From Bdellovibrionales bacterium (GTDB taxonomy: Bacteria; Bdellovibrionota; Bdellovibrionia; Bdellovibrionales; UBA1609): DNA of 64,000 nucleotides. Below the pieces are notes generated by a model. The model was not told the DNA's origin. It was given only the letters and a program-made list of their open reading frames with translations, and made no database searches. Below are positions 1 through 64,000 of this stretch, piece after piece. The stretch is from the NCBI GenBank assembly GCA_965205365.1, contig CBDBGT010000010.1, positions 328,048 through 392,047 on the forward strand. The letters are read 5' to 3'. The position numbers and the translations under genes are program-made. The first letter of the stretch is position 1. Every line of letters starts with the position of its first letter.

Positions 1-971
1 AATTTAATTGGGTTAAAGTCTCCTCTAGAAATTCTTTTAGTAGCATAGCCTAAAGCAAAAAGAGATTTTGAAAGAGATTGTGCTAAATATAAACTAAACC
101 AACCACCAAAAGCTAAAATCACTAAAGTCATTGTAGCTAGAATAAAAAGGTATATTGTTTTTAAAGGGAATTTAAACTCTTTTGTGGACTGAAAGTCTGT
201 GCGAGCAACAGCAATGGCCTCCATGGTATCAATTAATGTAAATGGCAAAATTTTAGAAACCACTAATATAAGTTCTTGCTCCCTGTCTACAGTTATAGAA
301 CTTAACCATTCACCCTGCTCAGTTTTTCTAGATATGCTTTTAATTTTATTTGCTCTTATTAACTTTTTAACCTTTTCCCATGGAAGGGCTGGGAGGTAAA
401 ACCCTTGTCTTTCTGTATATATCTCTTCTATACGATTCTCACTTTTAGAAAGATAAACCTCTAAAGCATCCACTCCATAAATATTCATTTTAATAGATAA
501 AAACTTTGAAACATCCTTAATTTTTTTTAAATCAAGATCCTTAGCAATGCTTTTTGCTATATAAAAAGAATGGTTTCTCATTTCAGAAACATACTGATCA
601 GCTAGATCAAAAGATTTTTTAATAGTCTCCTCTGTTCTATTTGCAAACCATCTATCAAAACTGTTATTGATGTAAAAAACAGAAACCACAAACATTAAAC
701 ATGTGGGAATAAAGGCAAAACTGATAAAAGCTAGAAACAATCTTGTTTTTAATGTTTTTCCAATCATTCTAGGTTTTGAATTTGCATAAATTTTAACAAG
801 GTTTTTTCCTAAAAAGAAAACAATAGCCAAAAAAACCAAAACATTAAGATTAATAAGGCCAAAGAAAAATAATGCATAAGAGACAGGAAGGTCTCCGCTT
901 ACGCTATAAAACCTAAACAGCACCCAGTTTAAAACAATAAAGAAAAGACTTAATGGAATTAGGGCCCACAT
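1..971 (-). CDS. sensor histidine kinase, N-terminal part (NtrY-like membrane region and start of HAMP linker); rest lies beyond the window edge
   Basis: My own minus-strand translation from the ATG at 971-969 gives MWALIPLSLFFIVLNWVLFRFYS... It has several hydrophobic helices, a ~200-aa loop, a second TM (LFILATMTLVILAFGGWFSLYLA), then SLSKSLFALGYATKRISRGDFNPIK (HAMP-like). The frame is open to position 1 and is absent from the ORF track because it has no stop. Confidence 0.5.
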   Translation of the reverse strand, partial: MWALIPLSLFFIVLNWVLFRFYSVSGDLPVSYALFFFGLINLNVLVFLAIVFFLGKNLVKIYANSKPRMIGKTLKTRLFLAFISFAFIPTCLMFVVSVFYINNSFDRWFANRTEETIKKSFDLADQYVSEMRNHSFYIAKSIAKDLDLKKIKDVSKFLSIKMNIYGVDALEVYLSKSENRIEEIYTERQGFYLPALPWEKVKKLIRANKIKSISRKTEQGEWLSSITVDREQELILVVSKILPFTLIDTMEAIAVARTDFQSTKEFKFPLKTIYLFILATMTLVILAFGGWFSLYLAQSLSKSLFALGYATKRISRGDFNPIK

Positions 972-1009
972 TTCAAGCCTGTTGTGTTTGACTTCCCCAT
1001 GGATATCTT

Positions 1010-1429
1010 TCATTTTAACGCTTCTAAAGTGTCTAAAAACCCTAAAGCAACCTGACTGCCTTTGTTTCCTTTTTTACCCCAAATGCGATCAAAAAGTTGT
1101 TTGTGATTATGGGCCATTAAAACTCCAAACTGAACAGGCTTTAATGTTTCTAGCCCAACTTGTAAACAACCATCTGCTACTCCAGTGCAAACATAATCAT
1201 AATGATCCGTTTCCCCACGAATAACAACTCCATAGCAAAGAACTCCATGAACCTTGTGATTTAAAATTAAATTTTTAGCCACTATGGGAAGCTCAAATGC
1301 TCCAGGTACAGATTTTAAAATTATATCTTCTCTGGATACACCCCTACTCAAAAGAGCTGTAATACCTCCGTCTCTTAATGCTTTTGTATATCTAGAGTTA
1401 AACTCTGCTGTAACTATACCAATTTTCAT
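1010..1429 (-). CDS. ribH: 6,7-dimethyl-8-ribityllumazine synthase
   Basis: 139 aa starting MKIGIVTAEFNSRYT, with VPGAFELP and GETDHYDYV, which are typical lumazine synthase motifs. It is last in the rib operon. Confidence 0.9.
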   Translation of the reverse strand: MKIGIVTAEFNSRYTKALRDGGITALLSRGVSREDIILKSVPGAFELPIVAKNLILNHKVHGVLCYGVVIRGETDHYDYVCTGVADGCLQVGLETLKPVQFGVLMAHNHKQLFDRIWGKKGNKGSQVALGFLDTLEALK

Positions 1430-1431
1430 AT

Positions 1432-2505
1432 TTATTTGTCTCGACCTAAAAGGTGGTTAAAAGAAATTATCTCTTTAACTTCCACTCCAAAAGCTGTTAA
1501 ACCTGCTAAGTTTTTTTTAGAGTTTGTAACTAAAGCTAAATTTTGAGCTCCAAGTTTTTTAAGAATTTGGGCACCAACACCAAATTCTTTAAAGTCTCTT
1601 TTAACTTCAGGATTAGCAAAAAAAATTGCATTCCTTAAAATCAATAAAACACCTCTTCCTTTCTTTTTAGCAAACTTTAAAAAACTATTAAGAGCATCTT
1701 TATTCCCTGTTTTTAATAAATCTTCAGGACCTCTATCCACATGAACTCGAACAGGAACTCTATCTAACACATTCCACTCACCAAAAACTATTGCATAATG
1801 TATCTGTTTGTTCACCAGGTCCTTAAAATAATGAACTTTTAAACCCTTAACCTCGTGAGAATTAAATTCTTCTGAATAAAGCTCTTCAATATAGCTTTCA
1901 TTATTAAGTCTATACTCTGTTAAAGCCTCAATGGATCCAATTTTTAAATTGTGTTTTTTAGCAAATTCAATGAGCTCTAAATAACGAGCCATGGTTCCAT
2001 CATCATTCATCACTTCACAAATTACAGCGCTTTCTTTAAGCCCTGCAAGTTTCATTAAATCAACACTTCCCTCAGTATGCCCGGATCTTTGTAAAACCCC
2101 CCCTGGTTTTGCTTTAATTGGAAAAACATGGCCTGGAGTGGTGATAGACTCTGGAGTTGAAGCTAAATCTGAAGCCACTCGTATTGTAAGTGCTCTATCT
2201 GATGCTGAAATCCCTGTTGAAATCCCCTCTCTTGCTTCAATACTTATTGTAAATGCTGTTTTATTTGGTGAGTGATTTTGACTCTCACCCACCATCAATG
2301 AAAGCCCAAGCCTATCGCTTTGTTCTGGAGACATGGCTAGACAAACTAAGCCCCGAGCTTCTTTTATCATAAAGTTAATATGTTTTGTTGTTGCATACTC
2401 ACCTGCTAAAACAAGATCACCCTCATTTTCACGATTTTCATCGTCAACTAATAAAACCATTTTTCCGGCCTTAAGGTCTTCTACTAACTCCTCTACAGTA
2501 TGCAA
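1432..2505 (-). CDS. ribB: 3,4-dihydroxy-2-butanone-4-phosphate synthase fused to a cysteine-less GTP cyclohydrolase II-like domain (RibBA architecture)
   Basis: The N-terminal half has DHBPS motifs VDDENRENEGDLV and GHTEGSVDL. The C-terminal ~150 aa aligns in position with GCH-II (VPVRVHV...) but contains no cysteine. Confidence 0.85.
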   Translation of the reverse strand: MHTVEELVEDLKAGKMVLLVDDENRENEGDLVLAGEYATTKHINFMIKEARGLVCLAMSPEQSDRLGLSLMVGESQNHSPNKTAFTISIEAREGISTGISASDRALTIRVASDLASTPESITTPGHVFPIKAKPGGVLQRSGHTEGSVDLMKLAGLKESAVICEVMNDDGTMARYLELIEFAKKHNLKIGSIEALTEYRLNNESYIEELYSEEFNSHEVKGLKVHYFKDLVNKQIHYAIVFGEWNVLDRVPVRVHVDRGPEDLLKTGNKDALNSFLKFAKKKGRGVLLILRNAIFFANPEVKRDFKEFGVGAQILKKLGAQNLALVTNSKKNLAGLTAFGVEVKEIISFNHLLGRDK

Positions 2506-2517
2506 TTTAAAAACTCC

Positions 2518-3117
2518 TTATTTATTAAAAGCGTGAATAACACCTTTTGCATAAAAGTCATACTCAATATTTACCTTATCACCTTTTAAAAGCCGAGAAA
2601 GGTTTGTTTTCTTTAAAGTTTCTGGAATCAAGCAGACTAAAAACCCTCCTTGAAAAATATCATTAATAGTAAGACTCACGCCATTAATTACTATACAGCC
2701 CTTGGACCACAAAAATTCTGGCTTAGTAACCTTAAAAAATGAAACCACGGTGGATCCATCTTCAATGACCTGAACAGCTTTAACCTCACAAACTTCATCT
2801 ATATGCCCAGTGACTAAATGACCATGAAGACGGTCTCCCATAATTAAAGAACGCTCTAAGTTCAACACATCTCCACTCTTAATATCTAAAAACGTTGTGA
2901 CTTTTAAAGTTTCAAGGCCTAAATCATAGGTCAACTGGCTTAAATCTTTAGGAGACTCGTCTGTTACAGTAAGGCAAACACCGTTATGGGCAATGGAGTG
3001 ACCTGTCTTTAAATCATTAAAGATACTTGGCTTTTCAACAGTAATCTTAAATTTTCCTGATCCCTGGTGATGAACCTCTAAAACCTTTGCCGTTGCTTCT
3101 ACTAAGCCTGTAAACAT
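2518..3117 (-). CDS. ribE: riboflavin synthase alpha chain
   Basis: 199 aa starting MFTGLVEATAKV, with the internal duplication NGVCLTV / NGVSLTI typical of riboflavin synthase. Confidence 0.9.
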   Translation of the reverse strand: MFTGLVEATAKVLEVHHQGSGKFKITVEKPSIFNDLKTGHSIAHNGVCLTVTDESPKDLSQLTYDLGLETLKVTTFLDIKSGDVLNLERSLIMGDRLHGHLVTGHIDEVCEVKAVQVIEDGSTVVSFFKVTKPEFLWSKGCIVINGVSLTINDIFQGGFLVCLIPETLKKTNLSRLLKGDKVNIEYDFYAKGVIHAFNK

Positions 3118-3123
3118 TTTTAC

Positions 3124-3252
3124 CTATTTGAAAAGAAACCATGATGTTTTATACGTAGAATCAAGTACACTCCTTTGATTTCCACTTACACCAAAAGCTA
3201 GCGTAGACATTAAAAGTATAAACACTAAAATATATTCGTACCCTGGAAACAT
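3124..3252 (-). CDS. hypothetical 42-aa membrane peptide immediately upstream of ribE
   Basis: My own translation gives MFPGYEYILVFILLMSTLAFGVSGNQRSVLDSTYKTSWFLFK. AAGAGG lies ~9 nt upstream and the stop is 6 nt before the ribE ATG. It is too short for the ORF track. Confidence 0.25.
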   Translation of the reverse strand: MFPGYEYILVFILLMSTLAFGVSGNQRSVLDSTYKTSWFLFK

Positions 3253-3540
3253 AAGCCTTTACCTCTTTATTTTTTTGCACCCTAGCTAAGGCTGCGCCCT
3301 AAAACAAGGCAGAATAATGCCTTTATATGGCTTTTTATGCGATGCATCTTTTAAAGATACAAGGTTTTTTTAGCAATATACTTAAACAGTCTTTTAATTT
3401 GCTCTAAGTCAATTTTTAGTTCTCTTCTAAGGCTAAAAGCTTAATCTACTTCAGCTCAAGGCACCTAGGTGAAAAGCCTAAGGTTCTTCATAAAAAAAAA
3501 GCTTTAAGCTTGTCTTAATAAGTGGACTTAAGAGTAAGAA

Positions 3541-3754
3541 ATTTAGTTTTTATTAATGTTTTATAAGACTGTTTTAAAAAGAGAATAAACTTAAAATTGT
3601 CTTCATCTAAGACAAAGAGCAACAGAGTGCAACACTTTAAAAACCTGAAACCTTTGTTATTTTGAGTTGAGAAATTTTTAAGACTTTTGTCCTAAAGTTA
3701 ACTAAGTTTTAATCGATATGTGAATTAGAACCAAAAAAAACAAAGGAGAATAAA
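3541..3754 (+). promoter_or_regulatory. conserved upstream cassette U1 of the lipoprotein family (putative promoter and 5' leader)
   Basis: Near-identical ~215-bp block is also found at 6384-6599, 7728-7880+9364-9434, 16609-16818 and 17979-18193. It contains the palindrome TTGTCTT-catct-AAGACAA (3597-3615), direct repeats GCAACA-N4-GCAACA, AAACCT-G-AAACCT and TTGAG-TTGAG, and the RBS GGAGAATAAAATG. Confidence 0.6.
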
Positions 3755-4380
3755 ATGAATATGAAATCAAAATCTATATTACCAGTATGTTTATTATTTA
3801 GTTTTACAGCTTGTCAGAATGTTGAACACTCCTTTGAAGAAAAACGTACATCAACAAGTGAGTTAGATCGATCAGACCCTCAAGGGGGGGGGGGGAGGCA
3901 GATAGCCTCTTAGATAACCTTACAGGTCAATCAGTTGACCTTCCAAATGATGGTTGGTACGAAGCTGCCTGTATAAGACTGCCTAACGAATATATTCATA
4001 ACAACATTAGATACAACAGTGTAAAACATTTTTTTAACATGAATACTGACTATTTATACCCCGATAACAATTATATTTTTCATACTGGGCGTTTCACAAC
4101 ATCAAATGATTGCACTGGGGACTATAGTTACTCTGAGTCGTATAGAAATACCAGATACCGTAACGTCAATAGAGATTTTGGTAACAATACCTCTTATGTG
4201 ATATATGGTGATAATACTGACGCCCTGGCATTTCATATTGATGATGAGGGTGCCCTTTATATAAATCATCCTATAAAAATATTCACCCCCACTTCTTTAA
4301 ATACTAATTCCATTGTAGAAGATGTTTTTGCTGATTTTATCAATGATCCAACAAGTGGGGTTAAATATACGCGCCTTTAA
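3755..4380 (+). CDS. phase-variable lipoprotein family, copy A; OFF as sequenced (frameshift at the G12-A-GG tract)
   Basis: ATG at 3755; MNMKSKSILPVCLLFSFTAC lipobox. The upstream frame stops shortly after the tract (..QGGGGRQIAS*). The +1 frame is open from 3898 (ADSLLDNLTGQSVDLPNDGWYE...) through track ORF 4039-4380, which ends with the family motif VEDVFADFINDPTSGVKY. Confidence 0.75.
3884..3895 (+). repeat. poly-G tract G12 (followed by A GG), copy A
   Basis: Counted directly from the sequence. There are 15 nt between CAA (Gln) and CAGATAG. The family is in frame only when this length is 1 mod 3. Confidence 0.9.
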
Positions 4381-4487
4381 AGCTATCTTTTCGGTTTTAA
4401 ACTAGTTTGCCGCAATTTATAATACAACAACTTAAAAAAAAATTTATTAAATCAGTTAGAACTAAAAACAAGAAGAAGGAGAATAAA

Positions 4488-5189
4488 ATGAATATAAAAT
4501 CAAAATCTATATTACCAATATGTTTATTATTTAGTTTTACAGCTTGTCAGAATGTTGAACACCCTCTTGAAGAAAAACGTACATCAACAAGTGAGTTAGA
4601 TCAATCAGACACTTTATTAGATGATTCAAATGACTCAGAAAGATCAAACCCTCAAGGCAAAGGCAACCAAGATGACCTTACCAGTGAGTCAATTCTTAGC
4701 CTTCCAAGTGGTTACTATAAAACAGACTGTATAATAATAGGCACAGCCCATAGTATGAAAATTTCTTTAGAAATTAGGACAACAAGCTTTCCAGACAATA
4801 TAGATCGAACATACACTTTTTATACAGGAACTTCATGTAATACTGCTCTACACACTGCATTTATTACACTACTTCCTATCGATGATAAGCCAAACCTTGG
4901 CAATAATACCTCTTATTTTACTTCCATTCCCCCTTCTTACGTTACTGTACCTCAAATTCAAGCCTATCCATTTCATATTGATGATGATGGCGCCCTTTAT
5001 ATAGGTTATAATTCATCCCGCCCATCTCTTCTTGATCCTATTCTTGAATATTTCGGCAGAGATTTGGGAGATAGCACTGGTTATGGTGGCGGTGGTTTCA
5101 TTTTAAACTCTAGCTCTATTGTAGAAGATGTTTTTGCTGATTTTATCAATAACCCAACAAGTGGATTTAAATATATACCTATACTTTAA
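4488..5189 (+). CDS. lipoprotein family copy B, no tract, continuously in frame
   Basis: Internal Met28 of track ORF 4407-5189 follows GGAGAATAAAATG, giving MNIKSKSILPICLLFSFTAC. It reads ...SNPQGKGNQDDL where the paralogs have poly-G. Family motifs LGNNTSY, FHIDDDGALYI and VEDVFADFINNPTSGFKY are present. Confidence 0.8.
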   Translation: MNIKSKSILPICLLFSFTACQNVEHPLEEKRTSTSELDQSDTLLDDSNDSERSNPQGKGNQDDLTSESILSLPSGYYKTDCIIIGTAHSMKISLEIRTTSFPDNIDRTYTFYTGTSCNTALHTAFITLLPIDDKPNLGNNTSYFTSIPPSYVTVPQIQAYPFHIDDDGALYIGYNSSRPSLLDPILEYFGRDLGDSTGYGGGGFILNSSSIVEDVFADFINNPTSGFKYIPIL

Positions 5190-5235
5190 GTTTTCATTGA
5201 TATGTAAATTAGAACCAAAAAAAAAGGAGAATAAA

Positions 5236-6097
5236 ATGAAATCAAAATCTATACTACCAATATGTTTATTATTTAGTTTTACAGCTTGTCAGAATGTTGA
5301 ACACTCTTCTCAAGGGAAACGTACATTAACAAGTTTAGATAAGTCAGACACTTTATTAGGTGATTCAAGTGGATCAGACAGATCAAACCCTCAAGGGGGG
5401 GGGGGGGGGGGCAGATAGTCTCCTAGGTGACTCCTCAAATACATTAAACCCTCAAAGCCAAGACAGCTTAGATCAATCAACTCTTAGCCTTCCAAGTGGT
5501 TACTATAGAACTCGCTGTATAATAGTAAGCGCAACCCATAGTATGAAAAGTTTTTTAGAAATTAGGACCATAAGATATCCGGATAGTATAGAATTCAATT
5601 ACACTTTTTATGAGGGAACTTCATGTGATACTCCTAGACATGTGTTCATGTTTCCAAGAGTTATTACCGATAATAAGCCAAACTTTGGCAATAACACCTC
5701 CTATTTTACTATTCCACGTTATTCTTCCGATTATGATAATAGAAACTATCTTGGTAATAATCACGCTGAGGGCGCTTTCCCATTTCATATTGATGACAAT
5801 GGTACCCTTTATATAGGTCATACTTCATACGACCCATCTAGTATGTCTCGTGTAGATCGTGATGGAATATATTATGTGCGCTTAGATTTTGGATCTGGTG
5901 GCACCAGCCATGGTGGTTTCATTTTAGGCTCTAACTCTATTGTAGAAGATGTTTTTTCTGATTTTATCAATGACCCAACAAGTGGATTTAAATATATACC
6001 TGTACCTTCAGAACTCACAGTTAATGCACATTTACTAACTGATCCATTTTTAAATGACCCTCACGGTGACCGTAACCCACAATGGCGAATAAGGTAA
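5236..6097 (+). CDS. phase-variable lipoprotein family, copy C; OFF (G17)
   Basis: ATG at 5236 (MKSKSILPICLLFSFTAC). The upstream frame ends ..SNPQGGGGGGR* (track ORF 5128-5418). The downstream body is track ORF 5360-6097, which is in another frame and starts GGGGADSLLGDSS. Confidence 0.75.
5395..5411 (+). repeat. poly-G tract G17, copy C
   Basis: Counted directly and consistent with the track translation (5 GGG + GGC). G16 or G19 is needed for ON. Confidence 0.9.
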
Positions 6098-6124
6098 AAC
6101 ATCACAATTAAAATTGATAAAAAT

Positions 6125-6156
6125 AAGCCCTTTACCTTAAAGGGCTTATTTCTTTT
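6125..6156 (+). terminator. rho-independent terminator after copy C
   Basis: AAGCCCTTT-acctt-AAAGGGCTT perfect 9-bp stem followed by a T-rich run (ATTTCTTTT). The same hairpin recurs after copies D, E and F. Confidence 0.7.
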
Positions 6157-6383
6157 AAACTCGTTTGCTGCAATTTATAATACAACAACTTAAAAAAAAA
6201 TTTATCAAACCAGTAATATAAAACTAGTTTTTTAATTTTTAGATTAGAAAAAGGTCTTAATAAATTATTGCAATAGCTTCTTATAAAAAAAGTTACCTCT
6301 CTAAGTCTCTTTTTTTACTTTTAAGGTCTATTCATAAAAATTCATACAAAACCAACATCAAAAAGAGCGCGTTAAAAATAATA

Positions 6384-6599
6384 AATTTAGTTTTTTTTAA
6401 TGTTTTATAAAGCTGTTTTAAAAAGAGAATAAACTTAAAATTGTCTTCATCTAAGACAAAGAGCAACAGAGTGCAACACTTTAAAAACCTGAAACCTTTG
6501 TTATTTTGAGTTGAGAAATTTTTAAGACTTTTGTCCTAAAGTTAACTAAGTTTTAATCGATATGTAAGTTGTAACCAAAAAAAAACAAAGGAGAATAAA
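6384..6599 (+). promoter_or_regulatory. upstream cassette U2 (copy D)
   Basis: Near-identical to U1, U4 and U5. Confidence 0.6.
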
Positions 6600-7378
6600 A
6601 TGAATATGAAATCAAAATCTATATTACCAGTATGTTTATTATTTAGTTTTACAGCTTGTCAGAATGTTGAACACTCTTCTCAAGGGAAACGTACATTAAC
6701 AAGTTTAGATAAGTCAGACACTTTATTAGGTGATTCAAGTGGATCAGACAGATCAAACCCTCAAGGGGGGGGGGGGGGGGGGGGGGGGCAGATAGTCTCC
6801 TAGGTGACTCCTCAAATATATCAAATGGATCAAACTCTCAAGGCGGAGATAACCAAGATGACCTTACAAGTCAATCAGTTGACCTTCCAAATGGTTGGTA
6901 CGAAACTGCCTGTATAAGGCTTTCTGATAACTACCAGAATAGCAAAAGTGTAAAGTATGTTCTTTCCATAAATACTGATTACCAGTCCTTATCTCTCCGG
7001 CCTACCAATAGCCCCTTTTTAGCTCGTAAAGCTTGGTTTTTCTTAGAATCTGATTGCACTGGACAATATAGTGTTCGAGCATATACATCTTCTGGATACC
7101 ATAACGTCAATACAGATTTTGGCAATAATACCTCCTATGTTACATATGGTGGTAATACTGACTCCTTGTTGGCATTTCATATTGATAACGATGGCGCTCT
7201 TTATATAAATCAGTCTATAGATCTCGGTATGGATCCTACTTCTTTAAATAATAATTCCACTGTAGAAGATCTTTTTTCTGATTTTATCAATGATCCAACA
7301 ATTGGAATTAGATATACACGCACATCTTCAAAGCTGATTTTCAGCACTAGCCGCAATGAGTGGTTTTGGCCAAATTAA
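6600..7378 (+). CDS. phase-variable lipoprotein family, copy D; OFF (G24)
   Basis: Track ORF 6600-6803 ends ..SNPQGGGGGGGGQIVS*. The frame beginning GCA at 6788 (ADSLLGDSSNISNGSNSQGGDNQDDL...) is open through track ORF 7166-7378, as I verified by translation. Confidence 0.75.
6765..6788 (+). repeat. poly-G tract G24, copy D
   Basis: Counted directly (8 Gly codons in the track ORF). G25 or G22 is needed for ON. Confidence 0.9.
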
Positions 7379-7407
7379 ATTATTTATAGATCCTGTTTAA
7401 AAAAAGT

Positions 7408-7436
7408 AAGCCCTTTACCTTAAAGAGCTTACTTTT
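7408..7436 (+). terminator. rho-independent terminator after copy D
   Basis: AAGCCCTTT-acctt-AAAGAGCTT (one mismatch) followed by ACTTTT. Confidence 0.55.
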
Positions 7437-7473
7437 ATCAATTTAAATTGTGATATTTTAAAAAAGCTTTATT

Positions 7474-7501
7474 AAACCAGTTAAGATAAACTGGTTTTTT
7501 T
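7474..7501 (+). terminator. second hairpin terminator in the inter-unit spacer
   Basis: AAACCAGTT-aagataa-AACTGGTTT followed by T7. The same element is at 17691-17719. Confidence 0.5.
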
Positions 7502-7727
7502 AAATTTTTAAAACTCTAGGCTCCTGCAAAGGTTTCTTTAAAAAAATTACCCCTAAATCCACTAAAACCTCTTAAGTCACACCACAGAAGTTTATTATTC
7601 ACAGTCATGGTGTTCTAATTGTATATTGCTAAAATAACTGAGTTAAAAAAAGGAGTTAAAAGATCCTAAGGTCTTTTTATAAAAATTTATATAAAACCAA
7701 CATCAAAAAGAGCGCGTTAAAAATAAT

Positions 7728-7880
7728 AAATTTAGTTTTTTTAATGTTTTATAAGACTGTTTTAAAAAGAGAATAAACTTAAAATTGTCTTCATCTAAGA
7801 CAAAGAGCAACAGAGTGCAACACTTTAAAAACCTGAAACCTTTGTTATTTTGAGTTGAGAAATTTTTAAGACTTTTGTCC
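7728..7880 (+). promoter_or_regulatory. upstream cassette U3, 5' part (separated from copy E by the ISL3 insertion)
   Basis: Identical to U2/U4 up to ...AGACTTTTGTCC, where the IS inverted repeat begins. The remainder of the cassette resumes at 9364. Confidence 0.6.
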
Positions 7881-9363
7881 GCCTCTCCGTTATCTAGAAG
7901 GGTGTAGTTTGTGCCAATCTCATTTGAGGTGGCCAGTACCAACTTGAAGTATTGATGTAATTTGAGTTTAAAAGTCCACATCGCTGCAGTATTTTGTGCA
8001 TAAATGACTCTGGGTTTGTGTAACCATAGCCCATCCTTCTAAGCACTTTAATCTTGTTGTTTAAGCCTTCACTTACTGCTGTTGTGAGCCCAGACATAAT
8101 ATATCCTTCAATGTAACCTCTGTACTTTCTTAAGGTTTTTGCAAATTTCAAAAAGGGCTTTAATTTTGACTCTCTTGCATATCGGTACCAAAGAACCAGA
8201 GCTTTTCTAAAGTCTTTTACATTCTTTTGATCTAAAACTTTATGGAAGTGCTCAACTAAAACTGAAGCTTTAAAAATGTTCTTATTCACATCTAAAAGCC
8301 TCTCTAATTTAGTAAAATCTCCTTTAGATAAATTCTTCTCACGCTCCACTAAAATATATCTTTTATGAGGTGCTAGCACATCCATTAAAAACTTATCTTC
8401 ATTTTCTTTAGCTTTTTTAAACTCAAATTTTCTCACATCATCAAAAAAATTATTTAGCCCTTCTGCAACATGGAACCTATCAACACAGACCTTAGCATTC
8501 TCACATTTACCTATCACAGCCTCAATAAAAGCATCATGCATATCAACTGCAAAAAACTTGATCTTATCTAGCTGCTCTTTTGTTAATACCTTTAAACAAT
8601 TAAGTAAGCTTGAACCCTTTCTGCCCATTGCATTTGAGAGCACCTTTCTCATCTTCGTACAGACTAAATTTGTGATGAACTTAATCGTATTCTTGTCACA
8701 AGACTTCTTTCCAAAAATAGTTCTAAAGTGCACCTCATCAGATGACATCTGCTCTAAATCTAACTTTCTTTCAGCATAGCTTAAAAGAGGTTTTATTTGC
8801 TTCATCCGGTACTGATCCAAATTCCACACAGTCTTGGGGTTCATTCTTAAAATTCTAGCAACTGACTCACAAGTCATCTCTTCACAAAGACGTCCTGCTT
8901 TTTCTACAAGTGAGTAAGTTAAGTTTTCAAAATTAGGGTGAGTAAAATCAACACCAGCTGATCTGACTTTATCATCACACATTAAGCAGTGCCCTCGAAG
9001 CTGTTTTAAGTAAATCCACACCTCTTCATATGAGCCTATTGGAGAAGCTTTAATTTTTCGAAGCTTCCACTCATGGACATGAGATATTTGGCAGCCACAT
9101 TGATTACAGCCTACATTTTCACGATCTTGTTTTGCGTAAAGGACTAGTTTTAACTCTTTATCACAAGCCTCCCAGTTTTCTAATTTTACACCTTGAAGAC
9201 CTAGTGATTTTACGATTAACTTTTCAAATAGCTCCATTTAATCCTCCGACAATTTAGTTTATTTAGTAACCAAATTTTAATTGTGTGGAGGGAGCTTGTT
9301 TATCTTTTTCAGGACTTTAGGCTTGTTGGCATGGATCACACCCTTCTAGATAACGGTGAACCC
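7881..9363 (-). mobile_element. ISL3-family insertion sequence, copy 1 (1483 bp)
   Basis: Imperfect terminal IRs GCCTCTCCGTTATCTAGAAGGGTGT / GGGTTCACCGTTATCTAGAAGGGTGT. An 8-bp direct duplication TTTTGTCC is at 7873-7880 and 9364-9371. It has the same length as the copy at 13095-14577 and encodes an identical protein. Confidence 0.9.
7894..9237 (-). CDS. ISL3-family transposase
   Basis: 447 aa with an N-terminal Cys-rich zinc-finger-like region (CNQCGC...HCLMCDD). The overall layout fits ISL3 transposases and the element gives an 8-bp TSD. Confidence 0.8.
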   Translation of the reverse strand: MELFEKLIVKSLGLQGVKLENWEACDKELKLVLYAKQDRENVGCNQCGCQISHVHEWKLRKIKASPIGSYEEVWIYLKQLRGHCLMCDDKVRSAGVDFTHPNFENLTYSLVEKAGRLCEEMTCESVARILRMNPKTVWNLDQYRMKQIKPLLSYAERKLDLEQMSSDEVHFRTIFGKKSCDKNTIKFITNLVCTKMRKVLSNAMGRKGSSLLNCLKVLTKEQLDKIKFFAVDMHDAFIEAVIGKCENAKVCVDRFHVAEGLNNFFDDVRKFEFKKAKENEDKFLMDVLAPHKRYILVEREKNLSKGDFTKLERLLDVNKNIFKASVLVEHFHKVLDQKNVKDFRKALVLWYRYARESKLKPFLKFAKTLRKYRGYIEGYIMSGLTTAVSEGLNNKIKVLRRMGYGYTNPESFMHKILQRCGLLNSNYINTSSWYWPPQMRLAQTTPF

Positions 9364-9434
9364 TTTTGTCCTAAAGTTAACTAAGTTTTAATCGATATGT
9401 AAGTTGTAACCAAAAAAAAACAAAGGAGAATAAA

Positions 9435-10248
9435 ATGAATATGAAATCAAAATCTATATTACCAGTATGTTTATTATTTAGTTTTACAGCTTGTCAGAAT
9501 GTTGAACACTCTTCTCAAGGGAAACGTACATTAACAAGTTTAGATAAGTCAGACACTTTATTAGGTGATTCAAGTGGATCAGACAGATCAAACCCTCAAG
9601 GGGGGGGGGGCAGATAGTCTCCTAGGTGACTCCTCAAATATATCAAATGGATCAAACACTCCAGACGGAGACAATCAAGGTGACCTTATAGGTCAACCAA
9701 ATCTTGATCTTCCAACTGGTTGGTACGAAAGTGACTGCCTAAGAACGTCTAACGGATCTACTCTTAACAACTGGGGGCTCAGCAGTGTAAAGTATATTCT
9801 TGCTATAAATACTACTAGCTCTCAGCAGCCCCTTATCCAGTTGAGGTTCCCCCACTATATAAGTCTTCTAGCTCTGTCTTATAAAAAACCTGGTTGCAAC
9901 GACGGGCCTGGCCGTTATAGTGGTACACGACACCAAACCACATCATACCTTAACGTCAATAAAAATGTTGGTAACAATACCTCTTATTTTATAATTAGTG
10001 ATCCATACGGTACAGCTAATGATTCAACTTCCGCCCTTGCATTTCATATCGATAATGATGGCGCTCTTTATATAAATCACCTTGCGGACTTTTTTCTCTT
10101 CGATGAAGAAAATGAAAGGCGCCCTGCAATAAATACTACTAATTTCACCTTAGAAAATGAGGGTGTTTTTTCTGATTTTATCAATGACCCAACAATTGGA
10201 GTTAGATATTATCCATCTCCTACAGTTGGTTTTTCATCACACTACTAG
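9435..10248 (+). CDS. phase-variable lipoprotein family, copy E; OFF (G11), upstream cassette disrupted by ISL3
   Basis: Track ORF 9435-9617 ends ..SNPQGGGGR*. The body is track ORF 9565-10248 in another frame (GGGADSLLGDSSNISNGSNTPDGDNQGDL...). Confidence 0.75.
9600..9610 (+). repeat. poly-G tract G11, copy E
   Basis: Counted directly. G10 or G13 is needed for ON. Confidence 0.9.
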
Positions 10249-10299
10249 AAGAAATGAATGGGTTTGGCCAAATCGTTGGGTAAAGCTTTTTTTAAAAAA

Positions 10300-10330
10300 C
10301 AAGCCCTTTACCTTAAGGGGCTTGTTTCTT
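10300..10330 (+). terminator. rho-independent terminator after copy E
   Basis: CAAGCCC-tttaccttaag-GGGCTTG hairpin followed by TTTCTTTT. Confidence 0.6.
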
Positions 10331-10362
10331 TTAAGCTAGTTTACCACAATTTATACTAGAAC

Positions 10363-10640
10363 AATGTTGTTGCACATGATTACTCAACCTAAACCAAAAA
10401 CTTGAAAATCTTTACCCACCCATCCTAAAATAAGTTCAACCAAACATACAAAGGATGGTTAAGGGTAAAAGGCTTAAACAGATTAATTGAAAAAGCTACA
10501 ACAAGGAACTCATAGGGCGTAGTTCCACCGCTTTTCACTTTCCTAAAAACTTAAAACACTCCTGGCTTGAACAGACTACAAGGCCAGGGTTTCAAAAAAT
10601 TTATTCTGATTCTGCGCCCCTAGCCTTAAATATCTAATGT
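10363..10640 (+). pseudogene. IS5-family element, left end with decayed transposase N-terminus
   Basis: The terminal sequence GTTGTTGCACATGA is the inverted complement of TCATGTGCAACAAC at 16592-16605. A short interrupted reading frame follows (MVKGKRLKQIN*...). Confidence 0.4.
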
Positions 10641-10669
10641 TGCCGGCTAGAATGCTTCCAGAAGCCTTT

Positions 10670-10945
10670 TATACTTAGCCGTAGTAATTGATTTATTTAA
10701 CCGTGAAGTTGTTGGTTGGAGTAGAGGTAAAAGCTTAGATATATTGAAAGCTGGTTTTCAAGTTTAAAAAAAAGAATTTTTATATAGAAAAAACTATACT
10801 GGAGAAAGAGAATTAAGATGGTTAGTATTTGAATATATTGAGGTTTGGTATAACAAGAAAAGAAGACATTCTTCTCTTGATGATCAAGCCCTAAAGGGTA
10901 TGCAATTAAACACAACCTCCCATAGAAAAAAGTGTCCTATTTCTT
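10670..10945 (+). pseudogene. IS3-family orfB (DDE integrase) C-terminal fragments plus right end
   Basis: My own translation gives YLAVVIDLFNREVVGWS... and ...FEYIEVWYNKKRRHSSLDDQ, interrupted by stops. Both are IS3-family integrase signature regions. Confidence 0.55.
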
Positions 10946-11497
10946 TGGAGAAGTCCAATCTGAGAAATCAAATTCACGTTTAAGGTTATCACTTTCTCCA
11001 ACTATTCTCCATTCTCTTTCGTTTCTCCATTTCATGTTTTCAGTGATGTGAACAATCTCATGGAGTCTTTTTCGGGGAAAGTCCTTGCTTAGTTTGTCGA
11101 TTTTTAAGTGCATAGGCATTTTACTAATAGTTTCACCTAAGTGATTAACATTACCATCTTGAACATATACAACATTTTGACCTTTGTTTTTAATAACCCA
11201 GTCAATATCAAAACCAATGCCAAACTTTCCAAAATCTCTAATGTGGTCAGTTGCAAAACCCAAAAGTGTTTCAGTGAAACAAGTAATGTAAGGAGAGAAG
11301 GAAACTCCTGTTACTTTCTTCCCCCTAGAATCTGAATAGCCCACTCAACACTATTCTTGTTGAGTAGGAGCATTGAACTACTTATAATGATTTTTAATAT
11401 TTCAAAGGCCTGATCTTCAGCTTTGCCATCAATGCCTTAAAAACCTGTAAAGTGATATAATGTATTTGAAACAGTTTCATTTGCCATTTTTACCTTG
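10937..11497 (-). pseudogene. decayed Abi-like / DUF2971-like gene
   Basis: Track ORF 10937-11344 carries the ...NEREWRIV motif. The upstream reading starts MANETVSNTLYHFTGF* (ATG at 11497) and is cut by a stop and a frame change before joining the 135-aa ORF. Confidence 0.45.
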
Positions 11498-11502
11498 TCT
11501 GT

Positions 11503-11814
11503 TTATGCAACTTCACCTTTGACTGATTCAACACTCATTTTAATCTTTAAGTGAAATGCTTTCTGTAGATATTTGTCAATTGATTCAGTAGAAAACTTTT
11601 TTCTTTTCTTTACGAAATCTGACACATATTGAATTGATATTTCTGCTTTATCAGCAAAAGATTGTAGTCCCATTGCAATAATAGTTTCTCGCAAAGCTTC
11701 ATCAACACTCATCTCCTCATCGTTGATAAGTGTCATTATATACGCTTGAGAAAATTCGACATTTTCAAATTTAGTTGCGATTAATTCGTTAAAGTCTTTA
11801 TGTCTATTTGCCAT
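11503..11814 (-). CDS. HigA-like antitoxin (addiction module antidote protein, HTH)
   Basis: 103 aa. It overlaps the upstream toxin gene by 11 nt. The toxin-first order and the FSQAYIMTLINDEE...ALRETIIAMGLQSFADKAEISIQYVSDF region fit the HigA/antidote family. Confidence 0.7.
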   Translation of the reverse strand: MANRHKDFNELIATKFENVEFSQAYIMTLINDEEMSVDEALRETIIAMGLQSFADKAEISIQYVSDFVKKRKKFSTESIDKYLQKAFHLKIKMSVESVKGEVA

Positions 11815-12124
11815 AATTCCTCCAAAGCTCCTTAGCTTTATCTATGTCACGACTTTGAGTTTTCTTATCTCCACCAACAAGGAGAATAATGAATTCATTC
11901 CCATCTTCGGCAAAATACACTCTGTACCCTGGGCCGTGTGTTATTTTAATCTCAAAAACACCATCTTTTAGCACTTTTATGGACTTCTTTGCTCCGCCCT
12001 TTGCTACTCTTTGGATAAACCTAAAGACAATCGCTTGTGCTACATTGTCTAATTTATTCATCCAATCTTCAAAAGGTGAGTTTCCATTCTCTGTTACAAA
12101 ATACTTAATCTTTTTAATAATCAC
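11804..12124 (-). CDS. RelE/ParE-superfamily toxin (HigB-like addiction module killer protein)
   Basis: 106 aa: ...FEDWMNKLDNVAQAIVFRFIQRVAKGG...GVFEIKITHGPGYRVYFAEDGNEFIILLVGGDKKTQSRDIDKAKELW, a typical killer-protein layout. Confidence 0.7.
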   Translation of the reverse strand: MIIKKIKYFVTENGNSPFEDWMNKLDNVAQAIVFRFIQRVAKGGAKKSIKVLKDGVFEIKITHGPGYRVYFAEDGNEFIILLVGGDKKTQSRDIDKAKELWRNYGK

Positions 12125-12140
12125 TCCATGAGTCCTTATT

Positions 12141-12164
12141 AAACTACACTAATCGAAGTAGTTT
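12141..12164 (-). promoter_or_regulatory. possible operator palindrome upstream of the TA pair
   Basis: AAACTAC-N10-GTAGTTT, 17-40 nt upstream of the toxin start. Confidence 0.3.
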
Positions 12165-12382
12165 GTCAAGCTGTACTACTAAGTACTTATAATCAAAGAG
12201 GAAATGACTAGAATACTAAGAAGCCCATAAATACAGGTAAAACATTGATTTTATTATTTTTTTTTATAGGTAACCCGAGTTCGAACTTTTTTCAGGACCT
12301 AAGTGCTGGATAAATAAAAGATCATCTTAAGCCTTTTGTAAGATTTAGTTGTTTTTTACTGATCTGCAAAAAGGAGCCGGGA

Positions 12383-13094
12383 ATGATCGAAGAAAATCAA
12401 ATTATAGAAGTTTTTACTCTTGTTGACGACTTTATTTTAGGGTTAAACAAAGAACAGTCCAAACTCATACCCAGCAAAAGAAAGAGAGGTTTTCCATCTG
12501 CGTTATCTGAGTCTGAAGTCATCACCATCTGTTTATTATTCCAATTTTCCGGCTTCAGAAATTTTAAAACTTTCTATACAGGTTATGTTCAAAAATTTCT
12601 AAAACCTTATTTCCCAAAGCTCTTCTCCTACAATAGGTTTGTAGAACTTAAAAAATCTTCAGCACCTCAAATTCTTATTTTTTTACACTCACTTATGCAA
12701 TCAAATATTTGCACAGGAATATCTGTTGTAGACTCCAGTCCCATTGTTGTTTGTAATAACAAAAGAATCGGTCGTCACAAAACCTTTAAAGGACTTTGAA
12801 AACGTGGGAAATCAACAATGGGCTGGTTCTCTTTGGTTTTAAAGTTCACATAGTCATTTCTCACAAAGGGGAGCTCTTAAGTTTTACCATAACCCCAGGA
12901 AATGTTCATGATACAAAGCCTGTAGAGGGTTTAGCTGAGAATATTTTTGGAAAATTGTTTGGAGACAAAGGATATATATCCCAAAAGCTATTTGAAAAAT
13001 TGATGAGTAAAGGGGTTTAAGTCATAACAAATCTTAAATCCAATATGAAAAATAAGTTTGTTCCTCTTTTTGATAAACTACTCCTGAGGAAAAG
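12383..13094 (+). pseudogene. IS982-family transposase, disrupted (5' two thirds)
   Basis: Track ORFs 12383-12799 and 12796-13020 together match the intact 295-aa protein of copies 2 and 3. The remainder resumes at 14586-14763 after the ISL3. Confidence 0.85.
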
Positions 13095-14577
13095 GGGTTC
13101 ACCGTTATCTAGAAGGGTGTGATCCATGCCAACAAGCCTAAAGTCCTGAAAAAGATAAACAAGCTCCCTCCACACAATTAAAATTTGGTTACTAAATAAA
13201 CTAAATTGTCGGAGGATTAAATGGAGCTATTTGAAAAGTTAATCGTAAAATCACTAGGTCTTCAAGGTGTAAAATTAGAAAACTGGGAGGCTTGTGATAA
13301 AGAGTTAAAACTAGTCCTTTACGCAAAACAAGATCGTGAAAATGTAGGCTGTAATCAATGTGGCTGCCAAATATCTCATGTCCATGAGTGGAAGCTTCGA
13401 AAAATTAAAGCTTCTCCAATAGGCTCATATGAAGAGGTGTGGATTTACTTAAAACAGCTTCGAGGGCACTGCTTAATGTGTGATGATAAAGTCAGATCAG
13501 CTGGTGTTGATTTTACTCACCCTAATTTTGAAAACTTAACTTACTCACTTGTAGAAAAAGCAGGACGTCTTTGTGAAGAGATGACTTGTGAGTCAGTTGC
13601 TAGAATTTTAAGAATGAACCCCAAGACTGTGTGGAATTTGGATCAGTACCGGATGAAGCAAATAAAACCTCTTTTAAGCTATGCTGAAAGAAAGTTAGAT
13701 TTAGAGCAGATGTCATCTGATGAGGTGCACTTTAGAACTATTTTTGGAAAGAAGTCTTGTGACAAGAATACGATTAAGTTCATCACAAATTTAGTCTGTA
13801 CGAAGATGAGAAAGGTGCTCTCAAATGCAATGGGCAGAAAGGGTTCAAGCTTACTTAATTGTTTAAAGGTATTAACAAAAGAGCAGCTAGATAAGATCAA
13901 GTTTTTTGCAGTTGATATGCATGATGCTTTTATTGAGGCTGTGATAGGTAAATGTGAGAATGCTAAGGTCTGTGTTGATAGGTTCCATGTTGCAGAAGGG
14001 CTAAATAATTTTTTTGATGATGTGAGAAAATTTGAGTTTAAAAAAGCTAAAGAAAATGAAGATAAGTTTTTAATGGATGTGCTAGCACCTCATAAAAGAT
14101 ATATTTTAGTGGAGCGTGAGAAGAATTTATCTAAAGGAGATTTTACTAAATTAGAGAGGCTTTTAGATGTGAATAAGAACATTTTTAAAGCTTCAGTTTT
14201 AGTTGAGCACTTCCATAAAGTTTTAGATCAAAAGAATGTAAAAGACTTTAGAAAAGCTCTGGTTCTTTGGTACCGATATGCAAGAGAGTCAAAATTAAAG
14301 CCCTTTTTGAAATTTGCAAAAACCTTAAGAAAGTACAGAGGTTACATTGAAGGATATATTATGTCTGGGCTCACAACAGCAGTAAGTGAAGGCTTAAACA
14401 ACAAGATTAAAGTGCTTAGAAGGATGGGCTATGGTTACACAAACCCAGAGTCATTTATGCACAAAATACTGCAGCGATGTGGACTTTTAAACTCAAATTA
14501 CATCAATACTTCAAGTTGGTACTGGCCACCTCAAATGAGATTGGCACAAACTACACCCTTCTAGATAACGGAGAGGC
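13095..14577 (+). mobile_element. ISL3-family insertion sequence, copy 2 (1483 bp), nested in IS982
   Basis: Same IRs as copy 1. The 8-bp duplication AGGAAAAG is at 13087-13094 and 14578-14585. Removing the IS and one duplicate restores the IS982 sequence CTCCTGAGGAAAAGGTACATT seen in intact copies. Confidence 0.9.
13221..14564 (+). CDS. ISL3-family transposase (identical to 7894-9237)
   Basis: The 447-aa translation is identical in the ORF track. Confidence 0.8.
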   Translation: MELFEKLIVKSLGLQGVKLENWEACDKELKLVLYAKQDRENVGCNQCGCQISHVHEWKLRKIKASPIGSYEEVWIYLKQLRGHCLMCDDKVRSAGVDFTHPNFENLTYSLVEKAGRLCEEMTCESVARILRMNPKTVWNLDQYRMKQIKPLLSYAERKLDLEQMSSDEVHFRTIFGKKSCDKNTIKFITNLVCTKMRKVLSNAMGRKGSSLLNCLKVLTKEQLDKIKFFAVDMHDAFIEAVIGKCENAKVCVDRFHVAEGLNNFFDDVRKFEFKKAKENEDKFLMDVLAPHKRYILVEREKNLSKGDFTKLERLLDVNKNIFKASVLVEHFHKVLDQKNVKDFRKALVLWYRYARESKLKPFLKFAKTLRKYRGYIEGYIMSGLTTAVSEGLNNKIKVLRRMGYGYTNPESFMHKILQRCGLLNSNYINTSSWYWPPQMRLAQTTPF

Positions 14578-14787
14578 AGGAAAAGGTACATTGTTGAAAC
14601 TGCTTTTGGGATTTTAAAGGAGGAATTTCATCTTGAACACTCAAGACACCGAAGCCCAAAAAACTTTGTGGTAAATTTACTTTCGGCACTAACGGCGTAC
14701 TGTTTGCGTCCAAGAAAACCCTCTATTAGACTTCAAGTACTTGAAGAAAGGCTGCTTCAGTAGGTTTAGAAAGTCCGAACTCGGGTT

Positions 14788-14893
14788 AGGTAGTGACTAT
14801 ACATCTGTTTGCCAATTTAAGAGCTTCTTCTTTAAATTCTTCTGAAAAAATATTGTACTTTTTTCTAGACTCTGTAGTCTCTTTCTTCTTCAT
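14788..14893 (-). pseudogene. IS3-family orfA N-terminal fragment
   Basis: My own translation gives MKKKETTESRKKYNIFSEEFKEEALKLANRC..., the IS3/IS911 orfA HTH pattern. It is truncated at the IS982 end. Confidence 0.45.
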
Positions 14894-15313
14894 GGTTTTT
14901 TACCTCTTCTTTTAGGTTTAGCTCCCACTTAGAAAAGTGTCCAGTATTTTTAGGGAAATCTAAAATTAATTGTCCACTAGCTTACAAATTCTTGTAAAGA
15001 AAAAAAATGAGTCACTACATTTTAGGTTTTAAGTCTTTTAACTTTGTCTGGCCATTATATTTGAACTCAACTGGGATTTTTTTAAAGGGGTGTCAAAGTC
15101 AGGAGAAAATGTAAACTATGTGTCAGGAAGGATATAGGCATGAGACATAAAACTCTCCAAGAGTTTTAAACTTGGGTTTTAGACTCTGTGTATAATATCA
15201 GTTACTAAAGTCTAAATTCAGGTTGAATATTAAAAAACTATTTTTTTTAATTCATACGGGTAGATAGAGTATGAGCATTGAGTTTATACGATATAAAATA
15301 AAGGGATATTCAT

Positions 15314-16051
15314 ATGAATAAAATCATTTAATTACTGTTGGTTACAACTACCGTATTGAGTTTAGCTGCTTGTGGATCTAGTAATTCTGATTCTAATCCA
15401 GATCCATGTCTTGGTTCTTCCCTCTTGCCGGGTGCTGTGTGTGAGGGTGGAGGAATTTATCTTGGAAGCCTTAGCCCTGGCGCCACTGATGGTAGTGGAA
15501 CAGATCACTATATCATCACCCCTGGGGGCTGTGAGGACATTCCATTAGGAAGTGTTTCAGGAGGTTCGGGGACAAATTCTTATGCATTAGATGATTTTAC
15601 AGTGACTTGTTCTGGTACGGATAGCTTACGTAAAGATTGGAATAATGATTCGACGAATTACTACGATATTCCAGGATTACAAAACTACACATCAACTTCT
15701 GGAACTGGTCATGGTGAAATTAATAAAGATTCAAATTACGGTTTAGCTAATACAGATGTAATTGTTGCCATCACTTCATCGTCTGAAGGGGGTTTTCACG
15801 CAGCAGCAAGGTACTGTCATAAGCTTGTTTATGGTGGTTATGATGATTGGCATTTACCTAATCGTTATGAGCTTAATTTAATGTACACAAATCACTCTGC
15901 TATTCCAGGTTTAGATCAAAGTGGTAATTACTATTGGTCTTCTACGGAGATCAACAATCATAGTGCGTGGGCCCAGCGCCTCTTAGATGGCCATCAGGGT
16001 AGTGACGGTAAGTTCAACTACAGCTTGGTTCGTTGTGTGCGGTGGTTTTGA
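15314..16051 (+). pseudogene. DUF1566 (Lcl C-terminal domain)-type lipoprotein with an in-frame TAA at codon 6
   Basis: ATG at 15314 gives MNKII*LLLVTTTVLSLAAC. The track ORF starts at TTG 15338 in the same frame. The C-terminus has WHLPNRYELNLMY...YYWSSTE...AW, typical of DUF1566. Confidence 0.55.
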
Positions 16052-16189
16052 GGCTTAAAAGGGCTCATGAGCTTTTTAGCCCTTTAGTTCTTTTATCTTA
16101 AGGAGGTTTTAAGCCTCCTTAAGATAAAGTATTCAATTTTAGAGACTCGCTTTTTGAGTAAATTAAAAACTATTTACTCAGCCATATTT

Positions 16190-16608
16190 TGTTAAAGGTT
16201 TAGAGAGTGAAGTTTCACACGTCAGTGCTCATGGAGCTTATGATGATTCAAAGATTTATGATAAGTGTGAAGAGTTAGGGATAAATCCGTTAATACCTCT
16301 AAAGAAAAATTCAAAGTTAAAACAACATGGCAACAGTAAAGCTAAGCCTATAAAGGGAGGTGAGGTTTTAAGAAATATAAAAAAATTAGGAAGGAAGTAA
16401 TGGAGATTAGAATCTGGTTACTTAAAAAGATCAATCTTAGAGAAAGCTATATATCGTTTTAAGGGTATTTTTAGAGGAGCTTTAAGTTTTAGGGAGTTTA
16501 AGAGTCAGTTTAATAAAGCTGCCATTAAATGTAAGATTTTAAATAAATTTTTATGCCCATCTGTAAAATTTAAATCACAGAAACAGTGGCTTCATGTGCA
16601 ACAACGCC
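16190..16608 (+). pseudogene. IS5-family transposase C-terminal fragment plus right end
   Basis: My own translation gives ...SAHGAYDDSKIYDKCEELGINPLIPLKKN... and ...GYLKRSILEKAIYRFKGIF...ILNKF, with internal stops. It ends in TCATGTGCAACAAC, the inverted repeat of 10365-10378. Confidence 0.5.
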
Positions 16609-16818
16609 GTTTTTTTTAATATTTTATAAGACTGTTTTAAAAAGAGAATAAACTTAAAATTGTCTTCATCTAAGACAAAGAGCAACAGAGTGCAACACTT
16701 TAAAAACCTGAAACCTTTGTTATTTTGAGTTGAGAAATTTTTAAGACTTTTGTCCTAAAGTTAACTAAGTTTTAATCGATATGTAAGTTGTAACCAAAAA
16801 AAAACAAAGGAGAATAAA
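16609..16818 (+). promoter_or_regulatory. upstream cassette U4 (copy F), 5' edge truncated by the IS5 end
   Basis: Near-identical to U1, U2 and U5. Confidence 0.6.
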
Positions 16819-17577
16819 ATGAATATGAAATCAAAATCTATATTACCAGTATGTTTATTATTTAGTTTTACAGCTTGTCAGAATGTTGAACACTCTTCTC
16901 AAGGGAAACGTACATTAACAAGTTTAGATAAGTCAGACACTTTATTAGGTGATTCAAGTGGATCAGACAGATCAAACCCTCAAGGGGGGGGGGGGGGGGG
17001 GGCAGATAGTCTCCTAGGTAACTCCTCAAATATATTAAATGGATCAAACTCTCAAGGCGGAAATAATCAAGATGACCTTACAGGTCAACCAAATCTTGAT
17101 CTTCCAACTGGTTGGTACGAAGGAAGGTGCCTAATAACACCTCAAGGTAGCAGTCTAAAACATAATTTAGGTATCGGCACTCTAGACTCAAAGAATATCA
17201 TTCATCGCACAGATTTCTACTCAGGAACTTCATGTGCAGATTACCCTACCGCTCCTCAATGGCCATATGTGATGCGTATTCGCGGTAACACCTTTAACGT
17301 TGCTGAATACGGCTTTGGTAATAATACTTCCTATTATACTCTATATAATGGTACAGAGGTGTTTCCGTTTCATGTTGATGATGATGGCACACTTTATATA
17401 ACCTATGCAGATACCCTAGAATCTGGTTTTCCTGTGGACCGCATTAACTATTTAAGGGGTTCTTCTATTGTGTTTAACGCTCCAACAAATCTAACTAGAG
17501 TGTATACACCTGTACCTTCACATTTAACCGCGAGGTTCAGAGAAAAAATGGTAAGCGGCGATCATCAAGTATGGTGA
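16819..17577 (+). CDS. phase-variable lipoprotein family, copy F; ON (G19 in frame)
   Basis: Single 252-aa track ORF: lipobox, ..SNPQGGGGGGADSLLGNSS.., FGNNTSY, FHVDDDGTLYI. Confidence 0.85.
   Translation: MNMKSKSILPVCLLFSFTACQNVEHSSQGKRTLTSLDKSDTLLGDSSGSDRSNPQGGGGGGADSLLGNSSNILNGSNSQGGNNQDDLTGQPNLDLPTGWYEGRCLITPQGSSLKHNLGIGTLDSKNIIHRTDFYSGTSCADYPTAPQWPYVMRIRGNTFNVAEYGFGNNTSYYTLYNGTEVFPFHVDDDGTLYITYADTLESGFPVDRINYLRGSSIVFNAPTNLTRVYTPVPSHLTARFREKMVSGDHQVW
16984..17002 (+). repeat. poly-G tract G19, copy F
   Basis: Counted directly. 19 is 1 mod 3, which is the in-frame state. Confidence 0.9.
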
Positions 17578-17592
17578 TCCCCGCTTTTAAAG

Positions 17593-17620
17593 TAAGCCCT
17601 TTATCTTAAAAGGGCTTATA
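17593..17620 (+). terminator. rho-independent terminator after copy F
   Basis: TAAGCCCTTT-atctta-AAAGGGCTTA hairpin. Confidence 0.55.
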
Positions 17621-17978
17621 ATTATAGATTTAAAAATTGACATTTTACTTAGTTAACAACTTATAAACAAAAACTTAAGGAAGCTTTATTAAACCAGTTC
17701 AGATAAACTGGTTTTTTTTAATTTTTAAATTAGAAAAAAATTTTAAAAAATTATTTTTAAAACCCTAGGCTCCTGCAAAGATTTCTTTTAAAAAATTACC
17801 CCCTAAATCCACTAAAACCTCTTAAGTCACACCACAGAAGTGTATTATTCACAGCCATGGTGTTCTAATTGTGTGTTGCTAAAATAACTTGTGATCTTTT
17901 AACTCCTTTTTTTTACCTCTAAGGTTTTTATAAAAATTCATATAAAACCAACATCAAAAAGAGCGCGTTAAAAATAAT

Positions 17979-18193
17979 AAATTTAGTTTTTTTTAATGTT
18001 TTATAAAGCTGTTTTAAAAAGAGAATAAACTTAAAATTGTATTGATCTAAGACAAAGAGCAACAGAGTGCAACACTTTAAAAACCTGAAACCTTTATTAT
18101 TTTGAGTTGAGAATTTTTTAAGACTTTTGTCCTAAAGTTAATTAAGTTTTAATCGATATGTGAATTAGAACCAAAAAAACAAAGGAGAATAAA
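17979..18193 (+). promoter_or_regulatory. upstream cassette U5 (copy G), palindrome mutated
   Basis: Same block as U1-U4, but reads TTGTATTgatctAAGACAA where the others have TTGTCTTcatctAAGACAA. Confidence 0.6.
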
Positions 18194-18999
18194 ATGAATA
18201 TGAAATCAAAATCTATATTACCAATATGTTTATTATTTAGTTTTACAGCTTGTCAGAATGTTGAACACTCTTCTCAAGGGAAGCGTACATTAACAAGTTT
18301 AGATAAGTCAGACACTTTATTAGGTGATTCAAATGACTCAGAAAGATCAAACCCTCAAGGGGGGGGGGGGGGGGGGGGGCAGATAGCCTCTTAGGTGACT
18401 CAAGCGGATCAAACACATCAAACCCTCAAAACGAAGACAACCAAGGTGACCTTACCAGTGAGTCAACCATTGATCTTCCAACCGGTTGGTATAAAACTGG
18501 CTGTATAAGACTGCCCAACGAATATATTTTTAACAACCTTAGGTACAACAGTGTAAAGTATTTTCTTGCCATAGATACTGATGACTTTCATTACTCCATG
18601 TATCCCAACAGTCCTTATAATTATTTTACTCACAGCGCTCTATATTTCCAAGAAACTAATTGTACTGGACGCTCTAATCCTAATTATGGGCAGGCTGGGG
18701 ACAGCCTTACACACAGCCCATACTATGACACCAATGATAACTTTGGTAACAATACCTCCTATTTTACAATTGGTCTTGGTTCAACTAGAGCCTTTGGATT
18801 TCATATTGATGATGATGGTGCCCTTTATATAGATCATGCTATTGCTACTGATGACATAGGTTCAGGTTTCCAAGAAAGTACTTCTTCTAATTTTATCAAT
18901 GACCCAACAAGTGGAGTTAGGTATACACGCACATCTTCAAAAGCAGTTTGGAGCACTACCCGCAACAAATGGGTATGGCCAGGTATCAATATGTTATGA
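18194..18999 (+). CDS. phase-variable lipoprotein family, copy G; OFF (G21)
   Basis: Track ORF 18194-18394 ends ..GGGGGGGQIAS*. The frame from GCA at 18379 (ADSLLGDSSGSNTSNPQNEDNQGDL...) is open into track ORF 18598-18999, as I verified by translation. Confidence 0.75.
18359..18379 (+). repeat. poly-G tract G21, copy G
   Basis: Counted directly. G22 or G19 is needed for ON. Confidence 0.9.
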
Positions 19000-19049
19000 A
19001 AGTCATTTTATGGAAACTCAAAACTAACAGCCCTTAGAAAAGGTGTTCC

Positions 19050-19190
19050 AGAAAAATTTTGTTCCTAGAAAACAGGCTAAAATCACCTTAGCCCGTTTTG
19101 CAAGCCCTAAACACTTTAAAAGTATTTCCACACGTTTTAAAAAGCTAGCAAAAAACTTCAAGACAACCCTCTCTCTCTAGCCTCTACTTT
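19050..19190 (+). pseudogene. IS5-family (IS427-like) transposase C-terminal remnant
   Basis: My own translation gives ...FKSISTRFKKLAKNFKTTLSL*, which resembles the conserved FRRIATRYDKLA.NFLA C-terminus. The upstream part is frameshifted. Confidence 0.35.
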
Positions 19191-19306
19191 TATTTAGCTA
19201 AAACTTACCACTATTGGTCAAGGGTTATGAGGATACACCCTAGTAAATTTTTTGAAAAAAATAAACAACACTAAGGTAAGTCCTTTTCCCCATTAAAAAT
19301 AAACAA

Positions 19307-20698
19307 CTAAAATAAATCATGATCTACAGCTTTAGAGTGGTCTGCCATATAAGACTCTTCTTTATAAAAATAAGCTGGAATCATAAATAAAGCCCCCACA
19401 ACTACAATTAAAATTGCAAAAAACCAGTAGTATAAAGCCCCCTCAAGTAATAAGGTTCCATCATCGTTTTGAATAAATGAATTTACAGCTGACGTGAATA
19501 AGTTTCCCATTGAAACAGACAGTAAGAACACCGCCATAATAAAGGACTTCATACTACTAGGAGCTTGAGTATAGGAAAACTCCAAAGCTGTAATTGAAAT
19601 CAAAACTTCAGCTGCTGTAATAATCACATAGGCTGCAAATTGCCACATAATTGAAGGCGTTAAACCTGATTGAATCATCTGCTCTGTATAAGCAACCAGG
19701 GCAAAAGACAAGCCTGTTACAAAAAACCCTGCTCCAATTTTTCTAAGTGGTGTGACTTTTGTAAACTTTGCAGCAAATGGATAGATTTTAAAGCTAAAAA
19801 TAGGAATAAAAAGCATTACTAATATGGGATTAATAGTTTGAATCTGAGAAGGCAAAAACTCAAAAGATGTAAACCCCAGATTTACAAATTTATCCATTTT
19901 ATCTGCCTGTAGCACCCATGAAGAGCCTGTTTGATCATATAAGGACCAAAAGAAAGCAATAAAAGCATAAATAATACCTAGGCCACCTAGAGTTTTTAAA
20001 CCTTTAGAGCTAAACATGTCTTTTTTATAGGTTTTCCAACCTGCAGGAGGCATGGCTATAAACTCATGTCTACCTCGATAAAAAATAAATGTTGCAATAA
20101 ACATTAAAACACCCGGCAGCCCAAAAGCTACCGAAGGCCCATACCATTCAAGCATTTTAGGAATCATTGCAGTTGCAAACATAGAACCAAAATTAATTGA
20201 AAAATAAAATAAGCTAAAAACCTTATCTAGTAATTTTTTTTGACTAGCCTCAAATTGATCTCCAACATGAGCTGACACACAAGGTTTAATTCCCCCCGAA
20301 CCCACAGCAATAAGCCCTAAACCTAAAGCAAGCCACACCTTAGGCTCAAGAATTGCTGTCATCATATGAATATCCATAAAAGCTAAACTTAAATGACCTA
20401 AACAATACACCACTGAGAGTAAAAGTATGGTTTTATACTTACCCCAGAAAATATCAGAAATTAGAGCCCCTATTAAAGGAAAAAAATAAACAGCAGACGC
20501 AAAATTATGATACCAAACCAAAGACTGTGCTTGACTTAAAAAAGCCTCCTCCCCTGCAGAGTTTAAAAGATACTTTGTCATAAAAATAACAAGTATCCCC
20601 CTCATGCCATAATAACTAAACCTCTCAGCAGCCTCATTACCAATAATATAAAAAATCCCTTTAGGCATTTTTTGTGCACTCACTTTAGACATAGACAC
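19307..20698 (-). CDS. POT/PTR2-family proton-dependent oligopeptide transporter
   Basis: 463 aa and multi-TM. It has FYIIGNEAAERFSYYGMRGILVIFM and GALISDIFWGKYKTI, the PTR2 signatures. Confidence 0.85.
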   Translation of the reverse strand: MSMSKVSAQKMPKGIFYIIGNEAAERFSYYGMRGILVIFMTKYLLNSAGEEAFLSQAQSLVWYHNFASAVYFFPLIGALISDIFWGKYKTILLLSVVYCLGHLSLAFMDIHMMTAILEPKVWLALGLGLIAVGSGGIKPCVSAHVGDQFEASQKKLLDKVFSLFYFSINFGSMFATAMIPKMLEWYGPSVAFGLPGVLMFIATFIFYRGRHEFIAMPPAGWKTYKKDMFSSKGLKTLGGLGIIYAFIAFFWSLYDQTGSSWVLQADKMDKFVNLGFTSFEFLPSQIQTINPILVMLFIPIFSFKIYPFAAKFTKVTPLRKIGAGFFVTGLSFALVAYTEQMIQSGLTPSIMWQFAAYVIITAAEVLISITALEFSYTQAPSSMKSFIMAVFLLSVSMGNLFTSAVNSFIQNDDGTLLLEGALYYWFFAILIVVVGALFMIPAYFYKEESYMADHSKAVDHDLF

Positions 20699-20799
20699 TC
20701 CTCTTAAGAAATAATTAACAACTAGATTTAGCTCAACACAGCTGCTAAATCAAAGTAAGCTGCAGTATAAAAAAAACCACATTAACTAAAGGGTGTTAC

Positions 20800-21981
20800 A
20801 TGACATTTTTATCAGAAAAAACCAATCTTAATAAGAAAATTATGCTCCTGGGCTCAGGGGAACTTGGACAAGAGTTTATTATTGCAGCTAAACGCATGGG
20901 CTTAAAAACTATTGCCGTGGACAATTATAAGGGAGCTCCGGCCATGCAAGTTTCTGATGATTTTGAAGTCATTTCAATGCTAAATAGTGAAGCCCTTGAA
21001 AGAATTGTTAAAAAACATCAGCCAGATATCATTGTTCCTGAAGTTGAGGCCATTAGAACTTTAAAGCTATATGATTTTGAAAAAATAGGCATTCAAGTTG
21101 TACCAACTGCATTTGCAACTAATATCACAATGAATAGGGCAAAAATTAAAGACCTTGCATCTAAAGATTTAAAAATAAAAACAGCTCAATATTTATACGC
21201 TTCAACTGAAAAAGAACTTCACCATGCTGTTAAAGAAATCGGCACTCCTTGTGTTGTAAAACCCCTCATGTCTAGCTCTGGAAAAGGCCAAAGCATTGTG
21301 AAAAAACAAAACCAAGCCAGTTCTGCATGGAATTTTGCTATTTCTGGCATGAGAGGAGATGTTTCTAAAGTCATTGTTGAAAAATTTATACAATTTGACT
21401 CTGAAATAACTCTTTTAACCATAAGGCAGAAAAATAAAAAAGTCCTCTTTATAAAACCCATTGGACATCACCAGGAAGATGGTGATTATAGAGAATCTTG
21501 GATTCCTGCAAAGGTTTCACCAAAAAAACTTAAAAAAGCTCAAACTATGGCAAAAAAAGTAGTCAATAAGTTAGGTGGCGTGGGACTTTTTGGAGTTGAA
21601 TTTTTCTTAACAAAAACTGACGTTTATTTTTCAGAACTTTCTCCAAGGCCCCATGACACTGGAATGGTCACCTTAGTCTCACAAAATCTCTCTGAGTTTG
21701 ATTTACACTTAAGAGCCATCTTAAACCTACCCATTCCAGAAATTAAATATGAAAAGGCCGCAGCAAGCTCTGTAATATTAGGTGAAAAAAACTCCACTAA
21801 CTTTTCTTTTAGCGGAGTAGATAAAGCTTTAAAAGCAGCAGGTGTTCAAGTTCGTATTTTTGGAAAACCTACCACTAGAAAAAATAGACGCATGGGGGTT
21901 GTTCTAGCCACTGATCATAATATTAATGCTGCAGTTAAAAAAGCTAAATTAGCTTCTAAAAAAATAAAAATAATCTACTAA
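20800..21981 (+). CDS. purT: phosphoribosylglycinamide formyltransferase 2 (formate-dependent GAR transformylase)
   Basis: 393 aa with [36 protein letters not shown] and [12 protein letters not shown]. It is collinear with E. coli PurT. Confidence 0.9.
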
Positions 21982-22038
21982 AAAAAAGTTTTTTTAATTA
22001 ACCAAAGCCCATCTCATTAAAGTTAATAAGCTTAAGTA

Positions 22039-23121
22039 TTATTTTTTAGGAACCCACTGCTCAGGGTTTGGCATTTCAGGCATTGGATCTTTGGAGTCTT
22101 TTGAGCCTTTTAAATAATGAATATAAACTCTTGCTCCCTCTTGAATATCAATTCCATTTGATTCAAAAACCCTTGCCACTGAAACATCAACACTTGGAGT
22201 AGTTTCAATGATGACTTTTGCAACAGCATTTTCTTCATCTTGAAGATTAATCTGCCTATCCAGCCTTGAAGCACATGGTTCTCCATCCCAAATGTACCTC
22301 ATATTAGAAACATAAAGAGTGTCCCCTTTTTTAAGACCATGTCTTAAACCTGCATTTATCATTATATGTGAATCATTATCTTTATATACCCTTGCTGACC
22401 ATGGCTCTAACTCCTCAAGCCTCTCACCAAGATCAACTAGTGCAGATCTGAGTGTTCTCCTAATCACATCCACAACAGGCTCTCTAAATACAGCTCTTGG
22501 ATTAAATATAATATTTCCTAAATTCAAGCCAAGGCCTCCCCCAAAATCAACTTTAGTTCCAGTTTTATTTGCACTGACTAAGGCCGTACCACTTAAAGGC
22601 TGAAATGAATGTATGTCTAAGCTCATTTTCATTTTACTTAAATTAAAATCAACACCGGTAAGAACACCACCTAAAACCCCACCAGGACCAAAACCAATTC
22701 CTAAACCAAACTCATTTCCCAATTCAAAGCCTGTGACATTCCCTGTTAACACCACCTCTGGAAGATCATGAGTACAAGACCCAGCTGTTGTATTAGCAGA
22801 TAAGGCTCGAAAACCCATCCCACTTTGTTGCGCCTGTATACGTTCTTGAAAGTTCAAACTTTGAACGTTTAACCTATCTGCTGAAGCAAAATATTCGCTA
22901 TTTTGAAGCTCTGTTAAGTACTGACCATTTATAACTTCTTGAATGTCTATGTTGATATTGTTTCCCACATCAACACGTGCAGACCTAATCCCCATTGAAG
23001 TTGTGCCTTTTCTTAAAACACGCCCTCTTCTTTTTGCCTCTTTGGAATCACACCCTTTATTACCCATAAAAAGCAAGCAACTAAATACCAGTAACAATAT
23101 TTTTCCAGTTTTCTTACACAT
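22039..23121 (-). CDS. putative lipoprotein, possibly CsgG/HfaB-like
   Basis: Signal peptide with Cys (LLLVFSC). The segment LTGNVTGFELGNEFGLGIGFG...MSLDIHSF...EPVVDVIRRTLRSALVDL resembles the CsgG-family core pattern. This is from memory only. Confidence 0.3.
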   Translation of the reverse strand: MCKKTGKILLLVFSCLLFMGNKGCDSKEAKRRGRVLRKGTTSMGIRSARVDVGNNINIDIQEVINGQYLTELQNSEYFASADRLNVQSLNFQERIQAQQSGMGFRALSANTTAGSCTHDLPEVVLTGNVTGFELGNEFGLGIGFGPGGVLGGVLTGVDFNLSKMKMSLDIHSFQPLSGTALVSANKTGTKVDFGGGLGLNLGNIIFNPRAVFREPVVDVIRRTLRSALVDLGERLEELEPWSARVYKDNDSHIMINAGLRHGLKKGDTLYVSNMRYIWDGEPCASRLDRQINLQDEENAVAKVIIETTPSVDVSVARVFESNGIDIQEGARVYIHYLKGSKDSKDPMPEMPNPEQWVPKK

Positions 23122-23515
23122 CTTAGCCCCTTTGTCTTATTAACTTTAACTAGTCTTTAAGCCACATCGGACAATAATCTTAAGACCTTAGACCTAGTCT
23201 AAAAATACTTATATATTTAAAGAATCTATCTAAAATTTAAACGATTTTAATAAAGAAATTAAAACTTTCCCCCTATAAAAGCACCATTGAAATAAAAAAT
23301 CTGGAGAAAGTATGAAGCCTCTCCATGTTAAAAAGTCCTTTAAAGAACCCTAGAAACCTTGAAAATTATGAGCAAAGTTAGGAGTTTTCGTTTCTAGCCT
23401 TTAGTTTAAGGCTTTGTCTTAAAAAGAACTAAGTGGAGAAAGTGATACTCCTATGAATGAAAAATAATACTAAGGTATTTTTTTAAATGCACCGACTTTA
23501 GTATTGAAAAGTTAA

Positions 23516-26500
23516 ATGAAGTTAAAGGAGCAGTGGGTGTTAAATAATAAAAATCTTTTTTTACTTTTACTATTGATTTTGTTAGGCTGGGGGTTTTATA
23601 GCTCTCAGACTTTCTTAGAAAATAATGAGGTCAAGGTATCTCATAATTTAAACCAAACAAGGTCTGTGTCTAGTGTTGAGACACTTAAACAAAACCTTTC
23701 AACAACTTCATTAAAACCAACTTCAACTCTTAAGAATAAACAGGTAGAAATAAAAAAGCCCACTCTTTTTAAAACTTTTAAACCTCTACCAGAAGAGCTA
23801 GAGGAGTTTAATAATCGCCATTCTGATGAGCCCTCTGGATTTACCATGGAGCTATCTGGTTTAAGTGTGGACTTTGAAGCCTTTAAAAAAGTAGAGCACC
23901 CTTTAGATTTGCCAGATAAGCTTCAAATTCCACTTCCTAATGGAAAAACAATTCAAGTGGAGCAAAAAAGAGTGGACTATAAGGAGAAGGATAATTTTGT
24001 TTGGGTAGGACAAGTTGATGGAAAACTTAATCAATGGGTTCATCTCTCATTTTATAAATCTACTCTTTACGGAGGAATTCATACACCTAGTGAAACTCAT
24101 AGGATTGAGTATTTATCAGGTAATAAATATTTGATTCGCAAAGTGGATGAAAGTTTATGGTCTCCGCTAGTTGATGATGTAGTTAAAAGGCCAGAAGAAG
24201 TAGAATCTAAAAACTATAATGGATCAAGTCTTAATGATAAAACCTCAGAGTTTCTAACAAAAACAGTCAGCGCAAGCGCCCTCTCTGACACACCCCCTAC
24301 TGTAGCTAACGCCAAAGCTTTACAAAGGGTTACCATAGATTTATTAGTAGTGTACCCCCTTGTTTATATATCATCTAGGAATAGGCTAGTTCCCCTAATC
24401 AATAATATGGTAGCTATGGCTAATACTATTCATAATAACTCCCAGACTGGAGTGAATATCCGTCTAACTCGATTTGTTGGAGTTTCATATACAGGAGACA
24501 TAAGCGGGGCTTCTGACTATATGAAAAAATCTTCAGAGATACAGCGTCTGCGAGCTGAAACAAAATCTGATCTTGTATCTATGTATGGAGCACCTGGGGG
24601 TTGTACACTACTGAGTGGCAGTCCTTTTAGCGCATTTGGAAATTGTTCAAACCTCAATTTGGCCCGTGTAACTGGACGCAGTATTGGGGGTCAGCGCAAT
24701 AAGAAGAATTCTTACTATTCAAGGAATAAACTCTCTGGTTACAATTTTGGTTATGTTCTTGATAATAATGGCCTGAATAGTGGCAATAAATTTAGTGATA
24801 AATGGTTTAGCGAGGCTGGAGGCGGAAGTGGCACTATCATGGCGTTTACTTATCATAACAGACTTTATTTTTCAAGTGCTGAACCCGTTCAAGGTGTTCC
24901 ACGAGGAGGTGCAACAATGGATAATGCAAAGTATATTAGAGAAAATGCCCCAAGGATTGCAGCCTATCGCCAATCTTCTGACAATACACCTACCCCTCCT
25001 TACATTATATCACAACCTCAGAGTGCCACAGTAGAAGTTAATGATAATTTAAGCTTAGCTGTAGACGCCAGTGGTGAGGGTCCTTTAAATTACCAGTGGT
25101 ATAAAAACAATGTGGCAATATCTGGTGAAACAAACAAAACTCTTTTAATAAATAATGTCAGTCAAAGTGATGAAGGAACATATAAAGTAAAAGTAAGCAA
25201 CGCTTATGGCTTAGTTTATTCTAATGCCGTCACTGTAAACGTGAGACTGTCTCCTATTATCACATTACAACCTCAAAATACCATCATTAGGGCCAATGAT
25301 AACTTAAGTTTATCTGTAAATGCCAATGGGGAAAATCCTTTAACTTACCAGTGGTATAAAAACAATGTGGCAATATCTGGTGAAACAAACAAAACTCTTT
25401 TAATAAATAATGTCAGTCAAAGTGATGAAGGAACATATAAAGTAAAAGTAAGCAACGCTTATGGCTTAGTTTATTCTAATGCCGTCACTGTAAACGTGAG
25501 ACTGTCTCCTATTATCACATTACAACCTCAAAATACCATCATTAGGGCCAATGATAACTTAAGTTTATCTGTAAATGCCAATGAGGAAAATCCTTTAACT
25601 TACCAGTGGTATAAAAATAGTGTGGAAATATCCGATCAAACAAGTAAAGCTCTTTTAATAAATAACGCAAGCCAAAGTGATCAAGGAATATATAAGGTAA
25701 AGGTAAGCAACGCCCATGGCTTAGTTTATTCTAAAGTAGCGGCTGTAATTATAAGACCATCTCCTGTTATCACATTACAACCTCAAAATACCACTATACA
25801 AGTGAATAACAACTTAAATTTATCTGTACGCGCTAACGGTGAAAACCCTTTAACTTACCAGTGGTATAAAAACAATGCAGCAATATCTGGTGAAACAAAC
25901 AAAACTCTTTTAATAAACAACGTAAATGAAAATAATGAAGGAACATACAAAGTAAAAGTAAGCAACGCTTATGGCTTAGTTTATTCTAATGAAGTGGCTG
26001 TACGTGTAGAACCTTCTTCCATCACCATATCTAAGCTTCCCATTATCACATTGCAACCTCAAAATGTCATAATCAACGCCAATGAAAGCTTAAATTTATC
26101 TGTCAATGCTAGTAGTAAAGCTCCTTTAAGCTACCAGTGGTATAAAAACACTCAAGGTTCATCAAAAGCTCTTTTAGGCCAAACAAATAACCTTCTTTCA
26201 ATACCAAATGCCTCTAGTTCTCACGAAGGGTGGTACGTAGTGAGGGTTTATAACTCTCATGGATACGTTGATTCTAAATGGGTTAAAGTGAATATAGTTT
26301 TAACTTTAAATACCGGGCCTCCTATTATCGTATCACAACCTCAAAACACCACCATTAATGCCAACGACAACTTAAGTTTATCTGTAAGTGCCGGTGGAGC
26401 TTCTCTTAGCTACCAGTGGTATAGAAGCGCCCAAGGTGGATCAAAAGCTCTTTTAGGTGAAACAACTAACCTTCTTTCAATACCAAATGCCTCTAGTTTC

Positions 26501-26581
26501 CATGAAGGATGGTACGTAGTGAGGGTTCATAACTCTTATGGATACGTTGACTCTAGCTGGGTCAAGGTTTATATAGATTAA
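23516..26581 (+). CDS. secreted/anchored protein with a degenerate metzincin-like domain (no HExxH) and 6 Ig-like repeats
   Basis: 1021 aa. The N-terminal hydrophobic anchor more likely starts at GTG 23537, after AAGGAG. There are six ~85-aa repeats with the Q-P-Q-N...L-S-V...YQWYKN...L-I-N-N-V...DEGTYKVKVSN.YG pattern (I-set-like). It is collinear with its paralog (27383..) through the protease-like region but lacks the zinc motif. Confidence 0.75.
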   Translation: MKLKEQWVLNNKNLFLLLLLILLGWGFYSSQTFLENNEVKVSHNLNQTRSVSSVETLKQNLSTTSLKPTSTLKNKQVEIKKPTLFKTFKPLPEELEEFNNRHSDEPSGFTMELSGLSVDFEAFKKVEHPLDLPDKLQIPLPNGKTIQVEQKRVDYKEKDNFVWVGQVDGKLNQWVHLSFYKSTLYGGIHTPSETHRIEYLSGNKYLIRKVDESLWSPLVDDVVKRPEEVESKNYNGSSLNDKTSEFLTKTVSASALSDTPPTVANAKALQRVTIDLLVVYPLVYISSRNRLVPLINNMVAMANTIHNNSQTGVNIRLTRFVGVSYTGDISGASDYMKKSSEIQRLRAETKSDLVSMYGAPGGCTLLSGSPFSAFGNCSNLNLARVTGRSIGGQRNKKNSYYSRNKLSGYNFGYVLDNNGLNSGNKFSDKWFSEAGGGSGTIMAFTYHNRLYFSSAEPVQGVPRGGATMDNAKYIRENAPRIAAYRQSSDNTPTPPYIISQPQSATVEVNDNLSLAVDASGEGPLNYQWYKNNVAISGETNKTLLINNVSQSDEGTYKVKVSNAYGLVYSNAVTVNVRLSPIITLQPQNTIIRANDNLSLSVNANGENPLTYQWYKNNVAISGETNKTLLINNVSQSDEGTYKVKVSNAYGLVYSNAVTVNVRLSPIITLQPQNTIIRANDNLSLSVNANEENPLTYQWYKNSVEISDQTSKALLINNASQSDQGIYKVKVSNAHGLVYSKVAAVIIRPSPVITLQPQNTTIQVNNNLNLSVRANGENPLTYQWYKNNAAISGETNKTLLINNVNENNEGTYKVKVSNAYGLVYSNEVAVRVEPSSITISKLPIITLQPQNVIINANESLNLSVNASSKAPLSYQWYKNTQGSSKALLGQTNNLLSIPNASSSHEGWYVVRVYNSHGYVDSKWVKVNIVLTLNTGPPIIVSQPQNTTINANDNLSLSVSAGGASLSYQWYRSAQGGSKALLGETTNLLSIPNASSFHEGWYVVRVHNSYGYVDSSWVKVYID
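25091..25600 (+). repeat. near-perfect tandem duplication of one 255-bp (85-aa) Ig repeat
   Basis: The segment starting TACCAGTGGTATAAAAACAATGTGGCAATATC at 25091 recurs at 25346. The protein repeats are identical except for one Gly to Glu change. Confidence 0.85.
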
Positions 26582-26759
26582 ACACTAGAAGCTATTACTC
26601 CCCTCAATTAAACAGTTATAAGATGTTTCAAATATGTTGATTGTAAGCTGCTACTGTTGAAGAGGAAATTATTTCTGTTACTTCTAATGCAACATTAGCA
26701 ATCAACAAGGCTATTAAAATTAATCGAATAATCTAAAAATAAGTCATATTACTTAGGGT

Positions 26760-27060
26760 ATTGTAAAAATACTAAATCTGAATCCAGAAAAGCTAGGAGA
26801 GTGACTACACGGGACATTCAGGAGGTGATTAAAACCCTGTATGACGATACTAAGCTCTCTCATTCTGTTACTTCTAACACTGCTGTAATTGATGAAATGA
26901 TAACGTAGCAAAGCAGATCTTTAGAATCAACTTATCCTATTGTATTTTTAGACTGTATAGTAGTTAAAGCTCACCAGAATAACAAGGTGATAAATAAAGC
27001 TATGTATTTTCCTCTTGGATGCAATAAGAGGGTGGGCACAAAGATTTAATAGGGCTTTGG
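26760..27060 (+). pseudogene. IS256-family transposase fragment
   Basis: My own translation gives ...TTRDIQEVIKTLYDD...STYPIVFLDCIVVKAHQNNKVINKAMYFPLG, interrupted by stops. This is the IS256 core pattern YP.VFLDA..VK....V.NKA.Y.ALG. Confidence 0.55.
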
Positions 27061-29656
27061 GTTTTAAAAAAATACTTATATGTTTAAAGAATCTATCTAA
27101 AATTTAAACGATTTTAATAAAGAAATTAAAACTTTCCCCCTATAAAAGCACCATTGAAATAAAAAATCTGGAGAAAGTATGAAGCCTCTCCATGTTAAAA
27201 AGTCCTTTAAAGAACCCCTAGAAACCTTGAAAATTATGAGCAAAGTCATGAGTTTTCGCCTCTAGCCTTTAGTTTAAGGCTTTGTCTTAAAAAGAACTAA
27301 GTGGAGCAAGTGATACTCCTATGAATGAAAAATAATACTAAAGTATTTTTTTAAATACACCGACTTTAGTATTGAAAGTTAAATGAAGTTAAAGGAGCAG
27401 TGGGTGTTAAATAATAAAAATCTTTTTTTACCGTTACTATTGATTTTGTTAGGCTGGGGGTTTTATAGCTCTCAGACTTTCTTAGAAAATAATGAGGTCA
27501 AGGTATCTCATAATTTAAACCAAACAAGATCTGTGTCTAGTATTCAGACGCTTAAGCAAAATCTTTTAAAAGCCTCATTAAAACCAACTTCAACTCTTAA
27601 GAATAAACAGGTAGAAATAAAAAAGCCCACTCTTTTTAAAACTTTTAAACCTCTACCAGAAGAACTAGAGGAGTTTAAAAATCGCCACTCTGACGAACCC
27701 TCTGGGTTTACTATGGAGCTATCTGGTTTAAATGTGGACTTTGAAGCCTTTAAAAAAGTAGAGCACCCTTTGGATTTGCCAGACAAACTTCAAATTCCAC
27801 TTCCTAATGGAAAAACGGTTCAAGTGGAGCAAAAAAGAGTAGACTATAAAAAGAAAGATAGTTTTGTTTGGGTAGGACAAGTTGATGAAAAGCTTAATCA
27901 ATGGGTTCATCTCTCATTTTATAAGTCTACTCTTTCTGGGGCACTTCATGCATCAGGTAGCGACTACAGGATTGATTATTTATCAAAAAATAAACATTTA
28001 ATTCGTAAAGTAAATGAAAGTCTACTTCCTGAACCAATTGATGATGTTGTTGAACCTGAAGTAGCAAATGCACCCTCAAAGGCAGAAGAAGATGCCTTGG
28101 CATTAGAAACCACTCACTCTCCTGCTCTTATAGCCAATACTTCCAACCCGGTTGTCATAGACATATTAGTTGCATACACACAGCGTGTTAGTAAAAATAG
28201 AACCCATGACGAAATCCTTGCTAAAATCAATAACCTTATAGCTTATACAAATACCGCTCATAGCACCTCTCAAACTGGGGTAATCTTTCGTCTAACTCGA
28301 GCTGTTGAAACTTCATATACAGAGAATTTAACAGACGATTCAAATCCTTTGTCTCTGCTGCAACGTAAGACTGATGGAGTTATGGATGAAATACATGACA
28401 TACGAGATGAAACAAATTCTGATCTCGTCACTTTACTCCAAAAAAAGTATCCTGGGTCTGCTTGGTACACTCAATCAAAATCAACGGGCTTTGGTCAAGT
28501 ATACGACACCAACTCTACCATCTTTGCTCATGAAACTGGCCATAACCTTTCAGCTCGCCATGATAGGCAAAACACCTTTTATCCTCCTTCATCATCACGT
28601 TACGATTATGGTTATAGAAGTCCAGAAAGAAGGCTTCGGACTATAATGGCTTACCCATGTAGTTATGCTGCTTTTGGTGAAAAACCCACTTCTTCTTGCA
28701 ACCATAGGGTTCCTGCTTTTTCAAGCCCTCGATCTATTAATGGAGAAGTTCCTTATGGAGATGCCATTACAGATAATTCAAGAAAGATTAAAGAGTCAGC
28801 TTTCCGTGTGTCTAATATTTACCCCTCAGGATCTACAGACCAAACTCCTCCTCGTATTATTTCTCAACCTACGAGTAAAAGCTTACCAGCAAATGGTACT
28901 TTAAACCTATCTGTAACTGCTAGTGGATCTTCTCTTCTCTATCAGTGGTATAAAGAGGGTAGAGCAATATCGAATCAAACAAATAAAACCCTTTTAATAA
29001 GTAACGTGAGTCAAAGTGATGAAGGAAGATATAGAGTAAAAATAAGCAACTCTTCTAGTTCAATTTACTCCAATACAGTGACTGTAACTATAGATCAAGC
29101 CCCTATTATCACATTACAGCCTCACAGCACTACCATTAATGTCAATGACAGCTTAAGTTTATCTGTAACTGCCAATGGGGAAAACCCTTTAACTTACCAG
29201 TGGTATAAAAATAGTGTGGAAATATTGAACCAAACAAGTAAAACTCTTTTAATAAATAATGTCAGTCAAAGTGATGAAGGAACATATAAAGTAAAAGTAA
29301 GCAATGCTTACGGCTCAGTTTATTCTAATGCAGCCACTGTAAATGTGAGACTGTCTCCTGTTATCACACTGCAACCTCAAAATACCACTATACAAGTCAA
29401 TAACAATTTAAGTTTGTCTGTAAACGCCAGTGGTGAGGGTTCTTTAAATTACCAGTGGTATAAAAATAATATAGAAATGCCTAGTAAAACCAATAAGACT
29501 CTTTTAATAAGTAATGTGAGTCAAAGTGATGGAGGAGCATATAAAGTAAAAGTAAGCAACTCTTACGGCTCAGTTTATTCTAATACAGTGACTGTAAATA
29601 TAAAACTCTCTCCTGTTATCACATTACAACCTCAAAACACCATTATTAAGGCTAAT

Positions 29657-30678
29657 AACCCGAGTTCGAACTTTCTAAACCTACTGAAGCAGCCTTTCTT
29701 CAAGTACTTGAAGTCTAATAGAGGGTTTTCTTGGACGCAAACAGTACGCCGTTAGTGCCGAAAGTAAATTTACCACAAAGTTTTTTGGGCTTCGGTGTCT
29801 TGAGTGTTCAAGATGAAATTCCTCCTTTAAAATCCCAAAAGCAGTTTCAACAATGTACCTTTTCCTCAGGAGTAGTTTATCAAAAAGAGGAACAAACTTA
29901 TTTTTCATATTGGATTTAAGATTTGTTATGACTTGAACCCCTTTACTCATCAATTTTTCAAATAGCTTTTGGGATATATATCCTTTGTCTCCAAACAATT
30001 TTCCAAAAATATTCTCAGCTAAACCCTCTACAGGCTTTGTATCATGAACATTTCCTGGGGTTATGGTAAAACTTAAGAGCTCCCCTTTGTGAGAAATTAC
30101 TATGTGAACTTTAAAACCAAAGAACCAGCCCATTGTTGATTTCCCACGTTTTGCAAGTCCTTTAAAGGTTTTGTGACGACCGATTCTTTTGTTATTACAA
30201 ACAACAATGGGACTGGAGTCTACAACAGATATTCCTGTGCAAATATTTGATTGCATAAGTGAGTGTAAAAAAATAAGAATTTGAGGTGCTGAAGATTTTT
30301 TAAGTTCTACAAACCTATTGTAGGACAAGAGTTTTGGGAAATAAGGTTTTAGAAATTTTTGAACATAACCTGTATAGAAAGCTTTAAAATTTCTGAAGCC
30401 GGAAAATTGGAATAATAAACAGATGGTGATGACTTCAGACTCAGATAACGCAGATGGAAAACCTCTCTTTCTTTTGCTGGGTATGAGTTTGGACTGTTCT
30501 TTGTTTAACCCTAAAATAAAGTCGTCAACAAGAGTAAAAACTTCTATAATTTGATTCTCTTCGATCATTCCCGGCTCCTTTTTGCAGATCAGTAAAAAAC
30601 AACTAAATCTTACAAAAGGCTGGGATGATCTTTTATTTATCCAGCACTTAGGTCCTGAAAAAAGTTCGAACTCGGGTT
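29657..30678 (-). mobile_element. IS982-family element, copy 2 (1022 bp, intact)
   Basis: Ends AACCCGAGTTCGAACTTTCTAAACC ... AAAAGTTCGAACTCGGGTT. Flanking duplication is AAT or TAATA (boundary ambiguous). It has an intact 295-aa ORF. Confidence 0.9.
29681..30568 (-). CDS. IS982-family transposase
   Basis: 295 aa: ...VDSSPIVVCNNKRIGRHKTFKGLAKRGKSTMGWFFGFKVH...GDKGYIS...RYIVETAFGILKEEFHLEHSRHRSPKNF. Size and motifs fit IS982 DDE transposases. Confidence 0.8.
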   Translation of the reverse strand: MIEENQIIEVFTLVDDFILGLNKEQSKLIPSKRKRGFPSALSESEVITICLLFQFSGFRNFKAFYTGYVQKFLKPYFPKLLSYNRFVELKKSSAPQILIFLHSLMQSNICTGISVVDSSPIVVCNNKRIGRHKTFKGLAKRGKSTMGWFFGFKVHIVISHKGELLSFTITPGNVHDTKPVEGLAENIFGKLFGDKGYISQKLFEKLMSKGVQVITNLKSNMKNKFVPLFDKLLLRKRYIVETAFGILKEEFHLEHSRHRSPKNFVVNLLSALTAYCLRPRKPSIRLQVLEERLLQ

Positions 30679-31879
30679 AATAACAACTTAAATTTATCTG
30701 TACGCGCTAACGGTGAAAACCCTTTAACTTATCAGTGGTATAAAAATAGTGTGGAAATATCCGATCAAACAAGTAAAGCTCTTTTAATAAATAACGCAAG
30801 CCAAAGTGATCAAGGAATATATAAAGTAAAGGTAAGCAACGCTCACGGCGCAGTTTATTCTAAAGTAGCAGCTGTAATTGTAAGGCCCTCTCCTATGATC
30901 ACATCACAACCTCAAAACACCATAGTCAACGCCAACGAAAGCTTAAGTTTATCTGTAAGTGCCAGTGGAACTTCTCTTCGCTACCAGTGGTATAAAGATA
31001 ATGTACCCATATCGAATCAAACAAGCAAAACTCTTTTAATAAACAACGCAAATCAAAATGATGAAGGAACATACAAAGTAAAAGTAAGCAATGCTTACGG
31101 CTTAGTTTATTCTAATGCAGTGACTGTGCGTGTAGAATTTTCTTCCATCACCATATCTGAGCTTCCCATTATCACATCACAACCTCAAAACACCATAGTC
31201 AACGCCAATGAAAGCTTACGTTTATCTGTAAGCGCTAGTAGTGAGGCTCCTTTAAGCTACCAGTGGTATAAAAACACCCAAGGTCAATCAAAAACTCTTT
31301 TAGGCCAAACAAATAACTTTCTTTCAATACCAAAAGCCTCTCGTTCCCATGAGGGATGGTACGTGGTGAGGGTTTACAACTCTTATGGGTACGTTGACTC
31401 TAGTTGGGTTAAGGTGAATATAGTTTTAACTTTAAATGCTGGGCCTCCTATTATCACATCACAACCTCAAAACACCACCATTAATGCCAATGAAAACTTA
31501 AGTTTATCTGTAAGTGCAAGTGGAGCTTCTCTTCGCTACCAGTGGTATAAAAGCACTCAAGGTCGATCAAAAGCTCTTGTAGGCCAAACAACTAACCTTC
31601 TTTCCATACCAAAAGCCTCTCGTTCCCATGAGGGATGGTACGTGGTGAGGGTTTATAACTCCTATGGGCACATTGATTCTAGTTGGGTTAAAGTTTATAT
31701 AGATTAAACGTACTGTCTGCAGAAAACGGGCCTCTTAATCACACAAGGTGGTGTTTTAAAAATCTTAATAAATATAGATTTTTACAAAAGTTTTTCTACT
31801 ATTATATAATATGAAAAAATATCTAAGATAAATGTAAGCACATAGATCACTCAAGTTATAGTGAGAAAGTTAGGGTAAA

Positions 31880-32200
31880 GGTTAATAAAGCCATGATTAA
31901 ACGAATTAAAAAGGATTTTAAAAAGCCTATTTTAAAATTTGAGTTTGAAACAGATTTATGGACCTGAGATAAAGTCCACTCAACACTTTCTAAAAAACAT
32001 AGAATTAAAACTTCATGTGGTCAGCCACCAAGATCCCCCAAACTTAACCCTAGTAAAAAAAAATATGAAATCACCTTAAACATTGTGATTTAAAGAAGTC
32101 TTAGAAAGCAAACCTCCATGGGCTAAAAAAGTTCTCAAAGAGGAAAGTGAGATCTGTGTTTATACTCAAAAATCACAAAACTTTTATAAAGATTTCTAGC
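31880..32200 (+). pseudogene. possible IS630/Tc1-like transposase remnant
   Basis: My own translation gives ...FETDLWT*DKVHSTLSKKHRIKTS..., which resembles the IS630 N-terminal LWT...L pattern. It has multiple stops. Confidence 0.25.
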
Positions 32201-32262
32201 AGTAACAAGAACAACACAGTGTTTCCGTGTATCATTTAGAAGGTAGCCAGCTCTATACAGAG

Positions 32263-34185
32263 TTAATTATAAAATTTTGTGCTCCTATCTAAATATTGTT
32301 TAAAAATCTCTTTAGGCACATCTTGATCTTCAGACTCATTGTAGTTGTAATCATAAACCTCATAACCTTGGCCAATCTCATAAGAATAAATTTTATCTTC
32401 TGTAAGGACTCCATGTCTTGAATATGTGCTTAAGAGTAGAGGCAGTCTTTCTTGAGAAGAGTACATATTAAACCCAATAGATTGTTGAGTGCTAAGTGAA
32501 CAGTTAAATGCGTTCTGCAAAAATGTATACGACATATCATTATGGGTGGTCATGTGCTTGAAATTTTCTTTTGAGTCGTTTAACTTTAAATCAGTTTTAA
32601 ACTTTGGCTTGTAACCATTCCAATTAATAAACATAGGAACTCTAAGTTGAAATCTTGAAAAATTACTATTGTGCCCCCAAAAATTTTTCTTAAGATCGTT
32701 AAACTGTTCTCCATGATCACTTGTAATTACAATTATAGTAGGCCTTTTAGAATCATAAATAAGTGGAGAGCTTAAGATCTTTTCAACCAGAGAATCTATA
32801 TAGTGAATGGAGTTTTTATACTTATTATAATACTCTATGGGGTCCGTATTAGGTCCTAAGGAGAGATAGCTTATGCTTTTACTATAGGGCTTAAAAGGCG
32901 CATCATAATCATTAGGAAGGGAGTAATCATGGGCAGAGTCAAAAATCATAAAAGAAAAGTAAGGTTTGTTGATATCTCGCTTTTGCAAAAAAGAAAAAAT
33001 TTCATCTTTCATATAAGCATCGGATTCCCAAGCTTTTTTATCTCCAATACTCGTCCGTAAATTAGAAACTTCCTTAAAAATATTTTTTGAAAGACTAGTT
33101 TTATCTATAGGCCATCCTGTAGAAATTTGTAATTCATAATTCTCATCTAAGAGTTTTGAAATAAATATAGGCGTTATTCCAGATTCAGTAAAAGATTTTA
33201 CATACAACCCAGGAACTCCATAAAAAACAGAAAAAAGACTTGGAATTGTTGCGTTTCCAATACTCCAATGGTTTTTAAAGATATGTGTGTTATTTGCCTG
33301 AACCCATTTGTAAATGTTTGGAGTAGTCTCTTTATTGTAATCTACAAATCTCCAAGAATCTATAAATATCCAAAGCATATTAGGTTTAACATCATTTTTT
33401 TCACACTTGATCTCTTTCGGGTAGTTTATAGATGAATCATCATAATTAGAACTCATTTCAAACTCTCTAATATGAGATGAGTTGATTACCCCCAATTTAA
33501 TAAGTGTTCTTCTTGCTGTAAAAGGTTGATAAAGAGGAATATGTCTAGTCCATTTTTTAACTGGAATATAGTTAATCACATCAGCATATATATAGGCTAC
33601 CTGAGATATTAAAAAAAAAAGAAAAAAGCTTGCGTAGGGCAGACTGATACTTAAAGGCTTTGAGCGCTCACTAAGCTTTTTAACAAAAAACTTTAATAAA
33701 AAATAAGTAATAAGAGTAAGCAGGATAAAACTTACAGTGATTAAGGCAACATCTATATAACTAATTCTTTTCAACTCACCAAAAGCTTCTTTAACAACAT
33801 ACTCAAGAAAACCCACACTCATGTGAGAGCGATATAGAGAATACACCTTAATATCTAAAAAAAGAGCTATGATTGAAAAAACAATAATCAAGGAGGGTGC
33901 AAAAAATGTTTTAAACACTCTATGAGCAATTAAACAAAGTGCTGATAGTGCAAACCAAATAAGCCCAGTATAACCAACTATAGTAAAAAAAAGATACCAG
34001 CCTGAAATGAAATTTATCACATTAGGCATATGTTGAAATGCCGCTAGAATAATCCCTAGGGAGATTAAAATAGAAATGATATTTACAACTAAAAACGTTG
34101 AAAATCCAGGTCTTTTATTAGAATCCATAAATATAACTAAATAACTATCTGCTTGTTTGGTCAAGTGTCCAAATCTATAAAGCAA
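32263..34185 (-). CDS. membrane-anchored sulfatase-superfamily protein (YejM/PbgA- or LTA-synthase-like)
   Basis: 640 aa: ~5 N-terminal TM helices, then an alkaline-phosphatase/sulfatase-like domain (MLWIFIDSWR..., ITSDHGEQF). The true start may be Met20 (34128). Confidence 0.65.
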   Translation of the reverse strand: MLYRFGHLTKQADSYLVIFMDSNKRPGFSTFLVVNIISILISLGIILAAFQHMPNVINFISGWYLFFTIVGYTGLIWFALSALCLIAHRVFKTFFAPSLIIVFSIIALFLDIKVYSLYRSHMSVGFLEYVVKEAFGELKRISYIDVALITVSFILLTLITYFLLKFFVKKLSERSKPLSISLPYASFFLFFLISQVAYIYADVINYIPVKKWTRHIPLYQPFTARRTLIKLGVINSSHIREFEMSSNYDDSSINYPKEIKCEKNDVKPNMLWIFIDSWRFVDYNKETTPNIYKWVQANNTHIFKNHWSIGNATIPSLFSVFYGVPGLYVKSFTESGITPIFISKLLDENYELQISTGWPIDKTSLSKNIFKEVSNLRTSIGDKKAWESDAYMKDEIFSFLQKRDINKPYFSFMIFDSAHDYSLPNDYDAPFKPYSKSISYLSLGPNTDPIEYYNKYKNSIHYIDSLVEKILSSPLIYDSKRPTIIVITSDHGEQFNDLKKNFWGHNSNFSRFQLRVPMFINWNGYKPKFKTDLKLNDSKENFKHMTTHNDMSYTFLQNAFNCSLSTQQSIGFNMYSSQERLPLLLSTYSRHGVLTEDKIYSYEIGQGYEVYDYNYNESEDQDVPKEIFKQYLDRSTKFYN

Positions 34186-34270
34186 ATTGTATAGCTGTTT
34201 AATAATGAAATAAGGTTAAACACCCCAAGGAACAAGCAGAATGAGCATAGAAAAATAAGTAAAAAACTTA

Positions 34271-35022
34271 GGTTCATGGGTAGTTAAGTTGACTTTGAAG
34301 GGAGTTAACTTATTATTATCACTGTGAAAAATAGGTATTTTGCTCGTTCAAGAATTTCAGAGGCTAAATTCAGGGAGATTATCAAGCTTTTTGCCAGTGA
34401 TTTAACAACTCAACAGATTTCAGAATTAACAAAGCTTAACAGAAAAACTATAGGAAATATTTTAAAAAAAGTACGATCAAAAATAGTTGAGCAATGCGAA
34501 CAAGAAAGCCTTTTTGACTCTGGTGAAATAGAACTGGATGAAAGTTATTTTGGAGCAAGGAGAGTTAGAGGTCTTCGCGGAAGAGGAGCTAGAGGTAAAA
34601 CCATTGTCTTTGGGCTTAAAAAAAGAAATGGTAAGGTTTATACTCAGATTATTAAAAACTGCTCTAAAAACGAGATTCTCCCTCTTATACGGGCTAAAAT
34701 AAGCAAGGAGTCTACAGTTTATACAGATGGCTTTAGGACGTATGATGGTCTTGTGGATATGGGTTATAAAAAACACTACAGAGTTCATCATGGAAAAAAT
34801 GAATTTTCAAAAGCTGAAGGAAAAGTTAAAAACCATATTAATGGAATAGAGAATTTTTGGGGCTTAGCCAAAGTAAGACTTTCTAAATTTAGAGGAATGC
34901 ATAAGAATACTTTTTATTTGCATTTAAAGGAGTGTGAGTTTAGGTTCAATCACAGAAATGAAGACCTCTATAGATTAATTCTTTCTATGCTGCGTCGTAA
35001 CCCTCTTAACTACCCATGAACC
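34271..35022 (+). mobile_element. IS1595-family insertion sequence (752 bp)
   Basis: Perfect 18-bp IRs GGTTCATGGGTAGTTAAG. The 8-bp duplication AAAACTTA is at 34263-34270 and 35023-35030. Confidence 0.9.
34324..35019 (+). CDS. IS1595-family (ISXO2-like) DDE transposase
   Basis: 231 aa with IELDESYFG..RGRGARGKTIVFGL, VYTDGFRTYDGL, INGIENFWG and YLHLKECEFRFNHR, the typical IS1595 pattern. Confidence 0.85.
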   Translation: MKNRYFARSRISEAKFREIIKLFASDLTTQQISELTKLNRKTIGNILKKVRSKIVEQCEQESLFDSGEIELDESYFGARRVRGLRGRGARGKTIVFGLKKRNGKVYTQIIKNCSKNEILPLIRAKISKESTVYTDGFRTYDGLVDMGYKKHYRVHHGKNEFSKAEGKVKNHINGIENFWGLAKVRLSKFRGMHKNTFYLHLKECEFRFNHRNEDLYRLILSMLRRNPLNYP

Positions 35023-35119
35023 AAAACTTATAACTTAATTGCAAGATACCTGCTTCCTGGAGACAGTACAGAAAAAGCGCACAATTAAACTGGTGTGTGC
35101 TTTCATATTTCAATAGGTG

Positions 35120-35488
35120 TTAGTCAGAGCGTTTTAGCATAGAGAGTTTAACCCTTGATACTTTATATTTGAGCACTTTCTTAACTAAGCAGGAGTTGTT
35201 TTGCATCTGATGGATAAGGTCACTTTTGTTATCATACAAAAAATATACTTTTTGTATTTCAAATTTATTTTCATCATAAAAAGCATATTTAATTTTTCCC
35301 TCTCTATACAACTTCTTTAACCACAGAATATGCTTCCCAACGCATGCTTGTTTATTATAGGTTTTTCTTAAATCCCATAAAGCTCCACGAGCAAACTCGA
35401 CTAAAAAGTAAGAATCACCCTCCTTCAAATGTGCAAAAGAGAAAATACTAAAAAATAAAAAAATAAAAAAAATAAAGTTTCGTCTCAT
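35120..35488 (-). CDS. hypothetical exported protein
   Basis: 122 aa with an N-terminal signal-like helix. Its start abuts the stop of the upstream sulfatase gene. Confidence 0.4.
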   Translation of the reverse strand: MRRNFIFFIFLFFSIFSFAHLKEGDSYFLVEFARGALWDLRKTYNKQACVGKHILWLKKLYREGKIKYAFYDENKFEIQKVYFLYDNKSDLIHQMQNNSCLVKKVLKYKVSRVKLSMLKRSD

Positions 35489-37699
35489 TTACTTTTGAAA
35501 ACTCGAATCAAGAATTCCTTTATAGCAATTTAAAACCCATGGAAAAAAGTTTGTCACATAATATGCGTATTGACCATTTTGAGTCATTCCGTTGCACTCA
35601 TCAAGGTCTCCGTTGTTTGTAAATTCATAGTCATCTCTAAAAGTGCCATTATAATTGCCTAGTGGATGAGCTGCCTCACCAGCTTGAGGAGCTCTATCTC
35701 CTGTCTTTAATGTGTACCCTGATTGTACTTCACGAATAACACTTCCATCATTTATATAAGAGCCATAAATAGGGAAGCCATCAGCAGCAAATCCAATAAC
35801 TGGTGATTCAACCCCTGAAACAAACATTGCATTCGGATTACCATGGTAGTGATATGATCCATTAGGCTGAGCATGGGCATTATGAGAGTCAGTCCCAAAG
35901 TCATTCCCTGGAAACATCGGATCATACCTCCATGGCTGACTAGGATTGTTACATCCAATTTTCTCCTGACCTAGGGGTCCAGGACCAACACCGTAGCATG
36001 CAGCAGCTAATAGGTCTAACTTAGACCCGTTAAGAAAGATAGCGTTATTATACTGTAAGCTTAAGTTCGTATTCGACCCTACCAGAGCCGGTGTTTTTAA
36101 AATTACAACCTCCTGAGAAACCGAGGTTACATCATTAGGAAATGAATTGGCTCCATCATTAATATTATGATTGGGGATAGAATTACTAAAAATCTTACAG
36201 TGATTTACATCATAATCAATAATTGAAGTTTGCCCTTGTAAGACTAAATTTCTATTCACATCAGTTATTTGACTTGAAAAAACACCCACATACTCCGTGC
36301 AAAGAGGTGAACGGTTAGTGAAAATTGAATCTGTAATATCTATTTCATTTTCTAAGCTTAATAGATTTTGCAGCTCTACTGAAAGCTCATCGTATGCAAT
36401 TTTTTGTTCAGGGTTTAGTGAACCAAGAAGTAAGTTTGTGCTTTCAAAGGGGTCTTGTTGAAGATCAAAAAGCCGCTCATTTCCAGTTTTAAATTTAATT
36501 AACTTAAACCTCGAGTTTCGAATTGTCATGCCAGATTCAGAAGGAGTAGTGCTAGATATTTGAGAAAAGTTGAATTTTCGGATGCTAGGGCTTCCTGATT
36601 CTAATAAAGATTTAAAAGATACCCCATCAACCTGTGGTGGCACAAAGGCCCCTATAAGTTCTAAAATGGTAGGAAAAATATCTACTGAAGAAATCAAAGA
36701 CGAGTCTCTTTGATTCTTCCTACTCACACCTTTCCCTGAAACAATGAAAGGAACATGAACACCTCCTTGAAAAAGAGTTCCTTTAGATTGATTGAGTGTG
36801 TATGGAGCCTGGATTACTTTTTTATGTGACCCATTATCTCCAATAAGTATTATTGTTGTATTTTCTTTTATGTTTGTAGGCATGGAATTAAGCAGTCGAC
36901 CAATTTCAAAATCTACATTTTCAACCATTGCATTAAAATAAGGCCTAGGGCTTGCTTCAATGTCTTCTTCATCGCCTGAAAGGTTTGTTTGAGAGTGCGT
37001 TCCCTCCGGTGGAAGATGAAACGGTGTATGGGGAGATGTGTATGCTAGCCATAAGAACCAGGGCTTACTCCCTTGTTCATTAACAAAATCAATTGAAAGA
37101 TCTGTTAGCTTTTTAGTTATATAGTCTGCACTTGTTGATACCAAACCATTTTCAGATAATTGCCACGAAGAATAATCTAAAACCGCTCCATTGATAAGCC
37201 CTCTAAATTCAGTAACTCCAAAAAAAGCTGGCGCAGCATGAGCATTGTTTCCTGATATATGCCATTTTCCGTAGTGAGCAATAGCATATTCTGAATCAGA
37301 TTCAGAAATATATTTGTGTAATAGTTTTTCTGAACTGTTAATAATGTTATTGGTATCAACTCCAGTTACACCATTTTTAAAACCATATTTACCTGTACTA
37401 ATTGAAGCACGTGTGGGAGCACACAGAGGGAAAGCCCACGCTTCGTCAAAAGACAGACCTGTATCAACTAAAGATTTTATATTTGGCATATTAGGTTTTA
37501 TAACTCCATGAGAATAACCATAAAATTCACCTACACCTATATCATCTAATATGATTAATAAAATATTTTGTTTTTTATCTAAAGAACCCTCATTGTTATT
37601 AAAAGTAAGTTTATTTGTACAATTAGTAAGTAGAGTTAAAATTAAAAAACAAAAGCTAACGTATCTAATCATATTATAAATAATAGCACAGGTGATCAA
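35489..37699 (-). CDS. formylglycine-type sulfatase fused to a C-terminal YHYH domain
   Basis: 736 aa with LIILDDIGVGE...PLCAPTRASISTGKY (the C-x-P-x-R sulfatase signature). The C-terminal ~270 aa carries GSYHYHGNPN (YHYH motif). A signal/lipobox-like N-terminus begins at the internal Met (MIRYVSFCFLILTLLTNC). Confidence 0.75.
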   Translation of the reverse strand: MITCAIIYNMIRYVSFCFLILTLLTNCTNKLTFNNNEGSLDKKQNILLIILDDIGVGEFYGYSHGVIKPNMPNIKSLVDTGLSFDEAWAFPLCAPTRASISTGKYGFKNGVTGVDTNNIINSSEKLLHKYISESDSEYAIAHYGKWHISGNNAHAAPAFFGVTEFRGLINGAVLDYSSWQLSENGLVSTSADYITKKLTDLSIDFVNEQGSKPWFLWLAYTSPHTPFHLPPEGTHSQTNLSGDEEDIEASPRPYFNAMVENVDFEIGRLLNSMPTNIKENTTIILIGDNGSHKKVIQAPYTLNQSKGTLFQGGVHVPFIVSGKGVSRKNQRDSSLISSVDIFPTILELIGAFVPPQVDGVSFKSLLESGSPSIRKFNFSQISSTTPSESGMTIRNSRFKLIKFKTGNERLFDLQQDPFESTNLLLGSLNPEQKIAYDELSVELQNLLSLENEIDITDSIFTNRSPLCTEYVGVFSSQITDVNRNLVLQGQTSIIDYDVNHCKIFSNSIPNHNINDGANSFPNDVTSVSQEVVILKTPALVGSNTNLSLQYNNAIFLNGSKLDLLAAACYGVGPGPLGQEKIGCNNPSQPWRYDPMFPGNDFGTDSHNAHAQPNGSYHYHGNPNAMFVSGVESPVIGFAADGFPIYGSYINDGSVIREVQSGYTLKTGDRAPQAGEAAHPLGNYNGTFRDDYEFTNNGDLDECNGMTQNGQYAYYVTNFFPWVLNCYKGILDSSFQK

Positions 37700-37951
37700 T
37701 GAAACACCAAGGTGAAAGCCTCACGTTGATACAAAACCAGACTTCTATGTCCATCTTTAAAACACAGTTTACAAATTATACCAGAGATGTAATTTAGACT
37801 CTCTTAGAAAAAAGGCACTTACAAATAGCCTGGAAGAGGAAATAGATGACGACTTATTCTAAGCCTAAGACTGGTTACCCTAAATAAGGTAGGCCTTGAG
37901 CCTAGTTTATTAACAAACATAGGAAGTTACCGAAAATGAGAAGGTTACTTT

Positions 37952-38167
37952 ACACGAGTTCGGACTTTTTAAATCTGGTTTAACATTCTATTTTCATGGG
38001 TTTAAACACGTAAACAAGAGTAAAAACTTCTACAATTTAAGCCTCTTTGATCACTCCTAGCTCTTTTTTATAGGCCAGAGTAAAAAATAACTACATCTTA
38101 CAAAAGACTTAAGGTGATCTTTTATTTATTTAAAACTTAGGTCCTTAGAAAAGTCCGAACTCGGGTT
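37952..38167. mobile_element. MITE-like internally deleted derivative of an IS982-type element (~216 bp)
   Basis: Ends ACACGAGTTCGGACTTT ... AAAGTCCGAACTCGGGTT. The interior keeps the first ~50 nt of the transposase 5' region (CAAGAGTAAAAACTTCTACAATTT...) and its upstream leader. Confidence 0.65.
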
Positions 38168-38375
38168 AATTTAAAACAAAAAAAAAGATAATCTTTATTT
38201 GTTTTTTTTAACATAAGACTTATTTTTTCCAACACTTCCTGCCTAAAAGTAAAAAAACTGTACATTTAAATGACTAAACTTCTGAAAGATTTTCACAAAT
38301 AACTTTTTAACTAGATATTTTAACATAAGTTTTGTATATTCCGCCCTAAGTTAAGATAATCAAACAGTAAACCAA

Positions 38376-39638
38376 TTGAGGTATAAAATGAAATTAATTC
38401 TACTGATTTTAATGTCTACAACTCTGTTTTCTACATCTGTAGCTCTGGGAGCTACAGAAAGCGACCGTGACCTCTACGTCTTCTTTATTAATAGTGATGG
38501 GGATTATATGGCCCATATTTGTGATGACAAAAAGTCTGATTGTGCCTTTTCTGACTTAGTTAAAAAAGATGTAAGCTCTCTTTATTTTGAAAAAACCGTT
38601 GATTTTGCAAAAAGTTGCGATCTCTGTGATGTAGTCATTGTCCATATCAAGCCCGAAAAACTAATGCAATCTATAAGCAACAAAGAAGGAATACAAGAAA
38701 GGGAGCTCACTTTTCATGAACAATTCTATATATACAGAGACGGCACTTTAAAAAAGAAAGAATATATCCTACGATTAAGTGCTTGGGTCCCCCTTGTACC
38801 TGTTGTGAGTCTCCTAACCTTACCTTTTAAAACGAAACATTTTAAAAAAGAAATAAAACTATTTAAAAAGACCCTTGGAAATAATGGCTCTCTTTCTAAA
38901 TACAGACATCAATATGCTTTTCTCTTTAGTCATAAGTTAAGTGATAAGAAAACAAGGTATGGAAGCTTTAGCTCTTCTAAATTTACAAAATTTTCTTTAA
39001 ACAGTTTTTTAGACGGAATCAATAAACTCTCTTTAACCATAAACGGGAAACAAAGACCTTATGATGCTTTATTTTTATCCCAATGCTTGTCAACAATAGA
39101 AACTGTTCATCAGGTGTATCAATCTCAATCAGCAAAATTAACTTTTGCCTCTCCAGAGATTGTACCGTTAGCTGGTTTAGTAGGTTTAGATATAAACTCA
39201 CTAAGAGATCATTTGAATGAGACTAATCAATCTGTCAAAGAGAACATCAAAGATTGGATGAAAAACCTTTTTGATTCAGAAGCTGAAGAAAATATATCTG
39301 AGCAAATAAAAGTAGAGTACACTCTATCTTTATACGATATGGTTCGTTTAAAAAATATGGAAGAGGACTTTCTTAGCGCTGTTAATATTGTAAAAAAAGC
39401 AAGAAAACTTAACAAAAAGAATCAAAAGCAAAAAGACATCGCTTCAGGAAAAGAAAAAAATCAAATGTTTTCCTTCTCAAACTCAGATTGTCAAAAATTA
39501 TCTGAACCACAAGAGCTTTTACCTTTAATGCAAAGGCTTTCCCAAGCAACATTTTATCTATCTAAACCCGGAACTCTTCAAACACTAATCAACTCCTCTT
39601 CAGACCTACCCACTCACTCTGGCTGGAGCTGCCTTTAA
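38376..39638 (+). CDS. hypothetical secreted protein
   Basis: 420 aa with signal peptide MKLILLILMSTTLFSTSVALG (probable start at 38388). I recognise no family. Confidence 0.5.
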   Translation: MRYKMKLILLILMSTTLFSTSVALGATESDRDLYVFFINSDGDYMAHICDDKKSDCAFSDLVKKDVSSLYFEKTVDFAKSCDLCDVVIVHIKPEKLMQSISNKEGIQERELTFHEQFYIYRDGTLKKKEYILRLSAWVPLVPVVSLLTLPFKTKHFKKEIKLFKKTLGNNGSLSKYRHQYAFLFSHKLSDKKTRYGSFSSSKFTKFSLNSFLDGINKLSLTINGKQRPYDALFLSQCLSTIETVHQVYQSQSAKLTFASPEIVPLAGLVGLDINSLRDHLNETNQSVKENIKDWMKNLFDSEAEENISEQIKVEYTLSLYDMVRLKNMEEDFLSAVNIVKKARKLNKKNQKQKDIASGKEKNQMFSFSNSDCQKLSEPQELLPLMQRLSQATFYLSKPGTLQTLINSSSDLPTHSGWSCL

Positions 39639-39868
39639 CCCACTAACACTTTAAATAGATTCAAAAATATTTAGATTGCCTAAAAACTAGTTGTAACGTG
39701 TACAGCCTTGTGCACTCCAGGAAGCGCTGGGTTTCTTGGATTTTTAAATTTATATTGATTAAAGTAAGGAGGCGGCAATAAATAGTTTCAAGAAGCAGTT
39801 TAAGGTTGAAAGAATACTAGGATTACCGCTTTGTTTATAGAATTTGGACTTCTTACTGTGCATTAATT

Positions 39869-40327
39869 TTAAATTTTTCTTTTTTTAGTTAAGTTTTTTA
39901 ACAATCTTTTTGTTAAATTAAAAACAAGAGGTTTTTGAGCAAAGCCCCTGTACTTAATAATTCGACCGTCCTTAAAACCTTTTAAGTTTGCAAATTTCTC
40001 AAGCCTAAACCCTGGATCGTAGAAAAAAACACCGTGATGTTTTTTTGCAATGGAATACTGATCTAGCAATGGTCCTACTTGTCTCCAAAAATAAATTGAA
40101 ACTACAACTTTAATATTTTTAGATTTTATTGTTTCAATGTTTCTTTCAACAAATTCAAAGCAACTTTTACACTCTTTATTTAAAAATATTACATATACAG
40201 TGTCCTCTCCCAAGAGACTCATTTCATTAGGATCTGACGCTCTTTGAAGTAAAAAAAGTTTTTGATTTGCAGCAATACAAACATTAAAAAACAACGTTAT
40301 AATTATAAAAACCACTTTAAATTTCAT
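39869..40327 (-). CDS. exported thioredoxin-fold-like protein with a CxxC motif
   Basis: 152 aa with a signal peptide and VIFLNKECKSCFEF (C-K-S-C), positioned as in thioredoxin-like oxidoreductases. Confidence 0.45.
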   Translation of the reverse strand: MKFKVVFIIITLFFNVCIAANQKLFLLQRASDPNEMSLLGEDTVYVIFLNKECKSCFEFVERNIETIKSKNIKVVVSIYFWRQVGPLLDQYSIAKKHHGVFFYDPGFRLEKFANLKGFKDGRIIKYRGFAQKPLVFNLTKRLLKNLTKKRKI

Positions 40328-40331
40328 GCTC

Positions 40332-41177
40332 TTACTCCGATGTTAAATTAAATAGGTACATGCCATTTTGAAACTCCGCAGATGATAAAAAAGTATGCCT
40401 CTTATTGTTTTGAAAATTTAAAAAAAATGACTTCTCCTTAAATGCATATTCTAAAGTTTTACCTTCTAAACAAGTTAAACCATTTTCAATATCCTTGGTG
40501 GGACCAAAACATTCAAATCCAGCACTCACACTAAGCAAGGGATAAATTATTTTTACTCTAACCCTTATTCCTGTTAAAACATTCCCCTCTGTAAACTGTG
40601 GCAAATCAAAAATCACATCAGAGATGTTGTTAAATACAATGTCACCATCATCAGGAGAAACGCTGCCTGGAGTGTTTGAAGAACCCATATCGATAATCAA
40701 CTGACCACTTCTGTGGGTGCTCTTATTATAGGTTTCATTTTTTTTCCTAAAAAAAACACCTGTAGGTCGGTACACACTTTTCATTAAAAGAGGGGTGTTT
40801 AATGAAGAAAGCGTGACCTCTCTTGCAAAATACATAATCGTTTTACTCTCCATAGTTCCCATAGATGCGTCTTGAGTGTATTCAAAACTTCTCACAAACC
40901 CTGCCCCATCGAAAGAACCCTGAGTGCCATCTAGCTCTTCATTGAAATAACGAACATTCACTCCCGAAAGTGCTATGGATTTTAATGTGGCTTCTAAAAA
41001 ATGTATATCAGATTCAATTTGATTTATTTTCTCAAATTTAGTACTTGTTATTTTTAAGTTCAGCATTATAGAAGCACCTCCAAAAATAATGAAAGAGCCT
41101 ATTGTAAAAGAAACTATAAGCTCCAACAATGTCATACCTGACATTAGTTTGAAATTCTTAAATTCTATTTTTTCCAT
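40332..41177 (-). CDS. prepilin-type (pseudopilin / minor pilin-like) protein
   Basis: 281 aa starting MEKIEFKNFKLMSG|MTLLELIVSFTIGSFIIFGG. This is a class III signal with Gly at -1 and Glu at +5. Confidence 0.65.
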   Translation of the reverse strand: MEKIEFKNFKLMSGMTLLELIVSFTIGSFIIFGGASIMLNLKITSTKFEKINQIESDIHFLEATLKSIALSGVNVRYFNEELDGTQGSFDGAGFVRSFEYTQDASMGTMESKTIMYFAREVTLSSLNTPLLMKSVYRPTGVFFRKKNETYNKSTHRSGQLIIDMGSSNTPGSVSPDDGDIVFNNISDVIFDLPQFTEGNVLTGIRVRVKIIYPLLSVSAGFECFGPTKDIENGLTCLEGKTLEYAFKEKSFFLNFQNNKRHTFLSSAEFQNGMYLFNLTSE

Positions 41178-42151
41178 AAAACCTCCAAAAAATCATTTTT
41201 CAATAACTTAAAAGGCAAAAGCAGCTCAGCGACAATTGGTTTTTCTAAAATATCCTCATACCCTTTAACGCCCATCTGAAAAACTTCATTCTTCTGTGGT
41301 TTATAAAATGTTCCAAATATTAAATCCCATACAGATAAGACAACACCAAAATTTTTATCCCCATGCTTTACATCTGAACTATGATGTATTTGATGCATAT
41401 AGGGGCTTATAAACATATAACTTAACCTCCCATATCCTATGCGAATATGACTATGTCTTAAATGTATAATGATATTGAAAAATATCACATTATAAACAAT
41501 TGGATTTATATAAATGTCAGGTGTTCCATAAATTTTTACTTTTAAAATTAAAATTATATACCCTAAACTTACAAATACCGCTGAAAAAATTTCGTTAAAT
41601 AAATAATCCAGAGGGTGTTGTCGGGTTTTAGTAAACGGAGTTAAAGATGTGGCCAGATGATGAATCATATGAAAACGCCAGAATGTTTTTATTTTATGCC
41701 TTAAAAAATGACTCAAGAATGCTGAAAAATCAATTAATAAAAAAGTTACAAACGAGAGCCAAATAGGCCCATAATAGGCATCTAAATAAATTGCTGGTTC
41801 TAAACTTAGAAGCCCAGAATCTCTAAGGGTGGATTCAACAAAATCCTTAATTTCATTTAAATTAATGGCAAAAAAACCAAAGAACAATGGTTTAAATAAA
41901 AATCGAAGAAAAAAGTAATAAAAATCTTTATACATTTCTAAACGACAACACTTATTATAAAAAAACCCATTAATTTCTTTTATAACATTTTTATTTTCAA
42001 TAAAAAACATGTACGCAATACCAAATAAAAAACTAGTGATAAACCATAAAAAATAATAAAAATGATAGTTTTCAAAAAATATTATTTTATTAAATAAGTC
42101 TAATGGTTGAGTCCAAAAAAATAATAAAAAATCATCAATTCGCTCCCTCAT
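41165..42151 (-). CDS. fatty acid hydroxylase / sterol desaturase-superfamily membrane protein
   Basis: His boxes HFLRH, HMIHH and HQIHH, and multi-TM. I chose the start at Met34 (MRERIDDF...) of track ORF 41165-42250, because the first 33 codons read the out-of-frame remnant of the pilin-like gene tail. Confidence 0.7.
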   Translation of the reverse strand: MRERIDDFLLFFWTQPLDLFNKIIFFENYHFYYFLWFITSFLFGIAYMFFIENKNVIKEINGFFYNKCCRLEMYKDFYYFFLRFLFKPLFFGFFAINLNEIKDFVESTLRDSGLLSLEPAIYLDAYYGPIWLSFVTFLLIDFSAFLSHFLRHKIKTFWRFHMIHHLATSLTPFTKTRQHPLDYLFNEIFSAVFVSLGYIILILKVKIYGTPDIYINPIVYNVIFFNIIIHLRHSHIRIGYGRLSYMFISPYMHQIHHSSDVKHGDKNFGVVLSVWDLIFGTFYKPQKNEVFQMGVKGYEDILEKPIVAELLLPFKLLKNDFLEVLWKK

Positions 42152-42180
42152 AAATTCACTTCTTTCACCTAAGGGCACCA

Positions 42181-42378
42181 TCAGCGCCATCGCCACTCGG
42201 TGGAGGCGGCGGTGGATTGTATGAACATGTATTTTCCATAGTTTTTCCAATTTAAAGTCTCTTTGTTCAATCTAGAATTGCTATAATAGCCAAAGCTAAG
42301 AACAAAAGTTAGCAGTATTGACGCGGACACCATCACTTCAATGAGCGAAAACCCATTTAACTTCTTATTTATCATCAA
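42181..42378 (-). pseudogene. internally deleted copy (Y0) of the large type IV pilin-like gene; keeps its own start and prepilin leader
   Basis: MMINKKLNG|FSLIEVMVSASILLTFVLSFGYYSNSRLNKETLN is joined directly to the C-terminal ...ACTATGGAAAATACATG... region of the full-length copies, but out of frame (..WKNYGKYMFIQSTAASTEWRWR*). Confidence 0.75.
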
Positions 42379-42389
42379 CTCCCCTCTTA

Positions 42390-43019
42390 TTAAAACTGTC
42401 TTATGGCAAAAGTTTGAACAATCTTATCTAAACCTGAACAGGCGAACTCTCCATTTAAACAAAATGCAATGGAAAAACATTCAGTATGGCTCATAGTGCA
42501 ATCAACATAATTTGAATTGAGATTGTTTCCTATGTCTTTTACAGGAAACGTCACATAAGCTAAGGCTTTAGTAGATGAACCACCTACCCTAACAGGTTCT
42601 ACGTTTAAACTTAATCCTGTGTAAATACCTTTTTCATACTGCCTTAACAGAGGAAGAGAGGGTGGAGGGGTAGCTGGAGCAGGACTGCCTCCACTTGGTC
42701 CTCTTTGCCCTGAAATACATAGTTTTTGGCCATTTTCTAGATTTTTAAGAAAGCATCCTTCTTCAATTTCAAGCCAACACAATTTAAGTCCAAGATTTAA
42801 CCCTGGATCTTCTTTTGAACCTGCTGGGCACCCTACAAGCTCCTGCCCAAGATCGTATGCTTCGCGTGTTTTTCTTACAATTTCAAGTTGAGCATTAATT
42901 CTTAAAAGCCTTCTTTTAAAAATTATAGTCGTGTTTTCACCCATATCAAGGGACGTTGTTACATTAGCTATTAATACAAGGGCAAAGGTTACGATCATTA
43001 TTACAAATGAAATTAACAT
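42390..43019 (-). CDS. small Cys-containing membrane-anchored protein X (pilus-locus associated)
   Basis: 209 aa with an N-terminal hydrophobic helix MLISFVIMIVTFALVLIAN. It is the only full-length copy. Units 2 and 3 keep only its first ~32 and last ~70 codons. Confidence 0.55.
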   Translation of the reverse strand: MLISFVIMIVTFALVLIANVTTSLDMGENTTIIFKRRLLRINAQLEIVRKTREAYDLGQELVGCPAGSKEDPGLNLGLKLCWLEIEEGCFLKNLENGQKLCISGQRGPSGGSPAPATPPPSLPLLRQYEKGIYTGLSLNVEPVRVGGSSTKALAYVTFPVKDIGNNLNSNYVDCTMSHTECFSIAFCLNGEFACSGLDKIVQTFAIRQF

Positions 43020-43025
43020 AGTTAC

Positions 43026-44543
43026 CCTAAATGCGACAAAAATTTAAAGGGTTTTAAAGAAGAAAAAGATTGAAAGACCTAAGGCAACTTGGTTTCATTG
43101 AGTTACTAAAAACAAAAAACATTGTAACCAAAGGCCATTTCAATGAGATATAGAAGACAAGATATTTTAAGCGTCGTCAAATCCGATTTACAAATTGAGT
43201 TTGCTAAGCAGAGCATTACGTCTTACTCAGGGCTTGAACTTTTCAGAAAATACTTTCACCTCATAAACCTTAATTCCCGCATCAGATCTGCCTTTCGCGG
43301 TTTTGACTTTGGCGGAGACTACAGTGTTGTTCACTATGTTTTAGTTTTTATTGCACTGTGGCTTACAGGCGGTAAGCGCCTGCGACATATAGGCTTTATT
43401 GGCGATGACCCTCTTGTTAAAAGGCTTTGTGGGCTTAAGACTTTACCATCAGATCGAACTGTCAGCAGATGGCTAGGTCAGTTTACAAATGATTCGCTCC
43501 AAGCCTTAGTAAAGTTAAATTCAGATATGGCCTTAGAAAAAGTTGGAGAGCTTGACCTAAAAACTGTAACTCTAGATTTTGACGGCACTGTTCTAAGCTG
43601 TGGCAATCAAGTTGAATGGGCTTTTAGAGGCTACAATCCAAAGAGACGATACTCAAAAAGTTACTTTCCACTTCTTTGCTATATTGCTCAAACTGGACAT
43701 TTTTTAAAAGTCAAAAATCGTCCAGGCAATGTTCATGATGGAAAATCAGGCGCTTTGGAAACCATCAAAGCATCTGTTAGTGAGGTCGAATCTAAACTTG
43801 GAAAAGTTAGACTTGAGACCCGTATGGATTCAGCATTTTTTAAAGAGGACATTTTAAAGTATTTACTTTCATCAAAAATAGAGTTTGCGATGAAGGTTCC
43901 GATGTGGAGATGGCTAGGGTTAAAAGACATGATCAACAGTCGCATTAGATGGAATCACTCAAATTCAAAGCTGGCTTGGTTTTACAAGGAGATTGAAGTT
44001 CCTGCATGGGGTATCACTATACCGCTTTATTTTTTCAGATCAAAAATCTCTGACAAGATTCCAAAGTCAGGCCACCAGTTAGATTTGTTTACTCCAGATG
44101 ATGGTGTTTATGAGTACTCAGTCATCACTTCAAATAAAGACATCTGTGCGGATAAGGTTTTAGATTTTTTCAATGGCAGGTGTGCAATGGAGCATCAGAT
44201 TTCAGAACTAAAGGGTGAGTTTGCATTTGATGTGGTGCCAACCAGATCCTATCAAGGCAACTCTGCTCATCAAAACATTTCACTCTTGGCTTACAATTTA
44301 GTTCGCAATTTTCAAATTGATTCAAGTTTAACAGAAGCTAGGAAAAAAACTGCAAAAAGGACAAATATTTTTTCTGCTCAGTCTTTAAAAACACTGCGGT
44401 TTGAGATGATTGCAACTGCTGGCAGAATTCTAAACTCTTCAGGTGCTAAAATTTTAAGAATCAATCAGAATACTCAAAGAGAGCACCTTTACCAAAAAAT
44501 TCAAAAGCATCTAAAGGCAGCTTAAATTTTTGTCGCATTTAGG
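43026..44543 (+). mobile_element. IS1380-family insertion sequence (1518 bp)
   Basis: IRs CCTAAATGCGACAAAAATTTA (both ends). The 4-bp duplication TTAC is at 43022-43025 and 44544-44547. Confidence 0.85.
43143..44525 (+). CDS. IS1380-family transposase
   Basis: 460 aa with PSDRTVSRWL, TLDFDGTVLSCGNQVEWAFRGYNPKRRYSKSYFPL and CAMEHQISELKGEF...LLAYNL. This fits the IS1380 pattern. Confidence 0.8.
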   Translation: MRYRRQDILSVVKSDLQIEFAKQSITSYSGLELFRKYFHLINLNSRIRSAFRGFDFGGDYSVVHYVLVFIALWLTGGKRLRHIGFIGDDPLVKRLCGLKTLPSDRTVSRWLGQFTNDSLQALVKLNSDMALEKVGELDLKTVTLDFDGTVLSCGNQVEWAFRGYNPKRRYSKSYFPLLCYIAQTGHFLKVKNRPGNVHDGKSGALETIKASVSEVESKLGKVRLETRMDSAFFKEDILKYLLSSKIEFAMKVPMWRWLGLKDMINSRIRWNHSNSKLAWFYKEIEVPAWGITIPLYFFRSKISDKIPKSGHQLDLFTPDDGVYEYSVITSNKDICADKVLDFFNGRCAMEHQISELKGEFAFDVVPTRSYQGNSAHQNISLLAYNLVRNFQIDSSLTEARKKTAKRTNIFSAQSLKTLRFEMIATAGRILNSSGAKILRINQNTQREHLYQKIQKHLKAA

Positions 44544-44910
44544 TTACTTAACCTCATTATAAGAAGAAGGTTTATTAATATTCTTGCTCAATTCAACTAT
44601 AAATACAAATCCTATGAAATAAGACTTTAGATTAAAGTTTCTATAAAATTTAGTTTGAGAATGATTTAGTTTACTACAAAAAATGAATTGATTGAAGAAT
44701 TAATGCTACATAAATAGGTTCCATTTAAGATAAAAGTCTAGCGCCTCACCACTTTAAAACTTTTCCACTGTTGAACAATTATCCTAAGGCTCCCCTTCCT
44801 GATTGCACCAACTCTTAATTAAAAACCAAAAATAATAATAAAAAATCCTTAATTTACTCCTATAGACTCACTTCTTTCACCCGTTGGCACCATCAGCAGA
44901 GGGGCCAGCA

Positions 44911-46562
44911 CTAAGGACCATCACCACCATCATTACCACCATCACCATCACCATCACTACCATCAGCATCACCACCATCACGATTACCATCTTTGCCGCC
45001 GTCACCGTCACGACCGCCGCCGCTACTGCCACCGTCATTACTAACCCAGCTACCGTCACCCCGGCCGCCACCAACCCACTTTCTCCCGCAGCTCCCGCTA
45101 CCACCACTCGGTGGAGGAGGTGGATTGTATGAGCATGTATTTTCCATAGTTCTTCCACCACGAGGACACCAACCCACTCCTGTATAATAACCCGTGCACG
45201 GTCTACAAGTAGATAACGGCAGTGACGCCATGATCTGAGACGCAGCCACTGCTGATATATTGTGAGCTATATCTATATAACGTGCCTTTAAAGACATTCG
45301 ACATCCAAAACCTAAATTAGAATAACGTAAATTATACCCCAAATTAGACTCTGCTCTATTTATGTTGTCAGGCGCCTTACCACACAAGGTCACTTCGTTA
45401 CAACGCACCCATTTTCCTGACGTTGTAAAAGATGTCTTAACCGCTCCACCTGGACATACTGGAACTCCAGCTGGACCCTCAAACGTTGACTCATCTTTAC
45501 ACACCATTACAAAAGCTTTTGCTTTTGACTCCGCAAAGCCTGTTAAATCAACATTCATATTGATTCCTGTTGCACACTGAGGTGTTGGAGCGCTTTGATA
45601 CATATTGATGTTAATATTTCTTAGCTCGTTTTCATCAGCTGCAATTCTTGGATATGAAAAAAGAGAACTTAATGAACATTTTTTGTTGTCATTGTTTTTA
45701 CCAATATAACTTGTTGTCGCTGTAATCCAAAAACCTATATCAGAACACCCATTGTCTTCAACAGTGATTCCATCTAAAAAATCTTTTGACTGTGGATGCC
45801 CTAACCTACTCCCACCAGGTATGGCTAACACTGGCCATGGATTACAAGACCGCTCTCCTGTTAGAATGTTATAAACCTCTATTTTTAAGGTTGTTACTGG
45901 TGATTTTAATCTGTACTCAACATCAGAATCTTCTAAACTCATAGGCGCACTTCCCCTATAAGAGCGTCCATGAACAGTTGAGCAAAACCTACTGTCCTTA
46001 TTATAAATAGCATTTAATGTGGACATCACCCCTCGAAGAGACAAATAATTTCTAATAATGGTGTCTGAGCCTGTTTTAATCCACAGCTCTTCCTCATCAC
46101 CGACAATCTCATCATCATCAAAAAGAACATTAGATTTACCTAAACTGTTGTTTAAAAATTTAATTTCATTTGTATTGTCATCTAACTTAGCTACGGATTT
46201 TGCAACGCCCAAAGTCTTTAACTTATCTAAAGTTCCACGGGTATAGGATACACACTCTCTATGTAAGTTTAAAGTCTCTTTGTTCAACCTAGAATTGCTA
46301 TAATAGCCAAAGCTAAGAACAAAAGTTAACAGTATTGAAACAGACACCATCACTTCAATAAGTGAAAACCCATGTAACTTCTTGTGGTTCTTGTCTAAGC
46401 CTGAACAGGTGAACTCTCCATAGTTGTTTCCTATATCTTTTACAAGAGGCGTAACATAGGCTAAGGCTTTAGTAGATGAATCGCCTACCGTAACAGGTTC
46501 TATGTTTAAGCTTAATCCTGTGTAAGTACCTTTTTCATGCTGCCTTAGCAGAGAGAGAATAA
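44911..46562 (-). CDS. large type IV pilin-like protein Y1, with no start codon of its own; open frame runs from the C23 tract to the stop
   Basis: Track ORF 44911-46353 (480 aa) begins only at a GTG inside the prepilin hydrophobic segment. My translation shows the same frame is open back to the tract (LILSLLRQHEKGTYTGLSLNIEPV...GEFTCSGLDKNHKKLHG|FSLIEVMVSVS...). It has a Gly/Asp-rich tail. Confidence 0.7.
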
Positions 46563-46585
46563 GGGGGGGGGGGGGGGGGGGGGGG
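46563..46585 (-). repeat. homopolymer tract G23 on plus strand (C23 in the coding sense), unit 2
   Basis: Counted directly (8+10+5). Confidence 0.9.
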
Positions 46586-46679
46586 TGAATTGAGTTTTGA
46601 CCCTTAAAAACTTTCTTTTAAAAATCATAATCATGTTTTTACCCATATGAAGAGATGTTGTTACAAATAAAATTAACAT
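46586..46679 (-). CDS. X-derived leader ORF (start codon plus 31 codons) feeding into the C tract, unit 2
   Basis: ATG at 46679 gives MLILFVTTSLHMGKNMIMIFKRKFLRVKTQFT followed by poly-Pro. With C23 it terminates at a TAA 15 nt after the tract. Confidence 0.6.
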
Positions 46680-46697
46680 AGCGACTTAACCTTACTT

Positions 46698-47719
46698 AAC
46701 CCGAGTTCGAACTTTCTAAACCTACTGAAGCAGCCTTTCTTCAAGTACTTGAAGTCTAATAGAGGGTTTTCTTGGACGCAAACAGTACGCCGTTAGTGCC
46801 GAAAGTAAATTTACCACAAAGTTTTTTGGGCTTCGGTGTCTTGAGTGTTCAAGATGAAATTCCTCCTTTAAAATCCCAAAAGCAGTTTCAACAATGTACC
46901 TTTTCCTCAGGAGTAGTTTATCAAAAAGAGGAACAAACTTATTTTTCATATTGGATTTAAGATTTGTTATGACTTGAACCCCTTTACTCATCAATTTTTC
47001 AAATAGCTTTTGGGATATATATCCTTTGTCTCCAAACAATTTTCCAAAAATATTCTCAGCTAAACCCTCTACAGGCTTTGTATCATGAACATTTCCTGGG
47101 GTTATGGTAAAACTTAAGAGCTCCCCTTTGTGAGAAATTACTATGTGAACTTTAAAACCAAAGAACCAGCCCATTGTTGATTTCCCACGTTTTGCAAGTC
47201 CTTTAAAGGTTTTGTGACGACCGATTCTTTTGTTATTACAAACAACAATGGGACTGGAGTCTACAACAGATATTCCTGTGCAAATATTTGATTGCATAAG
47301 TGAGTGTAAAAAAATAAGAATTTGAGGTGCTGAAGATTTTTTAAGTTCTACAAACCTATTGTAGGACAAGAGTTTTGGGAAATAAGGTTTTAGAAATTTT
47401 TGAACATAACCTGTATAGAAAGCTTTAAAATTTCTGAAGCCGGAAAATTGGAATAATAAACAGATGGTGATGACTTCAGACTCAGATAACGCAGATGGAA
47501 AACCTCTCTTTCTTTTGCTGGGTATGAGTTTGGACTGTTCTTTGTTTAACCCTAAAATAAAGTCGTCAACAAGAGTAAAAACTTCTATAATTTGATTCTC
47601 TTCGATCATTCCCGGCTCCTTTTTGCAGATCAGTAAAAAACAACTAAATCTTACAAAAGGCTGGGATGATCTTTTATTTATCCAGCACTTAGGTCCTGAA
47701 AAAAGTTCGAACTCGGGTT
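46698..47719 (-). mobile_element. IS982-family element, copy 3 (1022 bp, intact)
   Basis: Same ends as copy 2. The flanking duplication is ACTT (or TACTTA). The uninterrupted target CCTTACTTAAGT is present in the paralogous unit at 49810-49821. Confidence 0.9.
46722..47609 (-). CDS. IS982-family transposase (identical to 29681-30568)
   Basis: The 295-aa translation is identical in the track. Confidence 0.8.
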   Translation of the reverse strand: MIEENQIIEVFTLVDDFILGLNKEQSKLIPSKRKRGFPSALSESEVITICLLFQFSGFRNFKAFYTGYVQKFLKPYFPKLLSYNRFVELKKSSAPQILIFLHSLMQSNICTGISVVDSSPIVVCNNKRIGRHKTFKGLAKRGKSTMGWFFGFKVHIVISHKGELLSFTITPGNVHDTKPVEGLAENIFGKLFGDKGYISQKLFEKLMSKGVQVITNLKSNMKNKFVPLFDKLLLRKRYIVETAFGILKEEFHLEHSRHRSPKNFVVNLLSALTAYCLRPRKPSIRLQVLEERLLQ

Positions 47720-48016
47720 ACTTAAGTAAAAAAATTTATTAATATTCTTGCTCAATTTAACTATAAATACAAATCCTATAAAATAAGGCTTTAGATTAAA
47801 AGTGCTATAAAGTTTAGTTTAAGAGCGATTTAGTTTACTACAAAAGATGAATTGATTCCGTTTAAGACAAAAGCCTAGTGCTTCCACCTCATTACTTTAA
47901 AACTTTTCCACTGTTGAACAATTATCCTAAGGCTCCTCTTCCTGATTACACCAACTCTAAATTAAAAACCAAAAATAATAATAAACACTTAATTTACTCC
48001 TATAGACTCACTTCTT

Positions 48017-49680
48017 TCACCCGTTGGCACCATCAGCAGATGGGCCACCACTACCATCAGAACCAGGACCACCATCACCACCATCAGCAGCACCACCACC
48101 ACTACCAGTGCCACCATCTTTGCCGCCGTCACCGTCACGACCGCCGCCGCTACTGCCACCGTCATTACTAACCCAGCTACCGTCACCCCGGCCGCCACCA
48201 ACCCACTTTCTCCCGCAGCTCCCGCTACCACCACTCGGTGGAGGAGGTGGATTGTATGAGCATGTATTTTCCATAGTTCTTCCACCACGAGGACACCAAC
48301 CCACTCCTGTATAATAACCCGTGCACGGTCTACAAGTAGATAACGGCAATGGCGCCATGAACTGAGACGCAGCCACTGCTGATATATTGTGAGCTATATC
48401 TATATAACGTGCCTTTAAAGACATTCGACATCCAAAACCTAAATTAGAGTAACGTAAATTATACCCCAAATTAGACTCTGCTCTATTTATGTTGTCAGGC
48501 GCCTTACCACACAAGGTCACTTCGTTACAACGCACCCATTTTCCTGACGTTGTAAAAGATGTCTTAACCGCTCCACCTGGACATACTGGAACTCCAGCTG
48601 GACCCTCAAACGTTGACTCATCTTTGCACACCATTACAAAAGCTTTTGCTTTTGACTCCGCAAAGCCTGTTAAATCAACATTCATATCAATTCCTGTTGC
48701 ACACTGAGGTGTTGGAGCACTTTGATACATATTGATGTTAATATCTCTTAACTCATTTTCATCAGCTGCAATTCTTGAGTATGAAAAAAGAGAGCTTAAT
48801 GAACATTTTTGATTGCTGTTGTTTTTACCAATATAACTTGTTGTCGCTGTAATCCAAAAACCTATATCAGAACGCCCATTGTCTTCAACAGTGATTCCAT
48901 CTAAAAAATCTTTTGACTGTGGATGCCCTAACCTACTCCCACCAGGTATGGCTAACACTGGCCATGGATTACAAGACCGCTCTCCTGTTAGAATGTTATA
49001 AACCTCTATTTTTAAGGTTGTTACTGGTGATTTTAATCTGTACTCAACATCAGAATCTTCTAAACTCATAGGCGCACTTCCCCTATAAGAGCGTCCATGA
49101 ACAGTTGAGCAAAACCTACTGTCCTTATTATAAATAGCATTTAATGTAGACATCACCCCTCGAAGAGACAAATAATTTCTAATAATAGTGTCTGAGCCTG
49201 TTTTAATCCACAGCTCTTCCTCCTCACCGACAATCTCATCATCATCAAAAAGAACATTAGATTTACCTAAACTGTTGTTTAAAAATTTAATTTCATTTGT
49301 ATTGTCATCTAACTTAGCTACGGATTTTGCAACACCCAAAGTCTTTAACTTATCTAAGGTTCCACGGGTATAGGATACACACTCTCTATGCAAATTTAAA
49401 GTTTCTTTGTTCAATCTAGAATTGCTATAATAGCCAAAGCTAAGAACAAAAGTTAACAGTATTGAAACAGACACCATCACTTCAATGAGTGAAAACCCAT
49501 GTAACTTCTTGTCTAAGCCTGAACAGGTGAACTCTCCATGGTTGTTTCTTATGTCTTTTACAAGAGGCGCAACATAAGCTACGGCTTTAGTAGATAAATG
49601 GCTTACCCTAACAGGTTCTATGTTTAAGCTTAATCCTGTGTAAGTACCTTTTTCATGCTGCCTTAGCAGAGAGAGAATAA
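48017..49680 (-). CDS. large type IV pilin-like protein Y2, with no start codon of its own; open frame runs from the C25 tract to the stop
   Basis: Track ORF 48017-49480 (487 aa). The same frame is open back to the tract (LILSLLRQHEKGTYTGLSLNIEPVRVSHL...GEFTCSGLDKKLHG|FSLIEVMVS...). Confidence 0.7.
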
Positions 49681-49705
49681 GGGGGGGGGGGGGGGGGGGG
49701 GGGGG
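49681..49705 (-). repeat. homopolymer tract G25 on plus strand (C25 in the coding sense), unit 3
   Basis: Counted directly (10+10+5). Confidence 0.9.
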
Positions 49706-49799
49706 TGAATTGAGTTTTGACCCTTAAAAACTTTCTTTTAAAAATCATAATCATGTTTTTACCCATATGAAGAGATGTTGTTACAAATAAAATTAACAT
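49706..49799 (-). CDS. X-derived leader ORF feeding into the C tract, unit 3
   Basis: ATG at 49799; same leader sequence as unit 2. With C25 it terminates at a TGA shortly after the tract. Confidence 0.6.
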
Positions 49800-50239
49800 A
49801 GCGACTTAACCTTACTTAAGTAAAAAAATTTATTAATATTCTTGCTCAATTTAACTATAAATACAAATCCTATAAAATAAGGCTTTAGATTAAAAGTGCT
49901 GTAAAGTTTGGTTTAAGGGCGATTTAGTTTACTACAAAAGATGAATTGATTCCGTTTAAGACAAAAGCCTAGTGCTTCCCCCTCATTACTTTAAAACTTT
50001 TCCACTGTTAAACAGTTATCCTAAGGCTCCTCTTCCTGATTACACCAACTCTAAATTAAAAATCACTTTCTAATTTTTAATTTTCTTCTGTTTAGTTAAA
50101 TCTAGAAAAACCTCACTAAATTCACTTTTTACGCTCTCTAAATAAATTTCTATTGTCTTTAATGCCCAAGCCTGTTTTTGATCTCTTCTAGATTAACTCT
50201 TTGTTCAAATGTATGAATCCCCTATGGATGTCAATATTT

Positions 50240-51263
50240 AACCCGAGTTCGGACTTTCTAAACCTACTGAAGCAGCCTTTCTTCAAGTACTTGAAGTCTA
50301 ATAGAGGGTTTTCTTGGACGCAAACAGTACGCCGTTAGTGCCGAAAGTAAATTTACCACAAAGTTTTTTGGGCTTCGGTGTCTTGAGTGTTCAAGATGAA
50401 ATTCCTCCTTTAAAATCCCAAAAGCAGTTTCAACAATGTACCTTTTCCTCAGGAGTAGTTTATCAAAAAGAGGAACAAACTTATTTTTCATATTGGATTT
50501 AAGATTTGTTATGACTTGAACCCCTTTACTCATCAATTTTTCAAATAGCTTTTGGGATATATATCCTTTGTCTCCAAACAATTTTCCAAAAATATTCTCA
50601 GCTAAACCCTCTACAGGCTTTGTATCATGAACATTTCCTGGGGTTATGGTAAAACTTAAGAGCTCCCCTTTGTGAGAAATGACTATGTGAACTTTAAAAC
50701 CAAAGAGAACCAGCCCATTGTTGATTTCCCACGTTTTCAAAGTCCTTTAAAGGTTTTGTGACGACCGATTCTTTTGTTATTACAAACAACAATGGGACTG
50801 GAGTCTACAACAGATATTCCTGTGCAAATATTTGATTGCATAAGTGAGTGTAAAAAAATAAGAATTTGAGGTGCTGAAGATTTTTTAAGTTCTACAAACC
50901 TATTGTAGGACAAGAGTTTTGGGAAATAAGGTTTTAGAAATTTTTGAACATAACCTGTATAGAAAGTTTTAAAATTTCTGAAGCCGGAAAATTGGAATAA
51001 TAAACAGATGGTGATGACTTCAGACTCAGATAACGCAGATGGAAAACCTCTCTTTCTTTTGCTGGGTATGAGTTTGGACTGTTCTTTGTTTAACCCTAAA
51101 ATAAAGTCGTCAACAAGAGTAAAAACTTCTATAATTTGATTTTCTTCGATCATTCCCGGCTCCTTTTTGCAGATCAGTAAAAAACAACTAAATCTTACAA
51201 AAGGCTGGGATGATCTTTTATTTATCCAGCACTTAGGTCCTGAAAAAAGTTCGAACTCGGGTT
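50240..51263 (-). mobile_element. IS982-family element, copy 4 (1024 bp, defective)
   Basis: Flanking duplication is ATTT (or TATTTA). It has the same TGA nonsense change, the same 2-bp insertion and the same GTTCGGAC end variant as copy 1. The track shows split ORFs 50737-51153 and 50264-50740. Confidence 0.85.
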
Positions 51264-51425
51264 ATTTATTAAGAACAATAAATTCTGTACTAAGATAAAA
51301 ATCTTTGCCATGACTATACCACTTGGCACGAGCCATTGCAGCCAAATCAGGCTATGTTTTCTGCTTAAAAAGGAAATACCTTTATTTTAAAAATTATTTT
51401 TTATAATTGCTATTTACTGTAACGC

Positions 51426-53927
51426 TCACTCAATCTTAAAAGTTAATTTTTCTTTTAAAGCATCAACTTTCACAGTCACACCTTTTTTTACTTCCCCATT
51501 AAGAACCATAAGTGACAAAGGGTTTATAAGAAATTTCTCAATAGTTCTTTTTAAAGGTCTTGCTCCAAATTCTGGATTATAGCCTTTTTTAAAAATAAAC
51601 TTTTTAGCCTCATCGGTGAAGAAAATTTTAATTCCCCTACTCATTATACGGTCTTGAACCTCTAATACTAAAAGATCTACAATCTTTATTAAACCCTTAT
51701 CTTTTAAAGCATTATACTTTAAAACCTCATCAATTCTATTTAAAAACTCTGGTTTAAAATGTATTTTTAAATCCTCATTTTTTAAATTTGATGTCATGAC
51801 TACCAAGGTATTCTTAAAATCTACAACCTTTCCTTGACCATCACTAAGCCTTCCCTCATCAAAAACTTGAAGAAGTACGTTTAAAACATCTAAATGAGCT
51901 TTTTCAATTTCATCTAGTAAAATTACTGAAAATGGCGCTCTTCTAATTTTTTCAGTTAACTGCCCCCCTTCTTTATAGCCAACATATCCTGGAGGAGAGC
52001 CTATTAGTTTAGATACTGAATGTTTTTCCATATACTCGCTCATATCTACTCTAACAATTTTTTCTTCATCATTAAAAAGCTGTTCAGCTAAAGCCTTTAC
52101 AGTCTCTGTTTTTCCAACCCCTGTAGGGCCTAAAAATAAAAAAACCCCTAAAGGTTTGTTTGGATCTGAAAGCCCTGCTTTTGACCTCAACACGGCTTTA
52201 GATATGGTTTCTAAGGACTCATCCTGACCCACCACTCTTTCTTTTAAATTTTGCTCAAGTTTAAGGAGTTTTTCTCGTTCACTATCTATAAGCTTTGAAA
52301 CTGGAATCTTAGTCCATTTAGAAATCACCTTTGCAACTTCCTCAGCACCCAAACTGTCTGTTAAAAAACCTGTTGTTTTTAAAGAAGCCTGTATCAGAGC
52401 TATTTTCTGTTCAAGCTCAGGCAAAGTTCCATATTTAAGTTCTGCAGCAACCTCTAAATCTCCAGTTTTTTCAACCTGTTGAAGTTTTAGCTTTGCATTT
52501 TCATACTCTACCTTTAAATCCTTTTCCTTATTAAGAATAGTCTTCTCTTTTTCCCAAGTTGTTACAAGCTCACTTTTTTTAGACAGCTTCTCATCTAAAA
52601 GTTTTTTTACAGAATCTAGGCTTGCATCTTCTTCAGACTCTAAGGCCTTAACTTTTATCTGCAATCTAATGATTTCTCTTTGAAGCTCATCGATTTGTAT
52701 GGGTACTGAGTTAATTTCAATATTTAACTGACTTGCTGCCTCATCAATTAAATCAATGGCTTTATCTGGTAAAAACCTATGATTAATATACCTAGAGCTC
52801 AAGTCCACAGCAGCACTTAAAGCTTCATCTTTAATCCTTACTCCGTGATGAAGTTCATACTTTTCTTTTAATCCTCTTAAAATTGCAAGGGCATCTTCTT
52901 TAGTTGGTTCATCTACCACAGTAGACTGAAACCTTCTTTCTAAGGCCTTATCTTTTTCAATATACTCTTTATACTCATCAAGGGTTGTAGCACCAACTAC
53001 ACGAAGCTCCCCTCTAGACAATGCTGGTTTTAACAGTTGAGCTGCATCCATAGCCCCTTCTGATTTCCCTGCCCCAACTAAAGTATGAAGCTCATCAATG
53101 AACAGTATAATCTCGCCTCCTGAATCAGTAGCTTCCTGAACTACTGCCTTAAGCCTTTCTTCAAACTCACCTTTATATTTAGCCCCAGCTACTAAAAGAC
53201 CCATATCTAAGCTGTAGATTTTTTTACCTAATAGAGTGTCTGGAACATCCCCATCTTGAATTCTCCCAGCAAGGCCCTCAACAATGGCTGTTTTTCCTAC
53301 GCCAGGCTCTCCAATAAGAACTGGATTGTTCTTTGTCCGCCTTAATAAAACCTGAATAGTTCTACGTATTTCTTCATCTCTCCCTATTACAGGGTCTAAC
53401 TTATTTTCAAATGCCATTTGATTTAAATTCTTACAATATTTATTAAGAGCATCATGTGTACCTTCAGGATTGTCTGTAGTGACTTTCTTTCCACCTCGTT
53501 TTTTTAGAATCCATTCTTTTAATGAGTTTTCTGTAAAATCTATTCCTTTAAAACATTCTAAAAATTCAGATTGGTTTAACATAAGATAAAACAAAAAGTG
53601 TTCTGTAGAGATAAATTTATCGCCCATCTCTTTTGCTTTTTCTAATGCCATGGACACTGCTCGCTGAATGTATACTGAAAAAGGAACCGATCCCTGAAGC
53701 GGAGTACTTAACCTAGGTGCGGCCTCCATTTTTTTCTCAAAAACACTTTTTATTTCAATTTTATGGTCTGTAAAAAATTTTCTAAAAAGAGCATCCCCAT
53801 TCCCCATAAATTCAAGAAATAAACACCCAGCATTAACTTCAGAAAAAGAACGCGCTAAAGCTTTTTCATGAGCAGCCTGGAAACTCTCCATGACAATCTG
53901 TGTAAACTTAGAATTCATATTGTCCAC
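51426..53927 (-). CDS. clpB: ATP-dependent chaperone/disaggregase ClpB
   Basis: 833 aa with two AAA+ modules ([15 protein letters not shown]; [15 protein letters not shown]) separated by a long coiled-coil middle domain. The start may be ATG 53918 (MNSKFTQ...). Confidence 0.9.
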
Positions 53928-53944
53928 AACACACCTCCAAGCAT

Positions 53945-53977
53945 AAAATATGAGAACTAAAAATTTTTCGTCAAGGT
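53945..53977 (-). promoter_or_regulatory. possible sigma-32-type promoter of clpB
   Basis: The minus strand reads CTTGACG-N14-CTCATATT, against the consensus CTTGAAA-N13-15-CCCCATNT. This is a weak match. Confidence 0.25.
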
Positions 53978-54160
53978 CAACAAAATACTATTCCAACAAT
54001 ACACCCCCAAAACTGTTTAAAAAATATATACCTAGCTTTAACTTTTAAGTCTTTTTTTGAGAATATGCTTAAAAGAAGCTAAAATTAGGACAAAAAGCCT
54101 AAAAATAACACTCCAAACAATCGATTAAATAGATGAAAACTTTTCTAATAGGAGAAACTG

Positions 54161-54856
54161 ATGAAAACTAAGAAATTAATTTTAAGTACAGCTTTATTGA
54201 TTTTTACAGGCTGCACAGCTAACGTAAACTCACGTTCAAACTCAGCTCTTAATGATAAAAATTCTCGCTCAGGTAAAACCCCTGGCTTAATAAATGAAAG
54301 TATCTCGTTTAGCGCAGGAATCAGTGATTCTTCAGGTGTTTTGGGCAACAATCAAATCATTAGCTATAACAATACAACCAAAAGCCTTGAAATCAAAATC
54401 CCCTTCCCTTTAATATCTATAATTCCAGAAACATCAGGCACATTACCTCAAAACCCAAATATTGCTTTCGTAACCAACCCTGTTGAAAAAACAATAACTC
54501 TAATTATTCCCCTACTAAACTATATAGAACTTACAGAGAATCCAACAACTTTGCCTGATGGAAGGCCTCTTCCAGGTGTCAATGGCGGAGAACCACCATC
54601 ATTTGGCTTTCCACTTACGTTTTTAAGTAGTAGTGCCTATGGGTATGCAGCCTTTGATTCCTTTTCAATCTTTGTAGAGACAGACCTTCTTAAAAACCTT
54701 CCCTTTGACTTAAATTTTCCTATAAAATCTGAACAGAACCAAAGTCATATAGGAAGTATATACTTGCTAGCTCCTCTTAACAATTACCACGGAGGTGTCT
54801 TTCTCTCATTTAGTCTACCACACGAGCTTTCCGTACTCCTAGCAAATATCCAGTAA
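54161..54856 (+). CDS. hypothetical lipoprotein
   Basis: MKTKKLILSTALLIFTGC lipobox; 231 aa. Confidence 0.55.
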   Translation: MKTKKLILSTALLIFTGCTANVNSRSNSALNDKNSRSGKTPGLINESISFSAGISDSSGVLGNNQIISYNNTTKSLEIKIPFPLISIIPETSGTLPQNPNIAFVTNPVEKTITLIIPLLNYIELTENPTTLPDGRPLPGVNGGEPPSFGFPLTFLSSSAYGYAAFDSFSIFVETDLLKNLPFDLNFPIKSEQNQSHIGSIYLLAPLNNYHGGVFLSFSLPHELSVLLANIQ

Positions 54857-54944
54857 TACGCCACTATAATAGGTCAGTTTGGAGCAAAGTGTCTTTCACT
54901 CTTGCTCCTTAAACATTTCTACTTCATTATAAGTATATTAAAAT

Positions 54945-55688
54945 ATGAGGTATGTTATGGCTAAAAAAAAGAAAAATACTAGAAAAAAAACTACAACTAA
55001 AAAAATAACTAAGAAAAAACCTACAACTAAAAAAATAACTAAGAAAAAAACTGCAACTAAAAAAATAACTAAGAAAAAAACTACAACTAAAAAAATAACT
55101 AAGAAAAAAACTACAGCTAAAAAAATAACTAAGAAAAAAACTACAGCTAAAAAAATAACTAAGAAAAAAACTGCAGCTAAAAAAATAACTAAGAAAAAAA
55201 CTACAACTAAAAAAATAACTAAGAAAAAAACTGCAGCTAAAAAAATAACTAAGAAAAAAACTGCAGCTAAAAAAATAGCGAAGAAGAAAAGCACTGTTCT
55301 TAAAAAAATTTCAAAAAGAGAAGCAGCAAACAAAAAAATTCAAGCTCAAAAGCTTGTAGATTCCATAAAAACCATAACTAAAAAACCTCTTACACAAGAC
55401 TTTAAACCCAAAAAAAATAAAAAACCTGCAACTCCCAACCTAGAAGAAATTTTAAAAAATAAATCCTATGTAACTCCTATAAATCCTTTCGTAATTAAAG
55501 ATACAAAGAAGAAAAAAGATACTGATCATGATGAATCAGAAGAAGGCACATCTTCAATAAATGATCTTTTAGTTGACAGTGGAAACCTAGAAAAATTAGA
55601 TTCAGATGACGAACAAGAAGATGAACTCTATGAAGATATCAGTAACTTAATCGACGAAGACTCTAATGACGATGACAACTACTTCTAA
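54945..55688 (+). CDS. lysine-rich repeat protein with an acidic C-terminal tail (histone H1-like composition)
   Basis: 247 aa. It has ~10 copies of KKITKKKT[TA][TA], then DSDDEQEDELYEDISNLIDEDSNDDDNYF. Confidence 0.6.
   Translation: MRYVMAKKKKNTRKKTTTKKITKKKPTTKKITKKKTATKKITKKKTTTKKITKKKTTAKKITKKKTTAKKITKKKTAAKKITKKKTTTKKITKKKTAAKKITKKKTAAKKIAKKKSTVLKKISKREAANKKIQAQKLVDSIKTITKKPLTQDFKPKKNKKPATPNLEEILKNKSYVTPINPFVIKDTKKKKDTDHDESEEGTSSINDLLVDSGNLEKLDSDDEQEDELYEDISNLIDEDSNDDDNYF
54991..55290 (+). repeat. about 10 tandem copies of a 30-bp unit (CTACAACTAAAAAAATAACTAAGAAAAAAA-like)
   Basis: The period of 30 bp is visible directly. Units differ mainly at ACA/GCA/GCT codons. Confidence 0.85.
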
Positions 55689-55836
55689 TTTTCTTTTCCT
55701 ATATAAATGCTGCTTATCTTTTTTAGCAAGAGTTTTAAACGTTTTTTGGATTTAAATATTTTTTAAGCCTCTTAACCTTATTTTAGAACAATAGGTTTAG
55801 GAAGTAAGATTTTAAAAATTTTTAAACATATTTTTC

Positions 55837-57735
55837 TTATTTTAAAACTAGATTCAAAATCTTTGATTTTGGAAGTGGGCTTCCTGGAGGCGGCTGTATA
55901 GATTTAACCTTACCACTGCCTAAAGTTTTAAAAATAAGTTTTGTATCTTTAGCCACTTTAACGGCCTCTCTCAACGAAAAGCCTCTAAGATTCGGCACTC
56001 GCCCGTTTAGTATACTTTCAAAATTTTCATTTTTCTTAAAAAAGCTCTCCTGCCCCATGGAGGCTAGATTTTTAATATTAGATCCGTCCATTTTATCAGG
56101 AAAAATTTGATCTTTACCAAGCATAAACTCAGCTAATTTAACAAAAACAGGACCAGCTGAAGCTCCACCACTCCTTGGTTTCACAGGTTCATCAATCATT
56201 ATGAGAGCAACATATTTAGGTTTTGAAAGTGGATAAACTCCAACAAAACTAGACAGTACTTCTTTTCTATAACCACCATTAATTAAGTCAGATTTTTGAG
56301 AAGTTCCAGTTTTTCCACCAACTAAATACCCTGGTACAACTGCGGCCTCACCTGTGCCACCTAAAGATACAACAGACGATAAAAACCCCCTTGCTAAAAA
56401 CAGTTCTTTTTTTGAATAAACTTTCTTAAAAGGTTTTAATTCATATTTTTTAAATTTTTTCCCTTCTGTGTATCCTTTTAAATAATGGGGTTTTACAAGA
56501 TACCCCTCATTAGCAATGGCACCATAAGCTCTGACAACTTGTAAAGGAGATAATGAAATTCCATAACCAAAAGAAATTGAAGCTAAATGATGTTTGCCTG
56601 ATAATTTCTTATGAAAAATAGGACTTGCTTCACCTGGAAAATCAACCCCTGTTTTTTTAGAAAACCCTAAATTAATATAATGATTAACAAGTTCTTCTTC
56701 TCCTAAGTCCACAGCTAATTGAGCAGAAACTGTATTTAAAGATTTTGAAAAAGCCTTTACTAAAGACATCTGATCACAGTCTTGTTTGTACGAGTTTTTA
56801 ATTTTTCGAATTCCTATAAGGTACCCATCATCTCCACAAGGAAATTGCTTTGATGGTTTTATACCCCCAACACTCACAGCCTTTGTAAAGCTAAATGCTT
56901 TTAATACAGATCCTGGCTCATGTATTTCGGATACAGCAATATTATTAGAATTTTTCTTCCCACTTTTTCTTTCTACTTGAACAGATGATATAATTTTTCC
57001 TGTAGTTGAAGACATAACAACAGCCCAAGCTCTTTTTGCATCGACTTCTTTAACTCTATCTTTTAAAGATTTTTGTAAAAACACTTGTGTTTCTGCATCA
57101 ATATTTAAAAATATATTCTTTCCACTTATTTCTTTAAGAGGGCTTTCATTTGAAAAAATTAAAGGGCGTCTTTTTCCGTCCTGAAGACTTTTAAATTTTA
57201 ATGGCTTTCCTTTTAATAAATGATCATATTCAAGTTCAATACCACTTAAACCATTACCATCAATATCAACTGTCCCAACTAAAAACCCAAGAGAATCCTT
57301 ATTAAAATAAACTCTCTTATACTCCTCTAAAAAACTTAGACCTTTAATTTGGAGTTTTGTGATTTTTTTATACTCACTCTCTGAAATTTTTCTTTTAATC
57401 CAAACAAATCTATTTTTCTTAGACAGTTTTGAATATATTATTTTTCTATCTATATTTAAAATTTTAGAAACTTTATCCATTAATTTATTTTTTTCAACAA
57501 TCATCTGTGGATCAATGAACACAGACCAAGAAGAAACACTTGTTGCTAGAATATCTCCATTTCTATCATAAATATTTCCTCTTTTTGAACGCAGTGTAAC
57601 TTTTGAAGCAAATTGTCTATTTATTTTAGACTCTAATTTTTCATTAGGCATAAGTTGTAATTGAAACACTCTTGCAACCAAGCTTACAAAACTACACAGC
57701 ACTAAAAAATGCAGTACGAACAATTTAAGTTTCAT
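55837..57735 (-). CDS. ftsI: peptidoglycan D,D-transpeptidase FtsI-type class B PBP with a C-terminal PASTA-like domain
   Basis: 632 aa with SxxK (GSVLKAF), SxN (KSLN) and KTG (GGKTGTS). It sits after ftsL in the dcw order. Confidence 0.8.
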   Translation of the reverse strand: MKLKLFVLHFLVLCSFVSLVARVFQLQLMPNEKLESKINRQFASKVTLRSKRGNIYDRNGDILATSVSSWSVFIDPQMIVEKNKLMDKVSKILNIDRKIIYSKLSKKNRFVWIKRKISESEYKKITKLQIKGLSFLEEYKRVYFNKDSLGFLVGTVDIDGNGLSGIELEYDHLLKGKPLKFKSLQDGKRRPLIFSNESPLKEISGKNIFLNIDAETQVFLQKSLKDRVKEVDAKRAWAVVMSSTTGKIISSVQVERKSGKKNSNNIAVSEIHEPGSVLKAFSFTKAVSVGGIKPSKQFPCGDDGYLIGIRKIKNSYKQDCDQMSLVKAFSKSLNTVSAQLAVDLGEEELVNHYINLGFSKKTGVDFPGEASPIFHKKLSGKHHLASISFGYGISLSPLQVVRAYGAIANEGYLVKPHYLKGYTEGKKFKKYELKPFKKVYSKKELFLARGFLSSVVSLGGTGEAAVVPGYLVGGKTGTSQKSDLINGGYRKEVLSSFVGVYPLSKPKYVALIMIDEPVKPRSGGASAGPVFVKLAEFMLGKDQIFPDKMDGSNIKNLASMGQESFFKKNENFESILNGRVPNLRGFSLREAVKVAKDTKLIFKTLGSGKVKSIQPPPGSPLPKSKILNLVLK

Positions 57736-57744
57736 TCCTAACCC

Positions 57745-58026
57745 CTACCTAGTAATCACCAAACCAGACTTATCAATCATCACAACCTGCTCAACCTTTG
57801 GACTGCTTAAAGGAACCATCCCACTAGCTTGAAAAGCCATTCTTTCTGATCCAATTTTATGCTCATAACTTGCTCTTAAGAGTTTTGCTCTATTTTCTTG
57901 TTTTTTTAAAAATTGTGATTTTTCATATAAGTCATATGAAATAATAGCCGTCTGTATTCTAAACTGTAAAATAATTCCCAACGTTAAAAACACTAACAAC
58001 ACATTCAAAAGTTTTATTTTTTTCAT
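57745..58026 (-). CDS. ftsL: cell division protein FtsL-like
   Basis: 93 aa with a single N-terminal TM followed by a coiled region. It lies between rsmH and ftsI. Confidence 0.6.
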   Translation of the reverse strand: MKKIKLLNVLLVFLTLGIILQFRIQTAIISYDLYEKSQFLKKQENRAKLLRASYEHKIGSERMAFQASGMVPLSSPKVEQVVMIDKSGLVITR

Positions 58027-58928
58027 AACAACTCCTTAGTTTTTTTAAACACCCTAAGTTTTGCACTTCTGGCACGTTTATTTCCTAATTCTTCTTGTTT
58101 TGTTGGCTTAATAACTTTTTTATAAATTAGTTTTCCTAAAACGCTATTTCTAAAATAGTGTTTAATCATCCTATCCTCTAAACTATGAAAACTAATAATT
58201 ATAAAAACACCTTCATCTCTAAGTTTTTCTGTATAGAATTCAAGAGCTTGACGAAGTTTTTCTAATTCAGCGTTAACATAAATTCTTAGAGCTTGAAAAT
58301 ATAATGTTGCTGGATGATGCCCTTTCTTCCTCCATCCACATTTTTTTTCAATTAAATTTGCGAGTTCTAATGTTGTTTCAAATTTTTTCTTAATTCTAAA
58401 CTCTTGAATACCTTCTAATAATTTATCTGAAGCATAGACTTCCCCATATTTAAGGAAAATTTCTCGTAACTCTTGAGAAGTTTTTTCATTCATAATATCT
58501 GCAGCTGTTTCACCAATACTCTGATTCATTCTCATATCTAGTGGTCCATCATTGTAAAAGCTAAAACCTCTGTTTGCATTATCAAGCTGAGGAGAGCTTA
58601 CTCCTATATCAAAAAACACAAAATCTAAATCTTTTTTTAATAAATTTTGTACTCTTTGTGTATCTGAAAAATTTCCATGAAGAAGCTCTAACCTCTCGTT
58701 AACAAGGTAGTGCTTATACTCAGATTTTGCGTACTCAATAGCCTCTATATCTTGATCAATGCCTAAAATTTTAAAATTTGGAAAAGACTCTAATATTGCA
58801 CTCCCATGTCCTCCCCTTCCAAACGTTGCATCAATACCAAAAGTATTTTTTTCAATATCAAGATTTTCTTTAAAGATTTTTAAAGTTTCTTTTAAAAGAA
58901 TAGGCTTATGCAGCTGGCTTAAGTTCAT
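58023..58928 (-). CDS. rsmH: 16S rRNA (cytosine1402-N4)-methyltransferase
   Basis: It has HKPILLKE... and GIDATFGRGGHGSAILE. I chose the start at Met24 (MNLSQLHKP) of track ORF 58023-58997. Confidence 0.85.
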   Translation of the reverse strand: MNLSQLHKPILLKETLKIFKENLDIEKNTFGIDATFGRGGHGSAILESFPNFKILGIDQDIEAIEYAKSEYKHYLVNERLELLHGNFSDTQRVQNLLKKDLDFVFFDIGVSSPQLDNANRGFSFYNDGPLDMRMNQSIGETAADIMNEKTSQELREIFLKYGEVYASDKLLEGIQEFRIKKKFETTLELANLIEKKCGWRKKGHHPATLYFQALRIYVNAELEKLRQALEFYTEKLRDEGVFIIISFHSLEDRMIKHYFRNSVLGKLIYKKVIKPTKQEELGNKRARSAKLRVFKKTKELL

Positions 58929-59445
58929 GCTCTTTCTCCTCTTTAAGCTTAGTTTTATCAAAACCATTAACCCAGCCTTCAAGATCCTCAAAATCATTTA
59001 TAAAGTCATTTAACACCCCTGCCCACAAATCAGCCGACCAGAGTTCAATCTTATTCTCTAAATTTATAACAACAGCTTTTTTTCCAAGCTTGATTAGTTT
59101 TCTTTGAAAACCTGGAATAATCACCCTATTCTGCTTATCAATACTAACCTTTGAACTTCCACTGGATAAAAACCTTTTATATGCTTTAAGCCTTGGGTCT
59201 TTTTGAAAGGGGCCTTGAAGAGTGCTCATTTTTTCTTTCCACTCTTTAATGGTAAGAAGCTCTAAAAATGATTTTTTTACAAAAACACCCACACTTAAAA
59301 TAAGCTCATTATTGGGAAACAAACCTAAGGCTGAGGAAGGTAGGGAAAACCTTCCTTTTTCATCTACTCTAATCTCTGCCTGTCCTAACCAATTTTCCAC
59401 TTTCTTCCACCATTTTCCTTTTATTTCCTTTCGGCTCCACCGCAA
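58906..59445 (-). CDS. mraZ: transcriptional regulator MraZ
   Basis: There are two (D/N)xxxR-type MraZ half-domains: DEKGRFSLP, and DKQNRVIIP in the second half. The likely true start is GTG 59400 (MENWLGQAEIRVDEKGR). Confidence 0.8.
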   Translation of the reverse strand: MRWSRKEIKGKWWKKVENWLGQAEIRVDEKGRFSLPSSALGLFPNNELILSVGVFVKKSFLELLTIKEWKEKMSTLQGPFQKDPRLKAYKRFLSSGSSKVSIDKQNRVIIPGFQRKLIKLGKKAVVINLENKIELWSADLWAGVLNDFINDFEDLEGWVNGFDKTKLKEEKEHELKPAA

Positions 59446-59559
59446 TAAACTTGAAAAATAGGTTCTTTTTTGTTTCTACTTGATACAAACCGGCCCAAAG
59501 TCCTATTAATTATTTTAATTAAACAGCGAATAGACGTATAATACTAAAGGGAGTAGAGC

Positions 59560-60399
59560 TTGATCGTATCATGTCCAAATTGCTTTTTAGAACAACCACT
59601 TGATCACTATTGTGCTGCTTGTGGCAAAGAGCTTCGAAAACTCATTAATGAAAAAAATAAAAATATATCTCTTAGAACAAAAAAAACTCAATTTACAATT
59701 GTATTTCTTCTTCTAATTTTTTTAAATGCTGTATACCTATACTACTCTAACAATAAAACTAAAACTCATCTTCTTCCTCAAAACAGTAGTAATGAACAGA
59801 CTCAAGTAAAGCTTGCTCTACCAAAAGACTATATCAAAAGAAGAAAACCTGATTCTAAAACTCATACTGTTGAAAAAATAAAAAAACCTATAAAACAAAC
59901 CCTTAAACAAGAAAGTTTTTTAAAAAACAATGCCCCTGTTGAGGAAAAAACCCCCAAGAAAATTAAAGCATTTTACTTTCTTTCTCTTCAACACTGTAAC
60001 AGCACACCTCTAACCGGTGAGCTTAACAACAGTCAGTATATAAAACTAATGAAATGTGCAGTCATACATTTTAAAACATCTAATATGAAAATTGAAGAAA
60101 TATTAGATGAAGCTCCTTCTTTTGCCACACAGTTTTCAATAAACCTAGAGAAAAACTTTATTAAGCTTAATTTTATTTTAACAACAGATCTTTATATTGA
60201 AGAATTTAAACACACCCTTGCCTTAAACCTTAAACTTAAATCACCTGCTACAATCTGGGCAGCTACCAGACACAACGTTGAATCCATAGAGCCTCCCACT
60301 GAAGATATGCTTGCAAGTTATGCAACTTTAACACTCTTTAACTTCTCAACTGAGGAAGAGCCTTTTCCAAAACTTTATTTTCTTGCCTCATATAAGTAA
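59560..60399 (+). CDS. hypothetical membrane protein with an N-terminal zinc-ribbon
   Basis: CPNC...CAACG, then one TM helix; 279 aa. Confidence 0.45.
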   Translation: MIVSCPNCFLEQPLDHYCAACGKELRKLINEKNKNISLRTKKTQFTIVFLLLIFLNAVYLYYSNNKTKTHLLPQNSSNEQTQVKLALPKDYIKRRKPDSKTHTVEKIKKPIKQTLKQESFLKNNAPVEEKTPKKIKAFYFLSLQHCNSTPLTGELNNSQYIKLMKCAVIHFKTSNMKIEEILDEAPSFATQFSINLEKNFIKLNFILTTDLYIEEFKHTLALNLKLKSPATIWAATRHNVESIEPPTEDMLASYATLTLFNFSTEEEPFPKLYFLASYK

Positions 60400-60438
60400 A
60401 AGATTGCAGGCTTAGTCTCCATTAGATAGCCTTCCTAC

Positions 60439-61050
60439 ATGAGCACCACTTTCCCTACAACCAACAACAACCCTGGCTGGCTTAAGGTTATTACTGGATG
60501 TATGTTCAGTGGTAAAACCGAAGAGCTCATTAAACTCACAAAAAAAGCTCAATTTGCCCATAAAAAAATTCAAATATTCAAACCTTATTTAGACAACAGA
60601 TACAAATTAGATTTTATAGTTTCCCATAATAATTTAAAGCTTCCTTGTGAAATCATTGAAGAGGCCGTAGAAATCTTAAAAGTTTTAAAACCTGACACTG
60701 AATTTATTGCTATTGATGAAGTTCAATTTCTAGATGAGAATATTGTAAAAATAGCTTCAGACCTGGCAGGTGCTGGAAAACAGGTGGTTTGTGCAGGCCT
60801 AGATACTGATTGGCAAGGCAAGCCTTTTCACCCCATGCCTTTACTCCTAGCTTCTGCTGATGTAATTAAAAAACAATATGCTGTTTGTACTAAGTGTGGA
60901 GCACCAGCAATCCGAACACAAAGAACTGTTTATTCTGATAAAAATATTTTAATTGGCTCTGGTAAAGCATACCAAGCAAGATGCAGAATACACTTTAATC
61001 CTCTTAAGCATATAAATAAAACCACAGATCCACTGGAGGCAGTATTATGA
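60439..61050 (+). CDS. tdk: thymidine kinase
   Basis: 203 aa with GCMFSGKTEELI (P-loop), IDEVQF and C-terminal zinc cysteines (CTKCG...). Confidence 0.9.
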   Translation: MSTTFPTTNNNPGWLKVITGCMFSGKTEELIKLTKKAQFAHKKIQIFKPYLDNRYKLDFIVSHNNLKLPCEIIEEAVEILKVLKPDTEFIAIDEVQFLDENIVKIASDLAGAGKQVVCAGLDTDWQGKPFHPMPLLLASADVIKKQYAVCTKCGAPAIRTQRTVYSDKNILIGSGKAYQARCRIHFNPLKHINKTTDPLEAVL

Positions 61051-61586
61051 TGGGCGATAAACTTACAACTTTAATTGAAGAATCAAAAATTAAAACTGCT
61101 GTTGCAAATCTAGGGGCAAAACTTGGTGAAAGCTTAAATTTTGACAAACCTCCTATTTTCATTTGTGTTTTAAACGGCGCTAGTTTTTTCTTTGCAGATT
61201 TAATCCGTGAGTATCCCCACGATTGTAAAGTAGATTTTATAGGATGCTCTAGCTACGGTGAATCTAAAACTTCCAGTGGTGAGGTAAAAATCACCTATGA
61301 CTTATCTCTTTTAATCAAAAATGAAAACATCATTCTTGTTGAAGATATTGTTGACACCGGCTACACTCTTAAATTCCTACATAAGTTTTTAAACGCTCGA
61401 GAACCAAAATCTATTACAACAGTAACTTTACTCAACAAGCCTGAAGCTTTAAAAACAAAAGCTCAAGTTGATCATTCTTGTTTTGAAATTGGCAATGAGT
61501 TTGTTGTTGGTTACGGCCTTGATTTTAATAATTGTTATAGAAATCACCCTAATATTGCTGTGTTAACAAATACAAATCTAAACTAA
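61047..61586 (+). CDS. hpt: hypoxanthine phosphoribosyltransferase
   Basis: 179 aa with the PRPP-binding motif ILVEDIVDTGYTL. It overlaps the tdk stop by 4 nt. Confidence 0.9.
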   Translation: MMGDKLTTLIEESKIKTAVANLGAKLGESLNFDKPPIFICVLNGASFFFADLIREYPHDCKVDFIGCSSYGESKTSSGEVKITYDLSLLIKNENIILVEDIVDTGYTLKFLHKFLNAREPKSITTVTLLNKPEALKTKAQVDHSCFEIGNEFVVGYGLDFNNCYRNHPNIAVLTNTNLN

Positions 61587-63004
61587 AGCTTTTCTAAGAA
61601 ATTATCAAAAGTTTGACGAGCATGAAACTGCTCACTATTTGAACCATTATATATGAAAGTAAATGCATACTCCTTACTTTCTTTTTTATAAAAACCTGAT
61701 AGCGCTGAAACACCTGCGAGTAAACCTGTTTTAGCTCTTACAAGACCTGGTATTTTACAAAGTCTATCTTTTAAAGTTCCATCAACACAAGATATTGGAA
61801 AAGATGATAAAAGTTCTGGAAAATACCCTTGGTCCTGTGTGGCCAATATAAACTTAGTAAAATCACCTGGTGACACTTGGTTTTTTCTACTCAAACCTGA
61901 AGCACTCTTATAAACAAGACCGTTAGAAAATGACGATACTTTTTTAAAATTAGCTTTTAAAACACTCAAGCCCCCTTTGTATGAACCAGAAGACTTTAAA
62001 ACTTCACCATGGCAAACCTTTGTCAGCATGTCTGCTATAAAGTTATTGGAGTGTTTCATCATTAGCGCAACCATTCCAGACATAGAATCACTTTCAATCT
62101 TTCCCACTTCAAAAAACCCCTCTGGAACTTTTAACCACAACACTGCGCCTGAAAATGTAATCCCTGCGCTTTTTAAAAACTCTTGAAATTGAGATTCAAA
62201 GTATTTTCTTGGCTTAAACACTCTCCTATAAATAGATATTTCTTTATCTAAAGCATCTTTTCCATAGAAAACAGATAGTGCCTCTTTATCTTTTAATTTT
62301 CTTATCTTTACTTGACTCTTTTTTTTAAATGACTTCCTACGCTTAAGATCAAAATAAGAGTTTCTTGGATCTGTGACCACATTTAACGTAGATCTATCTA
62401 AAAATCTAACTCGTATGGAGTTCCAGTTTAGGGCAAGGCCTGATAAAGCTGCGTTGTAAGCTCTTTGACCCCAATTTGTTCTACCACCAGCTAAAGGTTC
62501 TTTATCAAAAACACTGTCATCAAAAACTAAATCACCTTCAATTTTTTCAACACCCCATTTTTTAATTTCGTTTACCAACAGCCACATTTTTTCAGACACT
62601 AGAGTAGGATCTCCGCCACCTTGAATATAAAGATTTCCTTTTAAAATTTTTTCTTTTGGTTTTTTAGCAGAAAAAACTCTTGTTTCAATTTTTTTTTGCC
62701 CTCCAAAGAGTTCAAAAAGCCCCACACTTGTTAAAATTTTTGAAATAGATGCTGGAATAAATCTCTTATTCTCATTATGAACAAAGACTGGCTTCCATAA
62801 GCCTGAAGAGGGCTCTTTTTTATACATACTGATTCCAAATTTATTTAAATTTAGTTTTTTTGAAGTTAAAGAAGATTTAAATATCTTTTCATAGTCCTTA
62901 GTGACAGCAAAAACATTATTACTTAAGCTAAACAGAATGAAAAATAAGAAAATAACCATAGTCTTTATCATACCTATTTTTTCCTTTTTTCTTAACAGTT
63001 GCAA
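61583..63004 (-). CDS. dacB: D-alanyl-D-alanine carboxypeptidase/endopeptidase (PBP4, peptidase S13)
   Basis: 473 aa with a signal peptide, PASISKILT (SxxK), YIQGGGDPTL and RAKTGLL (KTG). Confidence 0.8.
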   Translation of the reverse strand: MQLLRKKEKIGMIKTMVIFLFFILFSLSNNVFAVTKDYEKIFKSSLTSKKLNLNKFGISMYKKEPSSGLWKPVFVHNENKRFIPASISKILTSVGLFELFGGQKKIETRVFSAKKPKEKILKGNLYIQGGGDPTLVSEKMWLLVNEIKKWGVEKIEGDLVFDDSVFDKEPLAGGRTNWGQRAYNAALSGLALNWNSIRVRFLDRSTLNVVTDPRNSYFDLKRRKSFKKKSQVKIRKLKDKEALSVFYGKDALDKEISIYRRVFKPRKYFESQFQEFLKSAGITFSGAVLWLKVPEGFFEVGKIESDSMSGMVALMMKHSNNFIADMLTKVCHGEVLKSSGSYKGGLSVLKANFKKVSSFSNGLVYKSASGLSRKNQVSPGDFTKFILATQDQGYFPELLSSFPISCVDGTLKDRLCKIPGLVRAKTGLLAGVSALSGFYKKESKEYAFTFIYNGSNSEQFHARQTFDNFLEKL

Positions 63005-63017
63005 GCGTCAAAATTAT

Positions 63018-64000
63018 ATGCAAAAAGATTCAAACTTGATATCAGTAGCACTAGGCTCTCCACCTTCGTCTATAAATCCAACTAAAGCCACAGACGCTAC
63101 TGGAATGAGATTAGTCTCTCTTATCTACCAAGGTCTTGTTCGTATTGGTCTTGATTTAAAACCTACCAGTGATCTTGCACATACATGGAAAACTAAAGGC
63201 AAAACCCACACCTTTTATATATCTTCTAAAATAAATTTTTCAGATGGCAGCCCACTCTCCTGCCAAGATTTAAAACAAAGTATTTTAAACTTTCAAAATA
63301 AACAATGCCCTTTTAATTCAGTATTTAAAGATATTACTAATATCACCTGCTTTAAAAATGACGTTGATTTTGTTCTGTCTTTTAACACACCTACAAATTC
63401 AGAAAAATTTCTCTTAGCAGATCTCCCTGTTCTTAAAATACAAAAAGGAAGCTTAGGCACAGGAGCCTATACTATTTCTGAAAACAAACCCACACACACC
63501 ACTCTTAAAAAAAACCCTTTTTATTCAAACCCTCAAAAATATAATATCAAACTCTTCTACATAAAAGATGATCTTGCTAGATTTTTAAAAATCTACAAAG
63601 GAGAAATCGACATTGCTCCAAACTCCATACCTATTGAAAAAGTCAGGTCCTTTTTAAAGACTCCATTAATGGTTCTAGAAAAGCCCTCTCTTTCTACCAC
63701 TTATCTTTTAATTAACTTTAAAAACAAGGCTCTTAAATCTCTAGCTGTTCGAAAAAAAATATATCAAGCTCTAAATATTCCTGAACTAGTCACACACAGA
63801 TTTGATAACCATGTTACATTAGCAAAATCTCTGCTCTCTCCAGAACACCCCTATTACTCTATAAACTTAAACAGCATTCACCACACTAGTAATGATGAAA
63901 ACTTGTCTATCCCCACTCTCATTTTTAAAACTTCAAATGCCAGACAAACCAGAGAAACCGCAAAAATTATGATGCACACACTCAAAACACAAAAAATTAA
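63018..64000 (+). CDS. ABC transporter substrate-binding protein, family 5 (peptide/nickel type), partial
   Basis: My own translation from ATG 63018 gives MQKDSNLISVALGSPPSSINPTKATDATGMRLVSLIYQGLVRIGLDLKPTSDLAHTW... The frame is open to the window end and is not in the track because it has no stop. Confidence 0.6.
   Translation, partial: MQKDSNLISVALGSPPSSINPTKATDATGMRLVSLIYQGLVRIGLDLKPTSDLAHTWKTKGKTHTFYISSKINFSDGSPLSCQDLKQSILNFQNKQCPFNSVFKDITNITCFKNDVDFVLSFNTPTNSEKFLLADLPVLKIQKGSLGTGAYTISENKPTHTTLKKNPFYSNPQKYNIKLFYIKDDLARFLKIYKGEIDIAPNSIPIEKVRSFLKTPLMVLEKPSLSTTYLLINFKNKALKSLAVRKKIYQALNIPELVTHRFDNHVTLAKSLLSPEHPYYSINLNSIHHTSNDENLSIPTLIFKTSNARQTRETAKIMMHTLKTQKI

Follow-up and report, generated by a model that had tools for sequence, protein, structure and literature searches.

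Phase variation has been studied almost wholly in host-adapted pathogens: Neisseria, Haemophilus, Campylobacter, Helicobacter and Mycoplasma. The opa genes of Neisseria carry CTCTT repeats in the region coding for the leader peptide; in pilC, a poly-G run lies in the signal-peptide region, and hpuA encodes a lipoprotein with a coding poly-G run, the tracts being about G9 to G14. Chlamydia pneumoniae has a large paralogous family of surface proteins, the pmp family, in which coding poly-G alters the frame of pmp10. Vaa of Mycoplasma hominis and P78 of M. fermentans are switched by frameshifts at coding poly-A (Theiss and Wise 1997, as listed in PMC2831843). Neisseria has 11 phase-variable opa genes, and the variable lipoprotein families of Mycoplasma undergo combinatorial phase variation (PMC11868660). 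In Campylobacter jejuni, tracts are mainly G9–G10, with a deletion bias at G11 and above (PMC8355987).

How does the locus described here—seven lipoprotein genes within a 64-kb stretch of bacterial DNA, which we call the window—compare with these systems? Like opa, it appears to be a multigene surface family of complete genes, each with an independent frame switch near the signal region and the prospect of combinatorial expression. Unlike opa, it encodes lipoproteins rather than beta-barrel outer-membrane proteins, uses a homopolymer rather than a pentanucleotide, places the repeat in the tether of the mature protein rather than inside the signal peptide, and belongs to another phylum. With C. 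jejuni it shares an AT-rich genome and intragenic G/C homopolymers as apparent frame switches in surface-related genes, but the tracts here, at 11–25 nt, are longer and sit in a paralogous lipoprotein family, whereas the Campylobacter genes are mostly single-copy and encode glycan-modifying enzymes. A conserved 5′ region and signal peptide followed by divergent bodies recalls the Vlp-type families of Mycoplasma; there, however, the Vlp switch of M. hyorhinis is poly-A in the promoter, other families use site-specific inversion (of Xer or Hin type), the bodies are tandem repeats, the organisms are wall-less Mollicutes, and no sequence relationship exists. Membership in the Opa or the Vlp, Vsa and Vpma families was considered and rejected (no homology, a coding poly-G switch, and no recombinase in a scan of ORFs over 1–22 kb), and the relation to Opa and the Mycoplasma families is one of analogy only. 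The 5′ coding poly-G of pilC and hpuA, switching a pilus-associated protein or a lipoprotein, parallels both families in the window, but those are single genes with shorter tracts and unrelated proteins; in the C. pneumoniae pmp family, one or a few members have a tract, and the products are autotransporters. In other words, the kind of switch is known (contingency loci), and the protein family is new.

The lipoprotein genes and their products

Counting signal-peptide copies in the window gives seven paralogous genes, which all lie on the + strand, from 3755 to 18999 (Table 1), and tblastn detected no further copies or fragments of the family there. These are the seven members named in an earlier, sequence-only reading of the window. 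Across the whole genome, the family is larger than seven, at least 10, because three more copies lie on another contig. Of these further copies (at least three in the same assembly), the truncated 5′ products imply tracts of G9, G9 and G14 followed by AGAGGG, and 3/3 are OFF.

Table 1. Positions in the window of the lipoprotein genes, their tracts and flanking elements, and of the pilin-like genes; each lipoprotein gene starts at its signal-peptide ATG
Feature	Position	Strand	Remarks
Gene A, conserved upstream module	3546..3754	+	upstream-region alignment; repeat family D1
Gene A	3755..4380	+	OFF; 5′ ORF stop at 3913; body frame 3895–4380
Tract A	3884..3898	+	G12 (3884–3895) then AGG; interrupted, 15 nt
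Gene B	4488..5189	+	no tract; intact, 233 aa (P0001)
Gene C	5236..6097	+	OFF
Tract C	5395..5411	+	G17
Terminator-like hairpin 3′ of gene C	6119..6153	+	repeat family D8
Gene D, conserved upstream module	6322..6599	+	upstream alignment, repeat analysis
Gene D	6600..7378	+	OFF
Tract D	6765..6788	+	G24
Gene E upstream module, distal part	7667..7880	+	separated from E by IS; ends with target-site duplication TTTTGTCC
ISL3-family IS, copy 1	7881..9363	-	transposase 7894–9237
Gene E	9435..10248	+	OFF
Tract E	9600..9610	+	G11
ISL3-family IS, copy 2	13095..14577	+	inverted relative to copy 1; own duplication AGGAAAAG
Gene F, conserved upstream module	16609..16818	+	upstream alignment, repeat analysis
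Gene F	16819..17577	+	ON, 252 aa; most divergent copy
Tract F	16984..17002	+	G19
Gene G, conserved upstream module	17918..18193	+	upstream alignment, repeat analysis
Gene G	18194..18999	+	OFF
Tract G	18359..18379	+	G21
Pilin-like gene 1	44911..46679	-	leader ORF from ATG 46679 into C23 (46585–46563); out of frame
Pilin-like gene 2	48017..49799	-	C25 (49705–49681); out of frame

The signal peptide, MNMKSKS-ILPVCLLFSF-TAC, reads as a positively charged n-region, then a hydrophobic core, then a lipobox (SFTAC) with Cys as its last residue, which we take to match a PROSITE-type pattern; remote homologues have GFTAC or GFAGC. It is this signal peptide that points to products that are exported, lipidated and surface-exposed. 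The earlier reading gave every copy a near-identical MNMKSKS signal, a linker of about 35 residues ending in SNPQ, the same body motifs and a G run, and this picture stands apart from a few members: the signal starts MNIKSKS in B and MKSKS in C, the linker of A is shorter and ends SDPQ, F lacks the conserved C-terminal VEDVF.DFI motif (the one motif corrected), and a tract is present in 6/7 genes. The exception is B, where the second linker repeat is absent, the protein reads SNPQ-GKG-NQDD, and there is no G tract at all (GGCAAAGGC). Nor do the runs lie just after the signal peptide, as had been thought; they lie about 35 residues past the lipobox Cys, within a tether of low complexity.

The upstream module of gene A contains an A8 run and the Shine-Dalgarno sequence AAGGAG, 8 nt before the ATG. 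A, B and C are probably a single transcription unit because no terminator lies between them; the hairpin after C belongs to a 3′ flank that is conserved behind A, D and E as well. Upstream of E, ISL3 copy 1 went in by simple insertion, duplicating 8 bp, some 65 nt from the ATG, so that the upstream sequence adjoining E is down to about 65–70 nt (9364–9434). The two ISL3 copies are 100% identical, and the window holds three IS982 and one IS1380 besides. It also codes for eukaryote-like Ig-domain proteins.

What are these proteins? The earlier reading did not recognize the family, and profile and structure searches likewise returned no significant relative: there were no Pfam or NCBIfam profile matches, no PDB sequence matches at E up to 1, and a best Foldseek match of E = 0.064 with TM below 0.3 (model pLDDT 64). 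The predicted model has seven strands and a C-terminal helix, with weak matches that include NanoLuc, Blc and ApoD (TM 0.2–0.3, E above 0.06); in the lipocalin or calycin fold, eight strands form a barrel and a C-terminal helix follows. We propose a novel beta-rich fold of about 140 residues, with two conserved cysteines, held on a long Ser/Asp/Asn/Gly tether. Homologues make up only 13 small clusters among 1.84 billion representatives, and the family is essentially private to its lineage.

Tracts, frames and a second family

A scan for runs of G10 or longer found eight tracts in the 64-kb window (all of at least 11, at 34% GC), with 80 G10 matches observed versus 0 in 100 shuffles. Six of the eight are the reported lipoprotein tracts, each at the homologous 5′ coding position. 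Ahead of the run, the coding sequence has a length of 0 mod 3 in every case, and the GCA codon of the body takes the last G of the run as its first base; the body can therefore be read in frame at a run length n of 1 mod 3 and at no other. Recomputed, this rule from the earlier reading is exact, and its assignment of states is borne out: by assembled lengths, F is the only tract-bearing copy ON, and A, C, D, E and G are OFF, with the proviso that such calls are only as good as the homopolymer lengths in the assembly, which are prone to error from G11 upward, so that individual calls may be wrong. The OFF copies reach a stop 2–5 codons past the tract, at a TAG within the conserved CAGATAG or CTCCTAG, which leaves a lipopeptide of about 40–47 aa. 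In frame, the tract is merely three to eight glycines in a flexible linker. Its codons are all GGG, whereas housekeeping ORFs use this codon for 22% of their glycines and the bodies for 6%, and the run is therefore kept at the DNA level.

A pilin-like family, unrelated to the lipoproteins, appears to be gated by the same design. After C23, the body frame of gene 1 is open for 549 codons and contains the prepilin motif GFSLIE, of the cleavage/methylation form G-F-x-x-x-E that in prepilin-type proteins stands at the N terminus before a hydrophobic helix; profile scores are 18 bits for TIGR02532 (cut-off 16.3) and 22.1 for PF07963 (cut-off 21.2). The motif lies about 100 residues from the ATG, an atypical position. 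No start codon occurs between the C tract and the prepilin motif, and the tract must therefore be translated. A paralogue elsewhere is in frame, with six prolines (about C21, as inferred from the protein).

Proposed slipped-strand switching and its rivals

We think it probable, on the strength of the sequence, that the lipoprotein repertoire undergoes slipped-strand, translational phase variation. In each gene, a strong Shine-Dalgarno sequence, an ATG, a lipobox signal peptide and some 35 tether codons lead into the G run; slipped-strand mispairing at replication would alter n often and reversibly; each gene would flip by itself between ON and OFF; and a clonal population would come to display differing combinations of lipoproteins, with tract-less B as a constitutive member. 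Gene conversion may keep the module of promoter, signal, tether and tract near-identical while the bodies diverge, and the selective agent could be phage, grazer or host. The earlier reading had put forward the same slipped-strand mechanism, and all sequence-level predictions of such a mechanism hold: an excess of tracts, their position, the frame rule, intact bodies, runs of GGG only, length differences between copies and a second family.

Would leaky decoding suffice, without any switching of DNA? That is, slippage by RNA polymerase and/or the ribosome could yield products in several frames from each copy, so that every gene is expressed to some degree at any DNA length and the tract acts as an attenuator. 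The tracts (11–24) well exceed the length of known transcriptional slippage on A/T runs, most copies are OFF in DNA yet fully conserved, and a tRNA-Gly might re-pair in any poly-G frame; in Buchnera, frameshifted genes are rescued by transcriptional slippage, according to work cited in a passage of PMC2831843. What this explanation, which we consider unlikely, leaves unexplained is the difference in length between identically flanked copies. D and F are exactly identical over 352 nt upstream of the tract, yet they read G24 and G19; D and E are identical over 237 nt upstream and 47 nt downstream, yet they read G24 and G11; and across 284–369 nt, tract length is the sole difference among D, E and F. 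Tract length thus appears to be the fastest-changing feature, ahead of its flanks, in a comparison of paralogues rather than isolates. Slippage is also far less documented for G/C than for A/T runs, which counts against leaky decoding, and such decoding is compatible with DNA-level switching rather than exclusive of it.

It is quite improbable, in our view, that the tracts are real while their lengths are consensus noise, so that assembly or sequencing, rather than biology, produced the ON/OFF pattern and perhaps also the variability. All platforms miscall homopolymers of 11 or more, related contigs bear names like those of low-coverage (7x) long-read metagenome contigs, and the 5′ modules, identical over up to 350 nt or more, make short reads hard to place. 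Against this, the tracts occupy homologous positions with conserved flanks in six window copies and three elsewhere, the identical 1.5-kb IS copies were resolved in the assembly, and a length range of 9–25 far exceeds typical calling error. A/T runs of 8–10 within long ORFs break no frames, and the consensus is therefore sound at ordinary homopolymers. Even with noisy lengths, the architecture implies frame-gating.

Nor do these genes look like a decaying cluster, in which paralogues are being inactivated in an IS-ridden genome and the G runs are fragile sites; we regard that as very improbable. To be sure, the window is IS-rich, with insertions interrupting one Ig-protein gene and the region upstream of E, and 8/9 tract-bearing copies (six in the window and three elsewhere) are OFF; at most one ON in nine has a probability of 0.14 under random phase (binomial), and 1/9 is as compatible with tight selection for OFF as with decay. 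But the OFF bodies are open for 161–228 codons, their other two frames holding 6–32 stops, and 0/20,000 shuffles per gene were open. All 5/5 are thus free of stops and second frameshifts from the tract onward, as the sequence-only reading had held; its further statement that the tract is the only lesion is right for the bodies and must be qualified for E, with its upstream insertion, and for F, with its missing motif. The bodies have dN/dS of 0.44–0.90 (dS 0.34–1.2, against 0–0.2 in the 5′ module), values below 1 that suggest constraint. The lesion always falls at one engineered-looking site, and an unrelated family shows the same design.

The last alternative—that module and G run form a gene-conversion or G-quadruplex site, or a G4 roadblock that tunes transcription and translation, instead of a frame switch—draws on the homogenized 5′ module (89–100% identical among copies, versus 50–75% for bodies), on the mosaic make-up of the bodies, which have segments in common (repeat families D6, D7, D9, D10 and D13), and on ViennaRNA predictions of a two- to five-layer G4 at every tract, 6–50 kcal/mol stabler than non-G4 folds, but it is hardly credible given that every copy is complete (upstream module, RBS, ATG and signal peptide) rather than a silent cassette, that the ORF scan of 1–22 kb showed no recombinase gene, that the frame dependence is exact and that the G4 prediction is purely thermodynamic.

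Lineage and meaning

A survey of related genomes, proposed with the earlier reading, turned up homologues and no second cassette: in a sister genome, the two homologues are short and free of tracts, and no G/C run reaches 6 nt over 16.5 kb, while the cassette did not recur in either of two metagenome scans or in a genome scan. The gain of tracts would thus seem to be lineage-specific, with the sister genome keeping a short, tract-less ancestral form. Our search found no report of phase variation in the source lineage. By ClpB, the nearest named relatives are Bdellovibrionales metagenome-assembled genomes.

A broader idea, to which we give only a small chance, is that the organism, probably a relative of Bdellovibrionota, has a phasome whose switches are ultra-long G:C tracts, reaching 25 nt (two to three times what Campylobacter tolerates) and gating at least two unrelated surface-protein families. 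Were it true, one would expect an unusual regime of slippage and repair, such as an insertion bias or weak mismatch repair, and the tracts could also act as G-quadruplex elements, their length grading expression besides setting the frame.

Switching by slipped-strand mispairing, if we are right about it, would be a textbook-quality contingency system in an uncultured AT-rich bacterium. It would offer a clean illustration from nature of the steps that make a contingency locus (duplication of a gene, a tether that is disordered, and insertion of a homopolymer between two tether repeats), and its extreme tract lengths make a useful test of what limits the length of a homopolymer. It suggests, too, an organism under strong and fluctuating selection directed at its surface, whether by phage, by grazers or by a eukaryotic host.

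Six G tracts and their reading frames

Eight tracts of ten or more Gs lie in the 64-kb window, the GC content of which is 34%, and 100 dinucleotide-preserving shuffles of it gave none. Six of these tracts fall within a lipoprotein family that, by six-frame motif searches and tblastn, has exactly seven paralogues in the window (A to G, all on the + strand), with no further copies or fragments there. Our scan recovered the run in each of the six copies with the length that a sequence-only reading of this DNA had reported. When the frames were recomputed, the distance from ATG to tract was a multiple of three in every tract-bearing copy, and the last G of the tract proved to be the first base of a GCA codon (..G-CAGATAG) of the 3′ domain, which we call the “body”; this domain can accordingly be read in frame only at a tract length n of 1 mod 3, just as that reading had it. 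Its ON and OFF assignments were borne out as well: F (G19) is ON, the sole tract-bearing copy in the window that is, with an intact ORF of 252 aa, and A, C, D, E, and G are OFF, each meeting a stop 2–5 codons past the tract (a TAG within the conserved CAGATAG or CTC(C/T)TAG). These states are those of the assembled lengths, and exact lengths of runs of G11 or more are uncertain on any platform.

The five OFF bodies stay open for 161–228 codons up to their stops, the two alternative frames of the same segments hold 6–32 stops, and for each gene 0 of 20,000 shuffles was open. The claim that the tract is the only lesion thus stands for the bodies but not for E, the upstream region of which is split by an ISL3 insertion sequence. 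Copy B has an intact 233-aa ORF and no tract, with a junction reading CAA-GGCAAAGGC-AAC.

Each gene carries a Shine-Dalgarno sequence (AAGGAG) 8 nt 5′ of its ATG, followed by a signal peptide with a lipobox (MNMKSKSILPVCLLFSFTAC) and a low-complexity tether made of two D-x-LLGDSS..SNPQ-like units, with the G run exactly at their boundary; copy B looks like the product of a deletion between the tether units in which the tract was lost. Two cysteines are invariant in the body, which also shows the motifs LP.G.Y, FGNNTSY, FH.D..G.LYI, and F..FIN.PT; a further motif, VEDVF.DFI, is missing from F, the only ON tract-bearing copy. Upstream, a module of 210–280 nt is nearly identical in A, D, F, and G. 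Only short spacers, with no terminator, separate A, B, and C, so these three probably form one unit (A-B-C); hairpins that look like terminators lie 3′ of C, D, E, and F.

Two other elements lie in the 5′ regions. A poly-A run of 7–9 nt just 5′ of the Shine-Dalgarno sequence has a copy-dependent length and could give the 5′ UTR a variable element of its own, weaker than the G tract. The upstream module also contains a palindrome (TTGTCTT-CATCT-AAGACAA) and three TAAGAC motifs, which may be a regulator binding site; if so, transcriptional control would be added to the frame switch. For C, E, and P0003 (a body on another contig), gene callers have placed the start of the OFF body at an internal GTG (MDQTDQTLKGGG...). 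We do not accept this GTG as genuine, since it falls within the tether in a different frame and its product would lack a signal peptide. As a result of such calls, public annotations give two unrelated short proteins per gene, hiding both the family and the switch.

Coordinates of tracts, gene starts, and other features in the window
Feature	Position	Strand	Remarks
Tract A	3884-3895	+	G12, then AGG
Tract C	5395-5411	+	G17
Tract D	6765-6788	+	G24
Tract E	9600-9610	+	G11
Tract F	16984-17002	+	G19
Tract G	18359-18379	+	G21
Gene ATGs	A 3755, B 4488, C 5236, D 6600, E 9435, F 16819, G 18194	+	
Poly-A runs	3733-3740, 5217-5225, 6577-6585, 9412-9420, 16796-16804, about 18175		A8 in A; A9 in C, D, E, F; A7 in G
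Palindrome and TAAGAC motifs	3580-3625		equivalent site before D, F, G
Caller-chosen internal GTG regions	9570-9600, 5365-5395 and equivalents		
Pilin-like gene 1	44911-46679	-	C23 at 46563-46585
Pilin-like gene 2	48017-49799	-	C25 at 49681-49705
ISL3 copy 1	7881-9363		1,483 bp; splits E's upstream module ~65 nt before ATG; target duplication TTTTGTCC
ISL3 copy 2	13095-14577		identical to copy 1, inverted; own target duplication
IS982	29656-30600, 46697-47640, 50239-51180		third copy with frameshifted transposase
IS1380	43143-44525		
Ig-domain proteins	23516-26581, 27383-29755, 30751-31707		second apparently broken by an IS982 copy, resuming at about 30676
AbiGi-like and HigB-like ORFs	10937-12124	-	between ISL3 copies, adjoining E
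Lcl-domain ORF	15338-16051	+	between ISL3 copy 2 and F; 237 aa

Tract change and the readings it allows

How fast do the tracts change? Upstream of the tract, D and F are identical over 352 nt, and downstream over 17 nt; for D and E the corresponding stretches are 237 and 47 nt. The tracts, however, are G24, G19, and G11 in D, F, and E; with near-identical flanks and such unlike n, tract length must change much faster than any flanking base. From ATG to tract, the copies are 89–100% identical (dS 0–0.2) compared with 50–75% for the bodies (dS 0.34–1.2, dN/dS 0.44–0.90), from which it follows that the 5′ module has been homogenised, presumably by gene conversion, and that the bodies are constrained. 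The frame rule, the intact OFF bodies, and this fast tract change all support what the sequence-only reading had proposed, namely slipped-strand phase variation; such variation, acting on translation and independently in each gene, we regard as the best-supported explanation and a probable one. An OFF gene would then give only a lipopeptide of about 40–47 aa, and an ON gene would place 3–8 extra glycines in a flexible tether.

Other readings have to be weighed. Leaky decoding of the tracts, through transcriptional or ribosomal slippage, we consider unlikely. That the tract lengths are artefacts seems to us somewhat less likely again: the platform-wide uncertainty at G11 and beyond speaks for it, but A/T runs of 8–10 nt leave long ORFs unbroken, which shows that homopolymers of ordinary length are reliable in the consensus. 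Pseudogene decay is very improbable, given the constraint on the bodies and the glycine codons of the tract, which are pure GGG (a codon that accounts for 22% of glycine codons in housekeeping ORFs and for 6% of those in the bodies of the lipoproteins), so that the homopolymer is maintained at the DNA level. We give just as little credence to a role of the tract in recombination or as a G-quadruplex, even though ViennaRNA with G-quadruplex energies predicts quadruplexes of 2–5 layers for every tract; such structures could possibly add a graded effect of tract length on top of frame.

In all eight tracts of the window, G lies on the + strand (the lipoprotein genes have G on the coding strand, and the pilin-like genes described below have C), and the GC skew of that strand is negative across almost the entire window. 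The common strand may reflect a replication-strand preference, with two independent gene families to judge from.

Pilin-like genes, insertion sequences, and neighbours

The other two tracts belong to pilin-like genes. In each, a leader ORF starting MLILFVTTSLHMGKN.. enters a C tract inside an N-terminal leader of ~100 aa, and immediately 3′ of the tract a body frame begins that is 549 or 553 codons long and contains a prepilin cleavage/methylation motif (GFSLIEVMVS) scoring above the curated thresholds for both TIGR02532 and PF07963. Past the tract, no in-frame start codon comes before this motif, the first one lying inside it, so the motif can be translated only through the tract. With 94 nt before the tract and a body frame offset of 2, the body is in frame only if n is 0 mod 3, and both copies (C23 and C25) are out of frame. 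In a third paralogue on another contig (P0158, 548 aa), the frame continues through the tract as six prolines, from which we infer a length of about C21. This independent case strengthens the reading of long G:C tracts in this genome as translational switches.

The window is dense in insertion sequences: three IS982, one IS1380, and the two identical ISL3 copies. We rejected the idea that E is switched by inversion between the ISL3 copies, as both have kept matching 8-bp target duplications and are thus simple insertions. Their transposase reaches only ~26% identity to plasmids by tblastn; a close variant (same 90%-identity cluster) occurs on short contigs from several metagenomes (JGI 3300012270, JGI 3300012036, ENA, Logan). 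The stretch between the ISL3 copies contains an AbiGi-like ORF that is truncated and, accompanied by a small partner ORF, one for a Gp49/HigB-like toxin, predicted small defence or toxin-antitoxin genes inside the lipoprotein cluster; the ORF with an Lcl C-terminal domain (PF07603) before F is another putative surface or secreted protein. Farther on, eukaryote-like immunoglobulin domains (Ig_3 / I-set, E down to 1e-73) are numerous in large proteins, and one of these proteins has a reprolysin-type metalloprotease domain as well, which hints at interaction with a eukaryotic host.

Relatives of the family and known switching systems

Seven copies stand for the window, but the family has at least 10 members once another contig is counted. 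By exact look-up, F is present at full length in a public protein collection, where C, D, E, and G are represented by their truncated 5′ products; clustering with these are three more products of 62–63 aa on a 799,960-nt contig, evidently of the same assembly, which also encodes the bodies P0003, P0018, P0019, and P0022. Reconstructed from the protein sequences, the tracts of the three are G9, G9, and G14-AGAGGG, all out of frame. Thus, nine members bear tracts and one of the nine is ON; under random phase, the binomial probability of one or fewer is 0.14, which is not significant.

An exhaustive HMM search matched 13 clusters in total among 1.84 billion cluster representatives. The matches outside the source assembly are lipoproteins of 160–170 aa (MKLKY..GFTAC) that keep the core motifs without the long tether or G run. 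Two of them, P0021 and P0024, are in tandem on one contig of ENA sample ERZ25069296, and the 16.5 kb around them are free of G/C runs of 6 or longer; the sample also has the closest ClpB (87% identity) under an equal 7x coverage label, and we infer that the two contigs belong to one sister genome. If so, the short, tract-less relatives make the tether, the tract, and the expansion innovations of the source lineage. Among named relatives, the window ClpB is closest to that of a Bdellovibrionales bacterium MAG (82%), with several Bdellovibrionaceae/Pseudobdellovibrionaceae MAGs at about 52–53%; the matches listed in a further ClpB scan, of genome contigs, were spread over many phyla at about 50% identity. 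An AT-rich member of Bdellovibrionota, broadly defined, is our tentative placement, with which the GC content of 34%, the strong Shine-Dalgarno sequence, and the abundance of IS copies agree; a 16S gene, tRNA, or Rfam match was not found within the window. The cassette did not appear in a genome-collection scan with the family profile, the patterns of which would miss remote homologues (GNNFSY or GGNISY), or in metagenomes scanned with protein patterns and a 29-nt invariant signal-peptide probe.

What kind of protein would be switched? Neither the lipoproteins nor their remote homologues match Pfam or NCBIfam, PADLOC gave no match for copy F (the family member scanned), and a PDB profile search gave no sequence match. 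AlphaFold gave a poor model with 8 sequences (pLDDT 53); in a second, with 16 (pLDDT 64, pTM 0.61), seven strands and a C-terminal helix follow a disordered tether. Foldseek of this second model found no significant PDB relative (best E = 0.064), and its weak matches, all with TM <0.3, bear only a faint likeness to lipocalins or NanoLuc. The lipobox, together with the conserved pair of cysteines, suggests that the domain is exported and anchored to lipid.

Systems of this general kind have been described. Neisseria opa comprises 11 independently switching genes, and Mycoplasma varies its lipoproteins combinatorially (PMC11868660); the first is like our family in its gene-by-gene switching, which for ours is the probable reading, and the second is a parallel to it, but neither is homologous. 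The poly-G genes of Campylobacter, also without homology, resemble ours, with tracts mainly of G9–G10 and a deletion bias from G11 (PMC8355987). Because prokaryotic genes in general contain fewer poly-G and poly-C runs than expected (PMC2831843), tracts of G17–G25 are unusual. Among the papers listed in our literature search, homopolymeric tracts included, none mentioned Bdellovibrionota, and we met no report of phase variation in this lineage; the sample accessions did not turn up in the literature either. For Silvanigrella it returned only an incidental co-mention, and the Spirobacillus genome paper had no match for phase variation, homopolymer, or lipoprotein. The kind of system is already known, then; the novelty lies in the lineage and its protein family, in tracts of extreme length, and in a second family in parallel.

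Follow-up and report, generated by a model that had tools for sequence, protein, structure and literature searches.

Multi-copy surface proteins of the Neisseria opa family are scattered in the genome and carry CTCTT repeats in the region coding for the signal peptide. Homopolymer tracts of 9 to 20 bases (G9-20) lie inside the reading frame of Neisseria pilC1 and pilC2 (PMC5953494). Large modular pilins with extra domains have also been described, for example PilB of Streptococcus sanguinis (PMC8179133), and documented prepilin leaders range from 6 to at most 26 aa (PMC4471445). For Bdellovibrionales-like bacteria, our searches of the literature turned up no account of phase variation mediated by repeats.

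The locus analysed here lies in a 64,000-nt stretch of DNA (the window) from a Bdellovibrionales bacterium and is probably a multi-copy, slipped-strand phase-variable (contingency) family built from a conserved two-gene module, X and Y. As with pilC1 and pilC2 of N. gonorrhoeae and N. meningitidis, there are at least two paralogues of a type IV pilus-associated surface protein, a homopolymer in the 5' reading frame, upstream of the mature protein, sets the frame, and the copies could be on or off independently. PilC, however, is a PilY1-family tip/anti-retraction protein with an ordinary signal peptide and not a prepilin, whereas the tracts here lie in a leader recycled from an eroded upstream gene, before a class III signal peptide, and are longer (21-25). 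The locus is like opa in that independent switching by a repeat in the leader-encoding region would let a population express none, one or several copies; it differs from opa in that the opa repeat is a pentamer rather than a homopolymer, the opa proteins are outer-membrane beta-barrels and not pilin-like, and opa has 11-12 copies compared with 3-4 here. Y, like the modular pilins, is far larger than a standard pilin, but its in-frame leader of 100-103 residues is unlike those of known type IV pilins and pseudopilins (6-26; PMC4471445). As in Neisseria pilE/pilS, extra pilin-type copies stand in tandem next to the original locus with G-rich DNA near; unlike pilS, the copies here are complete, translatable and little different, the original Y is the one destroyed, and conversion tracts show no sign.

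The pilin-like two-gene module is triplicated in tandem on the minus strand, each unit in the order upstream region (U), X, Y. The features, in window coordinates, are as follows.

About 50223-51280, minus: second IS982 copy, with a frameshifted transposase gene, 99% identical to the copy in unit 2
49800-50062, minus: U3, noncoding upstream region of unit 3
49706-49799, minus: X''3 5' segment, ATG (at 49799) plus 31 codons (MLILFVTTSLHMGKNMIMIFKRKFLRVKTQF)
49681-49705, minus: C25 homopolymer, the proposed frame switch of unit 3 (G25 on the plus strand), poly-Pro in any frame
49496-49680, minus: X C-terminal remnant of unit 3, in frame with Y2, ending at the predicted leader Gly (..GLDKKLHG)
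48017-49495, minus: Y2, mature prepilin-type protein plus stop, starting FSLIEV, with a Gly/Asp-rich tail
47721-48016, minus: U2, upstream region of unit 2
46697-47720, minus: IS982-family element, inserted after U2 and ahead of X''2 and oriented like X''2-Y1
46586-46679, minus: X''2 5' segment, ATG (at 46679) plus 31 codons
46563-46585, minus: C23 homopolymer, the proposed frame switch of unit 2
46369-46562, minus: X C-terminal remnant of unit 2, in frame with Y1, ending ..GLDKNHKKLHG
44911-46368, minus: Y1, mature prepilin-type protein plus stop, with an N_methyl match
44544-44910, minus: U1, upstream region of unit 1, which like U2 opens with duplicated 5' sequence of the fatty-acid hydroxylase (FAH) gene
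43026-44543, plus: IS1380-family element
42390-43019, minus: X of unit 1, full length, 209 aa
42181-42378, minus: Y' of unit 1, deletion derivative of the original Y
41165-42157, minus: FAH gene (Pfam FA_hydroxylase, 4.1e-20)
40332-41177, minus: gene for a 281-aa pilin-like protein, with a weak N_methyl match
39869-40327, minus: gene for a 152-aa protein, downstream partner in the block 39869-42157

These coordinates confirmed almost to the base the three-unit array reported in a preliminary description, including the IS1380 element ending 6 nt before the ATG of the full-length X, the 65 codons of Y', the collapsed X, its pieces linked by C23 or C25, that continues in frame into a full-length Y without a start, and a U3 without IS interruption. 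The IS982 of unit 2 was also placed correctly; its distance from the ATG, given as 18 nt, is 17-20 nt depending on the inverted-repeat end chosen. U3 is 97.6% identical to U2 and about 80% identical to U1, and its similarity to the other units stops near 50062. The first 50 or so nucleotides of U2 (47969-48016) duplicate the start of the FAH gene and so mark the tandem-duplication junction; the duplicated unit includes the first 50-60 nt of this downstream gene. That the copies are 2-20% apart and the IS junctions unique argues against a simple assembly artefact.

The preliminary description proposed a search for the ancestral single-unit locus by comparison, and such loci were found: eight related loci, five of them from Bdellovibrionales or Pseudobdellovibrionaceae MAGs, have a single X-Y unit adjoining the same downstream genes, with the order FAH, pilin-like gene, 152-aa protein gene kept as far as the contigs reach. 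Runs of at least 8 C or G are absent from these eight X-Y loci, and each of the Y homologues read or aligned (n=12) has a short leader and a start of its own; both fusion and tract are therefore derived. The ancestor, as reconstructed from these comparisons, had one X, encoding a small membrane-anchored Cys-rich protein, then Y, which had a ribosome-binding site of its own and coded for some 480 aa with a class III (prepilin) signal peptide and a leader of about 10 residues, and then the FAH/pilin-like gene. X of unit 1 has a hydrophobic segment at its N-terminus and 8 conserved cysteines; it can be aligned over its whole length with its homologues from five related loci, and none of the invariant residues is altered. 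No other intact X was found for this genome, and this X is alone in its protein cluster. In units 2 and 3, X'' is missing the membrane helix of the N-terminus and 7 of the 8 invariant cysteines of the X family, and the 5' segment of X''3 is homologous to the X N-terminus without its 13-residue hydrophobic core; X in these two units is an eroded remnant. Y' still has a ribosome-binding site, a start codon and a short leader of its own (MINKKLNG|FSLIEV), but an internal deletion of about 1.1 kb, at 2-3 nt of microhomology, shifted its frame. Y' is dead, and is probably the sole truly dead copy.

The claim that Y is of prepilin type was upheld by profile searches, in which Y1 (22.2 bits) and Y2 (22.4 bits) passed the gathering cut-off of Pfam N_methyl (21.2) and a fourth copy, P0003, scored 18.1 with TIGR02532 (cut-off 16.3). 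Y has the G|F-x-x-x-E motif, a hydrophobic segment some 21 residues long and, at its N-terminus, a long helix, and its family, with 86 representatives in the protein library, gave a profile that matched the N-termini of Geobacter pilin and PilA in a search of solved structures. In the AlphaFold2 model of Y2 (pLDDT 82.4), a 50-residue N-terminal helix (residues 8-57) precedes a beta-rich domain; this globular part, with 14 Cys, gave no convincing match to a solved pilin or other solved structure, and no type IV pilus machinery genes were found within the window.

Neither Y1 nor Y2 has an in-frame ATG, GTG or TTG between the tract and the G|F site, and after the deletion both are translatable only from the X'' ATG through the tract; the ATG of X''3 is the sole start codon available to Y2. 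Read-through into Y2 (592-595 codons) occurs only at C21, C24, C27 or C30, and translation at C25 stops after 48 codons; read-through into Y1 (587-590 codons) occurs only at C18, C21, C24 or C27. At the C23 and C25 of this assembly, neither Y1 nor Y2 is in frame with the one start codon it has, although homopolymers of 23-25 are hard to size and this off state may be an assembly error. The fourth copy has a C21 tract, a length deduced from its protein (T-P6-L), and its frame runs uninterrupted from the ATG of X'' through the whole of Y, giving 548 aa. It apparently comes from another contig of the same assembly: we assigned it to this genome because ten single-copy proteins of the window occur only on the 404,524-nt contig and because IS transposases are shared with contigs of 838, 800, 526 and 328 kb. 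Tract lengths across the three Y copies are thus C21, C23 and C25, and the lengths in units 2 and 3 differ although the flanking 94 and 71 nt are identical, which points to hypermutable tracts. By their position, where length decides the frame, the C23 and C25 tracts do not look like scars. Tracts are not confined to this family, as six lipoprotein paralogues in the window carry G11-G24 about 55 codons after the ATG, one of the six being in frame, and appear to use them in the same way as the Y copies.

We propose that the U-X-Y unit was duplicated in tandem, after which erosion would have left X in one copy with only 31 codons on the 5' side and 53 on the 3' side, its Pro-rich linker turning into a long C run, and a further deletion would have taken out the X stop, the spacer and the Y start. 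Renewed duplication of this derived copy would have given units 2 and 3 as well as the fourth copy, apparently on another contig. During replication, slipped-strand mispairing in the C tract would alter its length and move Y in or out of frame, with read-through at C21, C24 or C27, so that this assembly would show units 2 and 3 off with the fourth copy switched on; switching would be reversible and separate for each copy, as for the six nearby poly-G lipoprotein genes. The on-state product would start with an extension of some 100 residues, disordered and positively charged, that is predicted to be cytoplasmic, and prepilin peptidase is predicted to cut at KKLHG|FSLIEV (F at 49495 in Y2, whose stop codon is 48019-48017), freeing normal mature Y. 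The in-frame leader (100-103 residues ahead of G|F) has a net charge of +7, 6-8 prolines, no transmembrane segment and pLDDT below 50; its charge, its lack of a transmembrane segment and its low modelled confidence suit such an extension. Against this, documented leaders have 6-26 aa (PMC4471445); one of about 100 residues would be four times as long as the longest of these, and its processing is only predicted. The same operon offers a precedent in five relatives, where an FAH fusion protein carries an N_methyl motif 320-400 residues into its chain. The intact X of unit 1 possibly serves all Y copies in trans.

The preliminary description regarded every unit as disabled and the array as a set of silent versions, which would make it a decaying pseudogene array of redundant copies killed by deletions, C-run frameshifts and IS elements, with the tracts as by-products. 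Much in the array invites this reading: Y' is certainly dead, little of X survives in X'', the two full-length Y genes are both out of frame as assembled, and IS elements abound in the genome (within the 64 kb, five IS982 copies or fragments, the IS1380, two ISL3 and one IS1595-like). The differences between Y1 and Y2, described earlier as about ten substitutions plus the tails, do include the tails, but number 30 nucleotides (9 residues) across the 420-codon core. Twenty of the changes are synonymous and 10 non-synonymous, giving a dN/dS of 0.136 (binomial p 2.2e-7), a ratio that records past selection and is silent on the time since the very recent IS insertions. The leader of units 2 and 3 shows 2 synonymous and 8 non-synonymous changes (omega about 1.26); the X remnant drifts neutrally, while the Y core evolved under purifying selection. 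Since the start-less fusion is older than the Y1/Y2 split, the fused, tract-dependent gene was expressed and selected. Over some 1.5 kb, Y1, Y2 and the fourth copy are all free of stops and indels, the last of these is in frame, and the tract device is common to six lipoprotein genes. We therefore consider general decay unlikely: Y' is dead, X'' eroded and Y1 and Y2 out of frame, but the open C21 copy, the low dN/dS and the setting of frame by tract length speak against Y1 and Y2 as dead genes and against the array as silent. The full-length copies look like reversible on/off switches.

Purifying selection on Y would fit equally well if RNA polymerase slippage or ribosomal frameshifting on 21-25 C corrected the frame, with the DNA tracts stable and all copies constitutively low. 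Tracts of 21-25 exceed the lengths with documented transcriptional slippage at A/T runs; slippage on G:C hybrids is, however, generally less efficient than on A:U. The fourth copy and Y1 differ at one residue in 415 (core residue 208), yet their tracts are C21 and C23, which shows that DNA-level slippage does occur. Correction at the RNA level instead of switching is thus improbable, although the two are not mutually exclusive.

It is less likely still that the tract lengths were miscalled and the genes are simply on. Homopolymers above 20 are poorly sized on most sequencing platforms, and C23 and C25 are each one base off an in-frame C24, which both units might truly have. Nevertheless, seven of the nine tracts seen are out of frame with various offsets, and large ORFs nearby, of 833, 1021, 790 and 736 aa, are unbroken, which speaks against rampant indel error. 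Tracts this long are inherently unstable, and phase variation would be expected even if the miscall were real.

A pilE/pilS-like system, with units 2 and 3 as silent donors for gene conversion initiated at the G-rich run, is highly improbable: the copies are tandem and near-identical and the 23-25 G of the opposite strand could form a G-quadruplex, but Y1 and Y2 are complete coding sequences with N-terminus and start (via X'') and are only 9 residues apart, Y of unit 1, which would have to be the expression site, has suffered a deletion and a frameshift, and the sole fourth-copy/Y1 core difference needs no mosaicism, since Arg 208 is also present in Y2 and the five closest homologues and a single change in Y1 suffices.

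For the phase-variable family we propose, transcription of unit 2 may be affected by its IS982, which separates U2 from X''2 and argues against expression, but which is oriented as X''2-Y1, so that read-through transcription is possible. No promoter was identified in the search, in which 28 sites were found compared with 24 expected by chance. The IS insertions are recent additions to the array. The IS982 transposase gene of unit 2 (47609-46722) matched Pfam DDE_Tnp_1_3 (2.9e-67); the element has a flanking duplication of up to TTAAGTAA and is 100% identical to a copy at 29656-30679, and the second copy lies about 160 nt upstream of U3. The IS1380 transposase gene (43143-44525; Pfam DDE_Tnp_1_4, 5.6e-34) is divergent from X, and this element is flanked by the target-site duplication GTAA.

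The region from 42181 to 50065 consists of three tandem units of about 3.1 kb each on the minus strand, every unit comprising an upstream region (U1, U2 or U3), a small gene X and a large prepilin-type gene Y. A reading of that strand from 50300 to 42050, the ORF list and the repeat families agreed on this anatomy, which is the one given in the preliminary description. Y1 and Y2 denote the full-length Y genes of units 2 and 3, Y' the deletion derivative in unit 1, and X''2 and X''3 the eroded X copies of units 2 and 3. The features, in window coordinates, are:

About 50223-51280, a further IS982 copy, frameshifted
About 50062-49800, minus strand, U3, upstream region of unit 3
49799, minus strand, ATG of X''3; the start of X''3 is ATG plus 31 codons
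49705-49681, minus strand, C25 run of unit 3
49678-49496, minus strand, stretch of 61 codons in unit 3 ending in ..GLDKKLHG
49495-48017, minus strand, Y2, from FSLIEVMVS... to the stop
46697-47720, IS982-family element of 1,024 bp between U2 and the X''2 ATG, transposase matching Pfam DDE_Tnp_1_3
46679, minus strand, ATG of X''2, unit 2 having the same plan as unit 3
46585-46563, minus strand, C23 run of unit 2
Ending at 44911, minus strand, Y1, the end of unit 2
44910-44544, minus strand, U1, upstream region of unit 1
43026-44543, IS1380-family element with target duplication GTAA, 6 nt before the X ATG, transposase matching Pfam DDE_Tnp_1_4
43019-42390, minus strand, X of unit 1, full-length, 209 aa
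42378-42181, minus strand, Y', 65 codons, preceded by a ribosome-binding site

Y' begins normally, with MINKKLNG↓FSLIEV (arrow between residues −1 and +1), after which about 1.1 kb is missing at a microhomology of 2-3 nt and the frame is shifted. Also part of the duplicated unit are the initial 50-60 nt of the hydroxylase gene downstream (repeat families D13 and D14), which mark the tandem junctions.

Eight related loci, from contigs encoding homologues and from a genome scan, served for comparison with the ancestral state; the scan, seeded with a six-sequence alignment, contributed five of them, from Bdellovibrionales and Pseudobdellovibrionaceae MAGs. As far as its contig extends, each locus carries a single X homologue, a single Y, a gene for a fatty-acid hydroxylase/pilin-like product and one for a protein of about 150 aa, and all C or G runs in these loci are shorter than 8. 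X of unit 1 aligned over its whole length with the X family and kept all invariant residues, including eight cysteines. X'' in these two derived units, 2 and 3, is missing the hydrophobic core of the N-terminus, the block carrying the first four conserved cysteines and the C-terminal three-cysteine block (VDC..HTECF..FC), and its C run occupies the place of the Pro-rich linker of X (..SPAPATPPPS..). Both units have also lost four elements, namely the stop of X, the spacer, the ribosome-binding site and the start of Y. Y therefore continues the X remnant in frame and lacks an ATG, GTG or TTG of its own; the collapsed X and start-less Y of the preliminary description were thus correctly recognized. 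The relatives (L001-L006) encode a beta-propeller protein of the PQQ-like type (425-472 aa) upstream of X and carry a further two conserved genes there. These are missing from the window, where IS982 and clpB take their place; the 5' flank of the locus is rearranged.

To relate tract length to reading frame, we varied the C runs in silico. Unit 3 read through (592-595 codons) only at C21, C24, C27 and C30, and unit 2 (587-590 codons) only at C18, C21, C24 and C27; out-of-frame lengths yielded 43-49 codons, and the assembled lengths stop after 48 codons in unit 3 (C25) and after 44 in unit 2 (C23). No alternative start codon was found for Y1 or Y2. The 94 nt before and the 71 nt after the tract are identical in units 2 and 3 and the tract lengths are not; the tract is the fastest-changing site between the two units.

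Besides Y1 and Y2, their protein cluster includes a third protein, P0003 (548 aa), encoded on a contig of 799,960 nt apparently belonging to the same assembly. Its sequence runs MLILF...KTQFT-PPPPPP-LILSLLRQ... directly into Y, and this uninterrupted run of six prolines implies a C21 tract. It matches unit 2 throughout its leader, and its mature core differs from that of Y1 by one residue in 415; the C-terminal tails differ, that of P0003 being unrelated (..NPPPPLLGGGGDGPGGPCGGDPGGGGGECRP). Ten single-copy proteins of the window were found only on a contig of 404,524 nt, in single-member clusters, and the IS transposases are common to contigs of 838, 800, 526 and 328 kb, so that the simplest view of P0003 is that of a fourth copy within this genome. 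A mosaic or gene-conversion origin of P0003 was rejected because only core residue 208 differs from Y1 and one change in Y1 suffices to explain it; Arg stands at this position in P0003, Y2 and the five closest homologues. Scanning with P0003 found no relative in the genome collection, so the species is missing from the representative genomes, and gave a single weak, short match in the metagenomes, which offered no second strain for comparing tract lengths. A search of the plasmid collection gave zero matches. The three copies thus carry C21 (P0003), C23 (unit 2) and C25 (unit 3), lengths taken as assembled for units 2 and 3 and deduced by way of the protein for P0003.

If the array were a set of pseudogenes, Y1 and Y2 should have a dN/dS near 1 and should be accumulating stops and indels. 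Comparison of their 420-codon cores gave 20 synonymous and 10 non-synonymous changes (dS 0.075, dN/dS 0.136), a deficit of non-synonymous changes with a binomial p of 2.2e-7, and neither gene contains an internal stop or indel; a pseudogene array therefore fits only Y' and the X'' remnants. The 53-codon X remnant directly upstream had 2 synonymous and 8 non-synonymous changes (omega about 1.26) and, judged by this pattern, behaves as a disposable leader. Because the deletions are common to all copies, the fusion predates their divergence, and together with the low dN/dS this indicates that the tract-dependent gene was translated and selected. A silent-cassette system of the pilE/pilS type fails on its defining features, since the copy with its own start (Y') is truncated and Y1 and Y2 are complete and only 9 residues apart. 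We also rejected two artefacts: an assembly origin of the triplication, since divergence among the units is 2-20% and their IS junctions are distinct, and poly-G read ends as the source of the tracts, since contiguous homologous coding sequence flanks each tract on both sides.

The preliminary description regarded every unit as disabled and all versions as silent. This stands for Y', which is dead, and for X'', which is a remnant; units 2 and 3, however, are best read from their sequences as phase-variable genes in the off state, with a sister copy on elsewhere in the genome. We propose that slipped-strand mispairing would alter the tract lengths at high frequency and reversibly within a population, and that the in-frame product would be processed at G↓F.

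That Y is pilin-like at its N-terminus was supported by several lines of evidence. Gly at −1, Phe at +1 and Glu at +5 are present in Y1 and Y2 (KKLHG↓FSLIEV) and in Y' (KKLNG↓FSLIEV) and are conserved in the family alignment; Y1 and Y2 scored 22.2 and 22.4 bits with Pfam N_methyl PF07963 (gathering score 21.2), TIGR02532 gave 18.1 for P0003 (cut-off 16.3), and among solved structures the Y-family profile matched Geobacter pilin and PilA at their N-termini (E 4e-4). Since a word-indexed protein search with X''-Y returned only the window's own cluster, as it did with X, an exhaustive HMMER search was needed; it gave 86 cluster representatives of Y homologues at E <= 0.001, most of the closest being 450-500 aa long. 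The closest homologues have a Gly/Asp-rich tail at the C-terminus, and the closest of all carries the automatic JGI name "pseudopilin PulG". All 12 homologues that were read or aligned have a leader of about 10 residues followed by G↓FSL(V/I)E, and a 35-sequence alignment contained about 14 conserved cysteines. The AlphaFold2 model of Y (mean pLDDT 82.4) has a helix at residues 8-57 (pLDDT about 87-94) followed by beta-rich domains, an extended helix of about 50 residues, and the model of the in-frame X''-Y protein agrees with this. When the Y model was compared with the PDB by Foldseek, no pilin was matched and the globular part had no convincing counterpart, the top hits being Ig-like sandwiches with a TM-score of about 0.15; most solved pilins are truncated, and modular pilins diverge. 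The window contains no prepilin peptidase or pilus assembly genes. The Gly/Asp-rich tails of Y1 (44917-44991) and Y2 (48045-48107) are encoded by imperfect triplet repeats of the ACC/ATC type, unlike in length and sequence between the two genes, and may be a second, in-frame source of variation.

Documented prepilin leaders are 6-26 residues long, and prepilin peptidases cut in the cytoplasm (PMC4471445). Leaders of Y' (8-9 residues) and the 12 homologues fall in this range, and those of Y1, Y2 and P0003 do not: the in-frame leader has 100-103 residues, is hydrophilic with a net charge of +7, lacks any transmembrane-like segment and is predicted to be unstructured. Being charged, unstructured and without a transmembrane segment, it is compatible with a location in the cytoplasm, where the peptidase cuts. 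We assume that translation through the 6-8 prolines of the in-frame product probably depends on EF-P. Support comes from the same operon, where a prepilin motif internal to a longer protein was also found in the gene that follows Y. In five relatives a single, conserved ORF of 594-649 aa makes up this gene. Its FA_hydroxylase domain precedes a pilin-like part with an N_methyl motif at residues 323-402, which scores above the gathering cut-off in three of the five. The fusion ORFs, in locus coordinates, are:

L001, 9466-11367
L003, 5175-6959
L004, 7446-9389
L005, 7463-9412
L006, 7496-9403

An example of the internal motif is ..KKNQG↓FSLIELMV, of the class G↓F/Y-S-L-I-E-L; in the window counterpart (40332-42157) the hydroxylase and pilin-like parts are two ORFs overlapping by 13 nt at ATGGAAAAAATAG. 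The presence of a prepilin motif inside the ORF of a polytopic enzyme is unusual. We raise, as a tentative and rather doubtful suggestion, that the class III (prepilin) signal also works here as an internal maturation site, at which the peptidase would clip off a cytoplasmic extension of about 100 residues. Were both kinds of fusion processed, the prepilin peptidase would free pilin modules from long precursors, and a gene remnant could be recruited as a disposable "switch cassette" ahead of a pilin. With a predicted leader about four times longer than any documented, the X''-Y genes and the hydroxylase-pilin fusions provide a testable case for internal peptidase sites.

The window (64 kb, about 34% GC) has eight G/C runs that are at least 11 long, and C23 and C25 account for two of them. 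Each of the remaining six lies inside a paralogous lipoprotein gene, 43-55 codons past the ATG, in the region 3755-19000:

3884-3895, plus strand, G12
5395-5411, plus strand, G17
6765-6788, plus strand, G24
9600-9610, plus strand, G11
16984-17002, plus strand, G19
18359-18379, plus strand, G21

The paralogues start with MNMKSKSILPVCLLFSFTAC↓QN..., a signal peptide with a lipobox, and have no match in Pfam or NCBIfam; the G19 copy alone (252 aa, 16819-17577) is in frame. From these sequences the six genes look like a phase-variable family of surface lipoproteins. When the six lipoprotein genes, units 2 and 3 and P0003 were taken together, two of nine tracts were in frame, near the one-third that freely drifting lengths would give. 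Read on the plus strand, every one of the eight long homopolymers consists of G, though the genes are split six on the plus and two on the minus strand. The window has a negative cumulative GC skew, and most of its 1-kb bins are negative too; a link between the homopolymer strand bias and the direction of replication is possible, the independent events being few.

Homopolymer phase variation of surface proteins is textbook knowledge in a few host-adapted pathogens (Neisseria, Campylobacter, Haemophilus). Here the same device occurs in a low-GC relative of the Bdellovibrionales, on both a pilin-like and a lipoprotein family, and the literature searched yielded no report of repeat-mediated phase variation in the Bdellovibrionales group. 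The closest analogue is pilC1/pilC2 of Neisseria, two pilus-associated paralogues each switched by a homopolymer (G9-20) that lies within the coding frame (PMC5953494). The opa family offers a second parallel, in its case for the independent switching of many copies. The present case differs from pilC in that the switched protein is itself prepilin-type, the tract-bearing leader is recycled from an eroded upstream gene, tract lengths reach or exceed the top of the range in Neisseria, and the host is a Bdellovibrionales-like bacterium. The ancestral arrangement, X with an independently started Y (unit 1), stands side by side with the fusion to a frame-switching leader (units 2 and 3), making the array a rare, readable case of the birth of a contingency locus. 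For annotation, genes of the Y1/Y2 type should not be labelled pseudogenes, and tract lengths should be given from reads.

The IS982 element in unit 2 is co-oriented with X''2-Y1 and its transposase gene ends 43 nt before the X''2 ATG, so that read-through transcription into X''2-Y1 is possible; the insertion is recent, as it is 100% identical to another copy. The IS1380 element is divergent from X and has replaced the region of the X ribosome-binding site with its own AGGG. A promoter/terminator scan gave background level, and Rfam and tRNA scans of the whole window gave no matches. The window is very heavily loaded with IS elements: IS982 accounts for five copies or fragments, one of which is interrupted by an ISL3 element, ISL3 contributes two identical transposase genes, and IS1380 and an IS1595-like transposase occur once each. 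The IS elements are located at:

7894-9237
12267-14792
29656-30679
34324-35019
38003-38168
43026-44543
46697-47720
50223-51280

This load suggests a genome in flux, possibly that of a host-restricted organism. Three proteins encoded in the window (23516-26581, 27383-29755 and 30751-31707) contain multiple immunoglobulin domains of eukaryote type (Pfam Ig_3 and I-set, E to 1e-73), and in one of the three a reprolysin (M12B) metalloprotease domain is present as well; taken with the phase-variable surface genes, these proteins hint at an association with a eukaryotic host.

Follow-up and report, generated by a model that had tools for sequence, protein, structure and literature searches.

The window analysed here is the whole stretch of 64,000 nt, and it carries on its minus strand three related units derived from two genes, termed X and Y (Table 1). 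Unit 1 contains an intact X and a remnant of Y (Y1), whose body has a large internal deletion, relative to Y2 and Y3, and a frameshift. Units 2 and 3, which lie in tandem, each consist of a short leader with an ATG, a long C tract, a linker related to X (X′) and a Y gene with a class III (prepilin) signal, and the units are accompanied by repeated upstream (U) regions and insertion sequences.

Table 1 Features of units 1, 2 and 3 and of the adjoining insertion sequences, with positions in the window
Feature	Position	Strand	Details
Y1 remnant, unit 1	42181..42378	-	own Shine-Dalgarno GAGGGGAG, ATG, short leader MINKKLNG↓FSLIEVMV
Gene X, unit 1	42390..43019	-	intact, 209 aa; hydrophobic N-terminus, conserved cysteines
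Transposase ORF (DDE_Tnp_1_4)	43143..44525	+	second IS kind; between unit 1 U region and X
Y2	44911..46371	-	class III signal core and body; stop at 44911
X′ linker, unit 2	46372..46562	-	64 codons including last tract C; 9-nt in-frame insertion (K-N-H) relative to unit 3
C23 tract, unit 2	46563..46585	-	G23 on + strand; register -1; leader ORF stop at 46545
Leader, unit 2	46586..46679	-	ATG 46679-46677; 100% identity to unit 3 leader
IS982-family element	46698..47719	-	transposase 46722..47609; perfect 15-bp terminal inverted repeats AACCCGAGTTCGAAC; ACTT target duplication
U region, unit 2	47720..47985	-	parted from unit 2 by the IS
Y3	48017..49498	-	class III core G↓FSLIEVMVSVSILLTFVLSFGYY, Cys-rich beta-rich body, Gly/Asp-rich tail; stop at 48017
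X′ linker, unit 3, LILSLLRQHEKG...GEFTCSGLDKKLH	49499..49680	-	61 codons including last tract C; C-terminal X remnant in frame with Y; no start or stop
C25 tract, unit 3	49681..49705	-	G25 on + strand; register +1; leader ORF stop at 49653
Leader, unit 3, MLILFVTTSLHMGKNMIMIFKRKFLRVKTQF(T)	49706..49799	-	ATG 49799-49797 plus 31 codons; N-terminal X remnant
U region, unit 3 (inter-unit upstream region)	49804..50079	-	presumed promoter site; repeated at 47720-47985 and 44546-44913
Second IS982-family copy	50240..51263	-	same orientation; transposase split in two ORFs

The reading frames on either side of the tracts were recomputed and agree with the preliminary description of this locus. The leader ATGs at 46679 and 49799 each precede their tract by 94 nt on the minus strand, and the distance from the ATG to the last C is 116 nt in unit 2 and 118 nt in unit 3. 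As assembled, the leader ORFs encode 44 aa (46545..46679, unit 2) and 48 aa (49653..49799, unit 3), with stops located 16-18 nt and 26-28 nt downstream of the tract, respectively, within the 15-30 nt first described. The frame beginning with the last C (L-I-L-S-L-L-R-Q...) is free of stop codons and of ATG, GTG or TTG for 210 nt in unit 2 and 201 nt in unit 3, and runs into the prepilin motif and a body of ~490 codons; the earliest start-type codon in the Y frame is the GTG of ...SLIE-V, which lies 3′ of the prepilin cleavage site. Simulation of tracts of 19-28 C fused the ATG to Y at C21, C24 and C27 only (588-590 aa in unit 2 and 592-594 aa in unit 3), and at C24, the length originally singled out, the tract would read T-P7-L in frame in both units. 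The leader ATGs had also been described as the only start codons upstream of Y; they do provide the sole entry into Y, but the leader carries three more in-frame ATGs (M12, M16 and M18), which leave the frame argument unaffected.

Other explanations for the tracts and for the start-less frame were considered and rejected. No meaningful ORF encoded on the plus strand overlaps the tracts, and a transcriptional (promoter-spacer) role was discarded because the region downstream of the tract has no start codon. Internal initiation at near-cognate codons was discarded as well, as the only in-frame candidates (ATT, CTG and ATA) are not preceded by a Shine-Dalgarno sequence.

Alignment of units 2 and 3 with the X gene of unit 1, and protein alignment with the X homologues of three metagenomic relatives (L081, L083 and L084), identified the leader and the post-tract linker as remnants of gene X, as had been proposed. 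X′ corresponds to X lacking four segments, and the tract falls on the T-P-P-P codons; intact X reads ...SPAPATPPPS... (ACC CCT CCA CCC) at the place where units 2 and 3 carry the C tract. X and Y are separate, adjacent genes in four metagenomic relatives (X of 212-252 aa, Y of 465-496 aa), and no G/C run of 7 or longer was found at X-Y in those relatives. A Shine-Dalgarno sequence (GAGGGGAG) and an ATG belonging to Y are present in Y1 and in all relatives and are missing from units 2 and 3, leaving the leader ATG as the only entry into Y. Among 71 matches to Y, sequence was retrieved for 12, and all 12 have their own Met and a short leader (10-20 aa). As the former X-Y pair adjoins the derived fusions, with the tract exactly at the old proline codons, the evolutionary path of the putative switch is directly readable at this locus.

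A third copy of the fused arrangement, P0003, is located on another contig, of 799,960 bp, and corresponds to unit 2 at 519 of its first 520 residues but has a divergent C-terminal tail. It carries T-P6-L, in register, and its annotation is a single fused protein of 548 aa that begins at the leader ATG, indicating that the ON state foreseen in the preliminary description exists; its tract length, C21, was deduced from the protein sequence (T-P6-L). Three near-identical copies thus have three tract lengths (C21 as implied for P0003, C23 and C25), with all registers represented. Units 2 and 3 share an identical 94-nt leader, and the P0003 leader encodes the same 32 residues; different tract lengths on near-identical flanks indicate that the tract changes far faster than the sequence around it. 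The variation in repeat number was seen between paralogues only, not at one locus, which counts against a phase-variable switch.

Runs of G or C of this kind are not expected by chance in the window, which has a G+C content of 34%: eight runs of 11 or longer were observed, relative to a chance expectation of ~6e-4 C runs and ~7e-5 G runs. Six lipoprotein paralogues in the window have in-ORF tracts of G11-G24, one of the six being ON. As in contingency loci, the repeat in units 2 and 3 lies inside the 5′ coding part, between the start codon and the functional body, its number of units sets the frame shared by the two, and the body has no independent start. Homopolymers this long are difficult to size on any sequencing chemistry, and every platform mis-sizes those exceeding 20 nt; the assembled lengths of 23 and 25 may therefore represent the consensus of a mixed population. 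This sizing error covers the exact lengths 23 and 25, and counts against the presence of a switch.

Comparison of units 2 and 3 showed 20 synonymous and 10 non-synonymous differences in the Y body (dN/dS 0.14, binomial p = 2.8e-7), a substitution pattern indicating purifying selection on Y after the divergence of the copies. In the X′ linker, 2 synonymous and 8 non-synonymous differences were counted (dN/dS about 1.2, consistent with neutrality), and despite this neutral evolution the linker has been kept open, with in-frame indels only. Purifying selection on Y, together with the loss of its own start, implies that translation through the tract is required. A word-indexed search of Y against 5.8 billion proteins returned only its own 3-member cluster, and, as judged from this cluster, no intact Y gene other than these copies is recorded for the genome. 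An exact look-up of contigs encoding P0001 and P0003 returned no record. No relative was found with P0003 as query against the genome contigs, a tblastn search of Y against plasmids gave no match, and the leader-tract junction had 0 exact matches in metagenomes. A search of metagenomes with the Y alignment matched at least 600 generic GFSLIE stretches, none of which was confirmed.

The prepilin motif in units 2 and 3 is G↓FSLIEVMV, and scored 22.2-23.9 bits with N_methyl PF07963 (cut-off 21.2) and 18.1-19.1 with TIGR02532 (cut-off 16.3). The sequence has the pilin pattern G↓F(S/T)L(I/V)E followed by ~20 hydrophobic residues, and the motif is kept in the family alignment. An AF2 model of Y built from a 14-sequence alignment (pLDDT 77, relative to only 32 from the single sequence) has a helix at residues 11-60 followed by a beta-rich body of ~370 aa, and the layout predicted for Y matches the pilin "lollipop" of a long N-terminal alpha-helix and a globular domain. 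Foldseek comparison of the modelled body with the PDB gave no match at E <= 0.001, with weak Ig-like noise only. The short hydrophilic leader of pilins (6-26 aa, up to about 30, from the initiator Met) is found in the Y1 remnant (MINKKLNG↓F) and in the retrieved relatives, but not in units 2 and 3, where at C24 it would extend over 101 aa (unit 3) or 104 aa (unit 2) before the cleavage site, rather than the ~110 aa first estimated; in P0003 it is 103 aa. The leader has a pI of 10.2 and no transmembrane-like segment, the sole hydrophobic window being the class III core. An extension of this length had already been called atypical for prepilin peptidase substrates, and the described class III leaders indeed have 6-26 aa (PMC4471445); no prepilin leader longer than ~30 aa is described in the reviews consulted, which counts against processing of the ON product. 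Neither type IV filament machinery nor a prepilin peptidase gene was found among the window ORFs searched, and a pseudopilin-like neighbour (40332..41177) scored below threshold; the lack of machinery genes in the window likewise counts against the switch as proposed.

The IS at 46698..47719 was typed as IS982-like by blastn. Its insertion, 18 nt ahead of the leader ATG of unit 2, severs this unit from its U region, and the two IS982-family copies flank unit 3. The position of this IS, the IS-rich surroundings and the dead Y1 all count against a functional switch, as do the weak Shine-Dalgarno sequence of the leader ATG (AAGG, 10-nt spacer) and the seven or eight prolines in a row, a known ribosome-stalling context. 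A promoter and terminator scan of the window gave 22 predictions, compared with 19 expected from shuffling, and 0 terminators. A match to TTCATA-16-TATGAT was seen inside the leader; due to the scan not exceeding the shuffled expectation, no promoter is claimed, this match included. No Rfam family and no tRNA (ARAGORN) was found in the window.

Taken together, it is likely that units 2 and 3 and P0003 are translational contingency loci, set by slipped-strand changes in tract length. The ON/OFF switch built on an X remnant that was originally suggested is supported by the frame arithmetic, the alignment with X, the in-register P0003 and the selection on Y. In the proposed sequence of events, an ancestral X-Y gene pair would have been duplicated, and in-frame deletions in the copies would have worn X down to a 31-codon head and a 61-64-codon tail, taking out the X stop together with the ribosome-binding site and ATG of Y, such that Y could be translated only from the X′ ATG. 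The pure C run may have arisen at the internal X deletion joint beside ACC CCT CCA CCC and then grown to 21-25 nt. Slipped-strand mispairing at replication would alter its length, placing the ATG and Y in one frame at 21, 24 or 27 C (T-Pn-L, a product of ~590 aa) and stopping translation 43-49 codons in at other lengths. Such slippage would be expected to be reversible within populations, and a switch with 21-25 repeats could be noisy instead of strictly binary. The ON product would be a prepilin-like precursor that may be inserted in the membrane, its basic 101-104 aa leader remaining cytoplasmic and being removed at G↓F by prepilin peptidase; cleavage would free Y in its normal form, as a large modular surface protein that is pilin-like and rich in Cys and could form part of a type IV filament. 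A more tentative extension, possible but much less certain, is that the decayed neighbour gene was co-opted to form a detachable "switch cassette", in which the start codon is followed by a hypermutable C21-C25 tract and then by a neutral spacer, with the ~100 aa cytoplasmic pro-region removed by prepilin peptidase.

If the tract acted on RNA polymerase or on the ribosome, transcriptional slippage or frameshifting would bring about one third of mRNAs into frame in every cell, and the tract would be a constant attenuator and not a heritable switch. Runs of ~9 or more A/T are established sites of transcriptional slippage, and the authors of that work note that other repeats can also give rise to it; the tract is far longer than the RNA-DNA hybrid, and all three registers are tolerated among the copies. 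However, studied polymerases slip less on G/C than on A/T runs, and programmed sites usually hold length and offset, whereas here the lengths and registers differ among three near-identical copies, one of which is in frame, and the relatives have no run at all. We consider this explanation unlikely; slippage is in any case compatible with variation at the DNA level, which it would merely blur.

It is more unlikely still that the copies are decaying, unexpressed pseudogenes in an IS-rich region, in which Y lost its start by deletion and the C tract expanded neutrally under mutation, its length being inconsequential. Two of three copies are out of frame, Y1 is destroyed at the ancestral site, and the neutral X′ linker, the IS 18 nt from the unit 2 ATG and the weak Shine-Dalgarno sequence all fit such decay, but the dN/dS of the Y body (0.14, p = 2.8e-7) does not, nor do frames of ~550 codons unbroken in a stop-rich, AT-rich genome, X′-Y indels that are all in frame, the in-register P0003, the conservation of Y in relatives and the fact that the 3-member cluster holds the only intact Y on record for the genome. 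An assembly artefact, in which the true tracts are in register (e.g. C24 in both units), the genes are ON fusions and the apparent single slip is a sizing error, is very unlikely. Mis-sizing beyond 20 nt affects all platforms, and in a Bifidobacterium study the reference tract length differed from the main population length and G-tract sequencing artefacts were reported (PMC9187656). Against this, three copies have three lengths in all registers, and the six lipoprotein tracts (G11-G24) are of mixed register. Even a mis-sized tract would be hypermutable, given that lengthening from G8 to G11 raises mutability 10-fold in C. jejuni (PMC3401435). Phase variation at the level of DNA remains our preferred explanation.

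Slipped-strand phase variation is textbook biology, but to our knowledge nearly all examples come from host-adapted pathogens and commensals and have tracts of ~7-15 units. The present locus would be a classical switch of this type in an unusual setting, with an export signal ~100 residues from the N-terminus. Neisseria pilC1/pilC2 undergo translational phase variation through a poly-G tract (G9-G15) in the 5′ coding region (Jonsson et al. 1991, cited in PMC5320596). As in those genes, a G/C homopolymer near the start of the coding sequence for a pilus-associated surface protein would determine ON or OFF by frame, and paralogues differ in tract length. The pilC tract of G9-G15 lies in the gene's own signal-peptide region, and PilC, which does not belong to the pilins, carries a Sec signal, whereas units 2 and 3 have C21-C25 and a class III signal, with the start codon and tract in the remnant of another gene ~300 nt before that signal. 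In Bifidobacterium breve, a G tract divides each of the pilin precursors bbr_0113 and bbr_1889, and the second ORF lacks initiation; as here, two ORFs are joined at certain tract lengths only, and the annotated reference length differs from that of the B. breve population (PMC9187656). These are sortase (LPXTG) pilins with a Sec signal from a Gram-positive, with G11-G12 (PMC9187656), and their first ORF represents the 5′ end of the gene itself, in contrast to the exapted neighbour gene proposed here. The mutability of polyG/C tracts in C. jejuni rises with length, and many in-ORF G/C tracts occur in its surface-related genes, resembling the eight in 64 kb here; its modal length is 9 (PMC3401435), compared with 11-25 in the window, whose source organism has relatives known only from metagenomes. 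The predicted layout of Y (class III signal, long alpha-1 helix, large extra domain) resembles the modular type IV pilins PilB and PilC of Streptococcus sanguinis (PMC8179133, PMC10191384), but no solved structure is detectably related to the Y body in fold or sequence, and leaders of 101-104 aa would set units 2 and 3 apart from described pilins (6-26 aa).

The lineage appears to be little-studied, low in G+C and Gram-negative, with relatives only in metagenome assemblies, and its tracts are very long (up to 25). Given its 101-104 aa leader, the ON product would probe how far prepilin recognition can extend. Should the precursor be processed, class III signals would work ~100 residues in, behind a leader roughly four times the longest described, and leader length would be essentially unconstrained for prepilin peptidases, which would matter for pilin prediction tools that search only near N-termini and for the engineering of pilin fusions. 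If the tentative cassette reading is right, a multi-copy, IS-mobilised array of such cassettes, together with the G11-G24 lipoprotein family, would amount to high-noise bet-hedging of the surface. The locus also carries a warning for annotation: in two of the three recorded Y genes the annotated start is an internal ATG beyond the cleavage site, and the database entries of these two proteins have consequently lost their signal.

In units 2 and 3 of the three tandem X-Y units, the codon starting with the last C of the tract lies 116 nt (unit 2) and 118 nt (unit 3) from the ATG of the leader, the N-terminal remnant of the upstream neighbour gene X. This codon begins the frame L-I-L-S-L-L-R-Q-H-E-K-G..., and the frame of the large pilin-like gene Y then runs without ATG, GTG, TTG or stop for 210 and 201 nt, respectively, up to the GTG of ...G-F-S-L-I-E-V; the Y bodies past that GTG were mechanically listed at 480 and 487 aa, respectively. 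In the sequenced state, the leader ORFs (44 aa in unit 2 and 48 aa in unit 3) stop 16-28 nt past the tract. Simulation of tract lengths 19-28 in both units gave a fused ORF at C21, C24 and C27 only, of 588-590 aa (unit 2) and 592-594 aa (unit 3), with the tract translated as T-P7-L at C24. The preliminary description was borne out on the tracts, the start distances, the open frame, T-P7-L and early leader termination. Eight runs of at least 11 were seen in the window, against ~6e-4 (C) and ~7e-5 (G) expected at its 34% G+C.

Positions of the Y units, their neighbours (minus-strand reading order from ClpB) and the lipoprotein tracts in the window
Feature	Position	Strand	Remarks
ClpB	51426..53927		
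IS982-family copy	50240-51263		transposase divided between ORFs 50737..51153 and 50264..50740
Upstream region U of unit 3	50079-49804	minus	
Unit 3 leader ATG	49799	minus	94 nt ahead of C25
Unit 3 tract	49681-49705	minus (coding)	G25 on +, C25 in coding sense
Second U region	47985-47720	minus	
Intact IS982-family copy	47719-46698		perfect 15-bp inverted repeats, ACTT duplication
Unit 2 leader ATG	46679	minus	94 nt ahead of C23
Unit 2 tract	46563-46585	minus (coding)	G23 on +, C23 in coding sense
Third U region	44913-44546	minus	after unit 2
Different IS, transposase	43143..44525	+	
Gene X, intact (unit 1)	42390..43019	minus	209 aa, own stop
Lipoprotein tract 1	3884-3895	+	G12
Lipoprotein tract 2	5395-5411	+	G17
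Lipoprotein tract 3	6765-6788	+	G24
Lipoprotein tract 4	9600-9610	+	G11
Lipoprotein tract 5	16984-17002	+	G19; open ORF 16819..17577
Lipoprotein tract 6	18359-18379	+	G21

At 90% identity, Y falls into a cluster of three: Y3 and Y2 (404,524-bp contig) and a third, fused copy, P0003 (548 aa; 799,960-bp contig). The N-terminus of P0003, MLILFVTTSLHMGKNMIMIFKRKFLRVKTQFT-PPPPPP-LILSLLRQHEKG..., is continuous into ...KNHKKLHGFSLIEVMV..., and its T-P6-L corresponds, judging from the protein sequence, to C21, an in-register length; over the first 520 residues it differs from unit 2 once (R311 versus C311). P0003 represents an existing ON state, with leader ATG and Y body in one frame. The three copies carry C21, C23 and C25, one per register, and units 2 and 3 agree in all 94 nt of the leader against 5-7% synonymous divergence elsewhere (Poisson p ~0.004); the tract mutates faster than its flanks. 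Searches of genome, metagenome and plasmid collections turned up the locus nowhere else. The Gly-rich C-terminal tail of P0003 differs from that of unit 2 (window 44911-45060), being shorter and reading ..NPPPPLLGGGGDGPGGPCGGDPGGGGGECRP after a PPPP(P) run. Between units 2 and 3, too, no part diverges more than the Gly/Asp tail (dN/dS 2.3), which may be a second variable region.

Comparison of units 2 and 3 over the first 440 codons of the Y body from the cleavage-site Gly gave 20 synonymous and 10 non-synonymous differences (dN/dS 0.14; binomial p = 2.8e-7 against neutrality). The X' linker, the post-tract X remnant running into Y, had 2 synonymous versus 8 non-synonymous differences (dN/dS ~1.2, as without constraint) and needs only an open frame. 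The simplest reading is that Y has been kept under purifying selection while dependent on the X' start, since the fusion is common to all three copies; gene conversion between copies could obscure which copy is selected, but not selection on Y. Pseudogene decay of the Y copies is quite unlikely, being contradicted mainly by this dN/dS and by the in-register copy.

Slipped-strand mispairing would alter the length of the C tract and so probably toggles translation of the X'-Y fusion, from whose product prepilin peptidase would then cut off the X' part. Expression regardless of length, by transcriptional slippage on a run this long, may plausibly modify the switch but is unlikely as the explanation; slippage is documented for runs of ~9 or more A/T, but does not fit tract lengths varying between copies. 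Mis-sizing of the tracts in the assembly is a very unlikely explanation; in Bifidobacterium, reference and population tract lengths disagreed (PMC9187656). Such an error would alter the set of ON copies but leave the kind of locus the same. In Campylobacter jejuni, lengthening from G8 to G11 raises mutability 10-fold (PMC3401435), so mutability at 21-25 repeats should be very high. The proposed slippage switch may for this reason be a noise generator, with about one third of cells ON. Expression may be low even when ON: the leader ATG has a weak Shine-Dalgarno (AAGG, 10-nt spacer), a stretch of seven or eight prolines is a context in which ribosomes stall, and the intact IS982-family copy comes to within 18 nt of the unit 2 ATG on its upstream side.

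The leader was correctly described as a remnant of gene X, because DNA alignment of the three units and protein alignment with X homologues show units 2 and 3 to carry X minus four segments: 14 residues from its hydrophobic N-terminus, the central domain of ~75 residues with its Cys, a 22-residue D-C...H-T-E-C-F...F-C segment, and the end of X with its stop, along with Shine-Dalgarno and ATG of Y. The tract position matches A-T-P-P-P-S of X exactly (ACC CCT CCA CCC), where a C11 seed would need two point changes. Downstream of the tract every deletion preserves the frame, and so does a 9-nt difference that separates unit 2 from unit 3. In unit 1 the X stop is followed by a strong Shine-Dalgarno and start, GAGGGGAG-TTG-ATG, and then by Y1, which has a normal prepilin leader (MINKKLNG↓FSLIEVMV) but, compared with Y2 and Y3, has lost a large internal part and is frameshifted.

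Across 1.84 billion representatives, a full HMMER scan matched 71 Y relatives (E < 1e-3), with 30-39% identity for the nearest ones. The protein's own Met and ~10-20 aa of leader precede G↓(F/Y/M)(S/T)... in 11 of the 12 retrieved; the other has an apparent 45-aa leader, but an internal Met at the usual distance. Gene order is conserved on four metagenome contigs (32-37% G+C). In L081, L083 and L084, X (212-252 aa) is a gene of its own, 11-53 nt from Y (465-496 aa), with one 594-633-aa ORF 3' of Y, in which a fatty-acid-hydroxylase domain (L081 and L084) and a pseudopilin-like C-terminal part (L081) were read; L085 retains the upstream neighbours and Y, and no X gene was called there. G or C runs of at least 7 are absent from all four contigs; fusion and tract are hence derived in the window's genome.

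The switch logic is shared with Neisseria pilC1/pilC2, which have 5' poly-G tracts (G9-G15) in several paralogues (Jonsson et al. 1991, as cited in PMC5320596). A closer match is provided by the Bifidobacterium breve pilin precursors, two ORFs split by a G tract, the second without initiation (PMC9187656). The Y units differ from both in tract length, in that ATG and tract belong to the exapted remains of a neighbour gene, in protein class (class III signal) and in a resulting leader of ~100 aa.

Both P0003 (residues 100-120) and Y1 exceed the curated cut-offs of Pfam PF07963 and TIGR02532 for the N-terminal methylation motif; Pfam gave no further domain in Y. The AlphaFold model (14 family members; mean pLDDT 77) has a helix at 11-60 and then a beta-rich body, with disorder in the tail from 433 on, and had no Foldseek match in the PDB at E <= 0.001. 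The family alignment shows ~14 invariant cysteines. The best description of Y is a large, modular protein of pilin-like type, which may be an adhesin. In the fusion, the leader is basic (pI 10.2; 14 K/R versus 5 D/E) and lacks a transmembrane-like window, the class III core being the sole hydrophobic segment. These properties fit the prepilin topology, whose leader remains in the cytoplasm and is cut off at the cytoplasmic face (PMC4471445, PMC8179133, PMC10191384), length aside: the extension is atypical, as had been proposed (reviews give 6-26 aa; PMC4471445), but computes to 101-104 aa rather than ~110 aa. The deposited Y2 and Y3 proteins (P0002 and P0001; annotated starts 46353 and 49480) begin at the ATG right after the GTG (MVSV...), downstream of the cleavage site, and so lack the signal motif; pilin predictors therefore overlook the family.

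Six paralogous lipoprotein genes (window 3755-18999, +; signal MNMKSKSILPVCLLFSFTAC↓QN...) each contain an in-ORF poly-G tract 129-165 nt downstream of the ATG. Their ON register is 10+3n in all six, and only the G19 copy is open; they look like a second, larger phase-variable family. Long G/C tracts between start or signal and surface-protein body are thus a habit of this genome, which supports phase variation of the Y units.

The two IS982-family copies, in the same orientation, flank unit 3 and its U regions in a composite-transposon-like arrangement, and may account for the spread of near-identical Y units, e.g. to the P0003 contig. Promoter/terminator scanning of the window gave no calls over background, and Rfam no family. 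Past unit 1 lie a fatty-acid-hydroxylase gene and then a pseudopilin-like gene (window 40332-42250, minus; overlapping ORFs 41165..42250 and 40332..41177). In relatives these two parts, the latter C-terminal and reading GYSLIELMISAA..., form a single 627-633-aa ORF (L081 7466-9367; L084 5437-7320); the joining of a membrane hydroxylase with a prepilin-like module is odd in itself. A 247-aa ORF (window 54945-55688, +) carries a tandem array of ~11 decapeptides, T-T-K-K-I-T-K-K-K-x (30-nt period; 20 overlapping registers of the repeat), and is extremely basic, with an acidic C-terminus.
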